The notes under the pieces: model-generated
Told to the model about the DNA's origin: nothing
The model's input: the letters and a program-made list of their open reading frames with translations, nothing else
Databases searched by the model: none
Shown: positions 1-64,000 of the stretch, one piece after another
Position numbering within the stretch: the stretch's first letter is position 1
Layout: the number at the start of each line of letters is the position of its first letter
Translations under genes and position numbers: made by a program
NCBI GenBank assembly: GCA_016844925.1
Contig: JAERTI010000055.1
Location: 1,459 to 65,458 of the forward strand
Reading direction: 5' to 3'
Source of the DNA: Candidatus Uhrbacteria bacterium
GTDB taxonomy: Bacteria > Patescibacteriota > Patescibacteriia > UBA9934 > GWF2-40-263
Length of the DNA stretch: 64,000 nucleotides

Positions 1-1758
1 GAGTAAGAACGTGAAACTTAGTGACCCCGTCTGACCCGGCTCCACAGAGAGAAACCCTCCAAACGATGTCAGCCCAAGCTCCCCGACAACATCTGTCTCA
101 ACACTTGCTTGAAGAAGTTCAGAACCCTCTGGGACATACACCCGTGTATAGGTGCGGTAGCGCGTGGTCTTGTAATCAAATGTACCTGTGTGATTGTAAG
201 TGACAACAACTTCCCCCATCCACTGACCGAGGCTGTTGCGACTAATGTCATAAGCAATCGCTCTCTCGACAACAGGATCTGTTTTGAGCGCGGCAAGGTT
301 CGCATCCACTACCATAAGGGTATCCACCTCCCCTGGCTCTATAGCGCCACCCCAACCAACACGCTCAATCATCTCCTGTACTTGCTCATCCGTCGAAAAG
401 AGAAGAAGCTGCTTGGCATCAAGCGCTTCACGCGCGTAGACGAACACCGTCTCCCACTCAGCATAAGAAAGCTGGTACAGACGTGACTTCATCTCATCAA
501 TCAAATCAGCGAGAATCTCTTTTCGTTGCGATACGGGAATCCCCTCCGCCTTAAATCCAAACTGAACTTGATACTCCAGAGCATCGGCAACATTCTCTGC
601 CGTGAACGTCTGTCCACCAACGTCAATTGACCCGGTGACCTCTAACAACTTTGATGCAAAGGTCGGCGTGAGAGCTATCACATGATCGATCTGATCTGTG
701 TGTGGAACACTCGAACCCTCCTCAAGGTAGCTTGCCTCCTGCAAAAACAGCTCTATTCCCTTTTGTGTAGAGATAGCGAAGTCTGGCGACCAATTGCTAT
801 CTCTGAAAAACCACTGCGTTGCAGCATTGTAGTCCTTAAGGGGTGCTGGCGGTTCAGCGACCACCTGTTCTGCCACCGCATTATCAAGCGTGTAGACATC
901 AGCCGTCTCCATGTGCTCGATGTCACCACCGTCAACCTCAAGAACTCCATAGGACCCGATAAACCCACCCCCCGGACGGATCTCGTCATTGTTTAAAAAC
1001 AGGAGGAGGTTTGTTGACGACTCCTGCAGTCCCGCATAGGCCGGCAGTAGACGCGCCCCGATCGAAAGAAGATCCAGCTGCTCTTCCAACAGAGATAGCT
1101 GCTCACGCACAGGATCAAGCATGCTCACGATGGGATCGAGAGCCGTTGCTCCAGCAAGTAGATCAATCTCTTCTTGAGCAATGCTGATCTGCGCAATCAA
1201 CAAATCGATTTCATCCGCAGATGCCGCAAGGCGTGCAAGCACGGCGCGCTTGGTCTCAGTTGAGAGGTCGTCAAACGTCACCTCTGGCGACAATCCACTC
1301 TGCACACTGTCGAGATACTCTTGTGAAATCCCTGCAAGCTGCATCATGTCTTGCCCAAGATCAAAAAGTGGATCAAGCGCAACGGCAATAGCAGAGCTTG
1401 TCTGGATCAACTCCGAGATAGAGGCCACATAGGTACCAACGCGCGGTATCCAAGCAACGGTCACCAGGATGGGTAATCGTCTCTCAGCCATGCTCAGATT
1501 CTCTTGAGCGCCTGAGAGTGTCTCCCGAGCACGCTCAAAAGAAAAAGCCTGTGCCTCATCCTTGGCAACAAGCAACTGATCACGAGCGTCAGACACATGA
1601 GCAAATACCTGACTCGTCACGACAACGAGGCAGACCGTCCATGCAAGAACCAAAATCAATGTGGATACAAAAAGTGTTCGCAGGATGCGCCTACGCTTGT
1701 GCTGCCTCTGCTGCGCTTTAGGCTCGGCTCGATGGAGAAAATTGAGGCTGTGACTCAT
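1..1758 (-). CDS. DUF4012 domain-containing membrane-anchored protein (3' end runs off window start)
   Basis: Not in the ORF track because no stop lies in the window. Manual translation from ATG 1758: MSHSLNFLHRAEPK...RRILRTLFVSTLILVLAWTVCLVVV (TM)...LLLFLNNDEIRPGGGFIGSYG, the NNxExRPxGGFIGS motif of DUF4012. ATGA overlap with the upstream GT stop. Confidence 0.8.
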   Translation of the reverse strand, partial: MSHSLNFLHRAEPKAQQRQHKRRRILRTLFVSTLILVLAWTVCLVVVTSQVFAHVSDARDQLLVAKDEAQAFSFERARETLSGAQENLSMAERRLPILVTVAWIPRVGTYVASISELIQTSSAIAVALDPLFDLGQDMMQLAGISQEYLDSVQSGLSPEVTFDDLSTETKRAVLARLAASADEIDLLIAQISIAQEEIDLLAGATALDPIVSMLDPVREQLSLLEEQLDLLSIGARLLPAYAGLQESSTNLLLFLNNDEIRPGGGFIGSYGVLEVDGGDIEHMETADVYTLDNAVAEQVVAEPPAPLKDYNAATQWFFRDSNWSPDFAISTQKGIELFLQEASYLEEGSSVPHTDQIDHVIALTPTFASKLLEVTGSIDVGGQTFTAENVADALEYQVQFGFKAEGIPVSQRKEILADLIDEMKSRLYQLSYAEWETVFVYAREALDAKQLLLFSTDEQVQEMIERVGWGGAIEPGEVDTLMVVDANLAALKTDPVVERAIAYDISRNSLGQWMGEVVVTYNHTGTFDYKTTRYRTYTRVYVPEGSELLQASVETDVVGELGLTSFGGFLSVEPGQTGSLSFTFLL

Positions 1759-2552
1759 GAACGCTCACGATACTTCTTATAGTAGTATAGCGCACTTTTA
1801 ATCTGTACCCGCGTCAGAGGGTTCAAAAGCTGCTTCACAAATCCCCCCTCAGCTGTTTCCCGACGATGGTAGTGAATTAATTCAACCTGCGGGTGATACA
1901 CTACACGCCAATCAGCTAGCCAGAACCGACGGCACCAATCCTGATCTTCAAAATAAACAAAAAAGTTTGGATCAAATCCCCCCACCTGCTCATAGGCCTC
2001 ACGACGGACAAACATCGCCGCGCCAAGAATATAGTCGACGTTCTGCGTTCGCGAGAGATCCGCGTCCGCACGCATATAATTCTCAACGGTCCTCTTGGCA
2101 AAACCCATCCCACGCAAGACGGGCACCCGGCGATACAAAATCACCTGCGGCTCCATGAAGTTGTAGGCACTGTACTGGAGCGAACCGTCTGGATTTGAAA
2201 GTCGTGGACCAACCATCCCAATATCAGGATGCTCTTCCATGAACGTTATGAGCTTCTCAAGCGCCCCATCGGTCAGGATCATGTCCGGATTAAAGATGAA
2301 CAAGAAACGTCCTAATGCCTGCTCCATGGCCATATTCATTCCACGACCAAAACCAACATTCTCGGGTGAAGTCAAAACCTTCACCTCAGGAAACTCGGAC
2401 AGGACCTTCTCTTTTACCCGCATGGCGGGGTTGTTGTCGACCACAATAATCTCAAACGAACACTCCGGTTTTGAACGGTAAATTCCCTTCAGCGTCTGAC
2501 GCAGAAGCCCTGGAGTGTTGTAGTGCACGATAAGAATCGAAACATCCGTCAT
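1755..2552 (-). CDS. Glycosyltransferase family 2 (WbbL/rhamnosyltransferase-like)
   Basis: VSILIVHYN, IIVVDN, NVGFGRGMN, FNPD, GGFDPNFFVYFEDQDWC motifs; start placed at TATG 2552. Confidence 0.9.
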   Translation of the reverse strand: MTDVSILIVHYNTPGLLRQTLKGIYRSKPECSFEIIVVDNNPAMRVKEKVLSEFPEVKVLTSPENVGFGRGMNMAMEQALGRFLFIFNPDMILTDGALEKLITFMEEHPDIGMVGPRLSNPDGSLQYSAYNFMEPQVILYRRVPVLRGMGFAKRTVENYMRADADLSRTQNVDYILGAAMFVRREAYEQVGGFDPNFFVYFEDQDWCRRFWLADWRVVYHPQVELIHYHRRETAEGGFVKQLLNPLTRVQIKSALYYYKKYRERS

Positions 2553-3595
2553 ACAAACCATTTTCTCAAATCTCGAGCCCGAACCTCACTCGACTGAAGT
2601 GTTGCGCGTCGTTTAACCCACATCACCGGAATTAATCGAACGGCATCGAATATCGCCCTGAATCCACCCTTCTCAAATGCGAGCACGTACATAAACCGAA
2701 GCCCTTCATACACCACGATCCATGGAAGAGCCAATAGCAAGTTTGAGAAACGAAGATTTTTCACGAGGAGCAACCAGTGATTCCGTGTCGAGAAGTAATT
2801 CCTCACAGACGATTTAATCCGACGATTCCGAATGCGCTCCCAGAGACCCATCTTCTCCGGTCCATACATTCCACGATAGTGATATGCAACGGCACTTGGA
2901 ACGTACAGTGACGGCCACCCAGCGTGCTGCAATCTCCAGGCCAGGTCCACATCTTCCTTGTACGCAAAAAAATCTTGATCAAAAAATTCATCACCGTACC
3001 GTGTCTCCTGCAAGGCTCGTCCACGATAGAGTGTCAGGGCTCCACTGATACCAAACACCTGCTCCACTTCATCGTACTGACCACGATCAAGCTCCCCTGC
3101 CCCACGGTCCGCCACCGTACGATTGCGCCGCGGGTTCAATCCCGCAGAGTCAAAGCGATCTGATCGAATCGTCTCTCGCAACACCTCATCAGCCAGGTTC
3201 TCACCAAACGCTCGCAATAGCTTTCCACCAAAACTCCCCATCTCAGGATGAACCTGCACCACGGCCATGAGATTCTCTAAATACGTCTCAGACAAAATAA
3301 CGTCTGGATTTGTGACGAGAATGTAGCGCTCCTTCCCCCCCTCCCAGTGATCCAGTGCATAGCGAATCCCCTGGTTGTGAGCAGCAGAGAACCCTAAGTT
3401 TCTGGCATTTCGAATAACGGTCGTTTCCGGGTAGTTCTCCCGCAAAAACGCCTCTGCCCCATCGCTTGAACCATTGTCTATGACAAGCACGTTGAAATCC
3501 CTGTAGGTCTGACCCATAATGGACTTCATAAGGTCCGGAAGGAACTCCATGGAGTTCCAGACCACAATATTGATACTTATTGAGGGATCTGACAT
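2549..3595 (-). CDS. Glycosyltransferase family 2
   Basis: SINIVVWNS, VIDNGSSDG, NLGFSAAHNQG, TNPD, FFAYKEDVDLAWR; start placed at TATG 3595. Confidence 0.9.
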   Translation of the reverse strand: MSDPSISINIVVWNSMEFLPDLMKSIMGQTYRDFNVLVIDNGSSDGAEAFLRENYPETTVIRNARNLGFSAAHNQGIRYALDHWEGGKERYILVTNPDVILSETYLENLMAVVQVHPEMGSFGGKLLRAFGENLADEVLRETIRSDRFDSAGLNPRRNRTVADRGAGELDRGQYDEVEQVFGISGALTLYRGRALQETRYGDEFFDQDFFAYKEDVDLAWRLQHAGWPSLYVPSAVAYHYRGMYGPEKMGLWERIRNRRIKSSVRNYFSTRNHWLLLVKNLRFSNLLLALPWIVVYEGLRFMYVLAFEKGGFRAIFDAVRLIPVMWVKRRATLQSSEVRARDLRKWFV

Positions 3596-3604
3596 AACAG
3601 GGCT

Positions 3605-3898
3605 ATGGTAGACAATCAAGAGCAACAAAACAACCATTGGTTCATACCCAAGCGTTATGGGTATGGCATAGAACCCGTCACTTGGCAGGGTTGGCTTATG
3701 ACATTGGTGTTTATTGGCATCGTTATTGGAGCAGCCATCGTCGATTTTCCCGTGAAAGACGAACCTTCTCCGAGACAGGTTGGGCGCTTTTTCATCGACC
3801 TCTTCCTGCTTACATCCCTCTTCCTCATAATCTCATTACCTAAAACGAAAGGTAAGATGCGCTGGCGTTGGGGTCAGCGTGATGAAGATGCACTATGA
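3605..3898 (+). CDS. Small two-TM membrane protein (WFxxKxYGxGxxPxxWQGW type)
   Basis: [19 protein letters not shown], two hydrophobic helices, C-terminal RWRWG. Confidence 0.7.
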
Positions 3899-4608
3899 AT
3901 ACACAAAGGCCAAAGGTTGGTGTGGGGGTACTGGTTGTAAAAGACGGCAAGGTTTTGCTTGGCAAGCGCAAGGGTGCGCATGGTGAGGGGACATGGCATT
4001 TCCCAGGGGGCCACTTGGAAGGTGGTGAATCCTGGGAAGATTGTGCGCGCAGAGAGACCATGGAAGAAGCCGGGATACAGATCAAGAACCTCAGGCTCTT
4101 TGCGACCATTAATGATGTTCACCCAAACTGGGGGCAGCACTACGTCACCTTGTTGATGCAGGCCGATCATGACCAGGGAGAGGCTCGTGTCTGCGAACCA
4201 AATAAATGTGAACAGTGGGACTGGTTCCGTTGGGAAGAAATGCCTGAGCCTCTCTTTGAACCAATACAAGCCGCTCTAAACCAAGGCCTACACCCACTCT
4301 CTCTCACGCACGACAAGCTCGTGCGCGACAAAATCCCAGAGATTATCGAGCTCAGCGGAGATGTGGCCGTGATTCATACGGCTGACGAAAAAGAGTATCG
4401 CTTGCGCCTTCGCGCAAAACTCATTGAAGAAGTGAACGAGTATTTGGAGTCAGGATCACCAGAAGAACTCGCTGACATTCTCGAGGTCATCCACTCCCTC
4501 ACCGCCCTCGACGGCGTATCTCGTGAGCAACTCCAACTCATCCAAACAAAAAAGCGCGATGAGCGCGGTGGGTTTACTCAGCGGATTGTCCTTGATGAAA
4601 CCCGGTGA
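3895..4608 (+). CDS. NUDIX hydrolase (NUDT15/Nudix1-like) fused to MazG-like all-alpha NTP pyrophosphatase
   Basis: Nudix box [23 protein letters not shown] plus [11 protein letters not shown]; C-terminal [13 protein letters not shown]...KLIEEVNEY...EELADILEV...KRDERGGF. Confidence 0.85.
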
Positions 4609-6093
4609 TCAACGTGCCTTCTTTGTCACATCAAACCCAAGATACTTTCCTACCATCAGACGTGTCTGTGCATCGATCGCCGGGAAAGACCCAAAGACAA
4701 TAAACGTAATCGGCAACAAGGCCCACTGCAAAAGCATCACCACCCAGGTGTGCTTTTTAATTTGCTTTGGTCGACGTGGAAGCAATGTAAGTGAAACCAG
4801 AGCAGAGATAAGGATTCCAATCATCGCCAGCTGCATCAGGTGCTGCAAGGTAAATGGTGCTGCCTGAATCAGTGCCTCACCACGGCCTGTTGCCACCCAC
4901 AAGGGCAACCAACCAAGAACAAACATAATGATCGGCGCTGTGGCCCACGTCCACATCCCTTCAAGGTGATTGAACAAGTAACGTATACGTATACCCAGAG
5001 GGATGCCCTTATGGCGCCGGAAGCCATCAATCATGTAAGGCAAGTGCTCTACCCCCCAAGCCCAACGGCGCATCTGTTTGTAGAGCGCTGCGAGTGACTC
5101 ACGATAGGTCTTTCCTGTGACAGCATCCATGGACACTGGTAGGAACATCGGTGTCACTCGGTAGTCACCGCGATAGTGCAGGAACGCTTGCATGAAAATA
5201 CGTGAATCCTCGCTCACAATATCCTTCTGCCAGAACCGAACATCTTTCAACATCTTCCACGGCATAGAATGCGATGAGAACGTCCAGAGCCTATCTGGAC
5301 GTGTCAGCTCGCCGAATAACCAGAACGTTGTACCAAAGGCTCCAATTCTCACCGGCGCAGAGGAAGTCCAGATATTGTTTGAAAAGAGCGCAATTGGCTG
5401 GAACGAGCTACGCGTTGGATCCTCCACGGTCGCATAAAGATATGTCAGGTAAGAGAAGTACTGCGGATGAGCGATCGTATCGACGTCAAACGCAGAGACA
5501 ACAATATCCTCGTCCTTAAGCTCTGGAAACTCTTGAGCAAGCACCTCTTCGAGTCGGTGCCCCATCCAGTTCAGGTTAGATCCCTTACCAGGGATCTCCC
5601 CAGGGAGTCCCTTGGGATGAATGGTCGAGATGAGCCGAAGGAATACGTTTCCAAACTCCTTTTGAGCCCGAACTGTGTGATTCTTAAATGCCTGCTCATC
5701 CGCCTGCTCACCTCCAAGCACCACAATCATCCGCTTACTTGGAAATGGACTCTCCTGCAAAGAGCGGAGCGTTGTACGAATAATGTCGTATCCCTCCTTG
5801 TACGTCGGAAGAAAAACCACGTGGTGAATACGCTCAACACCCTCCACATCAGCAAGCTTTTCCTGCCAATCGATCTGAGCTGTTCGCTTAAACTTTCGCC
5901 ATGAGATCAAGACGAAGATATTGAAATACAGCACCCGAAAGAGCCACAGGAGATCAAAGACGATAATGAATACAATCACCCAAAGAGGCTTGTAAAAAGA
6001 GAGGGACAGGGCGAGCAGAAAAGTTCCCCAAACCGTTAGGCCGGGGAACATCTCCCAAAAACGCATTTTTCCGTAAGTGTAGGGTTGCGACAT
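4609..6093 (-). CDS. Multi-TM processive-type GT2 glycosyltransferase
   Basis: LPTYKE, GKGSN, FDVDT (DxD), VSEDS, QMRRWAWG (QxxRW), TM helices at both ends. Confidence 0.85.
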   Translation of the reverse strand: MSQPYTYGKMRFWEMFPGLTVWGTFLLALSLSFYKPLWVIVFIIVFDLLWLFRVLYFNIFVLISWRKFKRTAQIDWQEKLADVEGVERIHHVVFLPTYKEGYDIIRTTLRSLQESPFPSKRMIVVLGGEQADEQAFKNHTVRAQKEFGNVFLRLISTIHPKGLPGEIPGKGSNLNWMGHRLEEVLAQEFPELKDEDIVVSAFDVDTIAHPQYFSYLTYLYATVEDPTRSSFQPIALFSNNIWTSSAPVRIGAFGTTFWLFGELTRPDRLWTFSSHSMPWKMLKDVRFWQKDIVSEDSRIFMQAFLHYRGDYRVTPMFLPVSMDAVTGKTYRESLAALYKQMRRWAWGVEHLPYMIDGFRRHKGIPLGIRIRYLFNHLEGMWTWATAPIIMFVLGWLPLWVATGRGEALIQAAPFTLQHLMQLAMIGILISALVSLTLLPRRPKQIKKHTWVVMLLQWALLPITFIVFGSFPAIDAQTRLMVGKYLGFDVTKKAR

Positions 6094-6773
6094 TACTTCT
6101 CTGAAGAGATATCTCTCTTTAACCGATCAAGGAATTTATTGGCATGATCTTTTCCACCCAGACCAAACGCGAGCCCGCCAGCAAGAGCAAGCATGGCCAC
6201 AAGTCCGGTGAAGAGAACGCGAATCAGCTCTGGGGCAATCTGCAACTGAACCAGTGCTGCCATAAAGGTAAACACCAAGATGGCCCACTTTGCCACACCA
6301 GAAAGAAAATCTGCTGACTCAAGCTTTGCTGCCTCAACAGAGGACTTCACAACGTTCTGAACAAAATTTCCGAGTAAAATACCTGCAAGCAGAATGATGA
6401 CTGCGATAATCACGTTTGGAATGAAGAGCACCACCTGCCCGAGATAATCCGTCACCTGATCCCAACCGAGGATGTCCGTAGCGGCAATAAGGGCAATGAC
6501 GATGAAGAACCATTTCACGATCCACCCGAGCAAGCCACCGATGTGCAGACGCAGGCCAACACGATCGAACTGAGAGGTTATCTCAAGACGTTTTGCCAAC
6601 TCATCGATGCGCAAAAGTGTGACCACCTTAATGACCACCGTTCGTAGAACATGTGCCACGATGACACCGATAAGAAAAACGAGAATCGCTCCCAGCAGGT
6701 TTGGCAGGTAAGCAATCACTGTATCCCATAGCTCCAGTAGCGGCCCTTGAAGAATTTCTTCAGTAAAAGACAT
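6093..6773 (-). CDS. TM_helix-repeat membrane protein (CmpX/MscS-associated)
   Basis: YLPNLLGA and FIPNVIIA repeats; LAGGLAFGLGGKD. Confidence 0.8.
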   Translation of the reverse strand: MSFTEEILQGPLLELWDTVIAYLPNLLGAILVFLIGVIVAHVLRTVVIKVVTLLRIDELAKRLEITSQFDRVGLRLHIGGLLGWIVKWFFIVIALIAATDILGWDQVTDYLGQVVLFIPNVIIAVIILLAGILLGNFVQNVVKSSVEAAKLESADFLSGVAKWAILVFTFMAALVQLQIAPELIRVLFTGLVAMLALAGGLAFGLGGKDHANKFLDRLKRDISSEK

Positions 6774-6846
6774 ATGTTTTTAGGCTAATAATGTTGATTT
6801 TACAGTAGCATTTTCCCCCACCCCTTTCTACTTCTTATCCCCACAC

Positions 6847-7239
6847 CTAGGCACTCTTTGTAATCATAGGTGGCCGATCATAAGAAGGTAGAACAAATCC
6901 TTGTTCAGGCAGTTGCAGAAGATCCACTTCAGCAAGAAGATCACCCAGAGGTCTCTTGTCTGTATTCTCCAGGCCCCAGACTGGGATCTTCTGCGTCAGC
7001 GCCAGACTGTTGGCAAGCGTCACAGAGACTCGACTGGCGGTAAAAGACCCTGGGCCTGTCACCACAATCACCCCCTTTAAATCCTGAATCGAAAGCCCCC
7101 ACTTCTCTAGCGCCTTATCAAGAGAATCGAGATGCTGCTCCGGAGGAACCAAAAAAACCTCGCTTTGAACAATATTCTTTCCATCAAACAATGCGAGGAT
7201 TAACTCTGAAATGTCTTGTGAGGCAATAGCCAAGTGCAT
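6847..7239 (-). CDS. tsaB: Truncated TsaB-like protein (t6A biosynthesis)
   Basis: VIVVTGPGSFTASRVSVTLANSLA motif; only 130 aa. Confidence 0.7.
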   Translation of the reverse strand: MHLAIASQDISELILALFDGKNIVQSEVFLVPPEQHLDSLDKALEKWGLSIQDLKGVIVVTGPGSFTASRVSVTLANSLALTQKIPVWGLENTDKRPLGDLLAEVDLLQLPEQGFVLPSYDRPPMITKSA

Positions 7240-7240
7240 A

Positions 7241-7846
7241 TTACACTGTGAGATTATCGACCATCACCACCTTTTCTCCATTCAAAATTGAAAGCAAGAA
7301 TCGATCTGCCACCTGCCGTCGATCAAGAAACTCGTCCTTTGGCATCAAGGTGTAATTGATCTCATAAGGAATCTCCTCCTCAAACTTAGTGATCATCTTT
7401 TCAAGATCAGCCTGTTTAATCTTTCCTACGATCAGAATGTCCGTCGCGATCTCTGTCGCATCAACGAAACGTCCAGTGAACGCAAAATAGTCAATTTGCC
7501 CCTTCTCCTGAAGATCTTGGACAAAATTCTTCTTCAATAAGATTTGTACTTTCTGAAAGAGAGAACGTAGATCTTCAAAAAGAATAAAGTCTGTATTCAC
7601 CTGGTAATACTTCTTTTTCTCTGAAAGACGCTTGGTTTCCTTTGCAAGGCCTTTTTTCTCGATAATCAAGCCAAGTTCAATCAAATTACTGAGTTCTCTC
7701 CGCACGGAGTTCAACTGTGCATCGATTCTGCGCGTCAGTTCGCGAACAAAAAACGACTCATCTGGGTGCTGTAGAAATAGCGCCATCAAACGAGCTCGTG
7801 TCTTTGAGCCAAACATCTGCTCAATTTTAAAGGGGTTTTTACTCAT
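7241..7846 (-). CDS. Winged-helix DNA-binding protein with degenerate nucleotidyltransferase-like C-domain
   Basis: FGSKTRARLM...FFVRELTR...NSVRRELSNL; TDILIVG; start placed at TATG 7846. Confidence 0.75.
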   Translation of the reverse strand: MSKNPFKIEQMFGSKTRARLMALFLQHPDESFFVRELTRRIDAQLNSVRRELSNLIELGLIIEKKGLAKETKRLSEKKKYYQVNTDFILFEDLRSLFQKVQILLKKNFVQDLQEKGQIDYFAFTGRFVDATEIATDILIVGKIKQADLEKMITKFEEEIPYEINYTLMPKDEFLDRRQVADRFLLSILNGEKVVMVDNLTV

Positions 7847-7922
7847 ATGGATTTCGGTTGCACCTCCATCGCATCCGGGTATAATGTACACAAATGACAA
7901 ATGGAGGGCAAATGGAAATCGC

Positions 7923-10124
7923 ATGAATATCAAAGCATCCCAATACGAGCCCACGAGTCCAGAGGAAAAGATTCGAGGGACATCTGTCCTTCTCCCGGTC
8001 GCCGATCGAGGAGGATATGTGTTCATGTTGGCGTACACAAAGAAGGAAAATGCCGACACAGAACTCCTCCTTGAGACCCTCATAGACCAAATCCATCGCC
8101 TTGCCGATTCTTTTGGGAAAGAATCGAACCCACAGCACCGCTTTGAACAATTTCTTGGCGCATTGAATGAAACGCTCTCGAGCCATGTCAGAGAGGGGCG
8201 CTGGACCGTTCCCATCAATAACGTGCACGCTATTGTAGGCATTGTCTCCGGTGGGCAAATGTTTCTCTCTGGAACCGGAGAGCTCACAGCCCTGTTCTTG
8301 CACAAGAAACCTTCACAGCGCTACCAGATCTATAATCTCTTCCGTGGCATTCAAACAGAGCAATCGCTCCCGACCTGGGAAAAACCTTTCGCTGTGGTTC
8401 TTGACGGTGATCTCCACGAAGGAGACGTCTTCTGTGTTTCAGACAAAGACTTGCAGCAAGCCATCGAAACCGATGAGCTTAATGGCATACTTTCAACACT
8501 CCCCCCTGTAAGTGCCGTTGAAAAAATCCGACAGTATTTCTCCCACAAGGACCCTCTCCTTTTAGTGATCATCAAACTCGATGATGGCTCCACAGCAAGC
8601 ATTGCCCCAGAGAGCGGATCGCCCGCCGTTCAACGAGCAGATGTTTCTGTTGAAGAACTTCTCGACACAGAAACATCTACCAGTCGCTTCCTTGAGGACC
8701 AGCGCCCAAGCATCTCCTCTCTTTTTCGGGGAGTCCAGCAATGGGTAAAGACAAAAACACAGTCAAAGTCCCGAATTCTCCAGGACCTCAATACAGAACG
8801 ATCATTTGTCACAACGCTCAAACGCCTTGGTCGAACCCTCATGCGCGGAATCATCTTCCTTGCAAAACGCTCGGTGAAACACGCCAAACGTGCCGTGCTA
8901 GCCCTGAAGAAAAAAGAATCACGTGAGCACATCAAGCAACAGGTACTGACTGGCGGCGGAGCAAAGGACCGAGCTCGCGCCATCATGCAATCGGCACAAC
9001 GCGTGCCCCGCTCTACCCTCTTTCTTGTACTAGGCGTCCTCATCGCCGTCATTATCCTTGCTGTTGGTATTTCCACCATCTCAAAGTCGCAGGCTCGCTC
9101 AGCTGAAGAAGAAGCCTATGCCAAACGCCTTACCACCATTGAGGACACCATCGAGCGTGCAGCCAGTGCTGTCATTTACAAAGATGAGGATCAAGCGCGC
9201 ACACTCTATCTAAACGCCGAAACGCTCATCGAAGAGCTCCCAACCGACACACCAGAACGCACCCAGAAAGTCTCTGAACTCACAGCAGACATCCAAGCGG
9301 CCATGGATGATATTCGTCACCTAGTTACTATTCCTAACCCACCATTGCTTGGAGACCTTGCCACGGTTACAGATGGCGTCTTTGGAAACGCTTTGGTTCA
9401 GACGCCAGACTCACTTTACGTTTTTGGTTCCGATGGGCGCGCGTATGAACTGAATCGTTCACAAAAAAGCTTTGACGTCTCCAGTGAAGCCCCTGAATCA
9501 GGAAGTATCGCTCAGCTGGGAACCCAAGAGGACGGCCGTGTCTACACCATGGACTCCATCGGAGAGATCTACCAGGTCACTGACACTGGAGCCAACAGTG
9601 TGAACCTGATCGACCCAAGCTGGGTAGACCTACAGGCCTATGCCGATCGCCTCTACCTGCTGCGTCCATCTTCCTCTGACCAAGAAGGTCAGATTGTGCG
9701 CTACACCCGAAGCGGATCTGAGTTCACTTCAGAAACAAACTGGATTACCTCCCGCACCGTTTCCTTTGACAATGCTGTGTCACTCACCATCGACGGCACC
9801 GTCTACGTGCTCATGCGCGACGGAAGCATCTCCCGATTCAGCAGCGGAAGCGAGGACGGCTGGGCTGCCGGAGCGGTTGAACCACGCATCACAGGCGCCA
9901 CAAGCATTTGGACGGACGCGGATTCATCCTATGTCTACGTCCTTGAGCCAAGTACTCAACGATTGATTGTCTTTGATAAGACCTCTGGTGAATTCTTAGT
10001 CCAATATTCCTCAAGCACCTTCACAGATCTCACAGACTTCGTGGTTGACGAATCGGACTACACCATTTATCTTCTAGCCGGATCGAAGCTCTACAGCATC
10101 GCCACTTCACATATCGATGAATAA
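7923..10124 (+). CDS. Large membrane protein: degenerate PP2C-like N-domain, single TM, C-terminal beta-propeller-like region
   Basis: Long ORF; DGDLHEGDVFCVS; TM FLVLGVLIAVIILAVGI; beta-repeats (IDGTVYVL, YVYVLEP, IYLLAG). Start uncertain (7884 or 7923). Confidence 0.65.
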   Translation: MNIKASQYEPTSPEEKIRGTSVLLPVADRGGYVFMLAYTKKENADTELLLETLIDQIHRLADSFGKESNPQHRFEQFLGALNETLSSHVREGRWTVPINNVHAIVGIVSGGQMFLSGTGELTALFLHKKPSQRYQIYNLFRGIQTEQSLPTWEKPFAVVLDGDLHEGDVFCVSDKDLQQAIETDELNGILSTLPPVSAVEKIRQYFSHKDPLLLVIIKLDDGSTASIAPESGSPAVQRADVSVEELLDTETSTSRFLEDQRPSISSLFRGVQQWVKTKTQSKSRILQDLNTERSFVTTLKRLGRTLMRGIIFLAKRSVKHAKRAVLALKKKESREHIKQQVLTGGGAKDRARAIMQSAQRVPRSTLFLVLGVLIAVIILAVGISTISKSQARSAEEEAYAKRLTTIEDTIERAASAVIYKDEDQARTLYLNAETLIEELPTDTPERTQKVSELTADIQAAMDDIRHLVTIPNPPLLGDLATVTDGVFGNALVQTPDSLYVFGSDGRAYELNRSQKSFDVSSEAPESGSIAQLGTQEDGRVYTMDSIGEIYQVTDTGANSVNLIDPSWVDLQAYADRLYLLRPSSSDQEGQIVRYTRSGSEFTSETNWITSRTVSFDNAVSLTIDGTVYVLMRDGSISRFSSGSEDGWAAGAVEPRITGATSIWTDADSSYVYVLEPSTQRLIVFDKTSGEFLVQYSSSTFTDLTDFVVDESDYTIYLLAGSKLYSIATSHIDE

Positions 10125-10527
10125 TATGAAAACAAAGTTACACCATTGGATCGTCATTGCCCTTGCCATTGTCGGCATTGCCCTGCTTGCCTTCTGGCCC
10201 CCAGCAGCTGGAAAGGACCTCACTCCCTCAACCTCTGACGACGGACTAACAGGAAGTTGGTACACAGAATGGGTTGGAGAAGAAGGAGAGTCCACCTGGA
10301 TGCAATACGACATTGATTACCCCAACTACATCGTCACAGCCTCACACAACTACTTCGAAGAAGGGACCTACGAGATCGTGAAGCAAGCCATTGATGGCTC
10401 AATCGTCATTGAAAAGACCTGGAATACCCCTCGCGGCCTCCAAACCTACGAGCTCACCATCATTAAAGACGACGAAGCTCAGACCATCTCGTTTGAAGGC
10501 GTAACGCTCAAACGTGTAGAGCAGTAA
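10117..10527 (+). CDS. Hypothetical secreted/membrane-anchored protein
   Basis: N-terminal hydrophobic helix; overlaps previous stop; followed by a terminator. Confidence 0.65.
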   Translation: MNNMKTKLHHWIVIALAIVGIALLAFWPPAAGKDLTPSTSDDGLTGSWYTEWVGEEGESTWMQYDIDYPNYIVTASHNYFEEGTYEIVKQAIDGSIVIEKTWNTPRGLQTYELTIIKDDEAQTISFEGVTLKRVEQ

Positions 10528-10530
10528 AAC

Positions 10531-10562
10531 AAAACACCCACCGCTCAGCGATGGGTGTTTTT
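10531..10562. terminator. Bidirectional intrinsic terminator
   Basis: AAAACACCCA-ccgctcagcga-TGGGTGTTTT between convergent genes. Confidence 0.75.
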
Positions 10563-10576
10563 AATTTGCTTGTTGC

Positions 10577-11032
10577 TTACTTGAGGTTGACGGCTCCGCC
10601 AGCATCCTCAATATCCTTCTTCATCTGCTCGGCCTCTTCCTTAGCTACACCAGCCTTTACGACGGTTGGAGCAGCGTCAACGATAGCCTTTGCCTCCTTA
10701 AGTCCCTCACCTGTGATAGCTCGGACAGCCTTGATCACAGCGATCTTGTTGTCACCAGCGCTTGCCAGCTCAACGTCGAACTCGGACTTCTCCTCAGCTG
10801 CACCAGCGTCTCCGCCAGCACCACCAGCCATCATCATGGCAGGAGCAGCGGCACTTACACCGAACTTGTCCTCGAGTACCTTTACGAGCTCAGCGAGGTC
10901 CAAAACGGACATCTGCTCGATTCCCTCTACGAGGTCCTTGAACTTTGCAGGAACCTCTACGGCCTTCTCCTCTGCGGCAGGAGCTGCTGCAGCCTCTACC
11001 TTCTCCTCTGTTGCTGTTGCTTCTTCTGACAT
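10577..11032 (-). CDS. rplL: 50S ribosomal protein L7/L12
   Basis: [53 protein letters not shown]. Confidence 0.97.
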
Positions 11033-11057
11033 AGTATTGATTGATTCAATCGTTGGA

Positions 11058-11579
11058 TTAACTCTTTGCCTCCTTAATAGCGTTCAATGCGTAGACCAGG
11101 CCTCGTAGGTTGCCCGCGAGGACATTCACGAATCCAGATACTGGCGCATTGAGTGAGCCAACAACCTTGGCAAGCAACTCTTCCTTGCTTGGCAAGCTTG
11201 AAAGCTGGGTGACGGCAGCGGAGTCAACAAACTCCCCTTCCAAGATTCCACCGACAAGCTTGATGTCTTCGCGGTCCTTGGCATACTCAGCCATCAGCTT
11301 TGCAGCTGCGACCTCGTCGTCGTATCCGAAGCTGGTAAGGATGGATCCCTGTAGGTCATCTTTCCCGACCTTGAATCCATTCGCTTCCAACGCACGGATC
11401 AGAAGGGTCTTCTTGGCAACCAGGAGTTCTACCCCCTGCTCACGACCCTTGCTGCGAAGCTCGTTTGCGTCCTCCATGGTGTAGCCCGATACGGACGTAA
11501 ACACCGCGGATTTCATCTTTCCGAGCTTGTCGGAGAGATCAGCGATGATCTGCTCCTTCTCAGCACGTGTTTTTGGCAT
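11058..11579 (-). CDS. rplJ: 50S ribosomal protein L10
   Basis: [25 protein letters not shown]; upstream of rplL. Confidence 0.97.
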
Positions 11580-11646
11580 AAAAATTGTTCGACCTTTAAT
11601 TAAAAACTGCAGACTTGCGCCGCAGTAGAAAAAGGTCGAAACCTTT

Positions 11647-11692
11647 CACCTCGACGGGACTTATGCGCTAGGCAACCCGTTGTCTACGGCAG
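11647..11692 (-). promoter_or_regulatory. L10 leader RNA (ribosomal protein autoregulatory element)
   Basis: Minus strand CCGTAGACAACGGG...TAAGTCCCGTCGAGG matches the L10-leader core. A second hairpin (TTCGACCTTT/AAAGGTCGAA) lies before rplJ. Confidence 0.8.
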
Positions 11693-11709
11693 ATCTTCAG
11701 TTCGAGGAG

Positions 11710-11738
11710 ATAATAGATCATTCATATTAGGCTGTCAA
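11710..11738 (-). promoter_or_regulatory. Sigma70 promoter of rplJL
   Basis: TTGACA-N17-TATTAT. Confidence 0.8.
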
Positions 11739-11776
11739 CCGTTTACCAAATAAAAAAACGAGTGGTCGTACACTCG

Positions 11777-12154
11777 TCAGGAAGCCTTGTTGAACACCTG
11801 ATCGCGCTCAAGGATCTCGACCCCCATCATCGGAGGGAGCAACGTCTTGAGGCCCAGCTCGTACTTGCGTGAGAATTCAGATGGGCCAGCAATTGACCGG
11901 CCAGAGAGCATGAGCACTCGCTTGTTCCCCAGACCCACATCGCCGATCACAGACAAGGACCAGTCGTTGTGTGTGCCCAGAACCCATCGCCCGAGACCAG
12001 CCTTACCTCCCTCAGGCTCCCACGTAGGGTCACCTGTTTCCCCCACGATGATCTGCTGAAGACGCCAGGCCAATGCTCGACCAGGATGATCACCCTCCTT
12101 GGCCATCCAGTACGAATCGTTTTCAGGAACAGCTATAAATACACTCACGTTCAC
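11777..12154 (-). CDS. Hypothetical protein (accessory cassette)
   Basis: AAGAAGGTG SD-like site near GTG start (12154 or 12148); followed by ACGAGTG/CACTCGT hairpin plus T-tract. Confidence 0.6.
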   Translation of the reverse strand: MNVSVFIAVPENDSYWMAKEGDHPGRALAWRLQQIIVGETGDPTWEPEGGKAGLGRWVLGTHNDWSLSVIGDVGLGNKRVLMLSGRSIAGPSEFSRKYELGLKTLLPPMMGVEILERDQVFNKAS

Positions 12155-12231
12155 CTTCTTTCTGCCGGATAGAATCCAACGAAATTAAACTAAAGAAAAA
12201 ACAGCCCTGCGTCAAGGCTGTGCGTTGGGTG

Positions 12232-13098
12232 CTAGGGCACCACTCGGAAGTAAATGATCATGATGTCATCGTCAGGATCGATGCAGCGTGACGTGGTCAG
12301 AAGTTCGATCTCGTCCCAGGGCGTGACCCAGGCGCGGCCGCGGAGCTCCCTCATGACCTGCTCGACAATCTGGTTACCGCCGTCGACGCACAGGGCGAAT
12401 AGCTCGTGTTCTCCAACCTGTGAGAGCGGGAACGCGCGGCACTCGGGGATCGACGGAAGTAAATCTGCGAACTCCCAGTCACCGAAGGTGCGCGTTGGCT
12501 CGAGCCGAAGCGTGTGAGACTTGTCACTTGTGACGATCTTCAGGTACGTGATCGTTCCATTTCCGGACATTCGTTGATCCAAGGCGAACCGCTTCTGAGC
12601 CAGTGCGCCGGCGAGCCGACGTCGCTCAGCGCGATTGCTGTAGACATGATCGTCGGAAAGCCTCCTGTAGCCGACACCTCGATCCATCGAGACATAGAAA
12701 CGTCCATCCCCCACCTGAGACAGGTAAAACGTTTCATCAAGGAACGTGACACAACTCGCCACAGCCCCCACGAACCTCAGGCCTGCTCCAGGCTTCAGGC
12801 TTACGCGTTTGCGCCACGGCTCAAGAGACGTCGTCACCGCACTGAAGTTCCCATGCGCATGCACAGGTTCCGGCCGAGCCGTAAACCGATCGCGCAATCC
12901 CACAGCCACCTCGGCCGCAAAGTCAGCCACCTGGTGAGACTTGAGGATCTTGATGTTGTTGCGGTCTACTTCTGCCCCGTGACCATCGACCACGGCAGCA
13001 AAGAACGGTTCCCCCTCCTGGGAGTGCACCGCGCAAGCATCTTCGCTCGGACACCCCTCGTAGCGAGGGACGAACACGAACCGGTACTCAACCCGCAT
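12232..13098 (-). CDS. PP2C/PPM-family protein phosphatase-like protein (accessory cassette)
   Basis: SEDA, AVVDGHG, SQVGDGR, LSDDH, TRTFGD, LCVDGG, DDDI; SD AAGGGAG; own promoter and terminator. Confidence 0.8.
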   Translation of the reverse strand: MRVEYRFVFVPRYEGCPSEDACAVHSQEGEPFFAAVVDGHGAEVDRNNIKILKSHQVADFAAEVAVGLRDRFTARPEPVHAHGNFSAVTTSLEPWRKRVSLKPGAGLRFVGAVASCVTFLDETFYLSQVGDGRFYVSMDRGVGYRRLSDDHVYSNRAERRRLAGALAQKRFALDQRMSGNGTITYLKIVTSDKSHTLRLEPTRTFGDWEFADLLPSIPECRAFPLSQVGEHELFALCVDGGNQIVEQVMRELRGRAWVTPWDEIELLTTSRCIDPDDDIMIIYFRVVP

Positions 13099-13177
13099 CG
13101 GGTCTCCCTTCTTCGCGCCTTATGCGCGAGAAACAAAAGATGCCTGTCTCCAGGCATCCTGTCAATCACTCAATGTG

Positions 13178-13888
13178 CTAGCCGCCAATCACGGTTCCCA
13201 AGAACCGCTTCCCTTTCAAAAGATTATCGAGATTCTCCATGTTCTTTCCGTTTAAGATTCCTACACGGATTCCGCTATGATGAGCCAATCGAGAGGCCAC
13301 GGGATCAAACGGTGCGCTCATGCCAGGGTCCCACTCATTCCCCACCATGGCACGAAAGTCTTTCCATGAAATGTCGCAGATCACCTCAGCGTCTTTATGC
13401 TTATTCGGATCTTTATCGTACACGTAATCAATGTTCGACAAGTTGATCACCACCTTAGCCTTCAAGCGCTTGGCAATACGCGTAGCCACGTAATCTGTTG
13501 ACCAGCCTGGCTTCCATCCTGCTGCAACCATCACTGGCTGCTTCCATCCACGGATTGGCCGACTTGGATCTTTGAGCATGACCGGGTGCGCAACCTCTCG
13601 CAGAACAGTCCTCATAAGATGTCCGTTCAAGCGTGTCGCATGAATCCCCAACCAGTCCAAGTCATCACGCGTAAGTTTTCCAACCTGCCGTGCGGCCTCT
13701 TGATAATGCCGCGCTGTTCCTCCTCCGCCTACAACGATAACAAATCGCCATCCGCGCTTGATATGTTTTTTGATCAACTTCTTCAGGTCCTTCAGGAACG
13801 CGTGATCAATGTTCCCATTAGGAACCACGAGAGAGCCACCGACAGAAATAACAAGCGTAGACGGTTCGAGCGAATTGGAGTGGGTCAT
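13178..13888 (-). CDS. pyrH: UMP kinase (archaeal/CPR type)
   Basis: VISVGGSL, VVGGGGTAR, PGWSTDYVA, YDKDP, APFDPVAS. Confidence 0.92.
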   Translation of the reverse strand: MTHSNSLEPSTLVISVGGSLVVPNGNIDHAFLKDLKKLIKKHIKRGWRFVIVVGGGGTARHYQEAARQVGKLTRDDLDWLGIHATRLNGHLMRTVLREVAHPVMLKDPSRPIRGWKQPVMVAAGWKPGWSTDYVATRIAKRLKAKVVINLSNIDYVYDKDPNKHKDAEVICDISWKDFRAMVGNEWDPGMSAPFDPVASRLAHHSGIRVGILNGKNMENLDNLLKGKRFLGTVIGG

Positions 13889-13917
13889 AAAAAGAGCGCC
13901 GCTGGGGCGCTAATGGG

Positions 13918-14271
13918 TTACGAATGTTGAGATTGTTTAATAAGCCAGTTGGTGGCGAGTGAGATTGCCCACAACATAAGTGCTGCAAGCAATGCGGGCA
14001 CAAACCCCTCAACCACAAACCCTTCTACGATCGTGGAGACAAGCCAGATCATAAAAGCGTTAATGACAAAGGTGAATAGACCGAGTGTAAGAATCGTGAC
14101 AGGAAGCGTGAGAATAAAGAACAGTGGACGCACGAGAGCGTTGGCGAGTCCGAGCACCAAGGCAGCGATCAAGGCGTTGTAGAACGTCTCGACGCCAAAA
14201 CCTGGCACCACATTGGCAACAATGATGAGCGCGATTGCATTGATGATCCACCGGAAGAGGATATACGCCAT
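13918..14271 (-). CDS. 4-TM phage holin family (YvlD-like) membrane protein
   Basis: NALVRPLFFILTLPVTILTLGLFTFVINA. Confidence 0.85.
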   Translation of the reverse strand: MAYILFRWIINAIALIIVANVVPGFGVETFYNALIAALVLGLANALVRPLFFILTLPVTILTLGLFTFVINAFMIWLVSTIVEGFVVEGFVPALLAALMLWAISLATNWLIKQSQHS

Positions 14272-14273
14272 AG

Positions 14274-14480
14274 CTACCCAGCAAACTTCTCTTTAATAGA
14301 CTCTACCTTGTTCTCCACCTCAGAAAGCTTTTTCTTGAGCTCACCTGCCAGCTCCAACCCTCGCTCAAACTGCTTCAAGCCCTTATCGAGATCAAGGTTC
14401 TCCTCGGAATCAAACCACTGCGTGATCTCCTCGAGCTCCTCAAAGGCTTTGGCAAAATTGATCTTTTTCTTTGCTGGCAT
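14274..14480 (-). CDS. xseB: Exodeoxyribonuclease VII small subunit
   Basis: FEELEEITQWF...LDKGLKQFERGLEL; adjacent to xseA. Confidence 0.9.
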   Translation of the reverse strand: MPAKKKINFAKAFEELEEITQWFDSEENLDLDKGLKQFERGLELAGELKKKLSEVENKVESIKEKFAG

Positions 14481-14483
14481 AGG

Positions 14484-15692
14484 TTAAACAAGTTTCTGCT
14501 GTCCTTTACCGTCTACGCGCGTTACCTGCGCATCAAACGATCCTGCGGCCAATTGTACACCAACCTCCTGACCGACACCAACCTTTGAGGCATCCGCTAC
14601 AACAGCGCCATTGACGGTAACAATTGAGTACCCTCGAGCCAGGACCCGCTTTGGATCCACCTGCCTAAGCACACGTGCAAGCCCCTCGAGCTCAGATCGA
14701 ATCAGCGGCAACCAATCCTCTCCCGCCACCATAAGACGCTCATGAGCCGCACGGAAACGCTCTTTCTGCCGCTCCAAGATAAACGAGATAGATCCTGTTG
14801 CACGCTCAATAACCCGTGAACGCATCTCTATGTGGTCACGCATCCGCTCCTCCATATGCCGCGCCATGGTCTCGATCTCGTAGCTCACATCAGAGCGAGA
14901 CGGCACCACGCGCTCGGCTGCGTTCGATGGTGTCGACGCACGCACATCTGCGACAAAATCTGCCAATGACTCATCACGCTCATGCCCCACGGCACAGACA
15001 ACGGGAATGCTTGAAGAAAAAATCGCACGGGCAACCCCCTCATCATTAAACGCATGAAGATCTTCAAGACCACCCCCACCACGGGTAAGCACCAGTGCGT
15101 CAGGGCGCTCCGACTCGGACAGCGCGTTGAAATACTGAAACGCTCCCACAATCTCTTTCACTGCCTGACGCCCCTGCACATGCACATGCGCATGTTCAAC
15201 CACCACGCCTCCCCATCGATTATTCAAAATGCGCAAGAAGTCTCCGTACGCTGCTGCATCGCGAGATGTGATGAGTCCGATGCGTTCAGGGAACCGAGAC
15301 AGACTCCGTTTACGGGAAACATCAAATAATCCCTCAGCTTCCATTTTTTTCTTCAACAACTCATACGCCCGGCGCAGCGCCCCCTCTCCCACCGGAGCGA
15401 CTTCCTGCACATTCATCTTAAAACTCCCGAACCGCTCGTACACCTTTGGATACCCTTTCACCTGCACCCGCATACCGCTTTCGATCTGCACCTTCAGTTG
15501 CCAGGTCGTCATGAAACATTTGAGCACCGCCTCCTCTTGCTCATCTTTCAAATCAAAACTCACCCACTTTCCCTGGGCGATACGAAAGTCCGACACCTCC
15601 CCCTCCACCACCGTCTGATCAGAAGGAACCTGCCTGAGCGCCTGATTTACCAGGTCCAGATATTGTGCGACAGAAAGAACGTGAGGATCCAT
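14484..15692 (-). CDS. xseA: Exodeoxyribonuclease VII large subunit
   Basis: VEGEVS, RGGGGLEDL, VGHERDESLADFVADVRASTPS, LARGYS. Confidence 0.95.
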   Translation of the reverse strand: MDPHVLSVAQYLDLVNQALRQVPSDQTVVEGEVSDFRIAQGKWVSFDLKDEQEEAVLKCFMTTWQLKVQIESGMRVQVKGYPKVYERFGSFKMNVQEVAPVGEGALRRAYELLKKKMEAEGLFDVSRKRSLSRFPERIGLITSRDAAAYGDFLRILNNRWGGVVVEHAHVHVQGRQAVKEIVGAFQYFNALSESERPDALVLTRGGGGLEDLHAFNDEGVARAIFSSSIPVVCAVGHERDESLADFVADVRASTPSNAAERVVPSRSDVSYEIETMARHMEERMRDHIEMRSRVIERATGSISFILERQKERFRAAHERLMVAGEDWLPLIRSELEGLARVLRQVDPKRVLARGYSIVTVNGAVVADASKVGVGQEVGVQLAAGSFDAQVTRVDGKGQQKLV

Positions 15693-16168
15693 TACAGTGG
15701 GAGGTTAAAAAAATGTGGTTGATAAAACTGCACAAGGAGCCAAAGACTGACTCCCAAAATAAGATGCGAAACAATGGTCTCAAGCCAGACATGCTTCCCT
15801 TCTTTGAGACCAAATAGCCCTAAACCCAAAGCGGGGTACACCACAAATCCAGCGACAACCCAGCTGAGCACAGCAAACACGAGCAACGAATGAATGGTAT
15901 AGGGAGCGTTTGTGACAAAGAGCCACCCCTGCCTCACGAACAACACGTAAATGATCCCAAACAAGAATCCAAAGATGAGATGCAGAAGCAAGCCAATAAA
16001 AAATACTTCGTGCTTATGCTTGATCTTGATGCCAAAAATCGTCTTTACATCGATCAAAAGTGGAGCATTCTTCACATTCCCGCGCTCTGCGATCTCAAGC
16101 ACAATCGCAGGAAGTGCAAAAAAGAATGCCACCAATCCTCCCAATGCTCCGCCAAGTAAATAATCCAT
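15692..16168 (-). CDS. Hypothetical 4-TM membrane protein
   Basis: Hydrophobic helices with intramembrane His (LLHLIFG, SHLILG); operon-coupled. Confidence 0.7.
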   Translation of the reverse strand: MDYLLGGALGGLVAFFFALPAIVLEIAERGNVKNAPLLIDVKTIFGIKIKHKHEVFFIGLLLHLIFGFLFGIIYVLFVRQGWLFVTNAPYTIHSLLVFAVLSWVVAGFVVYPALGLGLFGLKEGKHVWLETIVSHLILGVSLWLLVQFYQPHFFNLPL

Positions 16169-16169
16169 A

Positions 16170-17144
16170 TTACGGGTAAATAACTAACGCCACTTTCCTT
16201 CCATCGGTAATCTCGTCTCCCCCATTCCAATCGTGCATCGCGTAGAGCAACGTGTCAAAGTCATAAAGATACGCCTCACCTCGATACGTTCCAGGGTCAT
16301 TCACGATGAACTGACCAGCTTCTGTATATCCACGCACCACCAACATGTGATAGATCGGTCCAGGTGCTGTGAAATGTGGGTTGTTAAGCAAGCGCCCGGC
16401 AGCCGGAATGATTACGGGACGCCCCTGTACCAGATGAGACTTTAGATCATCAACAGACGGATCTTCAATCAACTCGTACGTTCTTCCAAACATGAGCTCA
16501 GCAAACACTCCTGTCTGTTCTGCAGTCGTGTCCTCGTAGTAACCAAACAACTCATGCTCAAACGCCACAATGGTCTGAATCGCTTCATCTGCCTTTCCTG
16601 CCTCAATCAACCCCTCAGGTTCACCCTCATAGTACCGCTCCACCATGTACACACTTGCCTCCTCACAAGACTCCTTATAGGGCTCACCCCAGTCGGCATG
16701 CGGAGCCTGTGGTGTAAATGGCACAGCGAGATTAATCGACAGCGGGAGCTCGACAGCAGGCTCTGCTGCTACCTCTTCTCCATCTTCGACAACCTCCTCA
16801 CCATCGACAACTTCTTCCGTGTCATCGTCAAGAACCTCCCCCTCTTGCTCAGGCAACGCGACAATCTCCTCACCAGCTTCCACATCGTCCACATCAGCAG
16901 GGGCCTCTATCTCAACCTCCTCAACCTCTTGCTCATCGCCCGCCTCTTCGACAGGCTCGCCAAGCGCCTCCTCTACTTCTTCGACACCTTCCTCCACCAC
17001 CTGCTCAAACGTCACGGATACCGGCAGCTCTGGCAGGCTCGCTGTCCGCCACCACTCGGCTACGGCGCCACGATTCAAATACAACGCTGCTCCCAGCGCA
17101 ATCAGCAAGATAATAAATTCTGCAAAACGTTTTACGGCTTTCAT
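16170..17144 (-). CDS. C39-like peptidase with N-terminal anchor and acidic linker
   Basis: VPFTPQAP..W...CEEAS, YHMLVVRGY, NDPGT. Confidence 0.85.
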   Translation of the reverse strand: MKAVKRFAEFIILLIALGAALYLNRGAVAEWWRTASLPELPVSVTFEQVVEEGVEEVEEALGEPVEEAGDEQEVEEVEIEAPADVDDVEAGEEIVALPEQEGEVLDDDTEEVVDGEEVVEDGEEVAAEPAVELPLSINLAVPFTPQAPHADWGEPYKESCEEASVYMVERYYEGEPEGLIEAGKADEAIQTIVAFEHELFGYYEDTTAEQTGVFAELMFGRTYELIEDPSVDDLKSHLVQGRPVIIPAAGRLLNNPHFTAPGPIYHMLVVRGYTEAGQFIVNDPGTYRGEAYLYDFDTLLYAMHDWNGGDEITDGRKVALVIYP

Positions 17145-17434
17145 AGGGCGATACAAACCCCCACATCATCAATAAATTCTCCGCAAGCAAACCCCTCGGG
17201 GCACTGCACATCAGATTCACACTCACAGTACTCCACACAAACATCAACACACACCTCGACATCTTCTCCACGACAAGCGCTCCCACAATCTTCCCACAAA
17301 CCCCCGGCCTCCTGACAAGATGCCTCTGTTAGTTCCCCCGCGGACCGTTCACGCACCTCAAGAACAGGTTCCTGTGTGGGAACACAACCTGTTCCCAGTA
17401 AAAGCACCGTCATTACTAGAGCGACGAACTTCAT
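17141..17434 (-). CDS. Small Cys-rich lipoprotein
   Basis: Lipobox LLGTGC; multiple Cys in the C-terminal half (CQEAGG..CGSAC..CVDVCVEYCEC...CPEGFAC). Confidence 0.7.
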   Translation of the reverse strand: MKFVALVMTVLLLGTGCVPTQEPVLEVRERSAGELTEASCQEAGGLWEDCGSACRGEDVEVCVDVCVEYCECESDVQCPEGFACGEFIDDVGVCIAL

Positions 17435-18831
17435 AACACGGCATGCTCACGTGCCCAGCGCTGCAGCTTGTACGTGGCGATTACATCATCCTCGTTGTAC
17501 TCCATAATCTTCTGCAGCAACTTCGGCTTCTTTGTCTTGAGCCATTCTTCAAACCACATCACCGAGTTTGCCCCTGAGGCGTCCTTTGCCCTCCACTGGA
17601 ACCCGATGTAGTTCGCAATATCTTTAAGTGAATAGAATGACAGTGGGAAAATCACCGCCGGTCGCACCACCGCGAGCAAGTCGATCATATTACGGTCAAG
17701 AGCCTCACGCGCGATCTCACTGATTCCATAACGCATCGCAAAGCGCTGCACAACTTCGTGCTCAAACCAACCGTAGTGATAAATAGGTGCATCTAGATGC
17801 CGCTCGATAAATTCAACAAACTCGGCCCACATGGCTCCCTCTTGCTCCGGACTCTCCGCAAAGAATGAGTGATACGTCTGCTCTCCCCCCTCCACGACCA
17901 ACACACCAAACAAATACTCAAAATCCCTTAAAGGATCTGCTTCGATATCAAAATATAATTCAATAGACGCTTCTGGCAACTCAACGCCATGACGAATCAT
18001 GTGCCGGTTCTCTGTAATCGCAATCGCCTGATCCCGCATGGTCTCCAGGCGCCCTGAGTGAACATCCGGAGCGATGGACTCAAGCTCAGAGACAGATTTC
18101 ACAGCCAACTGACGAATCGTTTCAATCCCCGCCTCAGAGAGACGCTTCACCTCTTCGCGCCAAACACGATTCAAGAGCGAAAGATCCTCACAGCTCTCCG
18201 ACTCACTTCGACACTCTGTAAACCATGGCGACTGCTTACACCCAGACGTCACAAAGTGCACCGGACGCTTTCCCGCAACAATCTTCTCAATCTCTGTCAG
18301 CGTAAGTTCGTACTGTGCTTCAAACTCTTCAATCGAATACGGCATCACCTCATTGTCCGCGCTCACAACATACCCCTTATAGGGCTTCGTCCCCTGCACG
18401 CGAGCCAGCAGCTCGGCATAAAAACATCCCTGGAACTTATGATCGTCTCGCACCTGTCGTGAACGTTTGATGTCTGCCGCGACATAATAGTGATCTCCGA
18501 GCTTGGACCGACCCTCAACTTTTTCCAAAATGTCTGGATGCCCCACCCAGTGCTTGTCTACAAGCACCCCATGAAAAATCGTCTGGCGCCCCTCGGCCAT
18601 AAAGGCGAGCGTCTGATTGAACGCCTCGTCAGGATCCTCAGCCGTCACCTCCACCAAATCCTCACGATCAGAAATAATGTCGCGTTCCTTATCCTCAATC
18701 ATCCCGTCATCTTGAAGCCGGTGCATGAGCGCCTCGTGGGGTCGCGCTGCCTGCGCGTGAGCATCAAAATACACCCAGTTTGGGCACTTGAGGTATTGAT
18801 AAAATGTCCGCTCTGTAATTTGACCTTGCAT
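17431..18831 (-). CDS. TM0106-family RecB-like nuclease with RNase H-like C-domain
   Basis: GHPDILEK...DIK, YFDIEADP, IYHYG..E, SYSLK-like FYSLKDIA, YNEDDV. Confidence 0.88.
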   Translation of the reverse strand: MQGQITERTFYQYLKCPNWVYFDAHAQAARPHEALMHRLQDDGMIEDKERDIISDREDLVEVTAEDPDEAFNQTLAFMAEGRQTIFHGVLVDKHWVGHPDILEKVEGRSKLGDHYYVAADIKRSRQVRDDHKFQGCFYAELLARVQGTKPYKGYVVSADNEVMPYSIEEFEAQYELTLTEIEKIVAGKRPVHFVTSGCKQSPWFTECRSESESCEDLSLLNRVWREEVKRLSEAGIETIRQLAVKSVSELESIAPDVHSGRLETMRDQAIAITENRHMIRHGVELPEASIELYFDIEADPLRDFEYLFGVLVVEGGEQTYHSFFAESPEQEGAMWAEFVEFIERHLDAPIYHYGWFEHEVVQRFAMRYGISEIAREALDRNMIDLLAVVRPAVIFPLSFYSLKDIANYIGFQWRAKDASGANSVMWFEEWLKTKKPKLLQKIMEYNEDDVIATYKLQRWAREHAVL

Positions 18832-18888
18832 GAGATAAGTATAACATGACCTGGCTCTTGATTGTGCTGCTTAAAGAAGGAGAGTCCC

Positions 18889-20058
18889 ATGCGCATTCGG
18901 AAGATTCCGTTCCCGCCCATCAACCTCCAGGCATGCCTGGATCCAGACCATCCCGATCACGAGGCTTCATGTACGGAGCTCAGGCGCCAAGCCTGCGACT
19001 ACGGTATTGCCATGCTGTCCGTCGAGGGCGTGACCCCCAGCAGCTACGCGCTGGTCCGTGCCATGATGGAGAGCTACTGGAGCCAGCCCAAGTCGGCACT
19101 GGACCTGGATGTCCGGCCCCAGCACCACCGGCAGGTGGGGCGCATGGAGGCCTACTGCGAAACGGCCATGCCCTACCCCGAGCGCCTCGCCGCGCTCGAG
19201 GAAGACCAGCAGCCGTACCCCCACGCGGGTCCGAACCCACTGGAGCGCTTCTTCTGGCGATTCGGTTCGCGCCCCAGCACGAGCCGCTTCCCCGAGCGTC
19301 ACGCTGACCCGGTCATCCCCGAGCGCTTCGAGCGCGAGTGGGAGCCGGTCATGAACAGCTGGGGCGAGATCGTCCTGGATACCCTGTTCGACCTGGCCGA
19401 GGCCTTGGAATTCGCGTTCCGTCTCCCGCCCGGCACCATGCTGAAGAAGCTGCAGGCGGGCCCCCACCTGATCTCGCCGACGGGCTGCAACCTCCTGGAG
19501 CTGCTGGCCAAGCGCTGCTACAAGCCCGTAGAAGAGCTGTCCTTCGCGCTCAGGCAAGCTGACAGCGAGAACAAGCTCCGTCAGATCAACCGCAACCTGA
19601 GCCTCACCGGCGCGGTCCTCTCTCACTACCACGACGACTTCAACCCCATCACCATCCACGGCCCGGCGAACATGCCCGGCCTGATCTGCTGGGCACGAAG
19701 TGGCGACCCGTTCACGCCCGAGATCCCGTCCGGCTGCCTGTTCGCCCAGTTCGGCGCACAGACCGAGCACCTGTTCGCCGGTGGCCTGCACGAAGATGGT
19801 CCCATGGCGGGCATGCACCAGGTGGTGGTGACCTGGGAGACGCTCCGTGCGCTCTGGATGCGCATCAGACTGGGCCTGCCGCCCATCCGCGTCTCCTCGA
19901 CCTTCTTCGGTCAGGGCAACGCAGACCAGCCCCTGGAGGTTCTGCCCCCGTTCCGTGTGGACGGCTGGCGCCAGCGCTACCCGAGCACCACCTTCGGCGC
20001 TCACTCGGCGGCCGTGATCGAGAAGATCGGTCTGGCCGCTCAGCAGATCGCTGGGTAA
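18889..20058 (+). CDS. 2-oxoglutarate/Fe(II) oxygenase, isopenicillin N synthase-like (accessory cassette)
   Basis: HxD facial triad (YHDDFNPITIHG...GMHQVVV), RVSSTFF; SD AAGGAG; GC3-rich; terminator at 20069-20093. Confidence 0.8.
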   Translation: MRIRKIPFPPINLQACLDPDHPDHEASCTELRRQACDYGIAMLSVEGVTPSSYALVRAMMESYWSQPKSALDLDVRPQHHRQVGRMEAYCETAMPYPERLAALEEDQQPYPHAGPNPLERFFWRFGSRPSTSRFPERHADPVIPERFEREWEPVMNSWGEIVLDTLFDLAEALEFAFRLPPGTMLKKLQAGPHLISPTGCNLLELLAKRCYKPVEELSFALRQADSENKLRQINRNLSLTGAVLSHYHDDFNPITIHGPANMPGLICWARSGDPFTPEIPSGCLFAQFGAQTEHLFAGGLHEDGPMAGMHQVVVTWETLRALWMRIRLGLPPIRVSSTFFGQGNADQPLEVLPPFRVDGWRQRYPSTTFGAHSAAVIEKIGLAAQQIAG

Positions 20059-20118
20059 TCCCCAACGCCCCGTCGTACCACGACGGGTTTTTTGTTACGA
20101 TAATCTCTAGGAGAATCC

Positions 20119-20607
20119 ATGGACGACGACCCAGCCCGCCGCGCGCAACGCTTTCCACTGCTGATCAAACTCGACGAAGACGGTATCGAGTTCACGCACT
20201 TCTTCAACCGCATGGGGCACGTTCGCCTCCCACCCCAGTTCCCCGACCCGCTCCAGAAGCGTGTCCTACAGCTGATCGAACGACTCATGGCTCTACAGAT
20301 CCAAGCCCTCCAGCTCATCCCCGATGAACTACCTCGCTACCAGATCAACGGCACCTGGTCCCCGCTCCCCGCCTCGCTCACCCCAGAGACAGAAGACACC
20401 CTCTTGCTGACTGCCTGGTGGATGGAGCTCGAGAGACGAAAGACCACCCGCCACGACGACTGGGACTGCCAGGAGTGCGGGAAGCTCGTCACACGCAAGC
20501 GTGGAATCTGCCAGAATCACGAATGTGTCTCGTGGGACATCCTCCACATCATCACGGGAGACCCTCATCTCCACCTCGTGCCCAAGACCGGCACAGACAA
20601 CGACTGA
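20119..20607 (+). CDS. Hypothetical protein with C-terminal Cys4 zinc ribbon (accessory cassette)
   Basis: CQECG...CQNHEC; SD AGGAG; extended -10 TGtTACGAT. Confidence 0.7.
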   Translation: MDDDPARRAQRFPLLIKLDEDGIEFTHFFNRMGHVRLPPQFPDPLQKRVLQLIERLMALQIQALQLIPDELPRYQINGTWSPLPASLTPETEDTLLLTAWWMELERRKTTRHDDWDCQECGKLVTRKRGICQNHECVSWDILHIITGDPHLHLVPKTGTDND

Positions 20608-20689
20608 CCCTCTTGAGGGTAACCTCTCCGATCTTACGTCGGAGTTTTTTCTTTATCCATTGACAAAACACATAAAAAGCCCGTACGCT
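20605..20689 (+). repeat. Variant GACCCT..AGGGT palindrome, terminator and promoter module
   Basis: TGACCCTCTTGAGGGT (the TGA is the upstream stop); CTCCGA/TCGGAG-TTTTTTC terminator; TTGACA-N18-TACGCT. Confidence 0.7.
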
Positions 20690-20767
20690 CCCATCGCTCA
20701 CACAAGAGGCAAGCAACTCCGCCCAACTCTTTGCACGCTCTAGGTGCTCGCGTGAGACAACAGGACC

Positions 20768-21901
20768 ATGGAACAGAGGCAGACCGCCTTGTTCGCCCCG
20801 CGGCTTCTCGTCGCATCCTTCATCATCCTCACGGGCGCTGCCTGCGGTGACCTCTCGGTCTCCGACACGGCGCTCAATGAGTTCGAGCACGCCGGTGGTG
20901 TGTGGGAAACGGACGATGGATTCAGCCACATCGTCTACGATGGCAACAGCTACGGCGACTCCATCACCGACTGCATGAGCACGGAGTACGACTTCGCCCT
21001 CATGTTCGGGGAGTGCTACGAGTACGCTTCCATCCCCTACGCCCTGGGCGCGGTGACGAGTGGCGGCACCATGGACGTGGAGAACCAGTCCACGGGCTCA
21101 TGGGCCACCATGGACGCCTCCAGCTTCCTGGACTTCAACGGCCTCACCCCCGGCATCGCCCGCGTGCTCTGCTACACGGACAAGCCGGAGGAGTACAAGG
21201 CCGACTGCGAGGTCGAGAACGACTACGACAGCTTCGCCCCGGACTTCTACATGGAGATCGACACGGGCGACTACAACACCATCACGGTCTACCGTGGCAG
21301 TGCCAGCAGCGGCCTGGGCGAAGTGTTCCTGGGCAAGGACGGCGACTACAACTGCGACGGCGTGGACACCCCGGACGCCACCGTGCGCCTGGTCCGCACC
21401 TCGCTGGCCTACGACAGCGCGATCATCGAGCTGCTGGGCGAAGGCGGTCACGTCACATGGCCCGAGTGCATGCCCGACGGCTGGTACGACGAGCCCGAGG
21501 ACACCGGCGGTGCCGGCGACACGGGTGGTGACACCGGCATGGCGGGAACCGGTGAGAGCGAGGAGGTTCAGAACTTCCAGTATCCACCGATGTTCTACAT
21601 CACGAAGATCAACGCCCTGTGGCAGGTGACGCCCCAGAGCCAGCAGGCCTACCAGGCCACGGCGGACAGCTTCTTCGAGGAGCACCACCCCGAGCTCTAC
21701 GGCAGCGACATCCACCTGTTCGTGATGCGCCGCATCGACGCGTACTTCACCGACGCCTCCACCCGCGTGTTCTACGACACCCTCCTGAACACCATGGACC
21801 TGGCCGTCGCGCTGGATCTGCAGGCCCCTGCGAACAAGATCTTCGGGCACTGGATCAAGAACTACCGCCACTGGGAAGCCAACCGACAGAACCCTTTCTA
21901 G
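20768..21901 (+). CDS. Secreted acidic lipoprotein with DTG-rich linker (accessory cassette)
   Basis: Lipobox LTGAAC; EDTGGAGDTGGDTG; almost all codons end in C/G; terminator CCCTGACC/GGTCAGGG. Confidence 0.75.
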   Translation: MEQRQTALFAPRLLVASFIILTGAACGDLSVSDTALNEFEHAGGVWETDDGFSHIVYDGNSYGDSITDCMSTEYDFALMFGECYEYASIPYALGAVTSGGTMDVENQSTGSWATMDASSFLDFNGLTPGIARVLCYTDKPEEYKADCEVENDYDSFAPDFYMEIDTGDYNTITVYRGSASSGLGEVFLGKDGDYNCDGVDTPDATVRLVRTSLAYDSAIIELLGEGGHVTWPECMPDGWYDEPEDTGGAGDTGGDTGMAGTGESEEVQNFQYPPMFYITKINALWQVTPQSQQAYQATADSFFEEHHPELYGSDIHLFVMRRIDAYFTDASTRVFYDTLLNTMDLAVALDLQAPANKIFGHWIKNYRHWEANRQNPF

Positions 21902-21984
21902 GAGGAACTCCCCCTGACCTACGACGGTCAGGGATTTTTATTTGTTTGGCATCAAAAAACTCAGGGAAAAACCCTGAGTGTTAC

Positions 21985-23115
21985 TTACCGATAATTAGCC
22001 GGCTCATACACATTCCGCGCATTCCACAGAATCCACCCACTCGCGCCCGCATCTCTTGCCGCCTGTATCTGCGCCTCGATCAAATCTGCTGTGTATACCG
22101 CTCCGATATCGAAATCCTGTAACCATGGCCGACTCCGCGCCGCCAGCTCTTCATCTGAGCACGCACACAACCCTCGTGTCAGGCGCAGCCCCTCGTCAAG
22201 CGACATCTTCACAATCTCATAGGGATGCTTGGCTGGATTCGCTAGCCCCTTAAATCCGTCTGGGTAGTGACTTGGATAGACCATCGGTGAAATGTAATCA
22301 GCGTACGGCAACACATCTACCAGGCGCTGACCAATGTTGTAATCGTTATAGGACCAATACGTCATCCCGAAAAGATCGAACGACACAGGAATCTCTTTCT
22401 CCTGCATGGCCCCTCCTACAGTTTTAAAAAACCGCTGCATCACATCCACCTTTGACTCGATGCCATCGTACACGGGATACACAATCGCATTGACTGCGCC
22501 ATCTGAAGCAAAGCGCACATAGTCATACTGAATCTCATCAAACCCGAGCTCATAGAGCGCCTCCCCAAGCTCAATCACCTCCTGGGCAACAATTGGCGCT
22601 GCGGGGTCAACCCAAATCGAGCCAATGCTGTCATACCAATAGCCTCCCCCCGCTGTCCTGAGGGCTACATTCGGCCAGACGCGAGCCATTTCTCCATTGC
22701 GCATCACAGCAATGCGCGCGATGCGATAGATCCCCGCCTCAGCAAGTTCTGAGAGCACTGGCGTAAATTCCTCAATGTCGACAATCGTCCCATCGTCCAG
22801 CTGCGCATCAATCACCACGGCGTTAAGTCCGGTCTCAGTTATATACCCAAGCAACTCATCGGCACGAGCCGAACGCGCTGTGACCGCTGTCCAGTAGATG
22901 CCGCGGACTTCATCGGGAATTGGCACACGTGTCGTGGTCGCCACTTCTGGGGCAACCTCTTCTTCCAGCACTTGCTCCTCAGCAACTTCTGATACTGGCA
23001 CCGTACGCTCCTCGTCTTGCTCAACAGAAACAATCCCTCCAACCAAAAACGGAATTCCTGCGAGCACAATCAAAAACACAGGCACCATCCAGGTGAACCT
23101 GTGTTTTGTTTCCAT
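21985..23115 (-). CDS. Putative glycoside hydrolase (DUF4015-like)
   Basis: RGIYWT, NAVVID, IARI, GFDEIQYDYVRF, SPMVYPSHY, RPWLQDF, WILWNARNVY. Confidence 0.85.
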   Translation of the reverse strand: METKHRFTWMVPVFLIVLAGIPFLVGGIVSVEQDEERTVPVSEVAEEQVLEEEVAPEVATTTRVPIPDEVRGIYWTAVTARSARADELLGYITETGLNAVVIDAQLDDGTIVDIEEFTPVLSELAEAGIYRIARIAVMRNGEMARVWPNVALRTAGGGYWYDSIGSIWVDPAAPIVAQEVIELGEALYELGFDEIQYDYVRFASDGAVNAIVYPVYDGIESKVDVMQRFFKTVGGAMQEKEIPVSFDLFGMTYWSYNDYNIGQRLVDVLPYADYISPMVYPSHYPDGFKGLANPAKHPYEIVKMSLDEGLRLTRGLCACSDEELAARSRPWLQDFDIGAVYTADLIEAQIQAARDAGASGWILWNARNVYEPANYR

Positions 23116-23116
23116 A

Positions 23117-23722
23117 TTACTGTTTGTCCTCCACGCTTACCGTTGTCATTACATCTCCGATAGCGATAGCGTCGACAATCTCGAGCCCTTCAGTCACGCG
23201 ACCAAAAATGCTGTAAGCCTTAGGGAGTGGTACGTCAGCCAACATGATGAAGAACTGAGAACCGTTGGTGTTAGGACCAGCGTTGGCCATGGCCACAATG
23301 CCACGCTCGTACTGATACTCATCCTGCAGCTCATCCTCAAAGCGGTAACCAGGACCACCGGTTCCGTTTCCATTTGGATCACCTCCCTGAATCACGAATC
23401 CTTCTTCGCGACGGTGGAATGTCAGGCCGTTGTAGTACTCACCCTCTGTCAGATAGACAAAGTTTGAGACGGTCTTAGGGGCCGTGTCGGCAAAGAGTTC
23501 AAAGACGATATCGCCTTTCTCTGTTGCAAGCCGAATCTGCTTTCCTTCAATCTTCTCAGCCTCCAGCACTCCAGGGAATGCCCATGCCTCCGGTGTTGTG
23601 TCTGCCACAATCTCTGTTTCGTTAATGGTTAGGTCTGTTTCCTCCTGTTCAGGCTGCGTCTGATTGCAGCCAGCCCCCATGAGCACGAGCAGTGCCAGGG
23701 GCACAAGTACAAATCGTTTCAT
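23117..23722 (-). CDS. Cyclophilin-type peptidyl-prolyl isomerase, lipoprotein
   Basis: APKTVSNF, YYNGLTFHR, IQGGDP, AMANAGPNTNGSQFFI; lipobox LMGAGC. Confidence 0.93.
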   Translation of the reverse strand: MKRFVLVPLALLVLMGAGCNQTQPEQEETDLTINETEIVADTTPEAWAFPGVLEAEKIEGKQIRLATEKGDIVFELFADTAPKTVSNFVYLTEGEYYNGLTFHRREEGFVIQGGDPNGNGTGGPGYRFEDELQDEYQYERGIVAMANAGPNTNGSQFFIMLADVPLPKAYSIFGRVTEGLEIVDAIAIGDVMTTVSVEDKQ

Positions 23723-23751
23723 ACGAGAATGAGATACTAAACCTTCTTTAG

Positions 23752-24315
23752 CTAAAATGCTAGTCCGAGCTGTGTCATGACCAGGTCAAATGACGGAGCT
23801 CCGAGAATCACGATCCCTGAAAGGATGGCGATCATGATGGAAAGCACAGCCACAAGCTTCTCTGCACGCATTGGAATGTGATCACAGTTTCGGCAAGTGC
23901 CAATGTACACAATCTTTCGATGCACCTCTACAGGCACAGGCTCGTGCGTCACCTTGCTCTCTGTGACAGAGACAATCGGTGCTTTCATCTCAATAGCCTC
24001 TTCCACAACCTGCTGTACCGTCTTTTCAATCTTTAACTCAACCGTCTGCTTTGCCACAGGCTTCTTGGCGACAGGTTTCTTAGCCGTCACCTTCTTAGCA
24101 ACAGGCTTTTTCTTCGCAACGGCCTTCTTCTTCGCCGCAGGTTTCTTTGCGGCGGTCTTTTTTGCGACCGGCTTCTTCGCAACCGTCTTTTTCTTTGCGA
24201 CAGGCTTCTTTGCTGTCACCTTCTTTTTTGCTGCAGCAGGTTTTTTTGCCGCAGGCTTTTTTGCAGCCGTCTTTTTCTTGGCAGCTGCCGATGGCGCCTT
24301 CTTTTTTGTCGGCAT
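23752..24315 (-). CDS. Histone H1-like Lys/Ala-rich protein with CxxC and C-terminal TM
   Basis: Repeated KKPAAKK/KKPVAKK; CRNC; C-terminal LVAVLSIMIAILSGIVILG. Confidence 0.75.
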   Translation of the reverse strand: MPTKKKAPSAAAKKKTAAKKPAAKKPAAAKKKVTAKKPVAKKKTVAKKPVAKKTAAKKPAAKKKAVAKKKPVAKKVTAKKPVAKKPVAKQTVELKIEKTVQQVVEEAIEMKAPIVSVTESKVTHEPVPVEVHRKIVYIGTCRNCDHIPMRAEKLVAVLSIMIAILSGIVILGAPSFDLVMTQLGLAF

Positions 24316-24429
24316 AATGTTTCTCTCCCCGAGTCCCCCCGAGAAATAATGAACGAAAGACTGACATCGCGAGCACCCCTATGGCACATTCACTCCTGTC
24401 AGTCTCGAGAATTATGATTGTTGATGTCA

Positions 24430-24882
24430 TTATAGCACACGGCTCACGGCCGTCACTAGTGTGGATCCGGAAAACTCGATCACCGCACTCACTGATCCGT
24501 CCGTCAGATCAAAACTTGTCGCAAGCGGAAGCCAGGTAAGCGTGTCTCGATCGAATTCATAGAGCACCACCTCTGTCACATCCACTCCACCGCTCACCAC
24601 CACCGTCAACTCCCCCTGCTCGAGCAATCCACGGTCGAGTGTTAACTCATACACGGGCCCAAGCGCTCCCTCAACTCCAACCTCTACTCCCTGAAGCCGC
24701 TCTACCGTAAGCGAGGCCGCACTACGCGTAAGCCCACTCACTTGCACAGCCCCATCCGGTGACCCAGCCACCATCTCCTCCGGTGCTGGCGACCACACAA
24801 GCGCAAGCGTGCCGATCAAAACCATGGCCACCATCGCCGCCACAGCCCAATTAGGTTTTTCCCGTCTCTTCTTCCCCGCCAT
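24430..24882 (-). CDS. Hypothetical membrane-anchored protein
   Basis: N-terminal TM; near-leaderless promoter TGaTATACT-N8-ATG. Confidence 0.65.
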   Translation of the reverse strand: MAGKKRREKPNWAVAAMVAMVLIGTLALVWSPAPEEMVAGSPDGAVQVSGLTRSAASLTVERLQGVEVGVEGALGPVYELTLDRGLLEQGELTVVVSGGVDVTEVVLYEFDRDTLTWLPLATSFDLTDGSVSAVIEFSGSTLVTAVSRVL

Positions 24883-24905
24883 ATACCCCCAGTATATCAG
24901 GAAAC

Positions 24906-24938
24906 AAAAAATAGGGGGCTCGATGCCCTCTATTTTTT
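24906..24938. terminator. Bidirectional intrinsic terminator
   Basis: AAAAAATAGGGGGC-tcgat-GCCCTCTATTTTTT. Confidence 0.8.
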
Positions 24939-24974
24939 ACTCCTCACCACCTCACCTTCCATTCGGTCCACCAC

Positions 24975-25139
24975 GGCGAACGAGCGCTGGGACAATTTTG
25001 AGTCGGACAGTGTCCCTATAGATCTCAAAATTCGTACCAGCGATCGGTTCGCCCAGCCATAGCGAGACTACACGCCCCCATCTCGACAGGCTCGATGAGT
25101 ATTTGTCGAAGCAATCGAAAAGCCTCAAGTGTCTGCTTC
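24975..25139. ncRNA. Candidate structured RNA (unassigned)
   Basis: No credible ORF. Rod GGCGAAC/GTTCGCC, CGCTGG/CCAGCG, AATTTTGAG/CTCAAAATT, plus hairpins TCGACA/TGTCGA and GAAGCA/TGCTTC. Confidence 0.4.
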
Positions 25140-25146
25140 ACGAGCA

Positions 25147-26238
25147 CTAGAACAGCTTCCCTTCCTCTGCATCTGGCTGCATTTTCTCTCGCTCACGAGT
25201 AGGCCCCTCCCACGGGAATCCCTCTCGACCAAAATGCCCGTAGCTCGCTGTCGCCTGATACACAGGCTTGAGCAAATCTAGTCGCTCCACAATCGCCTCA
25301 GGCCGAAAATCAAACTTCTCTTTAATCAAATTTGTCAGGTCCATCTTAGCCCCCTTGGACTTCACGCCTATCCCAGCCGCATGAATATGCACGGGTTCAG
25401 CGCGACCCATCGAATACACCAGGTTCACCATCGCTGCAGACGCCAGGCCCTCTGAAACAATGTAGCGCGCGGCGTGCCGAGCCATGTACGAACCAGCACG
25501 ATCCACTTTCCCTGGATTTTTTCCAGAAAGTGCACAGTCCCCATGTGGAATCAGACCCCCATAGGTATCCACGTTCGACTTGCGCCCACTGGCACCAGAG
25601 TCTGCGCGGAATCCCACCTCTGTGAAACTTCCAATGGGATTAATGTAAAGCTGCGCGCCCTGCTCTCCCACAATCGGTACGAGCAACCGCTCCAGAAGTG
25701 CTGTCTGTACATCCTTGTCAGCCACGCTCACCTGGTGCGATGCACACACGGTCACGCCCACCACCTTGTCGCGGTCCATGACCACCTGCACTTTTCCATC
25801 AGGCTTGAGCCAAGAGAACGCAGGATCTGTCTTGCGCAAGTCATCAAGCCGTCGAGAAAGGTTGTGTGCGTAGACCACTGCCCGCGGCAGAAGCTCGCGC
25901 GTCTCACTCGTCGCGTACCCGTTAATCACCACGTTATCCGTCGTGCCGTTTTTAATGCGCTTCATTTCATCGGACTGCGCCTCGATGTTTACAAACACCT
26001 CCACATCATCTCGGTAGCCGATGTCCTTATACACCTTCTGTGCGAGCGCCCCGATATCAAAGTCCGCCGTTGAGGTCACCTCCCCACCAATCATCATCAT
26101 TCCGTGACTCCCCATTACATTGAGATCCACCTGGGCCTGTGGGTCTCGGCGCAAATATTCATCAACAATAGCATCGGCAATCTGGTCACAAACCTTATCC
26201 GGATGCCCCTGTGTAACAGATTCAACAGTCTTTTTCAT
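25147..26238 (-). CDS. metK: S-adenosylmethionine synthetase, divergent
   Basis: ESVTQGHPDKVCDQIAD, PDGKVQV, GRK..VDTYGG, KVDRAGSY, TASYGHFGR; start at TATG 26238. Confidence 0.85.
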   Translation of the reverse strand: MKKTVESVTQGHPDKVCDQIADAIVDEYLRRDPQAQVDLNVMGSHGMMMIGGEVTSTADFDIGALAQKVYKDIGYRDDVEVFVNIEAQSDEMKRIKNGTTDNVVINGYATSETRELLPRAVVYAHNLSRRLDDLRKTDPAFSWLKPDGKVQVVMDRDKVVGVTVCASHQVSVADKDVQTALLERLLVPIVGEQGAQLYINPIGSFTEVGFRADSGASGRKSNVDTYGGLIPHGDCALSGKNPGKVDRAGSYMARHAARYIVSEGLASAAMVNLVYSMGRAEPVHIHAAGIGVKSKGAKMDLTNLIKEKFDFRPEAIVERLDLLKPVYQATASYGHFGREGFPWEGPTREREKMQPDAEEGKLF

Positions 26239-26348
26239 AGCGACGACAGGATAACAGATGAGTACCCTACCTTCAATTGTTGACAACTCACAGGGAGCAA
26301 GGTGAAATGCCTCAGCCGCACACGATGTGACGGTAGAAAGGCCTCTCG

Positions 26349-26891
26349 ATGCCCCCTGCTCCTGCTCCCCCGTTCCTGACTCGACTCGACGCCTACAGCC
26401 TCTCCCAAGCCGAGAACATCCTCTTCCTGGGAAGCCTCTGGTTCCTGTTCATGAGCTTCCTCATGTTCGTGCAGCCGGGCCCTCTGGATCCGAAGCTGCT
26501 AATCGGCATGACCATCACGCTTCTGGCCGGCGTTGGACTTGGGTGCTGGAGCATCTGGTACCAGCTCACCGGCGAGCACAACGTGTACAAGAAGTTCATC
26601 ACCCTGTGTGAGGAGCAAAGGCTCCTGCAGCAAGGTGAAGAGCTCGCCGCCAGCTACGCGCAGATCAACAGACTCCGACGCATCTACAAGGAAGACACGA
26701 GCCTGTCTGAGACCATGGTGGCGCGCATGCTCAAGGACCTCGACCTCGAGGAAGAACTCCTCCGCGAAACGCAGGTGGCCCTCCACCTCAAGCAGGCGCC
26801 GCTCCTGCAACGAGCCTTCGAGGCAAGCCGCCACGCGTTCCCCTGGGAGAACTTCACCGAGACGGCCAAGCAACCCGCTGTGAGCACCTAG
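26349..26891 (+). CDS. Hypothetical 2-TM protein with coiled C-terminus (cassette)
   Basis: Two TM helices; GC3-rich; upstream TTGACA at 26280. Confidence 0.7.
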   Translation: MPPAPAPPFLTRLDAYSLSQAENILFLGSLWFLFMSFLMFVQPGPLDPKLLIGMTITLLAGVGLGCWSIWYQLTGEHNVYKKFITLCEEQRLLQQGEELAASYAQINRLRRIYKEDTSLSETMVARMLKDLDLEEELLRETQVALHLKQAPLLQRAFEASRHAFPWENFTETAKQPAVST

Positions 26892-26906
26892 CTCACGACG
26901 CCCACC

Positions 26907-26962
26907 GACCCTCACGCGAAGGGTCTTTTTCTTTTGACAAAAGCTCTCAAAACTCCTAACGT
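26907..26962 (+). repeat. Cassette-boundary element (variant) plus promoter
   Basis: GACCCT-cacgcga-AGGGTC-TTTTTC-TTTTGACA-N17-TAACGT. Confidence 0.8.
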
Positions 26963-26991
26963 CACCCCCTGCTCTTTCAAAGGAGACGCGG

Positions 26992-28509
26992 ATGGCAACG
27001 ACCAGACTCCGGTGGCTCAGCCGGTACCCAATCCCGGGAACAACTGGCCAGCTCATCGGTTCCAAAACAAACGGACTACGCCCTGCAGCAAACGCCTCAG
27101 GTGTGCTTTCAGAGCACATGTCCAACCACGTCCTGAAGAAAATCAATGGCGACCCAGAAGTTCTCGAAGAGATCCTCAGGGCCGTGGTCAACTACTCGGT
27201 GGCCGATTTCCAATGTGCCGCGCATGCGCGCACGGCCATCTTCCGGTGCCTGGTGCAAACGGGTGACAAGTACCTCACTCAACTAGACAGCCTGCTCACC
27301 AAAGCCCACAGGACCTTCTCCAGAATCCCCTACGCTCTGAACATGATCGGCTTCACTGAAGCATGCGGGTTCCGCTACGATCGCGTCGAGCACTACCTCA
27401 TGCTCATCGAAACCCTCGATACCTTCATGGCACGTGAGGTGGGGCCCTGGCTGCCACACGACGACAGACGGAAGCGACCTGCTTACGTTAGCGGTGCGGC
27501 CAAAGGCCTGTCAGAACAACTCGGTCTCGAACCAGGTTCTCTGAAAGCGCTCGGTAAGCCTCCGCTCAGACTTAGACCACGAACTCTCGCTCTAAGCTGC
27601 GAGCTTCACCTCACAGCGCCGGGCGTGAACGAGCTCATGCAGTACACCACGGCCGGCGGAATCGCCCTCACCCTCGGGGCCCTCTGGAGGACCGTCGATG
27701 CCATGCTCCACGCGGGCATGTCTTCCGGATCATTACGCAAGTTCGTCGAACGACTGAACGTCCCCATGCTTCGCTGGGCGCACCAATGCCTCCAAGCAGG
27801 CTCCATCGATCTCAAGATGGTTCGTGCACTACCCCAGCAGCCACTGGACTGGTACATCGCACAGAAAGACCTAAACCTAGACGTTCTCCCTGTGCTGAAA
27901 GCCTGGTCCGATGAAGGCCACCCCTGTGGGTGGAGTGAGTGGATCAAGTTGGGTGGTACCACAGACGCCTGGCAACAAGAGGCCAAAAGGCAGGAGCAGC
28001 GCAAACTCGAACGAGAAGCGCACTTCGCTCAAAAGCAGGCAGGGACAAAGCCGCCATCGCCGCGACCCAAACCAATCCCTACGGTGTCACCTGCGAATCA
28101 AACCCCCACGGGAAGAAAGCGACACCATCCTGGCCACAAAGCACAAGAGCAGACGCAGGAAATCAACTGGGGGGAGACTCTCGTGAATCTCGTAGAGATG
28201 GTTCAAAGCCACCTAGACGATGTTGATGACAATCTCTCCGCTGGAATCCTCCTCTCGCTCATCCGCTCGGGTGATCGCCTCATGCCACGGTCCCGCTGGC
28301 CCAAGATGAAACTCAACAAGCTTCGTCGAGAAGTGAAGCGGCTGGTCGACGGCGCAAGCAACCGTGAGATCAATGCCGCGCTTGGATCCCTAGAGGCCAT
28401 CCGCCTTGTCCGGCAGACCGCTGGCAAGTACCACATCTCCGAAACCACGCCGCGCCACACGGGCGCAGCCGAAATCCGCAAAAGGCTCATCAGCCTCTGC
28501 AGCTCCTGA
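26992..28509 (+). CDS. Hypothetical protein, possible C-terminal winged helix (cassette)
   Basis: 505-aa ORF; SD AAGGAG; C-terminal REINAALGSLEAIRLVRQTAGKYHI. Confidence 0.7.
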   Translation: MATTRLRWLSRYPIPGTTGQLIGSKTNGLRPAANASGVLSEHMSNHVLKKINGDPEVLEEILRAVVNYSVADFQCAAHARTAIFRCLVQTGDKYLTQLDSLLTKAHRTFSRIPYALNMIGFTEACGFRYDRVEHYLMLIETLDTFMAREVGPWLPHDDRRKRPAYVSGAAKGLSEQLGLEPGSLKALGKPPLRLRPRTLALSCELHLTAPGVNELMQYTTAGGIALTLGALWRTVDAMLHAGMSSGSLRKFVERLNVPMLRWAHQCLQAGSIDLKMVRALPQQPLDWYIAQKDLNLDVLPVLKAWSDEGHPCGWSEWIKLGGTTDAWQQEAKRQEQRKLEREAHFAQKQAGTKPPSPRPKPIPTVSPANQTPTGRKRHHPGHKAQEQTQEINWGETLVNLVEMVQSHLDDVDDNLSAGILLSLIRSGDRLMPRSRWPKMKLNKLRREVKRLVDGASNREINAALGSLEAIRLVRQTAGKYHISETTPRHTGAAEIRKRLISLCSS

Positions 28510-28532
28510 CCCTCCTGAGGGTCTTTTTTCTT
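28508..28532 (+). repeat. 25-bp cassette-boundary repeat, copy 1
   Basis: GACCCTCCTGAGGGTCTTTTTTCTT; overlaps stop TGA 28507-28509; runs into TTGACC-N17-TACGGT. Confidence 0.9.
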
Positions 28533-28593
28533 GACCAAGCCCTCCATCTCCCCTACGGTGGCCCTCCGGCGTACGCTGGTAAAGGAACGTACC

Positions 28594-29151
28594 GTGTCAC
28601 CACACCACACCCCTTTCGAGCAAAGAAAGGGGCCCACCTACTTCACCTACGACGAAGTGCTCGCAAAGAGCGACGTGCAGATCATTGCCCTGAGCCTGCT
28701 GATCCCCGTGATGTTTGGCGCTCTGGCAGCGGCCTGGATCTACTTCCCCATCCCAACCACCGCCCAAGACAACATCCCGCTCTTGGTGACCGCTGGCTTG
28801 ATCTCCTCGCTCTGCGCCGGAGGCATCGGCGTCTCGCGCCTCCTGCGCTTCGACCGCACGCTTCACGCCGTGCGAACAAGCGACGAGGGAAAGAGGCTCT
28901 TCAACCGAGGGAGCACCTTGGCCACACTCCACCAGGCAATCCTGAAGGAGGAGGAAGATAACCACTTTCCTCGAACCAAAGATTCCTTTGAAAAGCGCGC
29001 ACAACGCTACCTTGACCGCTGGACGTACTACATCTCGCAGGCCGAGGCGCTCCACCGAGAGCAGCACAACCTCCTCAAGCTCTTCTACCGAAACGAAAAG
29101 CAGCCCGATCCCTGGAAGGATCGATGCAACTGCCCCAAGTTCGGACTCTGA
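28594..29151 (+). CDS. Hypothetical 2-TM protein (cassette)
   Basis: AAAGGA SD then GTG 28594; two TM helices and a helical C-terminus; architecture like 26349-26891. Confidence 0.7.
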   Translation: MSPHHTPFEQRKGPTYFTYDEVLAKSDVQIIALSLLIPVMFGALAAAWIYFPIPTTAQDNIPLLVTAGLISSLCAGGIGVSRLLRFDRTLHAVRTSDEGKRLFNRGSTLATLHQAILKEEEDNHFPRTKDSFEKRAQRYLDRWTYYISQAEALHREQHNLLKLFYRNEKQPDPWKDRCNCPKFGL

Positions 29152-29174
29152 CCCTCCTGAGGGTCTTTTTTCTT
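29150..29174 (+). repeat. 25-bp cassette-boundary repeat, copy 2
   Basis: Identical to copy 1; overlaps stop TGA 29149-29151; TTGACA at 29174. Confidence 0.9.
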
Positions 29175-29239
29175 TGACAATTCAACAAATCAACGCTTAG
29201 ATACCGACGTCACAGCACGCGTGACAGAAAGGATGCTTC

Positions 29240-29518
29240 GTGAGCGAACAGAAGATTACCCCAGCTGCCCTGCGCACGGCCTTCAAGCAGTCCATCAGAA
29301 ACTCTCTGGTGGTGGCACTCATCCTGGTCATCTCCATGGCCGTTCTGAGATTCGGCGTCTCACCGGAACCCAACGCAGAGGCCCATGCAATCGTCCTGGG
29401 CTTTGCTGCGCTCCTGCTGGTGATCGTCCTCTGGCACATGATCGGCAACATCTTCTTCTACTGGACCCACCCCGTCCGACGCGCAGCACTCCCAGACCAC
29501 CAGGAACCCTCCTCCTGA
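29240..29518 (+). CDS. Small 2-TM hypothetical protein (cassette)
   Basis: AAAGGA SD plus GTG; two TM helices. Confidence 0.65.
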   Translation: MSEQKITPAALRTAFKQSIRNSLVVALILVISMAVLRFGVSPEPNAEAHAIVLGFAALLLVIVLWHMIGNIFFYWTHPVRRAALPDHQEPSS

Positions 29519-29525
29519 CCACGCC

Positions 29526-29550
29526 GACCCTCCTGAGGGTCTTTTTTCTT
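29526..29550 (+). repeat. 25-bp cassette-boundary repeat, copy 3
   Basis: Identical to copies 1-2; followed by TTGACA(29564)-N17-TATATT. Confidence 0.9.
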
Positions 29551-29651
29551 TTCCGCAGAACCATTGACATTTCAGTTAAAATGAACTATATTCTCGCTCT
29601 GCTTCATTTGTCATGGTGGAGCGGATGAACCCTACTGAAAGGAGACATGAC

Positions 29652-30491
29652 GTGAGGAAAATCCTCTTTCCCCTGCTGGTCGCGGCGGCCACGCTGCTCA
29701 CCGGCTGCTACGGAACGAACGTGGTCATCAACCCGGCGGAAGTCGGACGCGAGCTGAACCCCAGCGGGCTCAGCGAGACGATCCTCCAGCCGAGTTCCTT
29801 CAACCTCGACTGGTGCATGTACACCTGTCCGAAGCTGGTCCGCCTCGAGGTCGCCAAGGCCACCCGCGAGATCACCATCGAGCGCGTGTTCCTGCCCAAG
29901 AGCAACGTGGACCTCAGCGACGTCGAGATCGCGATGCAGTTCCGCGTCCGCCAGGACCAAGACTCCATCAACACGGTGTTCTCCGAGGTCACCCCGCAGC
30001 CCGCGGGTGTCGAGGACACCATGCTCATCTCCAACGAGATGATCTACGCCACCTACCTCGAGCGCATCGGCCCGGAGGCCGTGATCGAGGCGCTGCGTGA
30101 GTACACCGTCGAGGACGTGCTCTCCAACGTGGGCGAGATCGGCGCGCACTCGCGCGACATGGTCAACCAGCGACTGGGCGACAGCCCCGTCGAGGTGACC
30201 GAGCTCTCCTTCCCCAACGGCATCGGCGACCCGCCCGAAGAGGTCCTGGTGGCCAAGCGGCTGCTGTACGCGGTCGACGAGGAGAAGGCACGCGAGGTCA
30301 AGGCCCTGGAGGCCGAGCTCGCCGTGGAGGAGCAGCGCCAGGCCGTGCAGATGGCCCGCGCCAAGAACGACCTGGCCGTGGCCAAGGTGGTGGGCGTCCG
30401 CTACGACGTCTACACCGAGCTCAAGATCATGGAGCGCTTCGCCGAAGAAGAAGTGCCCCTGGGCTACATCCCCGGCGCCAGCGGCCGATAG
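29652..30491 (+). CDS. SPFH/Band-7 domain lipoprotein (cassette)
   Basis: Lipobox LLTGC; VINPAEVG; band-7-like core and C-terminal coiled coil; SD AAAGGAG plus GTG. Confidence 0.7.
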   Translation: MRKILFPLLVAAATLLTGCYGTNVVINPAEVGRELNPSGLSETILQPSSFNLDWCMYTCPKLVRLEVAKATREITIERVFLPKSNVDLSDVEIAMQFRVRQDQDSINTVFSEVTPQPAGVEDTMLISNEMIYATYLERIGPEAVIEALREYTVEDVLSNVGEIGAHSRDMVNQRLGDSPVEVTELSFPNGIGDPPEEVLVAKRLLYAVDEEKAREVKALEAELAVEEQRQAVQMARAKNDLAVAKVVGVRYDVYTELKIMERFAEEEVPLGYIPGASGR

Positions 30492-30503
30492 AAGGAGAAC
30501 GAC

Positions 30504-30887
30504 ATGAACTTCCTCGGACTGATTTCCTTCCTGGTCTTCGTCGCCCTCCTGATCGGCGGCGGTCTCTGGGCGATCCGTCACTCCATCACCCGTGAGGAGG
30601 AGGACGAGCGGAAGATCTTCAAGTACGGTGGCTGGGTGGCCATCGCCCTGGGGGTGTTCATCACCCTGGGCGTGCTCAACAGCTACGGCAAGATCGACGC
30701 CCCCAACCCCCTATCCGCTCCCGAAGCCGAGATCTCCTCGGTTCCCGCGGAGCGCGCCGAACCCCGAGCCCCCACCTTCGAAGAGGACACCACTCCCTCG
30801 GAGATGGAGAAGGCGCGGGAGGATCAGCGCAAGTCGGTGGACGAGTTCACCGAGCACACGAGCAAGGACGACGCGACCGACGAGTAG
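30504..30887 (+). CDS. 2-TM membrane protein, partner of the SPFH gene
   Basis: SD GAAGGAG; two TM helices and an acidic tail; terminator CCCTGGCC/GGTCAGGG-TTTTT. Confidence 0.7.
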   Translation: MNFLGLISFLVFVALLIGGGLWAIRHSITREEEDERKIFKYGGWVAIALGVFITLGVLNSYGKIDAPNPLSAPEAEISSVPAERAEPRAPTFEEDTTPSEMEKAREDQRKSVDEFTEHTSKDDATDE

Positions 30888-30966
30888 TCGCGCCCCTGCA
30901 CCCCTGGCCACACCGGTCAGGGTTTTTACATACAAAAAAATCACCGCTGCGTGCGGTGAGTTGCGT

Positions 30967-31851
30967 CTAGCCAGCGTCGGCGCGCTGGAAGGTTGCCCAG
31001 CGCCAGGGCGTGAGCCAGTGGGCGGTGAGCGTGGGCGGTATCTCGACGTCCTGCAAGCCAACTTGCTCGAGCTCTCGATCCTTGGGCAAGAACCGAGTGC
31101 CAAACACGATGTCCCACAGAATCAGGTTGCTGGAGAAGTTGGTGTTGGACTCCCCCATGACCTCACTGTGATGCCAGCGGTGCAAGTCGCACGTCGCCAA
31201 GATCCAGTTGAGCGGACCGAGGATCACGCGGATGTTGGCGTGCTGCATGCCACCGTTAATGGCCGTGAAGACACTGAACAGCACCAACGTCTGCGAACTC
31301 GCTCCCAGCAGGACCAGCGGCGCCACGGGCGCGAGGTACGTTGCCAGGAAGTTGATCGGGTGCAGGCGCGTGGCCGAGAAGAAGTACAGCTTGTCCGAGC
31401 TGTGATGCACCGCATGGATGCGCCAGAGCCAGTCCCACTTGTGCAGCGCGCGGTGCGCCCAGTAGAACCCGAAGTCGCCGATGACCAGCGCGAGCAAGAG
31501 CTCGAGCGAGAGTGGCCAGTGGTGTGGCCACAGGCTGCTGCCCGCCATCGCGGCCGCCTTCATGGATCCCCAGACCAGTGCACTGAAGCACACGGCCTGC
31601 ACTAGCGGCGGAAAGATCACCGCCGTGAAGATGAGATGCCAGAGATCCACCTTCACTTCACGGCGCCCTACGCGCCAGTCCTCTCGGTGCGGCATGCACA
31701 CCTGCACGATCATCACCGCCACCCCCGCCACAATGGTCGTGGCAAAGGTGATCAGCGTCTCGTCCACCCCCAACGTCAGCAGCGATCCAGCTGTGACCAG
31801 GGCGATCAGCAGAACTCCCGGGTACAGCGCGTGTTCAATCAGCTTCATCAT
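30967..31851 (-). CDS. Sterol desaturase/fatty acid hydroxylase family protein (cassette)
   Basis: His boxes YWAHRALH, WRIHAVHHS, HANI, LHRWHH, NFS..LILWDIVFGT. Confidence 0.9.
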   Translation of the reverse strand: MMKLIEHALYPGVLLIALVTAGSLLTLGVDETLITFATTIVAGVAVMIVQVCMPHREDWRVGRREVKVDLWHLIFTAVIFPPLVQAVCFSALVWGSMKAAAMAGSSLWPHHWPLSLELLLALVIGDFGFYWAHRALHKWDWLWRIHAVHHSSDKLYFFSATRLHPINFLATYLAPVAPLVLLGASSQTLVLFSVFTAINGGMQHANIRVILGPLNWILATCDLHRWHHSEVMGESNTNFSSNLILWDIVFGTRFLPKDRELEQVGLQDVEIPPTLTAHWLTPWRWATFQRADAG

Positions 31852-31884
31852 TACCCCCTATCCGAGCCCGAGCGGCTCGAAGCC

Positions 31885-31949
31885 AGATTGTCACGCACAT
31901 GCGTGAGTGTCAATAAAGAGTTGACAAGCCCCCCTTGGGGCCCTAACCT
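31885..31949. promoter_or_regulatory. Back-to-back divergent sigma70 promoters
   Basis: Minus: TTGACA(31913)-N17-CAATCT; plus: TTGACA(31921)-N17-TAACCT; both spacers palindromic. Confidence 0.65.
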
Positions 31950-31975
31950 CCAATCACCTGCGACTGGAGATTGAC

Positions 31976-32803
31976 ATGCAGAGAATCTTGGAGATTGCGC
32001 AGAAGGCCGCCAAGGCCGGCGGGCAAGAACTCGCCCGATTCCGTGGTGAGAGGATCGCCCTGGAGAAACGCACCAAGCTGGACGGCTCGGTGGTCACCGC
32101 CGCCGACGGTGCGGCTTCCGTCGTGATCCGAGATGTCATCCTGGCCCACGACCGCGACGCGTTCATCGTGGACGAAGAAGACCCGACCTCGCACGATCGC
32201 GAGCGCCCGGACCGCATGTGGGTCGTGGACCCCCTCGACGGAACCCGCACCTTCGCCAGCGGCAGGGATGGCTACTGCACCCTCGTCGGCTACGTGGTAG
32301 ATGGTGTCCCCCGCGTGGGAGTCATCTACTTCCCGGACACGAAGATCATCGTCTACGGCGGCAAGGGTCTCGGCGCGTGGATCGACGCCCCGTCGCTCAC
32401 CAGGCCCACCCGTCTTGCGGGATGGTCGCCTGAGGCCCTCGAGAACAGCAGGCTGTTCATCCCGGACAAGCCCGAGGCGCGTGAGCTCTACAAGCGCCTG
32501 ACCACCGCGCTGGGCACCAACCAGCTGGAAGGTCAGAACATCGCAGGGGCCATGTACCTGGCCCTGCTGCGCAACGCCTGCGAGTTCGTCATCACCCGCA
32601 TGGACAACCCGTTCATCTGGGACATCGCGGCCCCGCACGCCCTCCTGCTCGCCATCGGTGGCGACATCGTGAACCTACGCGGAGAGCCCATCGACTACCA
32701 GAGAACCACCCTGCTGGAGCACGGCACGATCGGAATGATCCACCCGCACCTCCTCCCCCAGATCCTCGAGCGTCTTCCCCCACTGGAACAGATGCGGATC
32801 TGA
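31976..32803 (+). CDS. Inositol monophosphatase/CysQ family protein (cassette)
   Basis: KLDGSVVTAAD, DEE, WVVDPLDGTRTF, WDIAAPHALL. Confidence 0.88.
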   Translation: MQRILEIAQKAAKAGGQELARFRGERIALEKRTKLDGSVVTAADGAASVVIRDVILAHDRDAFIVDEEDPTSHDRERPDRMWVVDPLDGTRTFASGRDGYCTLVGYVVDGVPRVGVIYFPDTKIIVYGGKGLGAWIDAPSLTRPTRLAGWSPEALENSRLFIPDKPEARELYKRLTTALGTNQLEGQNIAGAMYLALLRNACEFVITRMDNPFIWDIAAPHALLLAIGGDIVNLRGEPIDYQRTTLLEHGTIGMIHPHLLPQILERLPPLEQMRI

Positions 32804-32859
32804 ACGCCCCGCCTAAGGCCTAAAACCAAAGGCGGATTTTTGTTATCCACACCCAACCC

Positions 32860-32905
32860 TTGCGTTCGGTTTTTGTTCGGTGCACAATGCGAACAGAAAG
32901 CGAAC
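32860..32905 (+). promoter_or_regulatory. lexA promoter with two oppositely oriented direct-repeat LexA boxes
   Basis: TTGCGT-N17-CACAAT; GTTC-N7-GTTC (32864-32878) and GAAC-N7-GAAC (32891-32905); DnaA-type box TTATCCACA at 32843-32851. Confidence 0.75.
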
Positions 32906-32914
32906 AGCAAATCT

Positions 32915-33529
32915 ATGTCCAATCTCACAAAGAAACAATCAGAAGTGCTCAAGATCATTCGCCAGCACCTCGACACCGAAGGCTACGCCCCTTCGTACCG
33001 AGAGATCGCCGATGCTCTCGGCCTCTCCTCCCCCTCCACCATCCACGCGCATGTTCAAGCACTCGTGGAGAAAGGCCTGATCGCCACCGGTGAGGATGGT
33101 CGCGCACGCTCCATCGAGCTCGTCGACGAATCTCCTAAGGGACCTTCCGTCATGCTACCGCTTATGGGCATCATCACCGCTGGTCAACCTATTGAGGCTG
33201 TGGAGGACAATGAAGCCATGGCCGTGCCAGCAGACTTTGTCCTGGACGGCTCCAACTCATTCGTCCTGCGGGTAAAGGGCCGCTCCATGATTGAAGACGG
33301 CATCCTTGATGGAGACTTCGTCGTCATCGAGCGCAACCCTTCACCACGCAACGGTGAAGTCGTCGTCGCGCTGATGGACAATGCTTTTGCCACACTGAAA
33401 CGATTTTACCGAGAAAGAAACCGTATCAGACTTCAACCCGCAAACAGCACCATGGAACCAATCTACGTCCAAGATTGCATCATCCAAGGCGTTGTCCGAG
33501 CTGTCATACGAAAATTCCAACCAGTGTAG
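32915..33529 (+). CDS. lexA: SOS repressor LexA
   Basis: LTKKQ, PSYREIA, ITAG cleavage site, VKGRSM catalytic Ser, ATLKRF, LQPAN. Confidence 0.95.
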   Translation: MSNLTKKQSEVLKIIRQHLDTEGYAPSYREIADALGLSSPSTIHAHVQALVEKGLIATGEDGRARSIELVDESPKGPSVMLPLMGIITAGQPIEAVEDNEAMAVPADFVLDGSNSFVLRVKGRSMIEDGILDGDFVVIERNPSPRNGEVVVALMDNAFATLKRFYRERNRIRLQPANSTMEPIYVQDCIIQGVVRAVIRKFQPV

Positions 33530-33534
33530 TGAGA

Positions 33535-34006
33535 CGTTTGGCCTGATTCGATAGCGAAGGGATCACGCAATCGAATCAACACAAACGAAAAAGCGCTCCG
33601 TCCGGCAAGACATTGAAGCGCTTCTCAGGAACTACCTAGTTACGCCACGGGACGATTCCCGCGCGTATGGCAGCTTTTGAATTGTAAACACAGGAGGGCT
33701 TGGAGAGCAAATGTCGGGATGCTCTCTAGGCCTAACCTCATCTAGTCCGGAGGTTCCGCTGCAAGGCTGGGGACAGGAAAGACCACACTCTGCTGGGTGC
33801 CAGAGTCGTCACGTCCGAGATCCTCTTTGCGGCCGAACCTTCGTCCTAGACGACGATGATCCCTTAATTCACAAAAAATATAGACTGTTTCAAAAATCGA
33901 TGAGATTGCCTTGAATGGGCTGCCAACCCTGAAGATGTACTAACAGGTACATTGAAGGGATGGCTGGGCGCCCATGAAAGGCAAGATCGCTATTTTTGGA
34001 AGAGTC
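33535..34006 (+). ncRNA. Candidate ~470-nt highly structured RNA within the SOS operon
   Basis: Six consecutive stem-loops, two of them >100-nt rods; G-U pairs on + strand; no credible ORF. Confidence 0.6.
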
Positions 34007-34010
34007 ATCC

Positions 34011-34199
34011 ATGCTTATGTCTTCTGCAGCTTTACGCCACACGGCCATCACCCTCTCGTTCCTTCCCTACAAACGGGACCGTCGTCTTACAAAAAACATA
34101 CGTTCCCTCCGTCTCCGTGCCTCTCGCCGGCGTGCGAAGCAGGCCATGCGTCACGTTCTTACTCGCATGAAAACCGCTGGCTATGCACGAACTTCTTAA
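34011..34199 (+). CDS. Small highly basic protein
   Basis: RRLTKNIRSLRLRASRRRAK; overlaps next gene; start 34011 or TATG 34017. Confidence 0.45.
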   Translation: MLMSSAALRHTAITLSFLPYKRDRRLTKNIRSLRLRASRRRAKQAMRHVLTRMKTAGYARTS

Positions 34200-34431
34200 T
34201 GACCCTGTGGACGTGATGGTCTCATTTGCAGACAATCGCGTCCTTCCACGCACCATGCGCTGGAATCAGAAAGACTACAAGATCGAGAACATTAACCTGG
34301 TTCACACCGTCCGTGAGGGTCGTAAGAAAGTCTTCTACTTCTCTGTCTCAGACCTCAACAACTATTTCAAACTCAAACTTGATCCAGAGAATCTCGATTG
34401 GAGACTGGTGGAGTTGTATACGGATGGATAA
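34183..34431 (+). CDS. Small SOS-cassette protein (DUF6504-like beta protein)
   Basis: P..MRWNQKDYKI....H..REG....YFSV......F.L..D....W.L pattern typical of CPR lexA-dinB loci. Confidence 0.7.
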   Translation: MHELLNDPVDVMVSFADNRVLPRTMRWNQKDYKIENINLVHTVREGRKKVFYFSVSDLNNYFKLKLDPENLDWRLVELYTDG

Positions 34432-34433
34432 GA

Positions 34434-34454
34434 AAAAAGCATCCGTAGATGCTA
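34434..34454 (-). terminator. Intrinsic terminator of the GNAT cassette
   Basis: Minus: AGCATC-TACG-GATGCT-TTTTTC (cUACGg tetraloop). Confidence 0.75.
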
Positions 34455-34931
34455 GTGATGGAGCCGAAGCTCGAAGTGTCGATCTGAGCCGTCGACTAGC
34501 GTGAAGCCGAGCTTCTGGTAGAGAGACCGTGCGGCTTCGTGCCAGGGCTCGCTTACGAGCCTGATGACCGCAAGCCGTGGCCGAACCTCACGGGCTTGCG
34601 CCAGCAAGTCCTCCATGACCACACGCCCAAGGCCGCAGCCTCGGAAGTCGGTGTCGACCAGAACGTACTCAACGCTGCCGACACCCTTGCGCCAGTCGTA
34701 ACTCACCATGAGCAGGGCCACCGCGACCATCTGGCGGGTCTCTCGCTCACGAATGATCGAGATGCGTGTCCGCGTGCGGTCCATGAGCCTGGCCTGGAAC
34801 AATGCGTCGCGATACTCCAGATCTCCAGAGCGAAGCAGATCCTGCCCACGTTCGTTCAGAAACGTCAGGCAATCTCGGTAGTCTTCCAGCCGAGCGGCTG
34901 CGATTCTGAAACGATCATCGTCAAAGGGCAT
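34452..34931 (-). CDS. GNAT acetyltransferase (cassette inserted antisense in SOS operon)
   Basis: VLVDTDFRGCGLGR, AARSLYQKLGF; perfect SD TAAGGAGGTG before ATG 34931. Confidence 0.85.
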   Translation of the reverse strand: MPFDDDRFRIAAARLEDYRDCLTFLNERGQDLLRSGDLEYRDALFQARLMDRTRTRISIIRERETRQMVAVALLMVSYDWRKGVGSVEYVLVDTDFRGCGLGRVVMEDLLAQAREVRPRLAVIRLVSEPWHEAARSLYQKLGFTLVDGSDRHFELRLHH

Positions 34932-34983
34932 GATCACCTCCTTAGAAAAGACCCTACCAGACCCTCATGACCCGTCAATCACC

Positions 34984-36216
34984 ATGAACCGCATCATCCT
35001 CCATATCGATTTTAATTCTTACTTCGCCTCTGTTGAACAGCAGGCGAATCCTTTTTTACGGGGAAAGCCCATCGGCATCACGGGCAAGCAAGTAGAGCGT
35101 TCTGTCATTACGACGGCGTCGATTGAAGCCAAAGCTCTCGGGGTAAAAACCGCCATGAGCACCTGGGAGGCAAAGAAGATTTGCCCCTCCCTCATGCTCT
35201 GGCCCGGGGACCCAAAAAAATACGCCGCCATCACAGAACGTTTCAATTGCATCCTTAAGGAGTTTAGCCCCAACGTCTCTCAGTTCAGCGTGGACGAAAG
35301 TTTTTTAGATATTACAAACGAGGCTGAAGACTATTTTGGCGCCACCTGCCTTGCGCAGGCTCTACGTAAGCGACTCCAAGAAGAGTGCGGTGAACACATC
35401 ACCGCTTCCATTGGCATTGCTCCAAACAAGCTCATGGCAAAACTTGCCTGTGAATCCGTGAAACCAAACGGACTCACCGTTGTGCGCTCAGAGGATCTCA
35501 TTTCTTTTATCGACACAAGACCACTTCCCGCACTCTGCGGCATCGGCAGGCGCATCGAGGCTCGCTTAAACGCCTTGGGCATCGAGACGTTCAAACAACT
35601 TCGTGAGTTCCCTCTGGAGGACCTGCAAACTGAGTTCAATAGCTACGGCACCTGGCTCCACGAAGCCGCCCATGGCCGCGACTCATCGGCTGTTGTCTCC
35701 TCAACCCAAAAAGGCATTCGCAACATGCACTCTGAAGATGTGAAGTCGTACGGCCACTCGTACACCCTCCCCCAAGACACCTACGACCCCCTCGTTCTCA
35801 AACGTTACCTTCTGGGTCTAGCGGACAAAGTTGCCTGGCGCATGAGACGTGACGGTATTGTCTCTCGCCGTGTGAGTGCCTTTGTACGCTTCGGTGATTT
35901 CTCAAGCCACGGCGAACAACGAACCTTTCACGCCCCTACCGCCAACGGACTCAAACTTTTTCAAATCGCCTGGAACATTATCCAGCCCCACCTTGGGTAC
36001 ACTCCCGTCAGACTTGTCGGTCTCTCCGCCTCACAGCTCACGCAAGGCCCCGAACAACCACCTCTATTTAAAAAAGACCGAAAGATCCTTTCCGTCTTCT
36101 CTTCTCTTGATACCCTCCAGCACCGCTACGGCTCCGGCGTCTGGCAACGCGCCTCAACCCTCTCCGCAAAGTTCAAAACTCGCTCCAGCGGGTTTCACTA
36201 TGATCATGAAGTCTAA
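34984..36216 (+). CDS. dinB: DNA polymerase IV (Y family)
   Basis: ILHIDFNSYFASVEQ, SVDESFLD, SIGIAPNKLMAKLA, KPNG, KSYGHSYTL. Confidence 0.93.
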   Translation: MNRIILHIDFNSYFASVEQQANPFLRGKPIGITGKQVERSVITTASIEAKALGVKTAMSTWEAKKICPSLMLWPGDPKKYAAITERFNCILKEFSPNVSQFSVDESFLDITNEAEDYFGATCLAQALRKRLQEECGEHITASIGIAPNKLMAKLACESVKPNGLTVVRSEDLISFIDTRPLPALCGIGRRIEARLNALGIETFKQLREFPLEDLQTEFNSYGTWLHEAAHGRDSSAVVSSTQKGIRNMHSEDVKSYGHSYTLPQDTYDPLVLKRYLLGLADKVAWRMRRDGIVSRRVSAFVRFGDFSSHGEQRTFHAPTANGLKLFQIAWNIIQPHLGYTPVRLVGLSASQLTQGPEQPPLFKKDRKILSVFSSLDTLQHRYGSGVWQRASTLSAKFKTRSSGFHYDHEV

Positions 36217-36226
36217 TCCCTTATCA

Positions 36227-36255
36227 TTGACATAAGGGATGAATTCCTCTATATT
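36227..36255 (+). promoter_or_regulatory. Sigma70 promoter with inverted repeat around -35
   Basis: TTGACA-N17-TATATT; ATCCCTTAT(36216)/ATAAGGGAT(36240). Confidence 0.75.
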
Positions 36256-36337
36256 CACCAGCCTCTCACCCCAGTCGAGAGGTCCCGTTAACCCTAACCA
36301 AGGAGGTGCCATGACGACCATAAAGTAAGGAGGTCGC

Positions 36338-36661
36338 ATGGTGAGAACCGCTTGGCTCTCGATCGAGCACATCGCTGTTTCTTCCAAGCAGCGCAAGAAG
36401 GTGTCCCCCAAGAAGGTGGAGAAGCACCGCAAGGCGTTTGAGGAAGACCGATTCGTCGAGCCCATCGACGTCGTGTCCTGCAGGACCGATGAGAAGGAGC
36501 GCTACCGCATCCTCGGCAACGGCCGTCACCGCTACTTCGGCGCGCTGGAAGCCGGCATGCCGCTCATCGAGTGCAAGATCCACGACTCGAGACACGAAGA
36601 CTGGGATACGCACAACCACCCCTCCGCCCCCCAGGGCGAGCGGGTGTTTTTCTTTTTTTAA
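36338..36661 (+). CDS. Stand-alone ParB/Srx N-terminal-like domain protein (cassette)
   Basis: PIDV...YRILGNGRHRYFGALEAG; SD TAAGGAGGT. Confidence 0.7.
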   Translation: MVRTAWLSIEHIAVSSKQRKKVSPKKVEKHRKAFEEDRFVEPIDVVSCRTDEKERYRILGNGRHRYFGALEAGMPLIECKIHDSRHEDWDTHNHPSAPQGERVFFFF

Positions 36662-36666
36662 AAATC

Positions 36667-37443
36667 CTACTCACCACCCACCTTCTTTATCCAGTTATCT
36701 AAATAAACTTTCACCTGATCCAGGCATCCTTGCTCTCGATATGAGTGACCAGCACCTGAAATAACATGAAGCTCTTTCTCTCCAGGAAGAACATCAAATA
36801 ATTTTTGTTGGTGCCTGGGGGGCGTACCTTCGTCTATCTCCCCAACAATAAGCAAAACGGGCATCGTGAGTTTCTTTGCGTCTTTCAGCAGGTCGTACTT
36901 AAGACGGTCTTCCATATGCGACCACGGGAGCCGCAGCTCAACACCAGGTTTTGATCTGCTCATCCGCGTCTGCCATCCTGTTTGCTTCCATTTATCGTCA
37001 TCCTCAGGGCGATGTGCCTCCTGAGACAACGCTCCGGAAATCACTGACGATATGGGGGCCAAGCCCATGATCTCTTCTGGGTGCTGCTCGGCATAGAGCG
37101 CCGTCGAGATACCTCCCAAACTATGCCCCACCAAAAAGAATGGAGCGCTGTACCAGTCTTGTGACTTCGACCAACTGATGACATCTTCAAGGTCGCGATA
37201 ATAACTCGTAATGGTCGCATCCTCATATCGTCCACCACTCTCGCCGATTGTATCTGCTGTGTCGAATCGAACTGTTGTAAACCCGTTATCTACAAAACAA
37301 CGTGCAAACATCTCGACATGCACCTGCTCCTTAAACCCACCAAGCCCATGCATCACAAAAGCAAGTCCACGAGATGCTTCGGGTTGCTCGATCACCACCG
37401 CAATCTTCTGACCTCTTCGATTCTCAATAAAAACCTTCTCCAT
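36667..37443 (-). CDS. Alpha/beta hydrolase
   Basis: MHGLGG, GHSLGG, IVGEID, GAGH. Confidence 0.9.
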   Translation of the reverse strand: MEKVFIENRRGQKIAVVIEQPEASRGLAFVMHGLGGFKEQVHVEMFARCFVDNGFTTVRFDTADTIGESGGRYEDATITSYYRDLEDVISWSKSQDWYSAPFFLVGHSLGGISTALYAEQHPEEIMGLAPISSVISGALSQEAHRPEDDDKWKQTGWQTRMSRSKPGVELRLPWSHMEDRLKYDLLKDAKKLTMPVLLIVGEIDEGTPPRHQQKLFDVLPGEKELHVISGAGHSYREQGCLDQVKVYLDNWIKKVGGE

Positions 37444-37445
37444 AC

Positions 37446-38000
37446 CTACTTCCCAAACGTTCCCTCCACCAAATGCTCACCTGGGTCAGCGCTCCCCTCA
37501 AACTGGTTCACCGTAATCACCAGATCTGTATAGGCAAAGTAATCCTCGTTGTCTGGCGCGTCCCATTCCAAAACGAACTCTCCATCATCGTTGGTCAACA
37601 TCTGACCGGCAGAGAAAAAGTCGTACGGGATCTTACGTACCATCCATACCTGGTAGTAATGAATCTCCCGGTCGATGTCTGGCAGTAGTGTATTGATCTC
37701 AAGATAGTACTGTCCGTCTTTGTCACCACGCTCTGCCTTTCCAAGTTCTTCTCCTGTACTCACCCAGCGCAACACGGCCTCACGTGCCTCTGTATCGATC
37801 GCTCCGTTGATGATTGCCTGTGAGATTGGGTCTGGTGTAAGAATGTTCACGATGGAATCGACTTCTGCCTCCTCTTGAGGTGGCTCAGAGCGAAACCATG
37901 TCACTGCCAAAACAAATACTCCAAACAATACCAATACGATCAATACGGTCCCAAGCGTAGACCCTAGTCGAAGTTTCTTTTTTTGTTGCCCGTACACCAT
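37446..38000 (-). CDS. Membrane-anchored hypothetical protein (RskA C-domain-like)
   Basis: TM; LPD....YQVW....G; VITVN...P..H.VEG.F. Confidence 0.6.
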   Translation of the reverse strand: MVYGQQKKKLRLGSTLGTVLIVLVLFGVFVLAVTWFRSEPPQEEAEVDSIVNILTPDPISQAIINGAIDTEAREAVLRWVSTGEELGKAERGDKDGQYYLEINTLLPDIDREIHYYQVWMVRKIPYDFFSAGQMLTNDDGEFVLEWDAPDNEDYFAYTDLVITVNQFEGSADPGEHLVEGTFGK

Positions 38001-38002
38001 AG

Positions 38003-39145
38003 CTAAGCCGCACGCTTTACAGCCTCGGCAACAACATCTGCCACTCCTTCATCAAACGGAGACGGAAGGATCTTGTGCACCGTTGGCTCTGGCACCATTT
38101 TTGAAAGTGCCGATGCTGCAGCTACCCGCATGGCAGGTGTAATTGTTTGTATCCGGGCCTCAAGTGCTCCTTTGAATATTCCAGGAAATGCCAGCACGTT
38201 ATTCACCTGATTCGGAAAATCGGATCGCCCCGTTGCCACCACCGCCGCTCCAGCCGCTTCGGCAACGTCAGGCATAATCTCAGGTACAGGATTTGAAAGC
38301 GCAAAAATAATCGGCTGTGCCGCCATGGACCGCACCATCTCTTCATCAACAAGCCCTGGCTGACTCACGCCAATAAAGACATCCGCCCCTTTAAGAGCCT
38401 CCGCCAATGTTCCCGTTCTGCCTTCTGGATTGATATGCGCCGCCAACTCATCCTTATATGGATTCATGCCCCCGCGCCCAACAGCAATCATGCCGCGGGA
38501 ATCCACCATGGCCATGTGCTTGAGCCCTGCATCGAACAATAAGTTTGCAATTCCCATACCACCGGCACCAGCACCGGCCACCACCACACAGACATCCTCA
38601 ATCTTCTTCCCCACAACCTTCAACGCATTCATGAGGCCAGCGAGTACCACGATAGCCGTCCCATGCTGATCATCGTGCATTACAGGAATGTTGAGCTCTT
38701 CCTCGAGCCGACGCTCTATTTCAAAACAACGTGGAGCAGAGATGTCCTCGAGATTGATCCCCCCGAAGCCGGGAGCGATCCACTTCACCGCCTGAACAAT
38801 CTCATCAACATCCTGCGTGTCCAGACAAATCGGATACGCATCAACGTTTGCAAAATGTTTAAACAAAATCGCTTTCCCCTCCATAACGGGCAACCCCGCC
38901 TCAGGGCCAATATTCCCTAAGCCTAATACCGCAGACCCATCCGTAACCACAGCCACAGACCGTCCCTTAATCGTCAGATCCCACGCCTGAGACTGATCCG
39001 CTGCAATCAACCGACACGGCTCAGCCACGCCAGGGGTGTAGGCAATAGATAAGTCATCACTGTTCTCCATTGGAAACGTCGACTGGATTTCCAGCTTCCC
39101 CTGCTTCTTCCGATGAAGATCGGCGGATTGATCTGCGTAGCTCAT
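38003..39145 (-). CDS. NAD(P)-dependent malic enzyme
   Basis: YTPGVAEPC, DGSAVLGLG, PVMEGK, NLEDI, HDDQHGT, LSNPVPEI, NQVNNVLAFPG. Confidence 0.93.
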   Translation of the reverse strand: MSYADQSADLHRKKQGKLEIQSTFPMENSDDLSIAYTPGVAEPCRLIAADQSQAWDLTIKGRSVAVVTDGSAVLGLGNIGPEAGLPVMEGKAILFKHFANVDAYPICLDTQDVDEIVQAVKWIAPGFGGINLEDISAPRCFEIERRLEEELNIPVMHDDQHGTAIVVLAGLMNALKVVGKKIEDVCVVVAGAGAGGMGIANLLFDAGLKHMAMVDSRGMIAVGRGGMNPYKDELAAHINPEGRTGTLAEALKGADVFIGVSQPGLVDEEMVRSMAAQPIIFALSNPVPEIMPDVAEAAGAAVVATGRSDFPNQVNNVLAFPGIFKGALEARIQTITPAMRVAAASALSKMVPEPTVHKILPSPFDEGVADVVAEAVKRAA

Positions 39146-41238
39146 AAGTCGTTTACATCTCTTAGAAAGCTCATGCCACTAATATCTTTTTTCACACGCT
39201 CCCCCATTTCATCGAGCACGATCGTGGGGCCGTCATCACTACGATCATTCCAACGAGAGCGACTCGGTGATGCGCTGTAGGCCGCCTTCAGTCGGACTTC
39301 TTCCAGAAGACCTGTTGGAAGCTCCTGCAAAAACTGTGAGGGCTGGCTTATCATGAGCGTATCATAGCCGGCAGTGATGGGATATGTGTAAAACAAGTGC
39401 TTTCGTGCGCGCGTGGTCGCTACGTAAAACAAGCGACGTTCCTCCTCAAGTCCGCCTTTCTCCTCCAGCGCACGACCGATTGGAAACTTCCCGTCGATCA
39501 GATGCATCACAAACACCGCATCCCACTCAAGTCCCTTGGCCTGGTGAATCGTTGAAAGAACCATCTTCTCATCATCCTCTCGTCCACCTTGCTCACGTAC
39601 AGATCCATAATCCGCACTTAACGAAACTTCGTCTAGGAACGTCGTGAGACTCTTATATCCCTCAGCAAACAACGCGAACTGTTCCAGATCGTCTAGACGA
39701 TCCATAAAATCTGGATACTCAGCCTCGACGTAATCCCGGTAGTCACCCCCGGTCACCGCTCGGATCAAATCTGCCGGGAGCTCTTCAGCTGACATCTTTG
39801 TGAGCGTACGCACAAGCATGGCCCAACTGGCCTGTGCCCTCTTAGGCACTTTAATCTCTCGGGTCAGCACATCCTGCAGAGCTTCTATGTCTCGTATTTG
39901 TCCGATAATTTTTTGTGCGGTCACGATACCGATCCCGTTCATGAGCCCGAGCACACGCATCCATGCCATCTCATCACGTGGATTCTGCTTAATGCGCAAG
40001 TGCGCCACGATGTCTTTTACGTGAGCACGCTCAAAAAACTTCAGACCGCCGCGATACTCATATGGGATATCACGCTTCATGAGCTCGAACTCGAGCGTCT
40101 GTGAATGAAAGGCTGCGCGGAACAAGACCGCGATCTCATTAAGAGGAACACCCTCATCTCGCAGCGCCAGAATACGCTGAGCAATAAACTGCGCCTCTTG
40201 AGAACTATTCGATGCCGGCACAAGATTCGGTCGCTCCATCTCACCGCGCACAGCCGTCAGTTCTTTTTTAAACTGATCTTTATTTTGTGTAATCGATGCA
40301 TTCGCCACAGCCAAAATATCTGGTGTAGATCGATAGTTGGTCGTGAGCCGAAATGTCTTTGTCTGATCGTACGTCTGTGGGAAGCCAAGAATATTCCTGA
40401 TCTCAGCTGCGCGGAACGAATAAATCGACTGAGCATCATCCCCCACGACCAAAATGTTTCCATGCTCGGATGCCAGCTGCCTGACAATCTCTGCCTGCAC
40501 AACGTTCGTGTCCTGGTACTCGTCGACCAAGATAAACTCAAACTGTTGTGCGAGCTTACGCCGCACCCCCTCATGGCTCTGCAAGAGCTTCCGCAGGTTG
40601 AGAAGCAAGTCGTCAAAGTCCATGCTGTCCGCCTCCCGCTTACGTACCTGGTACAGCTCGCCAATTCGTTCGATGATCGGCGCAATCTCTGTGAATGACG
40701 GATACTTCTGTTCAATCACTTGAGGAATCGTCTTCCCAGAGTTCATGCCGTAGCTAATCATGCCATGCAGCTTTGCTGGTGAAGGAAATCGCCGTGCACT
40801 CGTGTCGACGTTCAATGCCTTGATACAGACCTTCACCAAACTCTTTGCGTCCTCCTGATCTAGAATCGTAAAGCTTGGTGAGTAGCCAAGCTCACGGCCA
40901 TAGATACGAAGCAGACGATTCGCGATCGAGTGAAATGTCCCTCCCCAGAGCCCGACTGGGTAGCGTCCCAGGAGACCTTCGACTCGAGAGAGCATTTCTT
41001 TTGCTGCCTTGTTCGTAAACGTAACGAGCAGGATGTTGTCCGCACTCACGCCACGCTCAAGAAGATACGCCACACGATAGGTAATTGTCCGGGTCTTTCC
41101 AGATCCAGCTCCGGCGAGCACCAGGGCAGGGCCATCTCCATGAAGCACCACATCCAGCTGCTCAGGGTTTAATTCTGCTTTAAAATCAATCGTTGAGCGC
41201 GAAAGATCAAAGTCATCTTGTAAAACAAATTCTTTCAT
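39142..41238 (-). CDS. UvrD/PcrA-family DNA helicase
   Basis: AGAGSGKT, TFTNKAA, VDEYQDTN, VGDDAQSIYSFR, NYRS, TIHQAKGLE, EERRLFYVA. Confidence 0.93.
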   Translation of the reverse strand: MKEFVLQDDFDLSRSTIDFKAELNPEQLDVVLHGDGPALVLAGAGSGKTRTITYRVAYLLERGVSADNILLVTFTNKAAKEMLSRVEGLLGRYPVGLWGGTFHSIANRLLRIYGRELGYSPSFTILDQEDAKSLVKVCIKALNVDTSARRFPSPAKLHGMISYGMNSGKTIPQVIEQKYPSFTEIAPIIERIGELYQVRKREADSMDFDDLLLNLRKLLQSHEGVRRKLAQQFEFILVDEYQDTNVVQAEIVRQLASEHGNILVVGDDAQSIYSFRAAEIRNILGFPQTYDQTKTFRLTTNYRSTPDILAVANASITQNKDQFKKELTAVRGEMERPNLVPASNSSQEAQFIAQRILALRDEGVPLNEIAVLFRAAFHSQTLEFELMKRDIPYEYRGGLKFFERAHVKDIVAHLRIKQNPRDEMAWMRVLGLMNGIGIVTAQKIIGQIRDIEALQDVLTREIKVPKRAQASWAMLVRTLTKMSAEELPADLIRAVTGGDYRDYVEAEYPDFMDRLDDLEQFALFAEGYKSLTTFLDEVSLSADYGSVREQGGREDDEKMVLSTIHQAKGLEWDAVFVMHLIDGKFPIGRALEEKGGLEEERRLFYVATTRARKHLFYTYPITAGYDTLMISQPSQFLQELPTGLLEEVRLKAAYSASPSRSRWNDRSDDGPTIVLDEMGERVKKDISGMSFLRDVNDL

Positions 41239-41261
41239 AACGGGGCCATAGTATCATACGA

Positions 41262-41291
41262 GTCAAAAGAAAAAGACCCTCGTCAAGGGTC
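41262..41291 (-). repeat. Cassette-boundary element variant (terminator)
   Basis: Minus: GACCCT-tgacg-AGGGTC-TTTTTC-TTTTGAC, identical to 26907-26938 except the loop. Confidence 0.8.
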
Positions 41292-41303
41292 TCGTGTGTG
41301 CAC

Positions 41304-42689
41304 CTAGAGCGGTGCGCAGGCCTTACGGAGCTCGTCCGTCATGCCCTCAAGGTCAGGCCCTCCGTCTGAGAGCTTGCGCATGAGATGCACGTCCGCCAGG
41401 TGAACGTGAGGGAACACGCTGGCACGGACCTTTCGTGCGAACCCGTCGTCCAGGAACGCCCTGGTCTCGGGAACCCGACGCGTGAGGCGTCGGTGGATGG
41501 CACGCAGATCATCATGCCAGGCGATCTGGCGAGAGTCGGCGACATCCTCTCTGCGATCGATGAGAATGGCCGCTTGCAGCAGAAGCTCTTCGAGCTGCCA
41601 GTGCAGATCTCGCAGCACCATGCCGTGGTAGCTCTGCATCAGCACGTCGCGTGAGCGGAGCATCACTGCGGCGGCAGCGTCTGCCCCCTCGCTTTTGGCC
41701 ACGTCAGCAGCCTCGCGCATGATCGCGGCAGCTTGGCGCATATTGCGCACGGAGTGCCGGAGCGACCGCACGAACGGCCGGGTCACGATCTGCTCGAGCT
41801 GACGTGCGTACTGCTCGAGTCGATCCGCCTCACGGCGGACCGTTGCGGTCGAGCGTACAGCTCCGTCGCCACCTGAGCGTCCACGCACCGGCAGCAGACG
41901 ATCATCGCCGAACAGCACCCTGGACTGCAGCCGGTGCAGCTGTGAGTTGCCGATCTGTCGACAGATGATGCGCAGGCGGTCGATGTAGACCTCCAGCACC
42001 ACCTCGCGGAAACTGATACGACGCGTGATGCCTCGCACCGTCTGGATCCGCTCAGCGAGATCCTTCTGCCCAGCGAAGATGATGAGCGGAATGCGCCCCG
42101 GGTTGAACCGGCCCAAGGAGTCCTTGAGCTTGCCAGCCTGGATCGCACGCGCCAGCGCTGCCACCTTGTTCTCGTCGATGACGCGACCATGAGCATCCAG
42201 CAGCGCAGCGGCCACCAGGACGTACTCTTCACGCCCATCTTCCTCCAGGAGATGAAGCGTCCAGGACGTCTTGACCATCCAGTCGAAGGTCTCGTCCCAG
42301 CTCGCGAGAGCCGGAAGCTCGACGTGCTTGCCACGCGTTTGCGCATGCGCCATCCCGCGGCGCGCCTTGTAGACGCTCTCGTACGAGATGAAACACTGCT
42401 GCGCGTAGGTCACCTTCTCTACGCCATTGAGGCGCTCGGACACCCTGAGGTTCCGAGAGAGAATGCGACCGGGCTCCAGCTCCTTGATGCCCTTGAGGGC
42501 CTCGATGCTGTGCGCCGGCACCTCGTAGAGGCAGTGCGGCACGAGCTCGATCAGAGCGAAGTCCTTCACCTCGAGCGGCGGCGGCTTCTTGCCCTTGCTG
42601 GGCCTCTTGCGCAGAAGCTTGAAGCTGCGCTTGATGACGACCAGGTTGAGTGGATCCGGCCACTCGAACGGGTCACGGTAATGAGCCAC
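41304..42689 (-). CDS. Hypothetical Arg-rich helical protein (cassette)
   Basis: 461-aa GC3-rich ORF; SD GAGGAG plus GTG; promoter TTGACA(42765)-N17-TATTTT. Confidence 0.75.
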   Translation of the reverse strand: MAHYRDPFEWPDPLNLVVIKRSFKLLRKRPSKGKKPPPLEVKDFALIELVPHCLYEVPAHSIEALKGIKELEPGRILSRNLRVSERLNGVEKVTYAQQCFISYESVYKARRGMAHAQTRGKHVELPALASWDETFDWMVKTSWTLHLLEEDGREEYVLVAAALLDAHGRVIDENKVAALARAIQAGKLKDSLGRFNPGRIPLIIFAGQKDLAERIQTVRGITRRISFREVVLEVYIDRLRIICRQIGNSQLHRLQSRVLFGDDRLLPVRGRSGGDGAVRSTATVRREADRLEQYARQLEQIVTRPFVRSLRHSVRNMRQAAAIMREAADVAKSEGADAAAAVMLRSRDVLMQSYHGMVLRDLHWQLEELLLQAAILIDRREDVADSRQIAWHDDLRAIHRRLTRRVPETRAFLDDGFARKVRASVFPHVHLADVHLMRKLSDGGPDLEGMTDELRKACAPL

Positions 42690-42804
42690 GATTCATCTCC
42701 TCTGTATCTGTAGAATTCTCGGTGAATCGGCACTATAAAATAATAAAAAAACCCCTGAATGTCAATCCAGAAGCCTTCTTTTTTTAACAACGACGTACCC
42801 TTAC

Positions 42805-43827
42805 CTACTTAAGGTATCGATACTTGTTATCAATGTGCTGATCAAATGTTGCGGAGTAAATCGCCACTCCCTCAGGAGTCGTCAAGAAGTACAAATACTC
42901 AGAATCTTGTGGGTTCAGCACGGCATTGATCGCATTCATACCAGGGTTACTGATGGGCCCTGGTGGCAATCCAAGATTCTTATACGTATTGTAAGGCGAG
43001 TTCACCCGAGAGTCCTCGAGGGTGACACCAGGATCATTCTTTCCTGTGATGTAGTTCACCGTCGAGTCGGCCTGCAGGGCCATCCCAATTCTCAGGCGGC
43101 TAAAGAAGATCCCTGCCACAAGAGCCATATCCTCAGGATCACGCACCTCACGTTCAACGATGGACGCGAGCGTGATCACCTCATGAAGCGTCATACCATT
43201 TTCAAACACGAGCGTATCAGGAATCACGATATTGTTTTCAGCCATGCGACGCTTGAGTGTGAGCACCATGGTGTCCGCAACTGTCTCAGCATTTGCTCCT
43301 TCGGCAAAACGATAGGTGTCAGGAAACAAGTACCCCTCAAGACCCTGCCCCTGTGGAATACCACCAAGCACATCCGTCGAGGTAAGCATCCACTTACCAT
43401 TCTCCCCGCTCACTGTTGCCCACTCTTCATCCGTCACCTGTGCAAGAGCCTCGACAACTGTTTCTCCAATCTGCGCACGTGTATACCCCTCAGGAATCGT
43501 GACCTCAACTTCATTGGCTTCTGCAAACGCCAGCTCTGAGACCACCGAGGAGAGACTCATGCCTGGCGTTAGTTCAAAGCTCCCCGCCTGAAGTGTTGCG
43601 TTATTCAGCTTGACGTAAACTTTGAAAAACAATGGACTCGTAATGAGCTCCGCCTCCTGAAGCGCTGCGCCAATAGTCTCGACAGAAGCACCTGCCTCGA
43701 CATCAAACGCCACCGCCTCAGCGTCAGCAGCGGGACTTATCATGTACGCATCGTACAAATACGACCCGCCCATGAGGCTTCCAAGCACTAAACAGATTCC
43801 CAGGAATAAAAGAATAGCTCGAATCAT
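42805..43827 (-). CDS. mltG: Endolytic transglycosylase MltG
   Basis: TIPEG, LEGYLFPDTY, LASIVERE, LQAD, SPYNTY..GLPPGPISNPG. Confidence 0.95.
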   Translation of the reverse strand: MIRAILLFLGICLVLGSLMGGSYLYDAYMISPAADAEAVAFDVEAGASVETIGAALQEAELITSPLFFKVYVKLNNATLQAGSFELTPGMSLSSVVSELAFAEANEVEVTIPEGYTRAQIGETVVEALAQVTDEEWATVSGENGKWMLTSTDVLGGIPQGQGLEGYLFPDTYRFAEGANAETVADTMVLTLKRRMAENNIVIPDTLVFENGMTLHEVITLASIVEREVRDPEDMALVAGIFFSRLRIGMALQADSTVNYITGKNDPGVTLEDSRVNSPYNTYKNLGLPPGPISNPGMNAINAVLNPQDSEYLYFLTTPEGVAIYSATFDQHIDNKYRYLK

Positions 43828-43829
43828 AC

Positions 43830-44315
43830 TTATGCCCCATGGCAGTCAACGTATTTTTTTTCTGCTCCGCAAAAACACTCTCGATCTGATCGGTCCTCTG
43901 CTGTAAGCCAAGAGCTCGACTGCACCTTCCCTCCCCGACCAATGTTAAAGACCGTTTGAATATTCATCTCCTTAGCTAAGATCGCCTCTGGAATATTATC
44001 AGCAAACCGGTCACCGCCATTGGCAAAGACGTGTGGCTGAATCTCCCGAAGCGCATCACACACGCTCATATCCTCACAATCAGGCTCATGACCAGTCAAC
44101 ACAACACGTGCCACGCCCGCCATCGCCTCAATAATCTCTTTACGTTGCTCTTGAGGCATGAACACATACCCCTTCTTTTTTGTGAGCCAGTTGTCATTGT
44201 TAATAATCACAACCAACTCGTCTCCAAGCGCGGCCGCTTCTTGAATCATTCGAACATGACCCACATGAATAGGATCGAACCCACCTGAAACTGTGACAAT
44301 AATGTTCTCTGACAT
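43830..44315 (-). CDS. Cytidylyltransferase-like (HIGH) protein with C-terminal SEC-C-like motif
   Basis: SGGFDPIHVGH, FANGGDR, KVQSSS; CFCGAEKKYVDCHG. Confidence 0.85.
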   Translation of the reverse strand: MSENIIVTVSGGFDPIHVGHVRMIQEAAALGDELVVIINNDNWLTKKKGYVFMPQEQRKEIIEAMAGVARVVLTGHEPDCEDMSVCDALREIQPHVFANGGDRFADNIPEAILAKEMNIQTVFNIGRGGKVQSSSWLTAEDRSDRECFCGAEKKYVDCHGA

Positions 44316-44320
44316 AACGT

Positions 44321-44860
44321 CTAGATAAATAGATGGTCAAATTTTGTAAGCGTTATCAATGAAAGTATCAGCGGAAACGCCGCTCCACCAACAAGGCCGA
44401 TGAGCATACCAACCAGAACATCGGATACATAATGTACACCAACAGCCACGCGCCCAAAAGCCACAATGACAGCACCTACCAAAAACCAGGCAAAAAACTC
44501 GCCCACCAGAACTTGCGACATCAGCGCCAGACAAAACACAAACGTTGCATGAGATGAAGGAAAGGACCTAGTCTCGATGAAAGGCTTAATCGTTGGCTGG
44601 TACCCCTGCTTGGCATACGGCCGCTCTCTTTGCACAAAACGAGAGATCAGAGCCGTTACAAGCCAAGGTAAAAACAAACCCATCCCGATAACTAACGCTA
44701 GAAGAATTGGACTCCGCTGGTTCAAAAGGGTCATGCCGTAAACAACACCAATCATGAGCCAAATCAAATCGTCAGCACAAAATACCGCCAGATGCCTGAG
44801 TACCCACGAGCGTTTCGTGAACTCATGAATAGATCGAGATAGTTTTTGATCAACACTCAT
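44321..44860 (-). CDS. PAP2 phosphatase (undecaprenyl-PP phosphatase-like)
   Basis: RERP, SFPSSH, GRVAVGVHYVSDV. Confidence 0.88.
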   Translation of the reverse strand: MSVDQKLSRSIHEFTKRSWVLRHLAVFCADDLIWLMIGVVYGMTLLNQRSPILLALVIGMGLFLPWLVTALISRFVQRERPYAKQGYQPTIKPFIETRSFPSSHATFVFCLALMSQVLVGEFFAWFLVGAVIVAFGRVAVGVHYVSDVLVGMLIGLVGGAAFPLILSLITLTKFDHLFI

Positions 44861-45564
44861 ACCGCTTGTTCTCTTAACGCTTCAAGAATAGTTTCGCGAC
44901 GTTCGATGTCTTCCAGAATCGCCTCTGCATTTTTTGGAGGCTCCAAGTTCTTCTCTTTAAATGCGCATTGGTCTGCCACCGGACATGCCCAGCAACGCGG
45001 CTTGCGAATACACAGATACCGCCCATGTTTCACGAAGACCTGATTCACTGTCTTCTTACTTTTGTCTGGAATGATTTTCAAAAGAGCCTCTTCTGTCTTC
45101 TCCGGTGTCTTGGCCTTCACCCAGCCAAGACGATTTGTGACGCGGTGCACGTGCGTATCAACCGCAATGGCTGGTGTGTTGAATGAGGCGACCAGCACGA
45201 CTGACGCCGTCTTGCGACCAACGCCCGCGAGCGACACGAGCTTTTCCATCGTCTGCGGAATTTCTCCACCGAACTTCTCAACCACGTCCGTCGCCATCGA
45301 CTTAAGGTTCTTCGCCTTCTGTCTGAACATCCCTATCGTGTTGATCTTGCTCTCAATCTTATCGACGGGCGCGGCTGCCAACTTCTCTGGAGTCGGGAAC
45401 GCTTTAAAAAACCCTGGCATCAACTTGAGCACCTGTTCATCCCGCGTCCTTGCAGACAACAATACCCCCACAAGATTCTGATACGGATTCCCAATCTCCA
45501 TCGCCCCAGGGTTGGGCCAACGTTTCTTGAGTGTCTTCAACATCGCAATAAGATCGTTTGTCAT
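44857..45564 (-). CDS. nth: Endonuclease III
   Basis: LLSARTRD, LAGVGRKTA, AVDTHVHR, C-RKPRC..C.....C Fe-S motif. Confidence 0.93.
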   Translation of the reverse strand: MTNDLIAMLKTLKKRWPNPGAMEIGNPYQNLVGVLLSARTRDEQVLKLMPGFFKAFPTPEKLAAAPVDKIESKINTIGMFRQKAKNLKSMATDVVEKFGGEIPQTMEKLVSLAGVGRKTASVVLVASFNTPAIAVDTHVHRVTNRLGWVKAKTPEKTEEALLKIIPDKSKKTVNQVFVKHGRYLCIRKPRCWACPVADQCAFKEKNLEPPKNAEAILEDIERRETILEALREQAV

Positions 45565-45565
45565 G

Positions 45566-47143
45566 CTACATGAGGGGCTGCCCTGTCATCTCTGGGGGCT
45601 GCGGGATTCCCATCTGAGAGAGAATCGTTGGTGCCACATCAGCCAACATTCCTACCGCCGGCATAAGCGACGGATCCCCCTCAGGTACCTCTCCTGCAAT
45701 GGACGGCTGCCCCTGTAGACGATTAGAAATAATCAAAAATGGAACAGGATTCGTGGCGTGCTCCTTGTTAATGTCTCCCGTTCGCAGGTTCATGAGCTCC
45801 TCCGCGTTTCCATGATCGGCCGTGATAAATACCTGACCGTCGCGAGCAAGGGTCTCTTCGACAATTTTTCCAAGCGCACTATCAACAGCCTCCACCCCCT
45901 TCTTTGCCGCCTCAAGATCCCCCGTATGCCCCACCATGTCGGGATTCGCAAAGTTCATGACAATAAAGTCATACTTATTCTCACGCATCTCTTGGACAAC
46001 ACGATCGGCGATCGCTTTCGCACTCATCTCCGGCGCCTCGTTATACGAAGCCACTTTCGGCGACGGGATGATCACACGATCCTCACCTGGGAACGGCTTC
46101 TCTTTTGTTCCATTCAAAAAGAATGTTACGTGCGCATACTTCTCGGTCTCAGCGATGTGCAACTGTGTCAGCCCAGCATCAGAAATCACTTCACCTAGGC
46201 ACTTCTCGATTGTTTCTGGAGGAAATGCTATCTCAACTGGAAGCCCTTTCTCGTACTCAGCCATTGTGATTGGAAAAATGTTCTCAAGTTTGCGACGCTC
46301 AAACCCATCGAAGTCAGACATCACAAATGCTTTTGCCAGCTGTCGCATGCGATCCGGACGGAAGTTGAAAAAGACAACCGCATCATTATCCTGAATCGTT
46401 CCCACTGGTTCACCTCCTTTGGCAACCACCATTGGCGGGAACTCTTCGTCATAAACCTCTTTCTGGTAGGACGCCTTAATCGCCTCTAGTGGACTCTCCG
46501 TCTGCTCACCCTGCCCGAGCACCATCGCGTTGTAGGCCTTGCCTGTACGATCCCAACGATTATCTCGATCCATGGCGTAGTAACGTCCACTGAGTGATGC
46601 CACCTTTCCGATTCCCAACTCTTTCATCTTGGCGTCGAGCGTGGTGAAGAAATCAATTCCAACGTTATAAACCGTATCGCGACCATCTAAAATACCGTGC
46701 ACGAACACCTCCGTGACCCCCTGATCTTTTGCAAGCTTCAAAAGGGCGTGACAGTGCGCATCCATCGAGTGCACTCCCCCCTCGGAAATCATCCCAATGA
46801 GATGCAGGCGGCTCTTGTAATATTGCGCATGCTGAATGGCATGTAAGAATGCCTCATTTGAAAAAAACTCGCCCGAGTCGATCGCCCGGTTAATGCGAGG
46901 AAACATTTGGTAGTACACGCGCCCAGCACCAATCGCCAAGTGCCCCACCTCTGAGTTCCCCATCTCCCCCCATGAAAGCCCCACCTCTTCACCAGAGGCG
47001 CGCAGGGTCATGGTTGGGTAGGTGCGAACAAAACGATCGTAATTTGGTGTATTGGCGCGAGAAATCGCATTTCCATCTGAATCAGGAGCCACACCAAAGC
47101 CATCGATCACAATAAGAACCGTTGGTTTTTTGATATCAGCCAT
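45566..47143 (-). CDS. gpmI: 2,3-BPG-independent phosphoglycerate mutase
   Basis: DGFG, MGNSEVGH, DGRD, GRYYAMDRD, AETEKYAHVT, DMVGHTG, TADHGNAE. Confidence 0.96.
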   Translation of the reverse strand: MADIKKPTVLIVIDGFGVAPDSDGNAISRANTPNYDRFVRTYPTMTLRASGEEVGLSWGEMGNSEVGHLAIGAGRVYYQMFPRINRAIDSGEFFSNEAFLHAIQHAQYYKSRLHLIGMISEGGVHSMDAHCHALLKLAKDQGVTEVFVHGILDGRDTVYNVGIDFFTTLDAKMKELGIGKVASLSGRYYAMDRDNRWDRTGKAYNAMVLGQGEQTESPLEAIKASYQKEVYDEEFPPMVVAKGGEPVGTIQDNDAVVFFNFRPDRMRQLAKAFVMSDFDGFERRKLENIFPITMAEYEKGLPVEIAFPPETIEKCLGEVISDAGLTQLHIAETEKYAHVTFFLNGTKEKPFPGEDRVIIPSPKVASYNEAPEMSAKAIADRVVQEMRENKYDFIVMNFANPDMVGHTGDLEAAKKGVEAVDSALGKIVEETLARDGQVFITADHGNAEELMNLRTGDINKEHATNPVPFLIISNRLQGQPSIAGEVPEGDPSLMPAVGMLADVAPTILSQMGIPQPPEMTGQPLM

Positions 47144-47146
47144 AGC

Positions 47147-48400
47147 TTATCCAAGCTCCTCCTCAATCTCCATTAATCGATTATATTTTGCCAGCCGCTC
47201 TGATCGAGAAAGCGACCCCGTCTTGATGTAATCCGCATTCACAGCCACAGCCAAATCCGCAATCGTGGTGTCTGCTGTCTCACCCGATCGATGCGAGACA
47301 CTCACTTTATACTTGTACTGCTTGGCGAGCATGATCGCATCGACGGCCTCTGAGAGGCTACCGATCTGGTTCACCTTAATCAAGATCGCATTGGCCGCCT
47401 TGAGCTCGATGGCTTTGCGCAAGCGCTCAACATTCGTCACAAGGAAGTCGTCACCCACAAGAGCCACCTTCTTACCAAGACGCCTATTCATCTCTACCCA
47501 ACCATCCCAGTCATCCTGATCGAGTCCATCTTCCAGCGAAATGATTGGATACTTCTTGAGCCATCGCTCCCACATCGCAATCATCTGCGTACTTGTCAGA
47601 CTCTTACCATCTACGTTCAATTTATAACGCTTCGTTTTCTTGTCGTACACCTCGCTCACCGCAGGGTCCATAGCGAGCTGCACATCCTTCCCTGGCGTAT
47701 ACCCAGCCTTCTTAATCGCCTGCATGATCAACTTAAACGCATCTTCATTCTTCTTGAGCGGCGCCGCATAGCCACCCTCATCTCCCTTCAACGTTGAGTG
47801 ACCTTTTTTCTTCAGCAGATCTCCGAGCGCGTGAAAGACCTCCGATCCACAACGCACCTTCTCCTTAAACTTGCGCTGACGTGGAACAATCATGAACTCC
47901 TGAAAATCCAGAATCCATCCAGCATGAGCCCCACCGTTAAGCACGTTCATTGTTGGAATGGGCATGCGAAAACGATCGAACGGAAGATCGAACGTTTGCC
48001 GGAGATACACGTACAGCGGCATTTTCTTTGCACGAGCAGCTGCGTGTGCACACGCAAGACTCACACCCAAAATGGCATTAGCCCCCAGCTTCGATTTGTT
48101 TGGCGTGCCGTCCAGCTGAATCATGGCTGCATCAATATCTCGCTGCCGGGTAACGCGCATCCCATAAAGAGCCGGTGCAATCTTTTTGTGAACATTCGCT
48201 GCCGCCTTAAGCACTCCCTTGCCCCGATAGCGTTTTTTATCACCATCACGCAATTCCAAAGCTTCATGTACACCTGTTGATGCTCCGCTTGGCACGCTCG
48301 ACGAGCCTGTCACACCATTTTTTAAAAGAACCGTAACATTCAATGTTGGATTCCCTCGGGAATCAAGAATCTCGTGCGCGTGAATGGATTCAATCTTCAT
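47147..48400 (-). CDS. eno: Enolase
   Basis: DSRGNPT, VPSGASTG, LGANAIL, GDEGG, VGDD, SHRSGET, IKTGS. Confidence 0.97.
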   Translation of the reverse strand: MKIESIHAHEILDSRGNPTLNVTVLLKNGVTGSSSVPSGASTGVHEALELRDGDKKRYRGKGVLKAAANVHKKIAPALYGMRVTRQRDIDAAMIQLDGTPNKSKLGANAILGVSLACAHAAARAKKMPLYVYLRQTFDLPFDRFRMPIPTMNVLNGGAHAGWILDFQEFMIVPRQRKFKEKVRCGSEVFHALGDLLKKKGHSTLKGDEGGYAAPLKKNEDAFKLIMQAIKKAGYTPGKDVQLAMDPAVSEVYDKKTKRYKLNVDGKSLTSTQMIAMWERWLKKYPIISLEDGLDQDDWDGWVEMNRRLGKKVALVGDDFLVTNVERLRKAIELKAANAILIKVNQIGSLSEAVDAIMLAKQYKYKVSVSHRSGETADTTIADLAVAVNADYIKTGSLSRSERLAKYNRLMEIEEELG

Positions 48401-49581
48401 AGTTTTAAAGCTTCAATGCCAGGAAGTTTCTCCCCAGCTAAAAATTGTAAAAGAGCACCTCCGCCTGTAGAGAGCAACGTATACTGATCAGCTAAACCTA
48501 ATTTTTCGATGACTGGCATCGTGTCTCCCCCACCGACAATCGTCGTAGCCTTTCCCGTCCGATCGGCAATCGCCCCGGCAATAGATCGCGTTGCTCCACA
48601 GAATTCAGAAATCTCGCAATAGCCCAACGGTCCATTCCACACGATGGTCTTTGCCTCACCAATGAGTTCTTTGTAACGAGCAATCGTATTTGGACCCAAG
48701 TCCACAATCCTCTGTGTTGGCTTCACGGCATCGATAGGCACCACCTCTTGCCTCGCATCTTTTCGTAACGCTTTTACAACTACAACGTCTGTGGGAAGCA
48801 GAAGCTTGCTCTCATATCTAGCAAGAACCTTCTTAGCCTCACTAACCGCCTCATGTTCATAAGCAGACCTGCCAACCTCAAGCCCCTTAGCCACCAAAAA
48901 CGCTGTAGCAATAGCTCCGCCAACCAACACCTTGTCTACACGAGAAGCAAAGTGCTTCATGATAGGAATCTTCGTACTCATCTTAAGCCCACCAATGGTG
49001 AGCACAAAAGGATTACGCGCCTTGGCTTCGAGTTTAGAAAGGACAGAAATCTCATTAGCCAAAAGCGGACCTGCATACGACGGAAGCTCTGAGGTGATGG
49101 CATCGAGACTTGTGTGTGCACGGTGCGAGACAGCAAACGCATCATTTACGTACAAGTCCGCAAGTTTCGCCAGAGCAGAAGCGTACGACGGTGCATTCTC
49201 TTTTTCTCGAGAATCAAAACGGACATTCTCCAACATCAACACGTCTCCATCCTTAAGCTGCTCAACGAGTTTGTGTACATCTGGTCCCACAACTGATCGT
49301 GCGACCTTTACTTTTCCTCCCAGCAAACCTGAAAGGCGCTTGGCGACCGGCTTAACGGTGTAGGCGCTCACACGTCGACCATTCGGTCGACCCAAGTGCG
49401 TCATCACAATCACCCTGGCCCCACGTTGAAGGAGCCAGTTAATCCCTACGGCACTTCGAGCAATCCTTCCGTGAGGACCATCGATGGCCTTTCCTTTTTT
49501 AATTGGAACATTTGCGTCAATCCGAACAAGCACCCGCTTACCCTTGAGCTTCATGTCGGAACGCAATTTTCGCAGTCGCAT
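48397..49581 (-). CDS. pgk: Phosphoglycerate kinase
   Basis: RIDANVP, THLGRP, LENVRF, VNDAF, WNGPLG, GGGDT, STGGGA. Confidence 0.96.
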   Translation of the reverse strand: MRLRKLRSDMKLKGKRVLVRIDANVPIKKGKAIDGPHGRIARSAVGINWLLQRGARVIVMTHLGRPNGRRVSAYTVKPVAKRLSGLLGGKVKVARSVVGPDVHKLVEQLKDGDVLMLENVRFDSREKENAPSYASALAKLADLYVNDAFAVSHRAHTSLDAITSELPSYAGPLLANEISVLSKLEAKARNPFVLTIGGLKMSTKIPIMKHFASRVDKVLVGGAIATAFLVAKGLEVGRSAYEHEAVSEAKKVLARYESKLLLPTDVVVVKALRKDARQEVVPIDAVKPTQRIVDLGPNTIARYKELIGEAKTIVWNGPLGYCEISEFCGATRSIAGAIADRTGKATTIVGGGDTMPVIEKLGLADQYTLLSTGGGALLQFLAGEKLPGIEALKL

Positions 49582-49609
49582 AACGAACCCATCCTATCAC
49601 GGACAAGCC

Positions 49610-50113
49610 CTAGCCAAACAGCCAACTTGTCCACCCACCAGACTTTCTGAACTGCCTCTTCAAAAAGGCGTCCACTCCCCAAATATGACCGAAGCCACCT
49701 GTCATAAACAGCAAGAACACCATTGAATACATGATGTGCTCATTGAGAAGTCCATGCATCGTATTCATCTCGAAACCAGAGAAGTAATAAAGCAACATCA
49801 AAATAATAGCCAGCAACGATGCGAGTCTCATAAAAGCACCTAGAAGAAATGCTAGCCCAATCAACAAGAGTCCCCAGATGTTTAGTTGATCCACCAACAC
49901 GCTTCCGGCCATAGACTGGAACCATTCAGCAAATGGTCCCGTAGATGCAGAGAGATAACCAGCCGCACTCCACCCTCCTTCAGCCGTGAGCTTTGACCAA
50001 CCCGCCATAAAGAAAAGAAGGCCGAATCCTAGGCGTAAAAGAAGCGCTGCCCAAGAAAATGCGTCTGTAAATGCCGCTTTTGAAAAAAGAGAAAATGATG
50101 TTGATTTACGCAT
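49610..50113 (-). CDS. DoxX/TQO small subunit family membrane protein
   Basis: LLRLGFG..FFMAGWSK, SAAGYL...GPF, GVD. Confidence 0.85.
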   Translation of the reverse strand: MRKSTSFSLFSKAAFTDAFSWAALLLRLGFGLLFFMAGWSKLTAEGGWSAAGYLSASTGPFAEWFQSMAGSVLVDQLNIWGLLLIGLAFLLGAFMRLASLLAIILMLLYYFSGFEMNTMHGLLNEHIMYSMVFLLFMTGGFGHIWGVDAFLKRQFRKSGGWTSWLFG

Positions 50114-50114
50114 A

Positions 50115-51020
50115 CTAGTATCGAACAGTTAAGAGATTGATTTCTGGAGGATTAAACAATCTGGCACGTGGCCCTGTCTCTCCCAAACCTGCTGTTATAA
50201 ACAATTGCTGACGACCGTAAGTGAATAGACCCTTATCGTAATCATTTCCAAGCTTCGTCGGCACCTGTGCCAGTGAGCCTATCCATGGAAGACGAATTTG
50301 GCCTCCATGCGTATGACCAGCAATAACCAAGTCCGCAACTTCGACACTTGAATACAATATAGCGTCAGGATTATGAGACAATAGGATCACCGTCTGCTCT
50401 TCCGTAAGTCCCTCCATAGTCTCCTGAGGCTGCCCCGCAAACCAGATATCTGAGACACCTGCAAGCGTTATGAATCTTCCTTGAATATCCAGCTGGACAG
50501 ATTCGTTCTCTAGCACCGTAATCCCCAACCGAGTGAGTGTCTCGATTACCTCCTGCTGAGCATCATCGAGGTAATCATGATTTCCCGTGACGGCATACAC
50601 ACCGAGCGGGGCCTCAAGGCCCTCCAGTGGCTCAAGAAACCTTACCTGATTTACCTTTGAAAAAATGAAATCGCCTGGAAGAACAATCACCTCTGCCTGA
50701 AGCTGCATGGTTTGATCAACTACCTTCTGTGTCCAGGCCTCATCTTTGTATGGACCCAAGTGCAGATCTGCCACAACAGCCACACGCACGCTCGCTTCAG
50801 GTGTTTCATCTAGAACGATCTCCTGAGTTCGAACAACCAATGTTCTCGGCTCGATGAAACTTCCATAAAAAATCGTCACCCACCCGACCAGGAGCACCAA
50901 TCCAATCGACATCACCACAGGTTTTCGGCAAAAACGTTTCCACGAGGTAAGCATGTCGATCAAAAGCGCGCCGGCAAAGATCAAGTAACCAAAGATGGTG
51001 ATTTCAAACAGCCAGGCCAT
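50115..51020 (-). CDS. Membrane metallophosphoesterase (YkuE-like)
   Basis: ADLH, PGDF, GNHD, LSHNPD, AGHTHGGQ, RLFNPPEI. Confidence 0.9.
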   Translation of the reverse strand: MAWLFEITIFGYLIFAGALLIDMLTSWKRFCRKPVVMSIGLVLLVGWVTIFYGSFIEPRTLVVRTQEIVLDETPEASVRVAVVADLHLGPYKDEAWTQKVVDQTMQLQAEVIVLPGDFIFSKVNQVRFLEPLEGLEAPLGVYAVTGNHDYLDDAQQEVIETLTRLGITVLENESVQLDIQGRFITLAGVSDIWFAGQPQETMEGLTEEQTVILLSHNPDAILYSSVEVADLVIAGHTHGGQIRLPWIGSLAQVPTKLGNDYDKGLFTYGRQQLFITAGLGETGPRARLFNPPEINLLTVRY

Positions 51021-51023
51021 AAC

Positions 51024-52025
51024 TTAGAGATTCCCTACGTGCTCAGCCATGTCGAGCAAGCGCTGGGTATATCCCCATTCATTATCATACCAAGCAAGTA
51101 CTTTCACCAGGTCACCGTCTACCACACGTGTCATACCCAGGTCGACGACAGACCCGTAAGGCGTCTGGATAAAGTCCGTGGAAACCAACGGCTCTTCCGT
51201 TACACCCAGAATCCCCTTCCATCGAGCGCTACGAGCGGCTTTTTTGAACAAGCTATTGATCTCCTTAGCGGTCGTTTTCTTTTTAAGGACAAACGTAAAA
51301 TCGGTAAGTGATACATCCAACGAAGGTACACGCACAGAGATTCCATCAAACTTCCCTGTAAGCTCTGGCATCACCTGCGTGGTTGCTTTCGCTGCTCCAG
51401 TCGTCGTCGGGATGATGTTGGTCAGAGCAGAGCGCGCACGTCGAAGATCTCCTTTCCGCGCCAATCCATCCACAATGTTCTGCTGTGCGGTCACCGAGTG
51501 AATCGTCGTCAACATGGCCTTCTTAATCCCCATGGCATCTTGCAAAATCTGAGCCACAGGAGCCACAGAGTTCGTCGTGCACGAGGCATTGCTCACAATA
51601 TTCTGATTGCGTTTACAGGCACGATGATTCACTCCCATTAAAAACGAAGGCGCATCTCCAGACGGTGCAGAGATAACCACCTTACGAGCACCCGCTGTAA
51701 TATGACCACCAGCTCCCTCAAGTGTTCGGAAGAAACCCGTTGATTCAATGACTACGTCCACCTTGTGCTTTGCCCATGGAAGGTCTGCTGGATTGCGCTC
51801 GCTGTAGACGGGAATCTTTTTAGAGCCAATCTTAATGAAGTCCTTTCCTGCCGTGATCTCCTTATCCCATGTACGAAACACCGAATCGTACTTGAGCAAA
51901 TGCGCAAGTTCCTTTGGATCGGTTAAATCGTTGACCGCCACAAAGTTTAAATCTTTGCGCTTCCAACCCGCACGAAGGGTCGTGCGGCCGATGCGACCAA
52001 ACCCATTAATAGCAACTCGAATCAT
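51024..52025 (-). CDS. gap: Glyceraldehyde-3-phosphate dehydrogenase
   Basis: INGFGRIGR, SNASCTTN, IIPTTTGAAK, AWYDNEWGY. Confidence 0.97.
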   Translation of the reverse strand: MIRVAINGFGRIGRTTLRAGWKRKDLNFVAVNDLTDPKELAHLLKYDSVFRTWDKEITAGKDFIKIGSKKIPVYSERNPADLPWAKHKVDVVIESTGFFRTLEGAGGHITAGARKVVISAPSGDAPSFLMGVNHRACKRNQNIVSNASCTTNSVAPVAQILQDAMGIKKAMLTTIHSVTAQQNIVDGLARKGDLRRARSALTNIIPTTTGAAKATTQVMPELTGKFDGISVRVPSLDVSLTDFTFVLKKKTTAKEINSLFKKAARSARWKGILGVTEEPLVSTDFIQTPYGSVVDLGMTRVVDGDLVKVLAWYDNEWGYTQRLLDMAEHVGNL

Positions 52026-52163
52026 AAAAAATGTAAGTGATGAAAATAAGTTTATCTTCATTCTACCACTTACCTCCGTTGACTTCGAGGTGTTTCTGAG
52101 CTATTTTATCGGCGTCACCAAAGTGAGAGTGGCACCAATACCCCACTGGGAGGATAGAAGGAC

Positions 52164-52538
52164 ATGGAGCAGATGACGCTGATCGAACGCCTCTGGAAGG
52201 AGTTCCGCGAGAACACCCTGGAGGAGCTGAAGTTGCTGCTGTTGAACAAGCTCTGTCCCGACGGCGCCACCAACGCTGCCGTCGGCAAGGTCTGGACGAT
52301 CCTGTCCAGCATGCGCGCCCGCATCAAGGGCAACGCCCTGATCGTCACCATCCTCGGCGTCGAACAGAGCGTCGTCCACGCCGCGCTCTGCGACGAGGAG
52401 TTCTGCTACTGCCACCCCGATGGCGAGATCAAGCTCCCCCCGGAGCCCGGCGCCGCGCGCCTGGCCATCCACTTCCCGCTCCCGAGCTCGGACACCCCCA
52501 TCTTCACGGACTTCCTCACCGGCGCCACGCCCGCCTGA
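52164..52538 (+). CDS. Hypothetical protein (cassette)
   Basis: GC3-rich; promoter TTGACT(52079)-N17-TATTTT; GGAGG/AAGGA upstream; downstream CCCGCC/GGCGGG hairpin. Confidence 0.65.
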   Translation: MEQMTLIERLWKEFRENTLEELKLLLLNKLCPDGATNAAVGKVWTILSSMRARIKGNALIVTILGVEQSVVHAALCDEEFCYCHPDGEIKLPPEPGAARLAIHFPLPSSDTPIFTDFLTGATPA

Positions 52539-52625
52539 GGACCTCGCCCCGCCACCGACCAACGTCGGCCCGGCGGGTATTTCTTTTCCAAACAAAACAA
52601 CAGGTTCACACCTGTTGTTTTATTA

Positions 52626-55600
52626 TCACTCTGGCCAATTTATCTTCCCCTGCTCTTTCGTCCAAATGACCACACACCCAAACGGACCACTAGCGTTCCA
52701 ATTATCATAGCCATTGAACTGCATCTCAGGTGTTGCTCGCAATTCCTGTCGCTTATGTTTCCCAAAGAACTTTTGATACACGCTCGAGACCCCTTGCCTG
52801 TTAGATGACGACTGCGACGCGTCATCGATCGGCACAAGCACCTGTTCAATTCCTCGACGCTGAGCTGTTTCAATAGCTTTCTCAAGCGACTGAAGCACGA
52901 ACGATTCATTATCAACGGACTGGATCAAGTTCTCACGTGGATTATTTGCACGCACCAAGAGCGCAGACGTCTTTCCGTCTGCAAGCTGTCCCTCACAAAA
53001 CAACACAGAACCAGCAAACCGCTCCTGCGCTGTGTCTCGCCCCAGCACATACGTAAACGCGTGCAAATCTGGATACCCACCTTTGGCAAGCGTGTCTCGC
53101 TTGGATGTATAGCACGCATCCCCCGTGTCGCCACTCATGATCTTTGGTAGCCCTTCTCCTGGCACCATGGCAACAGACATAGTCTTTTTTGAAACTTCCC
53201 CAGGTCCATTAATCTCAGCGATCTTTTTCTTCGCGGCAACAAAAGGGTTCTTCTCAACACCTTTTTCCACGCGCCAAACTTTCTTGAGCACCCGTATAAG
53301 TTCATCAGAGAACGGTCTGTGGTTTGTATGCTTAGGATCTTGATCGGGATGAAGATAATGTTCTGTTAAAACCTGCTCAATAAACTCAGCCGCCAATCCC
53401 ACCTGCTCGAGGGCACCCAATTCTTCTCCATCCTTCTTTCCATCGTGGAACCATTCTTCATATTCAGGCCCACCCGGAGGTTGAAGAATGGTGTTATGAA
53501 CGGCAGAGAGTCGTTGTATAACACGTTCATACAATGGCCCCTTGCCTCCAAGCTGAACCCACTGCTCCATCAGAGCAGCATGATTCGTTTTCACGACACT
53601 TTTCTGAGATGATACACGATCAAACTCCTCATACCCCATCACCTGCTCACGCATCTGCGCCACACGTTTTTTCAACCCTTCCTGAGCCTTTCCATGCAAA
53701 CTACCAACCCGCTCTTCAAGTTCTCTTAATCGTTCTTTTGTTGTTGCCACCAGCTCACCAATAAACGCAGAGAGGGTCTTATCTGGTTGGTACGGTGGAT
53801 ATGGATCAAATACCTCAAAGTACGCTTGCCGCTCCACCTCCAGAGGCTTACCGGCCAGCACACGTCGAACCTGCTCTTTCTGTTTCTCCTGCTTCCCTTT
53901 GGTGGAGCGCTCGCGTACCCCAACAACGATTTCTTCTTCTTGATACCCCTCAGGAAGCTTTGCGAGCTCTGGAGTTTCGGTCACCACCTGCTCCCAAGTA
54001 TCGATCACTTCTCTCACTTCGCCAGGACGAGCCCACTGACCAGACCCAACGGCAGCCGCAAAAATTTCGGAACCTAGTTTCGTCTTCAGTACGGACGGAA
54101 CCTCATCGCGAAGAAAATCCGAAACAGCTGCCGACCTCACTTCTCTAAGTTCACTTAACAGCAGTGGAGCTGTGAGTCTGTCTATGCGACCCTCTTGGTA
54201 AAGCTGCCTTATAAATCGTTGCTCACCTTGCTTGTATACATATACCTGAAGCGTTCGCTTACCTGTTTCTGGATCAATAGGTGCAACCTTCTCAAGAATC
54301 TCCTTAGCCCAAGACCAAGAAAGATCCCGCTCAGGGACACTTTCCAAAGCTTTTATGGCCCTCTTTTGCGTAATCTGTGGCGTAATTTCCATAAGCGCCT
54401 CAACAACAGAATCCCTCTGAACCCCACGAAGCTCCGATGCTCCCCCATGACGCTCAATACGAATAACAATATCTGCAAGCCTTGGCGCATTGATCATCCC
54501 GTACTCTTCAACAAACTTTAACAGAAGCTCTCCATCTTCTGGAGCGTCATAAGAAAGCAAGCCACCTTCTACAAGACCATGAACAAGCGGACCCAAATCC
54601 GTCTTCCAAGGATCGTGTGCGGCATTGGCCGTGTGCGCCTGAAGCTTCTCAAGTTTTTTCAACGTCGGTGCCCAGGGGATATGTTCAGCAAGTTCAGGGT
54701 AATCTCGAATCAATTGCTCAACAACAAGCAAATGTATTCCCTGCTCTTGCATGATCCCTGCAATAACCTTCCAATCAGGCTTCACTTCAGTGTAGTTCTC
54801 AATATCGGAGAGAAATTCCGGATGATCCTGCTCTGGATCCAGGAGCCAAAAATAGGCTCGTTGTACAGCCACATGATCAAACACATGCCCTTCCTTTGGA
54901 TACGCCTCAATATTGGCCAACATACGAACAGGATTCATGGCCACCATGGCATCCATTAAATCTCCCCGTAGTCCACCTGGAAGCTCAAAATCCTTATCCT
55001 CTTCTTTTTTATTGAGACACACTTCATGAACCTTAAAGGGCTTCTTTTGAATCAATTGCCTCAGGACCTCCTCCTGCGACATCTCCACCACATCATAAAA
55101 ACCCCGATGCTTGTCACCTAGAAATTCTCGAATCCTTGATCCATTGTTCGCCATCTGAGCGAGCAACTTCTCTAAGTCTCCAGATGTTAAACGCAAACCG
55201 CCCTCGACCGCTCCCACCATTTTTTCTGGAACCTTACTTATCCCACGTGTGATAGCTTGCTCCTTTCTCTTAGGGTCCAGGCCCTCAACCAGATCACCAA
55301 ACGCATCAATGTTTTTCAAAAACACGTTATTCATATTCAAGGCCCCACCAGAAATTTCTGTCTCGAGTAATATGGATTGAGCATCAAAAAGTACCTTCCT
55401 CAACTCATGATATTCCTCCGAAGTACGAAACTCAGCATCACCTGGAAGCGCATCAAGCTCAACGAGCTGCAACGTTTGTTGACGACGATCACGATTCGCC
55501 AGAAGTCCCCTCGTCATGTTTAACATCACCTCAGGATTGGTTGGAATCTTTTTTGAAGGAGCAATGATAATCAACTCCTCTGCGCCGGCAAACACCTCAC

Positions 55601-56858
55601 CCACCACCTGCGCCTTCAGCTCATCCTTACCCTTGCGAATTTCCGGAACGGTGCCCTTAATCTGCCCAGGAGTGTATCGATTCTTAAAACGCTCCCCCAC
55701 CTCAAACTGAAGCTGAGACTGAAGCCCCTTAGAAACCCCCTCAAACCCAGGCATGTCATCTGAAAGCTCACGATAGACGGCTTTTGCCCTCACATACTCA
55801 ACCCCCTCCGCCTCAGACTCAAAATCAAACTCTCGATCATCCTCTCGCCAGGCGAGACGGAAGCGTTCTTGTACTTCTTTTTTAAAATGAAACTTAAACG
55901 CTCCCTTGTCCTGACGGACCTTACTATTCTCTGAGCTACCCAATTGTCTAAATGCTCCCCATGCCCCTTCCAAGTCACCTTCTTTTGCTTGTTGCAATAA
56001 CCGATAGATATTTAAACGTTCTGCAAAAACACTCTTAGTGCCTTCAGAAAACGATGGGTTCGTAAACGCTCGATGAACAAAAAGCTCATGCATGCGCTCA
56101 GCAACATCAGGGTTAATTGTTAAAAACACCTCGGATGCCTTCTTTGTGAAAGTCCTCTTTGCTTCTCTTGCCACCTCCTCGACATCTGCCCCCTCAAGAT
56201 GGTTAATAACCTCAAAGGCCCGTAACCCAGCCTGAGGATTTCTTTCCAAAATATTCACTGCCCCCCACATCATGCTTCGAACAAGAGCCCTTTGACTGGC
56301 ATCCTTTTCACTCTCCCCAGCCCGAACAACATAACGACGGTAATGCTCGATAGCGCGCTCAGGATCAACTTCCAACACACGTATCGCCGCATCACGCATC
56401 ATCCATTCCACAGCCGTATCTAAATTCTCTTCAGGAGTATGCTCTTGTGTCCAACCACTCACGTCCACATGCTCTCTATAAAACTCCTCTGCTGATCGTT
56501 CATCTTGTACGACCAATTCAGCGAGGGCCTCCCTCTCAATAGCACTTTGAAAAAACTCTGGAAATTCCTCACGGTGCAATAAAGCTTCCTTGGGAAACTT
56601 CCGCACAAACTCACGCAAGGCTTGCACCTCTCTTTTTTCGCGATCCCCCTTAACAGCGGCAAATACATCGTCATCTGGTGACAGATCTGAAACCGAACGA
56701 ATCCTCCACAACTCTCCATACCCCCCCTGCTTAAACCGATCCATCCCACGCTCAAAATCTTTCTGTCGTTTTTCTTTTTCCTGTTCCAACTCTTGTGAAA
56801 CGCGCACCTTCTCTTGCGCCGGCATCTCTGCCCGTGGTTGTTTACGAAACTCGACCAT
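52626..56858 (-). CDS. Giant (~1410 aa) hypothetical protein
   Basis: Single long ORF; E/K-rich helical repeats; C-terminal alpha/beta domain (SGDTGDACY...LLVRANNP). Confidence 0.8.
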   Translation of the reverse strand: MVEFRKQPRAEMPAQEKVRVSQELEQEKEKRQKDFERGMDRFKQGGYGELWRIRSVSDLSPDDDVFAAVKGDREKREVQALREFVRKFPKEALLHREEFPEFFQSAIEREALAELVVQDERSAEEFYREHVDVSGWTQEHTPEENLDTAVEWMMRDAAIRVLEVDPERAIEHYRRYVVRAGESEKDASQRALVRSMMWGAVNILERNPQAGLRAFEVINHLEGADVEEVAREAKRTFTKKASEVFLTINPDVAERMHELFVHRAFTNPSFSEGTKSVFAERLNIYRLLQQAKEGDLEGAWGAFRQLGSSENSKVRQDKGAFKFHFKKEVQERFRLAWREDDREFDFESEAEGVEYVRAKAVYRELSDDMPGFEGVSKGLQSQLQFEVGERFKNRYTPGQIKGTVPEIRKGKDELKAQVVGEVFAGAEELIIIAPSKKIPTNPEVMLNMTRGLLANRDRRQQTLQLVELDALPGDAEFRTSEEYHELRKVLFDAQSILLETEISGGALNMNNVFLKNIDAFGDLVEGLDPKRKEQAITRGISKVPEKMVGAVEGGLRLTSGDLEKLLAQMANNGSRIREFLGDKHRGFYDVVEMSQEEVLRQLIQKKPFKVHEVCLNKKEEDKDFELPGGLRGDLMDAMVAMNPVRMLANIEAYPKEGHVFDHVAVQRAYFWLLDPEQDHPEFLSDIENYTEVKPDWKVIAGIMQEQGIHLLVVEQLIRDYPELAEHIPWAPTLKKLEKLQAHTANAAHDPWKTDLGPLVHGLVEGGLLSYDAPEDGELLLKFVEEYGMINAPRLADIVIRIERHGGASELRGVQRDSVVEALMEITPQITQKRAIKALESVPERDLSWSWAKEILEKVAPIDPETGKRTLQVYVYKQGEQRFIRQLYQEGRIDRLTAPLLLSELREVRSAAVSDFLRDEVPSVLKTKLGSEIFAAAVGSGQWARPGEVREVIDTWEQVVTETPELAKLPEGYQEEEIVVGVRERSTKGKQEKQKEQVRRVLAGKPLEVERQAYFEVFDPYPPYQPDKTLSAFIGELVATTKERLRELEERVGSLHGKAQEGLKKRVAQMREQVMGYEEFDRVSSQKSVVKTNHAALMEQWVQLGGKGPLYERVIQRLSAVHNTILQPPGGPEYEEWFHDGKKDGEELGALEQVGLAAEFIEQVLTEHYLHPDQDPKHTNHRPFSDELIRVLKKVWRVEKGVEKNPFVAAKKKIAEINGPGEVSKKTMSVAMVPGEGLPKIMSGDTGDACYTSKRDTLAKGGYPDLHAFTYVLGRDTAQERFAGSVLFCEGQLADGKTSALLVRANNPRENLIQSVDNESFVLQSLEKAIETAQRRGIEQVLVPIDDASQSSSNRQGVSSVYQKFFGKHKRQELRATPEMQFNGYDNWNASGPFGCVVIWTKEQGKINWPE

Positions 56859-56877
56859 ACGCAGACAAGTATAACAA

Positions 56878-56906
56878 AACAACGGGCCTAAGCCCGTTGT
56901 TTTTTC
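56878..56906. terminator. Terminator downstream of tsf
   Basis: AACAACGGGC-ctaa-GCCCGTTGTT. Confidence 0.7.
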
Positions 56907-56915
56907 TGGATAAGT

Positions 56916-57503
56916 TTAGATAGAGAATCGTGCGAAGCTCTTGATCTGCATGTTCTCTCCCAATGACGCAATCGTGCTCTTCACGAATCCATCAATGGTC
57001 ATGTCCTCGTCCTTGATAAACGGCTGTTCCATCAAGACGACTTCTGAGAACCACTTGTTCATCTTTCCTTCGACGATCTTCTCAATCACGTCAGCTGGCT
57101 TGTTCTGTGCCTCCATCTCCTTGGTGTAAATCTCCTTCTCCTTTGCAACAATGTCCTCAGGGACATCCTCACGTACCAAGTACTTTGGATCTGCAGCACT
57201 CACATGGAGTGCAATGTCGTTACAGAATTCGATGAACGCCTCGTTGCGAGCGACAAAGTCTGTCTCACAGAGAACGGATACCATGGCACCCAACTTTCCT
57301 GTTGAGTGAAGATACGCGTGCACGCGTCCCTCAGTTGTGGCGCGATCAGCCTTCTTCGCAGCCTTAGCGAGCCCCTTCTCACGAAGAAGTTCAACGGCCT
57401 TAGGAATGTCTCCCCCTGCTTCCTCGAGGGCTTTCTTTGCGGCCATCATGCCCGCACCAGTTTGTGAACGAAGCTCAGCAACTTGTGATGCTGTAATGCT
57501 CAT
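56916..57503 (-). CDS. tsf: Elongation factor Ts (short form)
   Basis: LRSQTGAGM..KKAL, LCETDFVARN, LMEQPFIKD. Confidence 0.96.
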   Translation of the reverse strand: MSITASQVAELRSQTGAGMMAAKKALEEAGGDIPKAVELLREKGLAKAAKKADRATTEGRVHAYLHSTGKLGAMVSVLCETDFVARNEAFIEFCNDIALHVSAADPKYLVREDVPEDIVAKEKEIYTKEMEAQNKPADVIEKIVEGKMNKWFSEVVLMEQPFIKDEDMTIDGFVKSTIASLGENMQIKSFARFSI

Positions 57504-57518
57504 AAAGAACGGTTTACG

Positions 57519-58265
57519 TTATTTTGATTGTTTTGTCTGCTGCACAGCCTTTGCTCGAATGTTGGCTGCGTCTTTGATAGCGTTTGCCTTTCCTTCTTTG
57601 ATCGCGTCGCACATCAACTTAGAAATAAGTTCGATGGACTTCACGGCATCATCGTTTCCAGGAATGATCTTGCTCACGCCACCAGGGTTTACGTTGGTGT
57701 CGCACAAAGCGATCACAGGGATACCTGTTACGTTTGCTTCTTTCAACGCCGTCTTCTCCGTACGGACGTCGATGATAAACATGGCGTCAGGTACCTTGGT
57801 AACCTCCTGCATTCCACCGAGCTTGTGCTCCATGTCCTCGATCTCGCGAGAAATCATGAGGCGCTCCTTCTTGGTGTACTTGTTGAGCTCACCCTTGTCG
57901 CGCTGATCCTTGAGCATCTTCATGCGCTTAAGGGTCTTCTTGATCTGTTCAAAGTTTGTCAGTGTTCCACCGAGCCATCGGTGAATCACGTATGGCATGC
58001 CACAGGCGTCAGCGTACTTCTTTACGATGTCCTGTGCCTGTACCTTTGTACCGACAAACAAAATGACACCACCGCGAGCGGCAATGCCCTTAGCTGTCTC
58101 AAGAGCAGACTCCAACATCTTGTTGGTCTCCTCAAGATTAATAATGTGAACGCCCTGACGTGCACCAAAGATGTAGTCTTTCATCTTAGGATGCCACCGG
58201 GACGTCTTGTGACCAAAGTGCATGCCCGCTTTGAGCATGTCGGTCAACGACGGAAGATTTGGCAT
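57519..58265 (-). CDS. rpsB: 30S ribosomal protein S2
   Basis: AGMHFGH, FVGTK, RWLGGTLTN, DTN..P, PGNDD. Confidence 0.97.
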   Translation of the reverse strand: MPNLPSLTDMLKAGMHFGHKTSRWHPKMKDYIFGARQGVHIINLEETNKMLESALETAKGIAARGGVILFVGTKVQAQDIVKKYADACGMPYVIHRWLGGTLTNFEQIKKTLKRMKMLKDQRDKGELNKYTKKERLMISREIEDMEHKLGGMQEVTKVPDAMFIIDVRTEKTALKEANVTGIPVIALCDTNVNPGGVSKIIPGNDDAVKSIELISKLMCDAIKEGKANAIKDAANIRAKAVQQTKQSK

Positions 58266-58269
58266 AAAA

Positions 58270-58389
58270 TTCCTTTTTACATCGGTGGCAGTGCCGGGCC
58301 CGTTTTACGGGAGGATCCGGTCATCTGTTTGCCCCACCTGTAGGGTTAATTACGCGGCGGAGTATAGGAAATACGCGTAATTATGTCAA
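58270..58389 (-). promoter_or_regulatory. rpsB promoter and structured (S2-type) leader
   Basis: TTGACA-N17-TATACT; leader TACAGGTGG...CCACCGATGTA with internal CCCGT-AAA-ACGGG. Confidence 0.7.
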
Positions 58390-58391
58390 TG

Positions 58392-60521
58392 TTAGGCGGC
58401 TTTCTTAGCATCTTTAGAAACGACGTTAAACACATAATGGGCGTTCCAAGACCTTGGCAATTCTCTCCCCTTTTTTTGCGCCGCCTCACGCTTCTTACTC
58501 AAAAACTCAAGCTCGGGATACATTCGTGAATCAACTGAATCACTTATCGAAGTCCGACCAGCACCTTTTAATTCATCAGAAATAACATCCAGTACATCTC
58601 CCAACCTTACTTTCTTTTTACTTTCCTGACCCAATCGCCTCAAGACGTTCCCTAGCAGATCCCCACCAACCTCTTGTCCAACTCGATTGAGCATCTGCAC
58701 CAATCGATGATCCATACGGTGCTTTCCAGTGACCAAAATATCATTCACTTCTTCACGCACCTCAACAACATCCGGCTGTACACGCAAAGACTCAGTACCA
58801 ATCTTAGCATCAGAAGAACCCTTGCTTTGATCTGCAAACTTACGATCTACCAAGTCTGGATCAAGCACCTCCTTAAATTGCCGTCTAGCTGGAAAAAGGC
58901 GTGACATCACATATATCTCGCGTTGCTGATCATCCATCCCTTTTGGACCCCCTTTCAGATAGACACCAAGAACATCTGTTACATCAGATGTACCCAATGG
59001 TGAAATGGGGCTTATCTTATTAACTTCCAGCACCTCATTGAGAATACGAAACATGTCTTGATATGTATCTACCTCTTCCTGATCAGCACGTTCAATAAAC
59101 TCCCCCAGCATATCCTTTCCAACTGTCTCCCCTGCCTGTCTTAATTGATCGTATAAAACCGGAGCCACAATACGATCACCTTTAAATTTACGATAGATAT
59201 CTTCAAGATTCTCTTGATTAATCCTTTTGAAATAAGCCTTGCCATATACAGGCTTGGTTTCTTTAGGTGTTTTCTTTTTAACTTCAACCTTCTGCCTCGC
59301 TCTACCTGACTCTCTCCTCTTTTCCCTTCTTTTCTTCAATGCACCCAAAGAAATCTCAGGGGACCCCTTACCCTCCTCGGGAAGCTCTGCCCACATTCGA
59401 TCTAGCTCATCTTGTTCAAACACCCCATCGAGAACCCCCTTGAAGACATACTCTTTTACCTCCTCAGGCCAATACTGCTCCGGTCCACCTGGTGGACGAC
59501 CCGCTTTAAACCACGCCTTATACTGTTTTGTAATTCCAACGATCGGCACAGACACGAGAACAATGTCATCAATACGATCTTTCTCAACCAACTTCTTTTT
59601 TGCGCGTTTAATTTGAGATTGCTTTTTCCCTATGCCATGAGCATCAGCACGAAGGGTAAATTGAACCCCCAAGTTCTTCGTGTCTGTTGTCTCCACACCT
59701 ACACCGCGACGATGACGAGAACGACTCACCACAAAATCAATCTTCTGCACCATGTCTTGCATCAAGTCCCCCATCTGAACAGCAATCTCAACACCAAGAT
59801 CCAACTGAAGTTTTTTAAAGAAGTTCTCAACCATCACCTCAGCCACGTGACCCTCATTCATCTTCTGAATCTCGGGAGACATCAATTTCTCTCGACCTTC
59901 CAAGAGCTCTCCTGAGATCATTCTGAACATCTGGCGTCTTTCTTCTGTTTTATCCATCCTTGCCCCCTCCTCCTCCGTAATCTGCCGATTCAACAAATCC
60001 ATGAGCTCCCCCTTCGTTCTCTCAATCGCCATCATCTTATGGGCGCGCCTGGGAACGGTTGCTGGATCAAGGGAATACGAAAGTCCCCACGCCATATCAG
60101 TAACCATGTCACCGAGCGTGAGTCGTGTCTCTATTGTTCCGTCCTCCACCTCTTGTTTCCAAATGTATTCCCCGTCTCGATATTCAACAGGACGCTCCCC
60201 CTCACGAGGCTTCCACTCGCGTTCTGGATTATCAATCTCTCGAAGTTGCTGGCGGAGCTCTAGCATCAACTCCTGCTTACGACGCTGAATATCCACCACT
60301 TTCTCCTGCACTGCTTTCTCCGTATGTGAACGCTCCATGGCCTTGGTCATGCGGTAATCCACAACCACCGCCAACTTGTTCAGCTCTCCACGGTCCACTT
60401 CCTGCTCCTCGGGTTCATACTCTCCAGATCGCTCTTTTTCTTTCATCGATGCCTTAAGCTTCGCTTCATCACGAAGCACCTCGCTATACCCTTCTAATGA
60501 TCGTCGCATCGATGGTCTCAT
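58392..60521 (-). CDS. Hypothetical protein with possible PD-(D/E)XK-like central domain
   Basis: GHVAE...QDMVQKIDFVV...GVQFT. Confidence 0.7.
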   Translation of the reverse strand: MRPSMRRSLEGYSEVLRDEAKLKASMKEKERSGEYEPEEQEVDRGELNKLAVVVDYRMTKAMERSHTEKAVQEKVVDIQRRKQELMLELRQQLREIDNPEREWKPREGERPVEYRDGEYIWKQEVEDGTIETRLTLGDMVTDMAWGLSYSLDPATVPRRAHKMMAIERTKGELMDLLNRQITEEEGARMDKTEERRQMFRMISGELLEGREKLMSPEIQKMNEGHVAEVMVENFFKKLQLDLGVEIAVQMGDLMQDMVQKIDFVVSRSRHRRGVGVETTDTKNLGVQFTLRADAHGIGKKQSQIKRAKKKLVEKDRIDDIVLVSVPIVGITKQYKAWFKAGRPPGGPEQYWPEEVKEYVFKGVLDGVFEQDELDRMWAELPEEGKGSPEISLGALKKRREKRRESGRARQKVEVKKKTPKETKPVYGKAYFKRINQENLEDIYRKFKGDRIVAPVLYDQLRQAGETVGKDMLGEFIERADQEEVDTYQDMFRILNEVLEVNKISPISPLGTSDVTDVLGVYLKGGPKGMDDQQREIYVMSRLFPARRQFKEVLDPDLVDRKFADQSKGSSDAKIGTESLRVQPDVVEVREEVNDILVTGKHRMDHRLVQMLNRVGQEVGGDLLGNVLRRLGQESKKKVRLGDVLDVISDELKGAGRTSISDSVDSRMYPELEFLSKKREAAQKKGRELPRSWNAHYVFNVVSKDAKKAA

Positions 60522-60533
60522 AGTGAGACTAGT

Positions 60534-61556
60534 TTATCTGATAAACATCGCGTCGCCAAAAGAGAAGAACCTAAACTCACCTTGCACGGCCTGGTCATAT
60601 GCACTTAAGACATGCTCTCTCCCAGCAAACGCGCTCACCAGCACGAGCAGTGTCGACTTAGGAAGGTGAAAGTTTGTAATGAGCGCATCGATGACGTTAA
60701 ACGTGAAACCTGGGGTGATGAAGAGATTCACGTCGCCAGAGAAACCTTCTGCTGGCAAAGACCACTCGTGATCTGCGGCGACCCCCTCAAGCGTCCGCAC
60801 TGTCGTCGTGCCTACTGCTATAACACGTCGCCCCTCCCGCTTGGTCGCATTGATCCGCTGAGCCACCTCCGGCGCGATCGTCACGTACTCTGCGTGCATC
60901 TTGTGTTCTTCAAGCGTATCCGTCTTCACCGGACGGAACGTGCCAATCCCCACATGGAGGGTGACGTACTCGATGCTCACACCCTTTGCACGAATCTTCT
61001 CAAGAAGCTCTTCTGTGAAATGAAAACCTGCCGTGGGCGCAGCTACCGAACCTGTCTGCTCGGCGTACACCGTCTGGTACTTCTCGATGGAGTCTGGCAC
61101 CTCACTCACGTACGGAGGAATCGGAATCTCTCCGTGTGCGTTCGCATAATCAATAAGCTGCTGATCCGACAGATCGAATTGCACAGACATCACATCACTC
61201 TTGCTCACCACTTCTCCAGACACATCCCCGATCTTCATCGTGTCGCCGACCGACACACGCCGCCCAGGCCGAACCAGCACATCCCAAGCGTCACCACGTG
61301 GCCGCAATAAAAATACTTCGAGCTCGTGCTCGCCAACGCTCCCTCGCAACCGTGCGCGGAACACTTTTGTATTATTCATCACGAGCACATCCCCCTCATG
61401 GAGCTCATCGATAATCCCAAAGAACTGTTTCTCCTGTGTAACGCCACTCTCCCGATCCAAAAGCATGAGCCGGGAATGATCGCGGGGTTCTACAGAGTGC
61501 TGTGCAATGAGCTCTGGTGGAAGTTCATAATCGAACAGTTCGATAGGTGTAGGCAT
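60534..61556 (-). CDS. queA: tRNA preQ1 SAM-ribosyltransferase-isomerase
   Basis: FDYELPPELIAQ, PIPPY, YQTVYA, GSVAAPTAGFHF, TLHVG.GTF, TNFHLP, FFSFGDAM. Confidence 0.96.
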   Translation of the reverse strand: MPTPIELFDYELPPELIAQHSVEPRDHSRLMLLDRESGVTQEKQFFGIIDELHEGDVLVMNNTKVFRARLRGSVGEHELEVFLLRPRGDAWDVLVRPGRRVSVGDTMKIGDVSGEVVSKSDVMSVQFDLSDQQLIDYANAHGEIPIPPYVSEVPDSIEKYQTVYAEQTGSVAAPTAGFHFTEELLEKIRAKGVSIEYVTLHVGIGTFRPVKTDTLEEHKMHAEYVTIAPEVAQRINATKREGRRVIAVGTTTVRTLEGVAADHEWSLPAEGFSGDVNLFITPGFTFNVIDALITNFHLPKSTLLVLVSAFAGREHVLSAYDQAVQGEFRFFSFGDAMFIR

Positions 61557-61587
61557 ATGGCCCCTATTCTGCCTGAGGCCTAGGCGA

Positions 61588-61616
61588 TTGACAAAATAGG
61601 GGCTCATTGCTATTCT
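61588..61616 (+). promoter_or_regulatory. Sigma70 promoter of rpmE
   Basis: TTGACA-N17-TATTCT. Confidence 0.75.
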
Positions 61617-61655
61617 CCCCGCGAATTAAATGTACGTATTAAGCGTGCGAAACCT

Positions 61656-61949
61656 ATGAAAAAAGACATTCATCCAACTTATCACTCAGACGCCAAGATC
61701 TCTTGCGCCTGTGGAAACACCCTCGACGTTGGTTCAACTATCGAGGCAATCTCTGTAGAGCTTTGCTCACAGTGCCACCCGTTCTACACCGGTAAGCAGA
61801 AGATTATCGATACAGCTCGACGTGTTGAGAAGTTCCAGGCCCGTGCTTCTAAGAAAGCTGAGAAGGTCACTGGAAAGAAGGCTAAGCAGGCCAAGCGCAC
61901 AGCGCAGAAGATTGCGAAGCGTGAGGAAGCCGAGAAAGCTGAGGCTTAA
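61656..61949 (+). CDS. rpmE: 50S ribosomal protein L31 (Zn-binding) with basic C-terminal extension
   Basis: MKKDIHP.Y...CACG...[10 protein letters not shown]. Confidence 0.96.
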
Positions 61950-61994
61950 CTGTTATAATGAAAAGCGTCCTTTATCCTGGACGCTTTTTAGTTT

Positions 61995-63068
61995 ATGAAC
62001 TTGATCGAACAACTACAGGCCCATCGTGACCGACTCAAAGACCTTGAATCCAAGCTCAGTGCTCCGGACGTACTTTCTGATCCGCGAAAGATCAAACAAG
62101 TAAACCAGGATTACGCGGCCGAGCGCGAGATCGTTGAGATTGGTGGACGCTACGACAGCGCTGTGAAGAATCTCCAGAACGCAAAAAGTGCCCTTGAGGA
62201 GACAGCGGAAGATGAGATGAAAGAGTTGGCCCAGATGGAGATCGACGAACTAGAAGCAGCACTCCCTGGTCTTGAGCACGCCTTCACCGTTGCCCTCATT
62301 CCACCGGACCCGATGGACAACAAAAACATCATTGTGGAAATCCGTGCAGGAGCCGGTGGTGACGAGTCTTCCCTATTCGCCGGTGAGCTCATGCGCAGCT
62401 ACAGCATGTACGCTGACACGCAGGGCTGGAAGACAGAGCTTATCTCCGCGAGCCGCACCGACGTCGGTGGGTTTAAGGAAGTTGTCTTTAGCATCAAGGG
62501 GCTCGGTGCCTATAGCGCTCTCAAGTACGAAAGTGGCGTGCACCGCGTGCAGCGCGTTCCAGAGACAGAGAAGCAGGGGCGCGTGCACACCTCGACCGTG
62601 ACGGTTGCCATCATGCCTGAGGCGGAAGAAGTGGACGTAAAAATCGAACAAAAAGATTTGATCATCGAAGCCACTACCTCTACTGGAGCTGGCGGACAGA
62701 GTGTAAACACCACCTACAGCGCTGTGCGTGTCACCCACGTCCCTAGCGGCATCATGGTGTACTGCCAAGAGGAACGTTCACAGAAACAAAACAAGGAGCG
62801 CGCGCTGCAGATTATTCGTGCGCGTGTGTATGCCATGGAGCAAGAGAAGGCGCGGTTGGAACGCGAGGAAGCTCGCCGTGGTCAGATTGGAACGGGAGGG
62901 CGATCCGAAAAAATCCGCACGTACAACTTCCCCCAGGACCGTGTGACAGACCACCGCATCAACAAAAACTTTCACAACCTTCCAGGTGTCATGAATGGCG
63001 GTTTCGAAGAGATCGTTGGAGCCTTGAAGGCGGCAGAAATTGAAGAGCGACTTCAGGAGCTGAGTTAA
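61995..63068 (+). CDS. prfA: Peptide chain release factor 1
   Basis: EIRAGAGGDE, ESGVHRVQRVPET, GAGGQSVN, RSEKIRTYNFPQ. Confidence 0.97.
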   Translation: MNLIEQLQAHRDRLKDLESKLSAPDVLSDPRKIKQVNQDYAAEREIVEIGGRYDSAVKNLQNAKSALEETAEDEMKELAQMEIDELEAALPGLEHAFTVALIPPDPMDNKNIIVEIRAGAGGDESSLFAGELMRSYSMYADTQGWKTELISASRTDVGGFKEVVFSIKGLGAYSALKYESGVHRVQRVPETEKQGRVHTSTVTVAIMPEAEEVDVKIEQKDLIIEATTSTGAGGQSVNTTYSAVRVTHVPSGIMVYCQEERSQKQNKERALQIIRARVYAMEQEKARLEREEARRGQIGTGGRSEKIRTYNFPQDRVTDHRINKNFHNLPGVMNGGFEEIVGALKAAEIEERLQELS

Positions 63069-63069
63069 T

Positions 63070-63741
63070 ATGCAAGCCGTTATCCTGGCAGCAGGAAAAG
63101 GAGCGCGCCTACGCCCGCTCACTCACACCACCCCAAAACCACTCATTGATCTGTGTGGCAAACCGCTTATTGAGCACGTGCTCGATGTGTTGCCTCCGCA
63201 GGTTGATGAGATTTTTGTTGTCGTGAATCACCTACGTGAACAAATCATCGAGCGACTTGGAGACAGCTGGAACACTGTGCCGATCAAGTACGTCATTCAA
63301 GAGCCACTCACTGGAACTGCCGGTGCCGTACACCTGCTCCGAGAACATCTGCAGAGCTCGTTCCTCGTTGTGAATGCCGACGATTTGTACGAAGCAAATG
63401 ATCTCGCGCAGCTCGCTAAGCACTCCATGGCGATACTCTTCCATGCATCAGACTCAGAAAAACGATCCGGCGCCCTCGTGCAGTCCAGTCGATTCATTGG
63501 TCTGGGCCCAGGACGCAATGCCGTGTGCGGGGCGTACGTCCTAGACCAGAGATTCTTCTCTGTCGACCCTGTTGAGATCCACGTGAGTCAATACAAAGAA
63601 CTCGGCCTGCCACAGACGCTTGCTGTACTCGCCGAGCGCGAAACCGTCGCTGCTGTCCCAGCCACATCCTGGCTCCCGGTCGGAAATCCGGACCAGCTCG
63701 CGCAAGCTGTCCACCATTTTTCTGGAGAAGTCTGTGGATAA
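63070..63741 (+). CDS. Sugar-phosphate nucleotidyltransferase
   Basis: AVILAAGKGARLRPLT..PKPL, Q.PLTGTAGA. Confidence 0.88.
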   Translation: MQAVILAAGKGARLRPLTHTTPKPLIDLCGKPLIEHVLDVLPPQVDEIFVVVNHLREQIIERLGDSWNTVPIKYVIQEPLTGTAGAVHLLREHLQSSFLVVNADDLYEANDLAQLAKHSMAILFHASDSEKRSGALVQSSRFIGLGPGRNAVCGAYVLDQRFFSVDPVEIHVSQYKELGLPQTLAVLAERETVAAVPATSWLPVGNPDQLAQAVHHFSGEVCG

Positions 63742-63821
63742 GTTTTGTACAAAAATCAAAAAGATCGAAAAAAGGGCCTAATGTGGGCCCTTGACTTATT
63801 TATTCGCCAAGGTATCGTAGG

Positions 63822-64000
63822 TGTTACCGTCGACTGAACGGAGCGCTGGAATACGAGGACGAGCTTGCTCGATCTCAGACGTCAGTGAGCCAACTCGGTC
63901 GAACTAGCAGCAAGCAAATGGATGAGGAGCCCTCGCGGTTCCGTGATCCTCTGGAAGGCGACCCACTCCTCACGGAGCCCCCCGCTCTCCTAAAGCGCCC
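63822..64000 (+). ncRNA. Candidate structured RNA/leader (truncated by window end)
   Basis: Follows TTGACT-N16-TATCGT; rod TCGACTGA/TCGGTCGA capped by gag-CTTG-ctc; second rod TTCCGTGA/TCACGGAG. Confidence 0.45.

Follow-up and report, generated by a model that had tools for sequence, protein, structure and literature searches.

The genome analysed here, that of a tiny candidate-phyla-radiation (CPR) bacterium related to Uhrbacteria, carries two sets of genes that are inherited together and follow two different grammars, from the promoter to the lipobox; no known system that we matched to them explains the two, even if the cell itself reads both. In the genome-wide statistics (contigs of at least 20 kb, 1103 genes) the gene GC3 is bimodal. 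A mixture fit gives component means of 0.527 and 0.818 with weights of 0.74 and 0.26, and two components fit best (BIC -1539, against -1102 for one and -1523 for three). The low-GC3 class is called the backbone below (n=789), and the high-GC3 class is called class B (n=255, about 26% of genes).

A Shine-Dalgarno (SD) match of at least 5 nt precedes 187/255 class-B genes versus 68/789 backbone genes, while T at position -1 is found in 690/789 backbone starts versus 26/255. An upstream TTGAC (129/255 versus 99/789) and GTG starts (24/255 versus 17/789) are also commoner in class B. Its promoters read TTGACA-17-TAnnnT, its SDs stand at a spacing of 4-9 nt, and its genes are mostly stand-alone units, not co-oriented with the local backbone (115 same, 139 opposite; 610 versus 166 for backbone genes). 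In the backbone, codon choice matches the preferences of the cell itself, and genes are either operon-coupled or preceded by a -10 box at a distance of 8-9 nt from the ATG; they start with U(-1)AUG without an SD, and their lipoproteins have a lipobox of the GAGC type. TTGAC-bearing backbone promoters have the same -10 spacing as class B, and 27 low-GC3 genes have an SD of at least 6 nt, some of them on likely contaminant contigs. Class B is also depleted of AT tracts and of TANNNT on both strands (TANNNT 0.45 versus 0.72 for TA-6-T; reverse strand 0.40 versus 0.68). The backbone depletion of TANNNT is milder (0.81 versus 0.98), and depletion of the class-B type is absent from a rhizobial control; the AT-tract purge is weak in the genomes G030 and G004.

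Genes were called with an adaptive caller and with a caller that uses amino acids only. The latter keeps the split (SD-type 5-mer in 100/830 low-GC3 versus 153/239 high-GC3 genes; T-ATG in 678/830 versus 27/239), as do genes starting at the first possible start of their ORF (T(-1) in 463/523 versus 12/127). At matched GC3 (0.65-0.70) the AT-tract density tracks the start type (8 versus 26 per kb; 12 versus 18 genes); therefore these are two classes, as originally predicted, and not a continuum. We rejected the explanation that class B is a highly expressed class with translational codon bias: 25 ribosomal-operon genes are of the backbone type (GC3 0.31-0.54) and shift in the opposite direction in four-fold boxes.

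The window, i.e., the whole stretch of 64,000 nucleotides, contains the following features.

11777..12154, minus strand: ORFan that fits class B weakly (GC3 0.63, GTG start, own terminator, SD not clear); no Pfam or PHROG match
12232..13098, minus strand: PP2C-family phosphatase, class B (GC3 0.69, SD dG -8.7, TTGACA 67 nt upstream)
18820..18847, plus strand: -35/-10 promoter-like site for the 18889 gene
18889..20058, plus strand: class-B gene, 2OG-oxygenase-like by eye only (GC3 0.87, AAGGAG); no library match, no viral relative
20069..20087, plus strand: intrinsic-terminator-like hairpin
20119..20607, plus strand: ORFan, class B (GC3 0.78, AGGAG, no AT tract of 4)
20768..21901, plus strand: predicted lipoprotein, class B (GC3 0.91, weak SD), the sole class-B lipobox with G at -3
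23117..23722, minus strand: cyclophilin lipoprotein, the backbone comparator (GAGC lipobox, T(-1), no SD)
26349..26891, plus strand: membrane ORFan, class B, weak SD; the syntenic G001 orthologue (37% identity) keeps the grammar
26907..26925, plus strand: GACCCT..AGGGTC-type terminator, found 8 times in the whole genome, 5 of them within the window
26992..28509, plus strand: 505-aa ORFan, class B (AAAGGAG)
28594..29151, plus strand: membrane ORFan, class B, GTG start
29240..29518, plus strand: small membrane ORFan, class B, GTG start; G001 orthologue (52%)
29564..29592, plus strand: TTGACA-17-TATATT promoter-like site of the SPFH operon
29652..30491, plus strand: SPFH/Band-7 predicted lipoprotein, class B (canonical LTGC lipobox, GC3 0.94)
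30504..30887, plus strand: membrane partner of the SPFH protein
30967..31851, minus strand: fatty-acid hydroxylase/sterol-desaturase family, class B; OlsE-like, below the cut-off
31976..32803, plus strand: inositol monophosphatase/CysQ family, class B
34452..34937, minus strand: GNAT acetyltransferase, class B (AAGGAGGTG); G001 and G005 orthologues keep the SD
36227..36255, plus strand: TTGACA-17-TATATT promoter-like site
36338..36661, plus strand: ParB-like protein, class B (AAGGAGGT), with a tiny SD-led ORF upstream; G005 orthologue
41304..42689, minus strand: 461-aa family protein, class B; named members all from Uhrbacteria or Patescibacteria
52164..52538, plus strand: ORFan, class B (GC3 0.96); G001 orthologue

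All 17 ORFs assigned to the second class by the original prediction are present where it placed them. They have the expected C/G-ending codons (GC3 0.63-0.96, against 0.46-0.64 in the others) and frequent GTG starts (6/17 versus 1/48 other called genes). The claim of canonical SDs holds for 13/17 (pairing of -5 kcal/mol or stronger), with 11777 lacking an SD and 20768 and 26349 weak. T at -1, said never to occur, is indeed absent in the window (0/17 versus 42/48 others), though not from the 26 class-B genes counted above genome-wide. An own promoter is matched in 14/17 by a permissive pattern, TTG(A/C)(C/A)-spacer-(T/C)(A/G)nnnT, but the extended -10 proposed with it is mainly a backbone trait (160/789 versus 12/255). 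Hairpins with a T-tract likewise follow 14/17; however, terminators at unit ends are not class-specific (249/400 versus 163/232), and their presence results from standing alone (213/256 versus 209/791). Near-universal monocistrony is right for most of class B, except that 29652-30504 is a two-gene operon. The modifier-type products include members of the PP2C, GNAT, ParB-like, SPFH and IMPase families; the 2OG-oxygenase reading of 18889 has no library match. No integrase or transposase was found among the 66 window ORFs scanned, as predicted. A Y1 transposase family was sought and not matched; in the assembly as a whole, tyrosine recombinases are matched 15 times, mostly on small contigs.

Other searches returned little. 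Rfam had no match within the window, PADLOC matched 0/17 class-B window genes, and PHROG matched 3/17, none structural. Cluster look-ups for class-B proteins gave few named members; Atlas look-alikes of 20768 and 41304 score only 0.80-0.82, and the predicted fold of 41304 (pLDDT 75) has no PDB or BFVD match at E <= 0.001. The 30967 protein has no relative in the genome contigs scanned. The best plasmid matches for class-B genes reach 34-47%, and a MopE-motif protein has no plasmid match.

Class is kept in 348/358 orthologue pairs with a same-genus genome although silent sites are near saturation, which makes independent recent transfer the poor explanation that the original prediction took it for. 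The 48 class-B pairs are saturated like the backbone (four-fold-site residual 0.17 versus 0.15); they keep a GC4 of 0.81/0.65 versus 0.51/0.37, in parallel with each genome, and an SD in at least one genome in 46/48. The 41304 family adjoins uvrD in G001, G005 and G006 with its SD kept; it has resided long with maintained signals across four genomes. There is no near-identical outside donor for the four genes tested: the best non-self matches are 34%, 47% and 64%, and the 41304 family is named in CPR only. At the level of sequence comparison, the evidence supports class B being vertically inherited and neither chimeric nor recently transferred. Several candidates were rejected: recent HGT islets (signals do not fade, and the GC4 offset is kept near saturation), chimeric assembly (junctions between backbone and class B are spanned by contigs from a second study, and synteny is found in G001), a prophage remnant (no structural genes, the few PHROG matches above and viral-contig relatives for 1/5 class-B queries) and an integron cassette array (the 14/17 genes with a promoter match are not promoterless).

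Strains about 95% alike differ by the replacement or loss of whole class-B units, with terminators marking the boundaries: in place of the unit 26897-28523 (505-aa ORFan) a related strain has 647 other bases, and the unit 29553-30935 (SPFH operon) is missing from it. A dedicated capture process, one of the options first proposed, was not found, although whole units are swapped in this way. Fewer class-B genes of G001 can be paired with a gene of G000 (49/79 versus 276/332 for the backbone), and class-B proteins are less conserved (median 56% versus 78%). Two large viral contigs (L218 and L219) encode relatives of the SPFH protein, and in both loci it is followed by a look-alike of the 30504 protein (judged by eye). 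All this fits an accessory pool, in which units cycle via phages or CPR and non-CPR genomes with universal signals and no special reader; only self-contained units would survive transfer, and turnover with weak use would keep the signals. We consider this rather improbable, as the saturated pairs keep both offset and SD, the 41304 family is a long resident, most queries lack viral relatives and no close donor appeared.

A class-specific mutation or repair regime (e.g., untranscribed genes escaping transcription-linked C-to-T change) would raise GC3 without selection on signals. The spacers between class-B genes are indeed GC-richer (0.54 versus 0.46), and no CarD/Mfd domain was found. We give this account very little credence: mutation alone does not make correctly spaced SDs, the -35/-10 geometry, the spacing-specific loss of TANNNT or the lipobox difference.

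The most serious rival is that the cell itself reads class B as a second native programme, with its own RpoD and ribosomes, in one life stage or ribosome state. The 16S check that the original prediction asked for came out against a foreign reader here: the 16S of this genome ends in GATCACCTCCTTT, a canonical anti-SD; host expression is therefore not forced in this genome. The anti-SD is intact across the order, and a missing anti-SD was rejected for most CPR tails that failed our initial pattern, many of which retain CCTCC in tails such as GAATACCTCC. Within backbone genes of 5/5 anti-SD genomes GGAGG is depleted (0.57-0.69), against a value of about 1 in 4/6 genomes without anti-SD, which suggests that the own ribosome pairs with SDs. 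Region 4 of RpoD looks intact (read by eye), which, like the shared -10 spacing of TTGAC-bearing backbone promoters and the SD-led low-GC3 genes, weighs against a foreign reader. The genome encodes four ECF sigmas and two H1-like K/A/P-rich proteins. Rho had no match above the cut-off, so intragenic promoters may be costly at home. The gene rpsU is SD-led (-8 kcal/mol or stronger) in 12/29 parsed loci of the order, and the programme could take one of two forms: ribosomes lacking bS21, whose anti-SD is then free, as in Bacteroidia, or a nucleoid condensed so that H1-like proteins silence the AT-richer backbone. Yet the rpsU SD is patchy (G001 lacks it), and a native programme leaves several observations unexplained, namely the lipobox split, the lost CCC penalty and the SD-led genes of genomes without anti-SD, including a canonical lipoprotein in G260. 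We regard it as possible but on the unlikely side.

Among predicted lipoproteins of this genome, G at -3 is found in 15/17 backbone versus 1/14 class-B lipoboxes (26/29 versus 1/20 when pooled with five relatives), the class-B ones being canonical. A lack of the processing enzymes in this order was rejected, Lgt being found in 41/41 and LspA in 38/41 genomes of the order, and class-B lipoproteins could therefore be processed at home. CCC relative to other boxes is 0.55 in the backbone and 0.88 in class B (0.50 versus 0.85 in G001). Only a UGG tRNA-Pro was found although CCC is common in class B, tRNA genes being often missing from assemblies; the Pro-GGG tRNA pattern occurs in 1/41 genomes of the order.

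Eight CPR genomes (another CPR class, 636 kb) have a 16S tail lacking CCTCC. In these, GGAGG stands 3-20 nt before the start of 15/26 high-GC3 versus 17/439 backbone genes, 8 of the 15 coming from one genome. Control motifs (GGCGG, GGTGG, CCTCC) occur in 0-2/26, and GGAGG precedes 12/413 internal starts. A prephenate-dehydratase gene keeps its SD in G085, G252 and G245, none of which has an anti-SD, and its silent sites are nearly saturated (G085-G252 0.48 versus 0.30 expected). For a second SD-led family the named matches are only Patescibacteria or an unassigned "bacterium"; SD conservation of one family was assessed in G085 and G194. G260 has an operon of an SD-led SPFH gene and a VTAC lipobox, and Lgt was searched there and not found. 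The AT-tract purge is absent from the high-GC3 genes of the genomes without anti-SD (W4 x0.81). Where the anti-SD is altered, high-GC3 genes are few (3 in G225, 1 in G211, none in G165 and G257). The SD-led genes of lineages without anti-SD may reflect transfer from CPR donors that have one. The apparent mismatches of class B with the own machinery (lipobox and CCC) and the SD-led genes in CPR without anti-SD are, we believe, new observations. They favour, if indirectly, the original suggestion of genes written for another cell, which the intact anti-SD of this genome weakens.

We presume, with confidence evenly balanced between belief and doubt, that class B is a phage-like payload, read not by the cell itself but by the RNA polymerase, ribosomes, tRNAs and lipoprotein enzymes of a host-type machinery, and possibly delivered by the VirB4 system encoded in the backbone. 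The genome has a VirB4-like operon of the backbone type with a CD1110 family above the cut-off. Once the cell has attached, its chromosomal DNA or mRNA would pass into the host by way of this conserved channel, unless the two cytoplasms mixed instead. Only units bearing host signals would be expressed there; the SD-less, AT-richer backbone would be mostly silent. The products would then reshape the metabolism and membranes of the host in the manner of phage auxiliary genes; they include phosphatases, kinases, acetyltransferases, SPFH and other lipoproteins, transporters, NAD/CoA/polyamine enzymes and many ORFans. A class-B NadA-like gene is present, and NadC was searched and not found. Host-side selection atop the parasite's mutation bias would hold unrelated genes to one grammar; the GC3/GC4 offset is maintained as genome GC drifts. 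The broader proposal, that Patescibacteria combine a self-expressed backbone with a dispersed, host-written payload delivered by a relaxase-less type IV system and infect like phages, the grammar being a host fingerprint, is more tentative.

Parts of the proposal have precedents. Agrobacterium T-DNA places genes with another cell's signals in a bacterial genome, delivers them by VirB/VirD4 and reprogrammes host metabolism. The proposed system shares a type IV ATPase (VirB4-like) in the genome, and its expression signals may be foreign: lipobox, CCC and the genomes without anti-SD point that way, the intact anti-SD, RpoD and Lgt of the cell the other way. Unlike T-DNA, its presumed reader is a prokaryote, and its genes, a quarter of those on the chromosome, lie dispersed one by one among core operons. 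Phage auxiliary and host-takeover genes are small stand-alone modifiers and NAD and nucleotide enzymes. Class B resembles them in these respects and in the SPFH lipoprotein, and a large-phage locus (L218, 14 genes) has a similar AT-tract purge; unlike them, it is chromosomally inherited, the window has no phage structural genes and most tested genes have no viral relative. HGT islets and integron cassettes are compositionally odd, modular, strain-variable single genes; class B differs in its offset over saturated silent sites, an own promoter per unit and the integrase-free window.

According to the excerpted texts, Bacteroidia keep the anti-SD while most genes lack an SD and rpsU is often SD-led (PMC7797042, PMC9976891), strong SDs in Flavobacterium being almost confined to rpsU (same sources); bS21-gated SD use has been shown (PMC9976891). 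Our genome is similar in keeping the anti-SD while core genes lack SDs, but has about 190 unrelated SD-led genes (the 187/255 above) that also differ in codons, promoters and lipobox, and SD-led genes of this kind are still found in lineages without any anti-SD. A subgroup of Parcubacteria has lost the CCTCCT motif according to the excerpt of Tsurumaki et al. 2022 (PMC9297842), which the 16S tails confirm here; that excerpt does not mention SD-led genes persisting in such genomes. Type IV systems occur in most Patescibacteria, mostly without a relaxase, with a chromosomal VirB4/TrsD/VirB3-type operon near comF/recG/radA in ABY1 (PMC12102498, in excerpt); class-B DNA or mRNA is proposed here as a candidate substrate. 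Literature searches, with most subscription papers and supplements outside their scope, returned no paper describing either the two classes or their expression by a host.

The finding bears on how CPR bacteria exploit their hosts and on the cargo of relaxase-less type IV systems, and lineages without anti-SD make the question of host expression directly testable. If a quarter of the genes are indeed expressed by the host, CPR parasitism would be a genetic takeover, and metabolic models would err in assigning class-B enzymes to the parasite. A simple sequence rule would then pick out thousands of CPR ORFans as candidates for proteins that act on the host, and codon, promoter and lipobox style would help to predict hosts.

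All 17 genes that the original prediction set apart in the window are real ORFs and differ from their surroundings as described. They belong to class B (SD-led, high-GC3, stand-alone genes, about 26% of all genes); the rest, with low GC3, T(-1) and no SD, is the backbone. Genes were called by a codon-trained caller, both start models being offered to every gene, and by a purpose-written second caller using amino-acid scoring only. Clustering of the genome studied (G000; 1.57 Mb, 56 contigs with the window on contig C55, completeness 97.7%, contamination 1.9%) by GC3 is bimodal, with means of 0.527 and 0.818. A continuum is not seen: SD, T(-1), TTGAC and GTG all change over at GC3 0.65-0.70. 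A chimeric assembly is ruled out by contigs from an independent study (about 95% alike) that span backbone-to-class-B junctions. The stretch is also present in marine metagenomes. C30, a contig of 3.7 kb, is likely bin contamination: beside tRNA-Ile and tRNA-Ala it has a further 16S 3' end, unlike the first.

The class-B promoter is TTGACA-17-TAnnnT, usually 50-80 nt 5' of the start (-10 positions at 139 sites: T 71%, A 74%, T 79%). At backbone unit heads TANNNT lies 8-9 nt 5' of the ATG (95 matches in 399 genes), from which near-leaderless backbone mRNAs are predicted; at this distance it was found in 0/235 class-B heads. The genes had been called monocistronic, and 213/256 class-B genes stand alone versus 209/791 backbone genes. 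Terminators, proposed as a further class signal, are present on class B, but about an equal share of unit ends carries them in both classes. For proteins from contigs C43 and C38 (genes wholly inside the fetched stretches), 96 of 133 class-B products have no Pfam match. The matches comprise NAD enzymes (NAPRTase, NadE, NadA-like, NrtR), CoA and polyamine enzymes, a kinase, PP2C, GNATs, transporters, an FtsH paralogue, and pentapeptide and MopE-motif proteins; NadC was not found in the whole assembly. On C43, at about 1-55 kb and 94-137 kb (L031-L037), small class-B ORFans form long same-direction arrays with recurring hairpin junctions, and the orientation switches close to one copy of a 200-bp repeat.

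Several other features of the window should be mentioned:
23752-24315, a histone-H1-like K/A/P-rich protein; a second is at 124257-124700 of contig C36, with backbone-type codons yet a very strong SD, and the N-terminal tail of RpoD resembles both.
24906-25110, a repeated non-coding element (about 200 bp) with a terminator-like hairpin and a central palindrome.
32915-36216, a backbone-type SOS cluster (lexA, a small ORF, a DinB/UmuC polymerase), split by an opposite-strand class-B GNAT gene that occupies the same place in the same-genus genome, G001.
About 36310-36337, a tiny SD-led ORF directly 5' of the ParB-like gene, present with its own SD also in a further relative, G005.
36338-36661, an ORF that reads through its apparent own terminator and ends in FFFF.

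The assembly contains the repeat in 11 longer copies, several of which lie at the ends of contigs, and G001 has it too. In the related strain (about 95% alike) copies lie directly 3' of two class-B genes (3' ends at 20607 and 32803); given this different placement, the repeat looks mobile. It has no Rfam match, and a Y1 transposase was sought but not found.

The same strain has 647 other bases in place of unit 26897-28523 and lacks unit 29553-30935. Such exchange is what a circulating accessory gene pool would produce; we nevertheless consider this explanation of class B unlikely, considering how the class is inherited. G001, of which 547 kb out of 1.1 Mb was read, is bimodal as well (GC3 0.41 and 0.69), and the split recurs in G005 and G030; the stretches read from G004 and G006 hold few class-B-type genes. 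Of the 358 reciprocal best pairs between G000 and G001, 300 join two backbone genes and 48 join two class-B genes, the other 10 being mixed. The class is thus kept despite four-fold sites near saturation (residual identity 0.15 in the backbone, 0.17 in class B), which speaks against recent independent transfer. The 41304 gene adjoins uvrD and keeps its SD in G001, G005 and G006, and the named homologues of its protein are Uhrbacteria or Patescibacteria throughout, which makes the source bacterium a relative of Uhrbacteria.

GC4 in G000/G001 is 0.81/0.65 for class B and 0.51/0.37 for the backbone. An offset kept near saturation means that a lasting class-specific force adds to the mutation bias of each genome. 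The cell's own high-expression codon bias was rejected as this force: all of the 25 ribosomal-operon genes examined carry T(-1), with GC3 of 0.31-0.54 and a preference for GGT, CGT, GTT, GCT and CCA. Four-base A/T tracts stand at 0.35 of synonymous shuffles in class B and 0.83 in the backbone (controls: rhizobial 0.82, Sphingobium 1.15), so that the purge exceeds codon choice. Within class B, the depletion of TANNNT is specific to its three-base gap and affects the two strands alike, a signature of selection against internal -10 boxes; in mycobacteria, according to PMC10653884, TANNNT arising by synonymous change fires internal promoters. A class-specific mutation regime could give the GC4 offset; with the purge being DNA-level selection, we regard it as very improbable. 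The purge itself does not tell which polymerase reads that DNA. Its strength differs between genomes: high in G000, G001, G005 and G006, low in G004 and G030. Neither a CarD/Mfd domain nor Rho over the cut-off was found in the whole G000 assembly.

Class B also departs from the habits of its cell. By a purpose-made prediction rule, G at lipobox position -3 (GAGC type) occurs in 15/17 backbone and 1/14 class-B lipoproteins of G000 (26/29 versus 1/20 with relatives, which are non-independent kin); Lgt and LspA are present and themselves backbone-type. ARAGORN finds 43 tRNAs, with Pro(UGG) the only proline tRNA; a Pro(GGG) pattern, derived from three other CPR tRNAs, matches 1/41 genomes of the order. 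CCC is avoided by the backbone and hardly by class B. tRNA-Ile(UAU) and tRNA-Arg(GCG) are present. Judged from sequence, class B thus does not fit the lipoboxes and codons that the cell itself favours nor, in some lineages, its ribosome.

The original prediction asked whether the 16S has an anti-SD; that of G000 does. Loss of the anti-SD in part of Parcubacteria (PMC9297842) offers a natural experiment. The tail matches the canonical pattern in 88/201 genomes surveyed; re-searching 74 of the remaining 113 gave 33 matches, of which 30 loci were read, and five tails had no CCTCC or near variant. Five further genomes from one of these families brought the genomes without an anti-SD to ten, of which eight, with 636 kb and 507 genes, were used. 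Genes exceeding the genome median in GC3 by 0.11 or more counted as high-GC3 and those less than 0.06 above it as backbone; 42 intermediate genes were left out. In the genomes without an anti-SD, GGAGG precedes 15/26 high-GC3 genes versus 17/439 backbone genes (G085 8/10, G064 2/3, G194 2/7, G208 1/1, G260 1/3, G252 1/2; G165 and G257 have no high-GC3 genes), with the class-B spacing of G000, and control motifs show no enrichment there. The prephenate dehydratase gene keeps its SD in three such genomes; G257 and G248 have only a remote homologue, of backbone type and placed after metG. In G260 (Wildermuthbacteria) an SPFH gene is led by an SD, and a gene of 79 aa has a VTAC lipobox; Lgt was found in 0/17 genomes searched from the five families, and this gene is a single example of a canonical lipobox in a lineage without detected Lgt. 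Changed anti-SDs were seen elsewhere (L158, L159, L153: ACCGCC in G169 and G225, ACCCC in G211), and the few high-GC3 genes of G225 are still led by AGGAGG-type SDs.

We propose that class B is a payload, expressed by host machinery after its DNA or mRNA moves through a VirB4 system or after the cytoplasms of parasite and host mix, and acting like phage auxiliary genes. We give this an even chance. A VirB4 system was found in G000, and PMC12102498 describes it as widespread in Patescibacteria, mostly without relaxase. The SPFH pair is shared with two large viral contigs; four other class-B queries gave no viral relatives. The main rival, a native second programme, seems to us possible though rather doubtful in view of the mismatches. 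In its favour, GGAGG is avoided inside backbone genes where the anti-SD is present and mostly not where it is absent, so the G000-type ribosome likely pairs with SDs, and RpoD seems capable of recognising a -35 box, against host-only reading. The rpsU gene is led by a strong SD in 12/29 loci of the order (L115-L143; in G000 L114, C53 12562-12807), other ribosomal genes lacking an SD; this possibly recalls the bS21 autoregulation of Flavobacteriia (PMC9976891). Where the anti-SD is absent, SD-led high-GC3 genes are small in number; they lie in a different CPR class, do not show the AT purge, and may derive from CPR donors that carry an anti-SD.

The polymerase of methanogenic archaea would not read sigma-70 promoters, so with such hosts only the mRNA route or a shared cytoplasm would fit host expression. 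Some Paceibacteria do parasitise methanogens, as stated in PMC10936435.

Agrobacterium T-DNA is nearest in logic and Bacteroidia in SD pattern; class B differs from both in part. The literature searched, with subscription journals thinly covered, holds no description of the two-class split, and we met no mention of the lipobox contrast; this contrast and the SD-led genes apparently kept where the 16S has no anti-SD suggest new elements. Class B is real, extends across the lineage and belongs to no known family; expression by the host would be its best single explanation.

Follow-up and report, generated by a model that had tools for sequence, protein, structure and literature searches.

A copied stop-terminator-promoter junction and gene turnover in the metK–lexA slot of a Patescibacteria-like chromosome

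The gene array described here raises the question of how single genes enter compact chromosomes with their neighbours left intact. Patescibacteria are described as carrying many orphan genes and exchanging genes frequently (PMC12455944). The window analyzed in this study is a 64,000-nucleotide stretch of contig C55 of a MAG (G000; 97.7% complete) from a marine bacterium with a tiny genome and a Patescibacteria-like chromosome. The array consists of five co-oriented units, as the sequence-only reading of this DNA had recognized, and contains six ORFs. It occupies a variable slot between metK (S-adenosylmethionine synthetase; 25147–26238, minus strand; Pfam PF00438, PF02772, and PF02773) and lexA (32915–33529, plus strand; PF00717 and PF01726). 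metK adjoined lexA in 19 of 21 relative loci; among these 19 relatives, in which both anchors were seen, the slot was empty in 13 and variously filled in 6. The surrounding core bacterial genes are syntenic with those of a related genome of the same genus (G001).

All five units lie on the plus strand. Unit 1 (26349–26891), behind a predicted TTGACA-17-TGAAAT promoter (26280–26308), encodes a 180-aa two-TM orphan, a resident gene of a small tandem paralogue family; it was about 40% identical to its G001 orthologue and differed at 11 of 566 nt from a close relative. Unit 2 (26992–28509) encodes a 505-aa orphan, the stop codon of which is supplied by the following junction. Its family has 10 further paralogue matches on contigs C20 and C43, comprises 48 clusters at 50% identity, and includes recent tandem duplicates in its arrays; Pfam, PHROG, and PDB gave no match of weight to its function, winged-helix hints were weak (E 0.03–0.09), and the best Atlas value, 0.80, is a lead at most. 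Unit 3 (28594–29151) encodes a 185-aa two-TM orphan with homologues in the same slot of two other genera and none in G001, and unit 4 (29240–29518) a genus-resident 92-aa membrane orphan (G001 orthologue, 52%). Unit 5 is an inserted block (29553–30935) containing a predicted TTGACA-17-TATATT promoter (29564–29592), an SPFH/Band 7 lipoprotein gene (29652–30491), a gene for a 127-aa membrane protein (30504–30887), and its own terminator (30902–30927), which differs from the element described below. The SPFH unit was not found among 72 other family genomes and no SPFH relatives were confirmed in GTDB contigs; the gene pair is also present on two large IMG/VR contigs. By consensus match only, TTGAC-17-TAxxxT precedes three of the five units and TTGACA with a weak -10 the other two, and the spacers and -10 boxes differ among units.

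The genes of the array had been called unrelated. This holds for the 505-aa gene, the 92-aa gene, and the SPFH pair, for which no homology to the 180-aa and 185-aa genes was detected, but not for the latter two (HHalign 82.9%, E 9e-6, 160 columns; BLASTP E 0.004). The 180-aa gene, the 185-aa gene, and the middle gene of the G001 array are probable paralogues.

The element between the units is the 25-mer GACCCTCCTGAGGGTCTTTTTTCTT. We recovered the three exact copies that had been reported, at 28508, 29150, and 29526, and 0 of 100 shuffled sequences gave any match. No further copy with ≤3 mismatches was found; all three lie within 1 kb, in this array only, and searches of IMG/VR and GTDB contigs, from which the own or very near genomes are perhaps excluded, returned 0 and 0 exact copies. 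The 25-mer is a predicted intrinsic terminator adjoining the next -35 box. The four junctions, all on the plus strand, are J0 (26907–26939; a 19-nt hairpin variant, T-tract, and TTGACA), J1 (28506–28536; stop TGA, the exact 25-mer at 28508–28532, and TTGACC), J2 (29148–29179; stop TGA, the exact 25-mer at 29150–29174, and TTGACA), and J3 (29526–29552; the exact 25-mer at 29526–29550). As had been noticed, the TGA stop overlaps the 5' arm of the hairpin at 20605, 28507, and 29149. TTGAC starts within the T-tract after the copies at 26907, 28508, and 29150 (at 26934, 28531, and 29174, respectively); after the 29526 copy it lies 14 nt further downstream, at 29564. In J1 and J2, the 25-mer is framed by TGAC on either side.

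Loop variants and partial copies had also been proposed. The hairpins at 26907–26925 and 41275–41291 (minus strand) are real, with 6–7 bp and T-tracts, but the copy at 41262–41291 closes an old resident gene and therefore bounds no cassette: it is the ordinary terminator (41265–41291, minus strand) of a 461-aa gene, the G001 orthologue of which (68% identity) carries a longer hairpin on the same base. A partial copy with stop and hairpin and without the T-tract was verified at 20605–20620 (plus strand), whereas we rejected the stretch at 34946–34970, which lacks a hairpin, falls within the divergent GNAT/dinB promoter region, and is also found in G001. A looser GACCC..GGGTC-T4 stem had 11 copies in G000, and looser copies were present in 15 of the 41 related genomes. 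The suspicion that the motif is a common terminator also following core genes, which would count against the cassette proposal, holds in part: the looser stem stands behind a core gene in 1 of 11 copies, and, as given below, the T-tract/-35 grammar precedes shared genes too. An Rfam scan of 18–44 kb gave two weak matches far below the gathering score, which we judged to be chance.

We compared the array with the close relative, which is about 94% identical and known from contigs of two other studies; the contigs examined came from runs X2–X7. In X3 and X4, 647 other nucleotides stand between 26896 and 28524, where the window has unit 2. The last 30 nt read of this segment are ACCAGAACAACTGACCCTCCCCGAGGGTCT (X3, X5, and X7; two studies), which is the J1 hairpin behind a different gene and agrees with the window starting at the C ahead of the TGA stop. 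The right breakpoint of the replacement is at 28505/28506, with a loose end in X3, X5, and X7, and the left one falls somewhere from 26896 to about 45 nt further on. The relative is also without the SPFH pair: 29552 is joined to 30936 at the end of the J3 T-tract (X3, X4, and X7), and a loose end is seen at this breakpoint in X3, X5, X6, and X7. The element borders the SPFH unit on a single side, and there is no target duplication. J2 of the relative has one T fewer at 29166. Both gene-content differences within the array (2 of 2) map to the element, in agreement with the earlier reading; no change of gene order was seen in G001 or the relative. Outside the array, the match of the relative ends at 20620 in a joint to a 200-bp repeat, and the gene at 20768–21901 is almost without cover there. 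Junction-to-junction joints or circles were absent from the contigs of the six runs X2–X7, which lose rare variants. A protein search for the relative gave one 97% relative lacking sequence context, and a metagenome scan with unit 1 for its sequence returned one unrelated locus.

G001 retains the outer array units in order and keeps J0 up to TTGACAAA, followed by a different gene. J0 and J3 of G001 differ at 2 of 19 hairpin bases, and J1, J2, and J3 of G000 are identical with a 16-nt form; these hairpin sequences suggest a concerted change, which we count in favour of the account preferred below. Exact hairpin identity of ≥14 nt was found in 6 of 335 near same-strand pairs versus 0 of 63,746 far pairs in G000, and the six pairs represent four loci with four different sequences. 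In G001, identity of ≥12 nt was found in 3 of 155 near versus 1 of 30,246 far pairs, and in G005 (another genus, 267 kb) 0 of 29 near pairs had ≥6 nt in common. Similar adjacent terminators were present in 12 of 177 pairs with a non-shared gene versus 0 of 79 shared-gene pairs (Fisher p 0.02; background 0.2%), where the 12 pairs are partly dependent (three are from the metK–lexA slot, two in G000 and one in G001) and the non-shared class takes in fast-diverged orthologues such as unit 1. In all 12 pairs, the common block starts at the stop or linker, takes in the hairpin, and reaches the T-tract or TTGAC. TTGAC begins 7–8 nt after the T-tract start, and at ≤12 nt in 27 of 116 cases before non-shared genes; the same grammar precedes shared genes in 9 of 92.

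Two further loci illustrate these pairs. At the trpS locus (C41), G000 has trpS, junction, 711-aa gene, and junction, whereas G001 has trpS and junction only. In the rplJ–pyrH slot, G000 and G001 have entirely different genes but a common terminator, which is duplicated over 38 nt in G001. Each such locus has its own, different copied terminator. One case in G001 has its new genes upstream of the resident gene, an arrangement not expected from simple target duplication. Of 183 cross-genome pairs of terminators from the same slot but behind non-homologous genes, 17 reached the 99th background percentile; we do not rely on this count, since paralogue-family genes and bidirectional terminators contribute to it.

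The junction persists in the slot while the preceding gene changes, the breakpoints lie at the 5' arm and the T-tract, and duplicated junctions go together with gene turnover. The earlier claim that identical elements reflect copying is supported. We lean towards the view that the 25-mer is a local copy of a stop/hairpin/T-tract/TTGAC junction and that whole accessory genes are gained, lost, or swapped there through PeSL-like short-homology recombination or template switching of the host, without a dedicated recombinase. J0–J2 would go back to the tandem duplication of a gene for a small membrane protein together with its terminator, and short-range conversion would later have homogenized them. 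Incoming DNA, probably taken up via natural competence (ComEC is present in the genome), may join at the common motifs TTGAC, T-tract, and stop/hairpin. A replacement (unit 2) would follow if the DNA rejoins at the next junction, a plain insertion (unit 5) if it rejoins at the same T-tract, and an insertion with a 26–48 nt duplication (trpS locus) if it rejoins where the same junction starts. Selection would retain only the events that keep promoter-gene-terminator units intact; the predicted role of the junction is to close one transcript and open the following one. A stretch of 25 nt is short for RecA, and Rho gave no match over the cut-off in the genome.

Alternatively, the array may be a passive relic, in which terminators were inherited by tandem duplication with occasional conversion, gene traffic was random and illegitimate, selection alone placed the surviving breakpoints at the junctions, and homologous recombination within the conserved genes on either side propagated the gene changes. 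We regard this as possible, though unlikely. Selection alone would also be expected to place breakpoints at junctions, because breaks elsewhere destroy genes or signals, and the relative does have breakpoints at terminators of other families (30936 and 32809). The probable paralogy of units 1 and 3 and the G001 middle gene, the recent duplicates of the 505-aa family, the often empty slot, and the common terminators of 3 of 14 paralogous neighbours fit the same account. It does not readily explain the 12 duplicated junctions behind genes without BLASTP similarity or the copy of the trpS stop and terminator behind the unrelated 711-aa gene, and any conversion between 25-nt junctions already amounts to recombination there.

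An improbable extension of the observations is that Patescibacteria take up foreign genes at their own terminators by a structure-guided process that opens any stop-hairpin-T-tract junction, inserts a promoter-gene unit, and rebuilds the junction as a 26–48 nt duplication. If true, the new gene would be insulated, often on the host stop, and the route would be integron-like and site-free, with a hypothetical enzyme. Doubtful to a further degree is dedicated capture by an enzyme that reads hairpin structure rather than sequence and inserts or swaps promoter-gene units, sometimes duplicating the junction. In 5 of the 12 pairs, the common block begins only a few bases from the stop codon; new ORFs often finish on the resident stop, and tyrosine recombinases are encoded on core contigs C36 and C38. 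G000 also holds a separate array system on C43, the double-hairpin boundary of which (CTCCATC..GATGGAGTCCCG) supplies frequent exact 14-mers on C43 only and none on C55. The block ends, however, vary in position by as much as 30 nt with respect to the stop, and there are three different topologies. In G000, the best TIGR02249 (integron IntI) match reached 118 bits against a cut-off of 265, Y1 transposase (PF01797) and reverse transcriptase (PF00078) gave 0 matches, and IS110 is confined to small contigs without a best hit in G001; integron, RAYT/REP, group II intron/RT, and IS110 enzymes were therefore rejected. No mobility gene was found among the 66 window ORFs scanned. These results speak against the earlier proposal of an integron-like arrangement, with one site common to all loci and its enzyme located elsewhere, since the 25-mer is restricted to the array and other loci have their own terminators.

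That the 25-mer is a tiny REP- or MITE-like mobile terminator copying itself behind unmoved genes is very unlikely. The TGAC framing of J1 and J2 and the looser copies in G000 and its relatives could be read in this way, but the exact copies are clustered, the hairpin is older than the gene preceding it, the GACCC..GGGTC base is present behind the unit 3 homologue of another genus, and no RAYT/Y1 transposase was found in G000. An array built by a chimeric assembly join at a short repeat, conceivable in a MAG with many small contigs lacking a G001 best hit, is highly improbable given that an X2 contig spans 25068–28497 with one difference, that contigs of the relative span J1–J3 in the same order, and that G001 keeps the outer units ordered.

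Local copying with probable short-homology exchange remains our preferred account, and at the array locus base-level breakpoints and a two-genome statistic link gene turnover to copied terminator/-35 junctions. If selection alone sets the breakpoints, the array is an ordinary, tidy case of local duplication. An abstract-level literature search, with most subscription journals outside its reach, returned no paper on such junctions in cellular or Patescibacteria chromosomes.

Integron cassettes carry RYYYAAC/GTTRRRY boxes within long attC sites, are mostly promoterless, and are moved by IntI. The array resembles integrons and CALINs in its co-oriented single-gene units, palindromic boundaries with a possible stop codon, strain-variable content, and gain or loss at a bounding site (J1 and J3), the SPFH unit being bounded on one side only. 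It is not an integron, however: it has a 16-nt hairpin rather than a long attC, a predicted promoter for each unit, no site common across loci, and no IntI over the cut-off. The absence of attC-type ends had been noted before and was verified: no RYYYAAC/GTTRRRY pair 40–160 nt apart occurred within 160 nt of any of six sites on either strand.

Minimal mobile elements of Neisseria are replacement slots between conserved genes. The term is used in PMC1538595. The metK–lexA slot is likewise fixed, with varying genes or none, in a lineage with competence genes; it differs in that units are also exchanged singly at internal junctions. Homology-facilitated illegitimate recombination, described as RecA-dependent integration of foreign DNA with 3–10 bp microhomology (PMC6382021), is by analogy a candidate route for the array joins, although alone it does not yield a duplicated junction.

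PeSL (promoter-early stem-loop) cassettes are reported from T4-like phages (Arbiol 2010, PMC2839356; Comeau 2014, PMC4122927). In these accounts, the element is a composite terminator stem-loop just before a sigma70-like promoter and sits between orphan genes of variable regions; it is where insertions, deletions, and replacements map, and the cited text identifies no dedicated recombinase. Relative to these descriptions, our array lies in a cellular chromosome among core bacterial genes, its common part is stop-hairpin-T-tract(-TTGAC) without a -10 or SD, the sequences are locus-specific rather than one genome-wide family, and the stop codon is often within the hairpin. PeSL mini-circles are described as products of recombination between two elements; for the present array, the contigs of runs X2–X7, in which rare variants are lost, gave no junction-to-junction joint. 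As in the phages described, predicted stem-loop terminators before sigma70-like promoters are repeated between orphan genes, and gene changes between close genomes map to these junctions, as they do in the trpS and rplJ slots. Should these junctions prove to be real exchange points, the PeSL idea would extend from T4 phages to cells, where such exchange could be tested in transformable Saccharibacteria (PMC10633639).

The 25-mer was present in exact form at 28508, 29150, and 29526, had no match in 100 shuffles, and is a real feature; it folds into a GC stem of 6 bp with a 4-nt loop and is followed by a T-tract. These copies form the junctions J1, J2, and J3 of the array between metK and lexA, and J0, a hairpin variant with a longer loop, lies at 26907. 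The gene units of the array encode proteins of 180 aa (unit 1), 505 aa (unit 2), 185 aa (unit 3), and 92 aa (unit 4), and an SPFH pair (unit 5). The hairpin starts with the TGA stop codon of units 2 and 3. TTGAC starts within the T-tract at J0–J2 and 14 nt past the 25-mer at J3, and a TAxxxT hexamer follows 17 nt downstream at J0, J1, and J3, and in weak form at J2. These predicted signals suggest that the junctions would end one transcript and re-initiate the next. In regard to additional copies named in the sequence-only reading, the site at 34946 is not a copy of the repeat; that at 41275 is present but closes a gene resident in the same-genus genome G001. A looser stem (GACCC..GGGTC-T4) occurred 11 times in the source genome, 10 times after genes of the accessory class and once after a core gene.

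The source genome has a size of 1.57 Mb and a completeness of 97.7%, and its relatives have genomes of 0.5–1.3 Mb. DNA of the window was found in seawater and marine metagenomes. Most core genes of the window are minus-strand genes, and orphan genes are interspersed among them. G001 shares 761 best hits with the source genome at a median amino-acid identity of 76.5%. Most contigs shorter than approximately 20 kb lacked a best hit in G001, and these probably represent mis-binned DNA; terminator counts were therefore restricted to the 15 larger contigs or to the 12 contigs with G001 hits. The small contigs (C1–C17 and others) carry most of the integrases and IS110 copies. Genes and terminators were called with our own scripts, which missed some genes.

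We compared the window with a relative of approximately 94% identity that is present in metagenome runs from two other studies. The contigs of this relative (runs X3 and X4) skip 26897–28523 and carry 647 other letters instead. The last 30 letters before 28524 in the relative are ACCAGAACAACTGACCCTCCCCGAGGGTCT (X3, X5, and X7), and therefore J1 stands behind a different gene there; its loop is 1 base longer than in the window. Judging from the length and the likeness to a G001 linker, this gene is probably gene X, a 179-aa gene of G001. The 505-aa gene of the window joins J1 at the base preceding its stop codon. The left breakpoint lies at 26896 or up to approximately 45 nt further on; in G001, J0 is kept up to TTGACAAA ahead of gene X. 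The relative also lacks 29553–30935 and has 10 other letters in its place. This inserted block comprises a promoter, the SPFH lipoprotein gene, a membrane protein gene, and its own, different terminator, and it starts at the end of the T-tract of J3 without duplication. Outside the array, the match of the relative ends at the partial copy at 20620, after which the next gene is nearly uncovered, and breaks were found at unrelated terminators at 30936 and 32809. Neither the relative nor G001 showed a change of gene order. Differences are dense at 28875–28990 inside unit 3 (approximately 30 listed in 115 nt), a patch that looks like a recombined or fast-evolving stretch.

A separate intergenic repeat of approximately 200 bp (window 24902–25106) consists of a bidirectional hairpin, a C-rich linker, and a long imperfect hairpin; its core has 11 matches on the larger contigs of the source genome and 15 in G001. 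It is missing from the window at 20620 and 32809, two positions at which the relative carries it. It had no Rfam match, and the source genome yielded no Y1 transposase.

The genes metK and lexA are adjacent in 19 of 21 loci of relatives, at a spacing of at most 380 nt in 13 and with varied genes between them in 6. In genomes of two other genera, G050 and G005, metK is followed by a homologue of unit 3. The G050 homologue closes with a long hairpin that shares its GACCC..GGGTC base with the window; that of G005 has a different terminal hairpin of identical layout (stop, hairpin, T-tract, TTGACA). The order in G001 is unit 1, J0, gene X, a remnant 5' arm, unit 4, J3, and lexA. Unit 1 has a paralogue in gene X (E 1e-7) and probably another in unit 3 by sequence comparison (HHalign 82.9%, E 9e-6; BLASTP E 0.004); the similarity between gene X and unit 3 was not significant. 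This paralogy indicates that the array consists in part of an old tandem family. The 505-aa gene (26992–28509) belongs to an expanded orphan family of proteins of approximately 500 aa, which falls into only 48 clusters at 50% identity. The C-terminal part of these proteins is conserved, and weak hints point to a winged helix. This protein family forms tandem arrays on C20 (6.7–13.1 kb) and C43 (234.6–250.7 kb), in which the genes are closed by other terminators. A search of 72 further genomes of the same bacterial family did not find the SPFH gene; in the protein collection, the SPFH protein has 89 relatives, counting its own entry. The pair of SPFH lipoprotein and membrane protein of approximately 125 aa (29652–30887) also occurs on two large viral contigs from IMG/VR (L163 and L164; 103 and 619 kb), which hints at exchange with jumbo phages.

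Among 363 terminators called in the source genome, exact hairpin identity of at least 14 nt was found in 6 of 335 near same-strand pairs versus 0 of 63,746 far pairs; the six represent four loci with four different sequences. The values for G001 (at least 12 nt) were 3/155 and 1/30,246. None of 29 near pairs in G005 (267 kb) reached 6 nt, and a stretch of genome G039 contained two identical terminators at a distance of 384 nt, in a region with no clear ORF. In the source genome and G001 together, adjacent terminators were similar in 12 of 177 non-paralogous pairs with at least one non-shared gene versus 0 of 79 shared-gene pairs (p 0.02), where three of the 12 come from the metK–lexA slot and "non-shared" takes in some fast-diverged orthologues. 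The frequency was 3/14 for paralogous pairs, against a background of 0.2%. The duplicated block begins at the stop or linker, reaches to the T-tract or TTGAC, and is 26–48 nt long or slightly longer. The clearest case of a duplicated junction around a non-shared gene is the trpS locus (C41:54698–58150), where an unrelated 711-aa gene of low GC3 lies between two stop-hairpin-T-TTGAC copies; G001 has a single junction and lacks the gene. In the rplJ–pyrH slot (window 11600–13180), all genes differ between the two genomes, and what is kept is the terminator together with a promoter region that contains a hairpin; the G001 terminator is doubled over 38 nt, stop codon included. TTGAC lies within 12 nt of the T-tract start ahead of 27 of 116 non-shared versus 9 of 92 shared genes. 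These results indicate that the junction grammar is general and exact copying is local. The junction is resident, the genes before and after it change, and duplication accompanies turnover.

The explanation that we prefer, at somewhat better than even probability, is that the junctions are exchange points with a recombination bias. Tandem duplication would have seeded J0–J2, and short-range conversion may have homogenised J1–J3 in the source genome and, in G001, J0 and J3, which differ there at 2 of 19 bases. Foreign promoter-gene units would join at common short motifs, and the rejoining point of the strand would decide between replacement, plain insertion, and insertion with duplication. Alternatively, selection for intact units alone could place the breakpoints; we consider this possible but rather unlikely, and both gradings reflect that the breakpoints do not separate recombination bias from such selection. 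The integron proposed in the sequence-only reading is not supported, as the array fails integron tests.

With regard to enzymes, searches of the source genome found no IntI or Rho above the cut-off and no reverse transcriptase; ComEC was found. IS110 is confined to the small contigs C6 and C45. Two of 15 tyrosine-recombinase matches lie on core contigs, C36 (an orthologue 87% identical in G001) and C38.

The search of openly accessible literature listed no paper on such junctions in Patescibacteria; the words "integron", "terminator", and "direct repeat" do not occur in the accessible text of PMC12455944. The array is distinct from the double-hairpin arrays of the same genome. The latter occupy C43 from 13–33 kb and beyond (23 exact 14-mers, all on C43), with two hits in G001:C5; spacers on G001 contigs C8, C16, C17, and C19 hold two more short repeats, one around TGCATTCAATGCACGA and one palindrome around CGGAAGCTAAGCTTCCGG. 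By analogy, the array can be regarded as a variant, in a bacterial chromosome, of the promoter-early stem-loop cassettes (PeSLs) of T4-like phages. In the accessible text of PMC2839356 and PMC4122927, PeSLs are composite stem-loop/promoter elements between orphan genes to which indels map, and their mini-circles were demonstrated by inverse PCR. The array would work as they do, with stem-loop/promoter junctions between orphan genes and indels mapped there; unlike PeSLs as described there, it is cellular and locus-specific, and hence PeSL-like rather than a strict member.

Follow-up and report, generated by a model that had tools for sequence, protein, structure and literature searches.

Some structured RNAs act in cis from within a polycistronic transcription unit. 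Among those for antitermination or attenuation are EAR (Bacillus eps operon), put (phage HK022) and the nut boxB of phage lambda, with its Arg-rich N protein, which stand at or before a terminator-like hairpin. Riboswitches and other leader attenuators combine a conserved structured domain with a following stem and U tract, upstream of the regulated genes. OLE, GOLLD, ROOL, HEARO and raiA, which are believed to be among the Rfam families, exceed 300 nt, have several covarying stems and occur in a narrow phylogenetic range. To our knowledge, large, well-covarying bacterial RNAs outside Rfam are uncommon, and almost none are known from the candidate phyla radiation (CPR); our literature search for such RNAs from the CPR turned up none either.

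We analysed a stretch of 64,000 nucleotides (the window) from a Candidatus Uhrbacteria genome, in which lexA and a small Arg-rich gene, pep62, are separated by a spacer of 481 nt (Table 1). A first-pass annotation had read this spacer as one RNA of ~470 nt with six stems. All six stems (H1 to H6) do lie where that annotation saw them. The single RNA was not borne out, since H6 is a separate mobile hairpin repeat that is absent in a sister strain. The spacer holds two separate things, namely a conserved RNA element of ~330 nt, H1-H5, and the unrelated mobile hairpin H6.

The H1-H5 core appears to represent a new RNA family, of a kind that is known in general terms. Searching the whole 64-kb window with Rfam 15 (4227 models) gave no match at the gathering thresholds, and in E-value mode the region 33300-34500 gave only four weak matches, with 15-17 bits against thresholds of 45-65. 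The element is thus in no Rfam family. As the first inspection had indicated, it is also distinct from tmRNA and RNase P RNA, both of which were found at other places in the genome (C35:81107-81499, 117 bits, and C41:62209-62634, 152 bits, respectively). The 6S model found nothing anywhere in the genome, so that only its shape and the lack of an Rfam match speak against 6S RNA. No description of the element was found in the literature; the study of Sanchez-Osuna, Barbe & Erill (2017) may cover the LexA box and regulon of Patescibacteria.

In its probable way of working, the element most resembles the operon-internal attenuation and antitermination RNAs, and it is a member of none of them. Like EAR, put and boxB, it lies within a transcription unit of several genes, at or before a terminator-like hairpin. 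The tops of H1 and H2 are invariant, that of H2 (GUC/GAC, CGGCAA) could be GNRA-like as in boxB, and the Arg-rich pep62, encoded just downstream, is reminiscent of N. However, the long forms of the element are far larger than these RNAs, it has no match in Rfam, pep62 is conserved even without it, and it belongs to a chromosomal SOS operon of a CPR bacterium rather than to a phage or an exopolysaccharide operon. With riboswitches and leader attenuators it has in common a conserved structured domain followed by a stem and U tract, but it lies between genes and not at the 5' end of the operon, and its conserved nucleotides are found mostly in apical loops instead of junctions. No ligand was suggested by the gene context, and no alternative antiterminator or mutually exclusive pairing was seen by eye. 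The size, the several covarying stems and the narrow distribution are reminiscent of OLE, GOLLD, ROOL, HEARO and raiA; the element differs from them in its fixed position in one operon and in its short forms of ~100-150 nt. The 6C RNA of Corynebacterium (PMC5014011) is likewise a structured RNA tied to the DNA-damage response. 6C is an independent actinobacterial gene with its own promoter, whereas the present element is intercistronic in the lexA operon and bears no similarity to it.

Gene order and promoter of the lexA operon

The genome to which the window belongs (G000; G-numbers denote genomes of the order) comprises 1.57 Mb in 56 contigs, whereas its relatives have ~1 Mb, and two different 16S 3' ends are present in the assembly. 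Because of the two 16S ends and the larger size, the assembly may be mixed; despite this, synteny gives good support for the lexA operon itself. This DNA occurs in marine or seawater samples, and among the eight sequencing runs listed for it there is no RNA run. All compared genomes are MAGs of related species, and the genome counts given below are therefore not independent.

The order lexA-pep62-p82-dinB was conserved across the order. Around 20 p82 loci, lexA was found upstream in all 20, pep62 in 14 (tblastn) and dinB in 17. G022 keeps lexA, the RNA element and pep62, without p82 and dinB. In most relatives dinB directly follows p82, and the antisense GNAT acetyltransferase gene that stands between them in G000 is absent; it is also present in G001, G005 and G067. 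Because this gene intervenes, dinB may not be reached by the lexA transcript in G000. The distance from the lexA stop to pep62 ranged from 30 to 556 nt among the relatives, and the long spacer is therefore not ancestral.

The Arg-rich ORF noted at the end of the spacer is real and conserved, with the correction that its conserved start is ATG 34017 and not 34011. The pep62 sequences were aligned in 24 genomes and carry an SRRRxKQ motif, and p82 was found in 25 of 41 relatives, with an AlphaFold pLDDT of 94.9. Neither protein belongs to a Pfam or NCBIfam family, and fold searches with p82 gave no clear match (best Foldseek E 0.16; best VIA-align Z 5.9 over 54 residues).

The motifs upstream of lexA are arranged in a layout that is kept in most of the 24 relatives compared. 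From their position and conservation, they probably constitute the promoter and the LexA operators. A single strict double LexA box, CGAACA-N5-CGAACA, was found in the whole 1.57-Mb genome, at the lexA promoter, and the spacer between lexA and pep62 contains no LexA box in any of the 24 genomes. Matches to GAAC-N7-GAAC lie further downstream in seven of the 24 and were read as within coding sequence, five of them inside dinB, one about at pep62 (G059) and one further on (G062). The organism seems to have a single LexA-controlled promoter. There was no sign of a promoter belonging to the RNA element. The tail of H3 was considered as a promoter for pep62 and rejected, since a correctly spaced -10 is absent and the short forms are too tight for one. 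Since there is a single LexA-box promoter and neither a box nor promoter room in the spacer, pep62 and p82 (and dinB in most relatives) are most likely expressed from transcripts that have passed through the RNA element. The initial claim of a structured, strand-specific non-coding element inside a LexA-controlled gene cluster was upheld in this analysis, and the element lies on the only path from the lexA promoter to pep62 and p82 and, in most relatives, to dinB.

Table 1. Features of the lexA operon and its spacer, in positions of the window
Feature	Position	Strand	Description
lexA promoter region	32843..32905	+	Candidate promoter and LexA operators, from position and conservation
DnaA-box-like motif	32843..32851	+	TTATCCACA; in the lexA promoter region
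-35-like motif	32860..32865	+	TTGCGT; in the lexA promoter region
GTTC-N7-GTTC box	32864..32878	+	In the lexA promoter region
-10-like motif	32883..32888	+	CACAAT; in the lexA promoter region; TAYAAT-like in relatives
GAAC-N7-GAAC box	32891..32905	+	In the lexA promoter region
lexA	32915..33529	+	204 aa; Pfam LexA_DNA_bind 2.7e-21, Peptidase_S24 8.7e-30
H1-H5 + 3' box element	33534..33866	+	~330 nt, single-copy, between lexA and pep62
H1	33535..33587	+	Two-tier hairpin; conserved apical loop AAGGGAUCA at 33557-33565
H2	33591..33623	+	Hairpin; stem sequence free to vary; conserved top CGUCCGGCAAGACA at 33599-33612
H3	33625..33689	+	Three-tier stem (33625-33680) and conserved tail; terminator-like
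H4	33692..33738	+	14-bp hairpin with outer GGA/UCC clamp
H5	33741..33850	+	110-nt rod; conserved blocks GCUGCAAG, CUGGGUG, UUGCGGCCGAACC
3' box	33857..33865	+	UGAUCCCUU; complementary to the H1 loop at all 9 nt; a long-range pairing is predicted
H6	33879..34006	+	One copy of a dispersed hairpin repeat (MITE/REPIN-like); outside the conserved RNA
pep62	34017..34199	+	Small conserved protein rich in Arg; 60 aa when counted from the conserved AUG; alternative AUG 34011
p82	34183..34431	+	Conserved 82-aa all-beta protein; start overlaps the end of pep62
GNAT acetyltransferase gene	34452..34937	-	Antisense, between p82 and dinB; Pfam Acetyltransf_1 1.9e-11
dinB	34984..36216	+	Y-family DNA polymerase IV; Pfam IMS 2e-41, IMS_C 7.1e-21

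Structure and conservation of the H1-H5 element

The spacer (33530-34010, 481 nt) was more stable than shuffled sequence on the + strand, as had been expected, with -195.3 against -143.2 ± 6.1 kcal/mol (z -8.55, none of 100 shuffles as good); the - strand gave a z of -6.88. A large share of the whole-spacer value comes from H6, which alone has a z of -9.85 and an energy of -62.9 kcal/mol on the + strand vs -45.7 kcal/mol on the - strand. The core (33534-33870) had a z of -4.38, and among its stems H1, H4 and H5 showed z-scores of -6.13, -4.89 and -3.41, respectively. For H2 (z -1.46) and H3 (z -1.90), 14 and 6 of 200 shuffles, respectively, were as good; neither stem was thermodynamically unusual, and their support is therefore comparative.

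The top of H2 forms a 3-bp GUC/GAC mini-stem with a CGGCAA loop. H3 is present as first described, except that it is larger, with a stem of three tiers and a conserved U-rich tail. At its foot, the A-rich 5' side pairs with a UUUU tract, and the tail GGCRGCUUUUGAAUUGUAA comes next. Among the 22 matches of the covariance models described below, GGGAUC of the H1 loop was found in 13, the H2 loop was exact in 13 and near-exact in 16, and the H3 tail was visible in all 22 (18 by regex). The H2-top 12-mer is unique in the G000 genome. A simpler form of the H3 tail also exists in genomes without the rest of the element. A hairpin at the position of H4 appeared in nine separately folded genomes (G001, G005, G021, G024, G012, G010, G062, G067 and G068), and its arm sequences differ.

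The element is modular. The long forms (G000, G001, G005, G062, G067, G068, G012 and G021) add H4 and the 110-nt rod H5, the short forms (G070, G069, G019, G059 and G042) end at the tail, 14-35 nt before the pep62 AUG, and some genera keep only H1-H3 or only H3 with the tail. The 3' box was present, exact or in wobble form, in six of the eight long forms. In G067, G062, G068 and G012 an exact GAUCCC stands downstream of the H1 loop and precedes the pep62 AUG by 27-47 nt; the box of G005 reads GGUCCC, which is wobble-compatible. The H1-only variant of G006 has GAUCCC 14 nt before the AUG. In G000 the distance is 159 nt, the box having been pushed away by the H6 insertion; in the strain without H6 it is ~25-30 nt, as read from contigs. 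Neither G001 nor G021 has the box, nor does any short form. Both the GAUCCC box and the H1 loop are invariant, so that they offer no covariation test of the predicted pairing.

Other readings of these sequences were discarded. A pairing of the conserved H2 top with H3, proposed by MAFFT and RNAalifold on the raw H1-H4 alignment, was contradicted by G012 and dropped. The UUG-UAA of the tail, taken as a start-stop mini-ORF, is not conserved. A coding reading also failed, because a 67-aa ORF on the + strand and three ORFs on the - strand are not conserved as ORFs; the apparent matches of the 39-aa ORF on the - strand are the antisense of the lexA 3' end.

We searched related genomes by BLAST and with covariance models. 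When the spacer was compared with 41 related genomes by BLAST, its H1-H3 part matched only the syntenic place by p82. Model R1 was built from G000 alone and comprised H1-H3 and the tail (33534-33689). It matched 16 of the family's 73 genomes, each exactly once, representing 9 of 29 genera, and with filters off it also found G021. All 17 matches of this stage lie between lexA and pep62/p82 on the same strand as lexA. Model R2, built from 15 matches, found 21 of the 151 genomes of the order, again with one match per genome and in 14 genera. All belong to one family, f1 (20 of 65 genomes), and there was no match in the 85 genomes of other families. The seven further loci from R2 all stand directly after lexA on its strand, and pep62 comes next after the element wherever the downstream gene was recognised. 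A metagenome scan for the 14-nt H2 top returned at least 118 stretches, and 0 of 80 examined matched R2 at E<=0.001; these loci are thus chance matches and not new members.

H1-H5 is kept by covariation as a structured RNA motif in one family of Uhrbacteria-type bacteria. The alignments (A4 and A8) were fitted to the model, so that pair counts lean towards structure; across 22 sequences, 88.7% of the pair cells formed standard pairs, compared with 63.2 ± 1.1% in 500 shuffles and 31-43% when the partner was slid by 1-3 columns. Changes on both sides occurred in 43 of 49 pairs, none of the 500 shuffles reached any of five covariation measures, and 15 sequences gave the same result. The covariation that the first-pass annotation had proposed to look for downstream of lexA in relatives is thus strong and above that of shuffles. 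All 18 pairs of H1 (helices 1-3) showed double changes across the 22 sequences, as did the eight outer pairs of H2, and H3 corresponds to helices 6-11 of the 22-sequence model, in which the A tract pairs with the U tract. Three checks outside the fitted alignments agree with the structure, namely single-sequence folding, H5 and the sister-strain comparison given below. Sequences folded singly produced the same H1, H2, H3 and H4. For H5, a MAFFT alignment of six genomes analysed with RNAalifold yielded 29 pairs, 17 of them with compensatory change. The excess of G-U over A-C pairs in H1-H3 was modest (38 vs 22), in an alignment fitted to the + strand model.

A sister strain (~93% identical), represented by contigs of runs X3 and X6 from one study, provided a comparison at short range. 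The changes 33594 C>U and 33620 G>A turn a C-G pair of H2 into U-A, and each arm of H2 gains 2 nt, read as complementary. Changes at 33582 and 33630 give G-U pairs, and the other listed changes, including all three substitutions in H5, fall at predicted unpaired positions. H4-H5 differed at 4 of 135 positions between the strains, against ~40 of 607 in the lexA coding sequence.

H6, a dispersed hairpin repeat

H6 is a dispersed hairpin repeat with presence/absence polymorphism, separate from H1-H5. A MITE match, which the first-pass annotation had named as a refutation, applies to H6, which is a repeat copy, and not to H1-H5, which is single-copy. In BLAST searches, the H6 part of the spacer (query 353-477) had 15 matches in G006, 6 in G017, 5 in G005, 4 in G024 and 4 in G031, none of them at the lexA locus of these relatives. 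A profile of H6 detected six copies in G000 at E<1e-3 and nine at E<=1, and all eight G000 copies of the family that were folded formed long hairpins of the same build. Analysis of 15 copies with MAFFT and RNAalifold gave 45 pairs, 28 of them compensatory, with conserved internal loops GAUGAGAU / AGAUCGC and, by tally, ~49 G-U vs ~5 A-C pairs. The copies abut gene ends, and their orientation to the neighbouring ORFs is mixed, as judged roughly from stop-to-stop ORFs.

The contigs of the sister strain cover lexA and the spacer as far as H5, have 143 additional letters separating H4 from H5, and join 33875 to 34011 with 7 other letters. They skip 33876-34010, and this strain is therefore without H6. 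We saw no clear target-site duplication at the junction between G000 and the sister strain.

H6 shares with hairpin MITEs and REPINs the long hairpin of ~125 nt in many dispersed intergenic copies, the compensatory changes, the presence or absence between strains and the placement against gene ends. It is unlike them in its strong strand asymmetry, its conserved internal loops and the lack of a clear target-site duplication. Splitting off H6 matters because mobile hairpin repeats here can imitate or extend real RNA structures.

Possible roles of the element in the SOS operon

We tentatively favour, at a probability of roughly 0.45, the reading that H1-H5 acts in cis and determines what share of the lexA transcript is extended into pep62-p82(-dinB) or serves for their translation. 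In this model, most lexA transcripts would end at H3, a leaky intrinsic terminator, i.e. an attenuator, made up of the A-tract, the stem and the UUUUGAAUUG tail. Read-through or stability would be tuned by way of H1 and H2, whose invariant loops would serve for recognition. The long forms would in addition give the downstream message a folded leader before the pep62 start, built from H4, H5 and the pairing of GAUCCC with the H1 loop. In a one-operon SOS system, repressor and effector levels would thereby become uncoupled, so that a genome with a single SOS promoter could keep LexA supplied and the effectors low.

The statement that the region lacks a U-tract terminator held in one respect and not in another. 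A simple terminator scan does not call H3, whose U tract has only 4 U, whose stem is bulged and whose top is long. However, H3 is followed by CUUUUGAAUUG, like the ordinary terminator tails of this genome; its tail GGCAGCUUUUGAAUUG resembles genuine ones such as GGCGGUUUUUUGAUUG, of which it is a weaker version. G017, which has an H1-only variant, carries GGGGUUUUAGUUUG after this hairpin. An attenuator mechanism is nonetheless incomplete, because a plain terminator needs no invariant loops of 9 and 14 nt.

A more elaborate version, which we regard as doubtful, would make the element a regulatory RNA of a new class and the decision point of the one-operon SOS system. It could cause antitermination in response to a ligand or a peptide, in the latter case with pep62 recognising the boxB-like H2 top in the manner of lambda N, or else be a true riboswitch. 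The effectors and the error-prone polymerase would then be released only under sustained damage, and LexA would be made constitutively from the same promoter. Binding of the RNA by pep62, an early suggestion, may occur. It is weakened by the observation that conservation of pep62 is equal in genomes without H2 or without the whole RNA, which argues against an obligate peptide-RNA pair.

Among the alternatives to regulated read-through, an RNA processing or stability module survives best, although we consider it improbable. An endonuclease would cut within the tail, leaving H1-H3 as a shield on the 3' end of the lexA message and H4-H5 in the same role on the 5' end of the pep62-p82 message, and the two halves would acquire different half-lives. 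Processing within operons is an established means of expressing their genes at different levels. No single-stranded stretch is better kept than the AU-rich tail, which has stable stems on both sides, and the long forms add 5' hairpins to the downstream message, all of which would suit such a module. However, it leaves the invariant loops of H1 and H2 unexplained, and the short forms would have no protection of the downstream 5' end.

Somewhat less probable still is a stable non-coding RNA cut from the SOS transcript that would work in trans or provide a protein partner with a scaffold or decoy; as such partners, pep62, p82, RNA polymerase and the ribosome are candidates. The size, the multi-stem build and the invariant apical loops are typical of protein- or RNA-recognition sites, and an Arg-rich peptide is always encoded next to the element. 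Furthermore, the H1 loop shares the 7-mer GGAUCAC with the 16S rRNA 3' end, the 16S tail being UGGAUCACCUCC in the G000 assembly. The genome, however, contains no exact complement of the H2 loop (12-mer) elsewhere. The 9-mers of the H1 loop occur 9-10 times in it, about as expected, and a search for other hairpins with a GGAUCA loop gave 131 matches, nearly all inside long ORFs and without signal. The element is also strictly tied to one operon position, as cis elements are, it lacks any sign of its own promoter, and its proposed partner pep62 is just as conserved in genomes without H2 or without the whole element.

It is very unlikely that H1-H5 is a pile of mobile or palindromic insertions next to an ordinary terminator, i.e. 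decayed repeats like H6 that have no function as a unit. The spacer is indeed an insertion hot spot, with H6, the 143-nt insertion of the sister strain, extra hairpins in G010 and G005 and a widely varying length. However, H1-H5 is single-copy in every genome, it keeps its syntenic place in at least 14 genera, where the loops are invariant and the stems change in a compensatory way, and H4-H5 is more conserved than lexA between strains. A structure of single-stranded DNA rather than RNA, such as a recombination, replication or transposition site, is the least likely reading: covariation alone cannot tell the two apart and the - strand also folds well, but the orientation is fixed with the operon in 24 of 24 loci examined, G-U outnumber A-C pairs, and no recombinase or replication gene lies in the neighbourhood.

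At 150-330 nt, and existing naturally in short and long forms, the element lends itself to termination, probing and peptide-binding assays, for which cultivation of the organism is not needed. With a single LexA-controlled promoter, every SOS effector would be expressed through this RNA. If read-through is tuned, a minimal genome would thereby separate the supply of the repressor from that of the mutagenic polymerase without a second operator.

Hairpin insertions between lexA and pep62

Long perfect palindromes of their own were found in the lexA-pep62 spacers of other genomes, either inside the conserved RNA element or after it, and the coordinates of two of them, from the related genomes G010 and G005, are listed in the table. 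Hairpin elements have repeatedly landed in this spacer.

In the sister strain (~93% identical; sequencing runs X3 and X6), 143 extra letters lay between H4 and H5 of the element, at window positions 33731-33741.

Coordinates of features around lexA and dinB
Feature	Position	Strand	Remark
DnaA-box-like site, TTATCCACA	window 32843-32851		perfect; same place in relatives
Presumed LexA operators	window 32860-32905		direct repeats GTTC-N7-GTTC and GAAC-N7-GAAC, either side of the -10
pep62	window 34017-34199		very basic conserved protein of 50-60 aa; 3' of lexA across the order
p82	window 34183-34431		conserved 82-aa protein; flanked in most relatives by pep62 and dinB
GNAT acetyltransferase gene	window 34452-34937	-	antisense; inserted between p82 and dinB
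G010 palindrome	L040 spacer 201-335		inserted between H1 and H2
G005 palindrome	L030/L052, about 90 nt ahead of pep62		insertion before pep62

The genes of the lexA-dinB region

The pep62 proteins shared the consensus MSTxTLRY..TLSFLP.RRDR....R.LRIR.SRRR.KQ and matched no Pfam or NCBIfam family. The start context of pep62 was YUAUGUCY, with no Shine-Dalgarno sequence ahead of the gene. For p82, an all-beta meander of eight strands was predicted with confidence (pLDDT 94.9), and searches of solved structures returned no clear relative (best Foldseek E 0.16; best VIA-align Z 5.9). The direct linkage of p82 to dinB, otherwise kept, is interrupted by the GNAT gene in only four genomes, namely the window's own assembly (G000) and the related G001, G005 and G067. 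The GNAT gene carried a perfect extended Shine-Dalgarno sequence. The lexA gene of another relative, G026 (L046 457-1139), was recovered by tblastn as two pieces separated by a gap of about 95 nt, which could reflect an insertion or a frameshift within lexA.

Presumed operators and a DnaA-box-like site ahead of lexA

The presumed LexA operators are, we assume, similar to the alphaproteobacterial box type. The strict double box occurred a single time in the 1.57-Mb assembly, which suggests that the SOS regulon consists of one operon. This assembly exceeds those of its relatives in size by about one half and contains two different 16S rRNA 3' ends, at C30:~239 and C43:~172819 (minus strand); the bin may be mixed. 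The DnaA-box-like site was located roughly 10-35 bp 5' of the lexA -35 in the window and its relatives. In our own tally over the upstream sequences as printed, the site was exact in 18 of the 24 genomes and one base off in 1 more. Its conservation upstream of the -35 hints at a link between DnaA and lexA, the SOS repressor gene.
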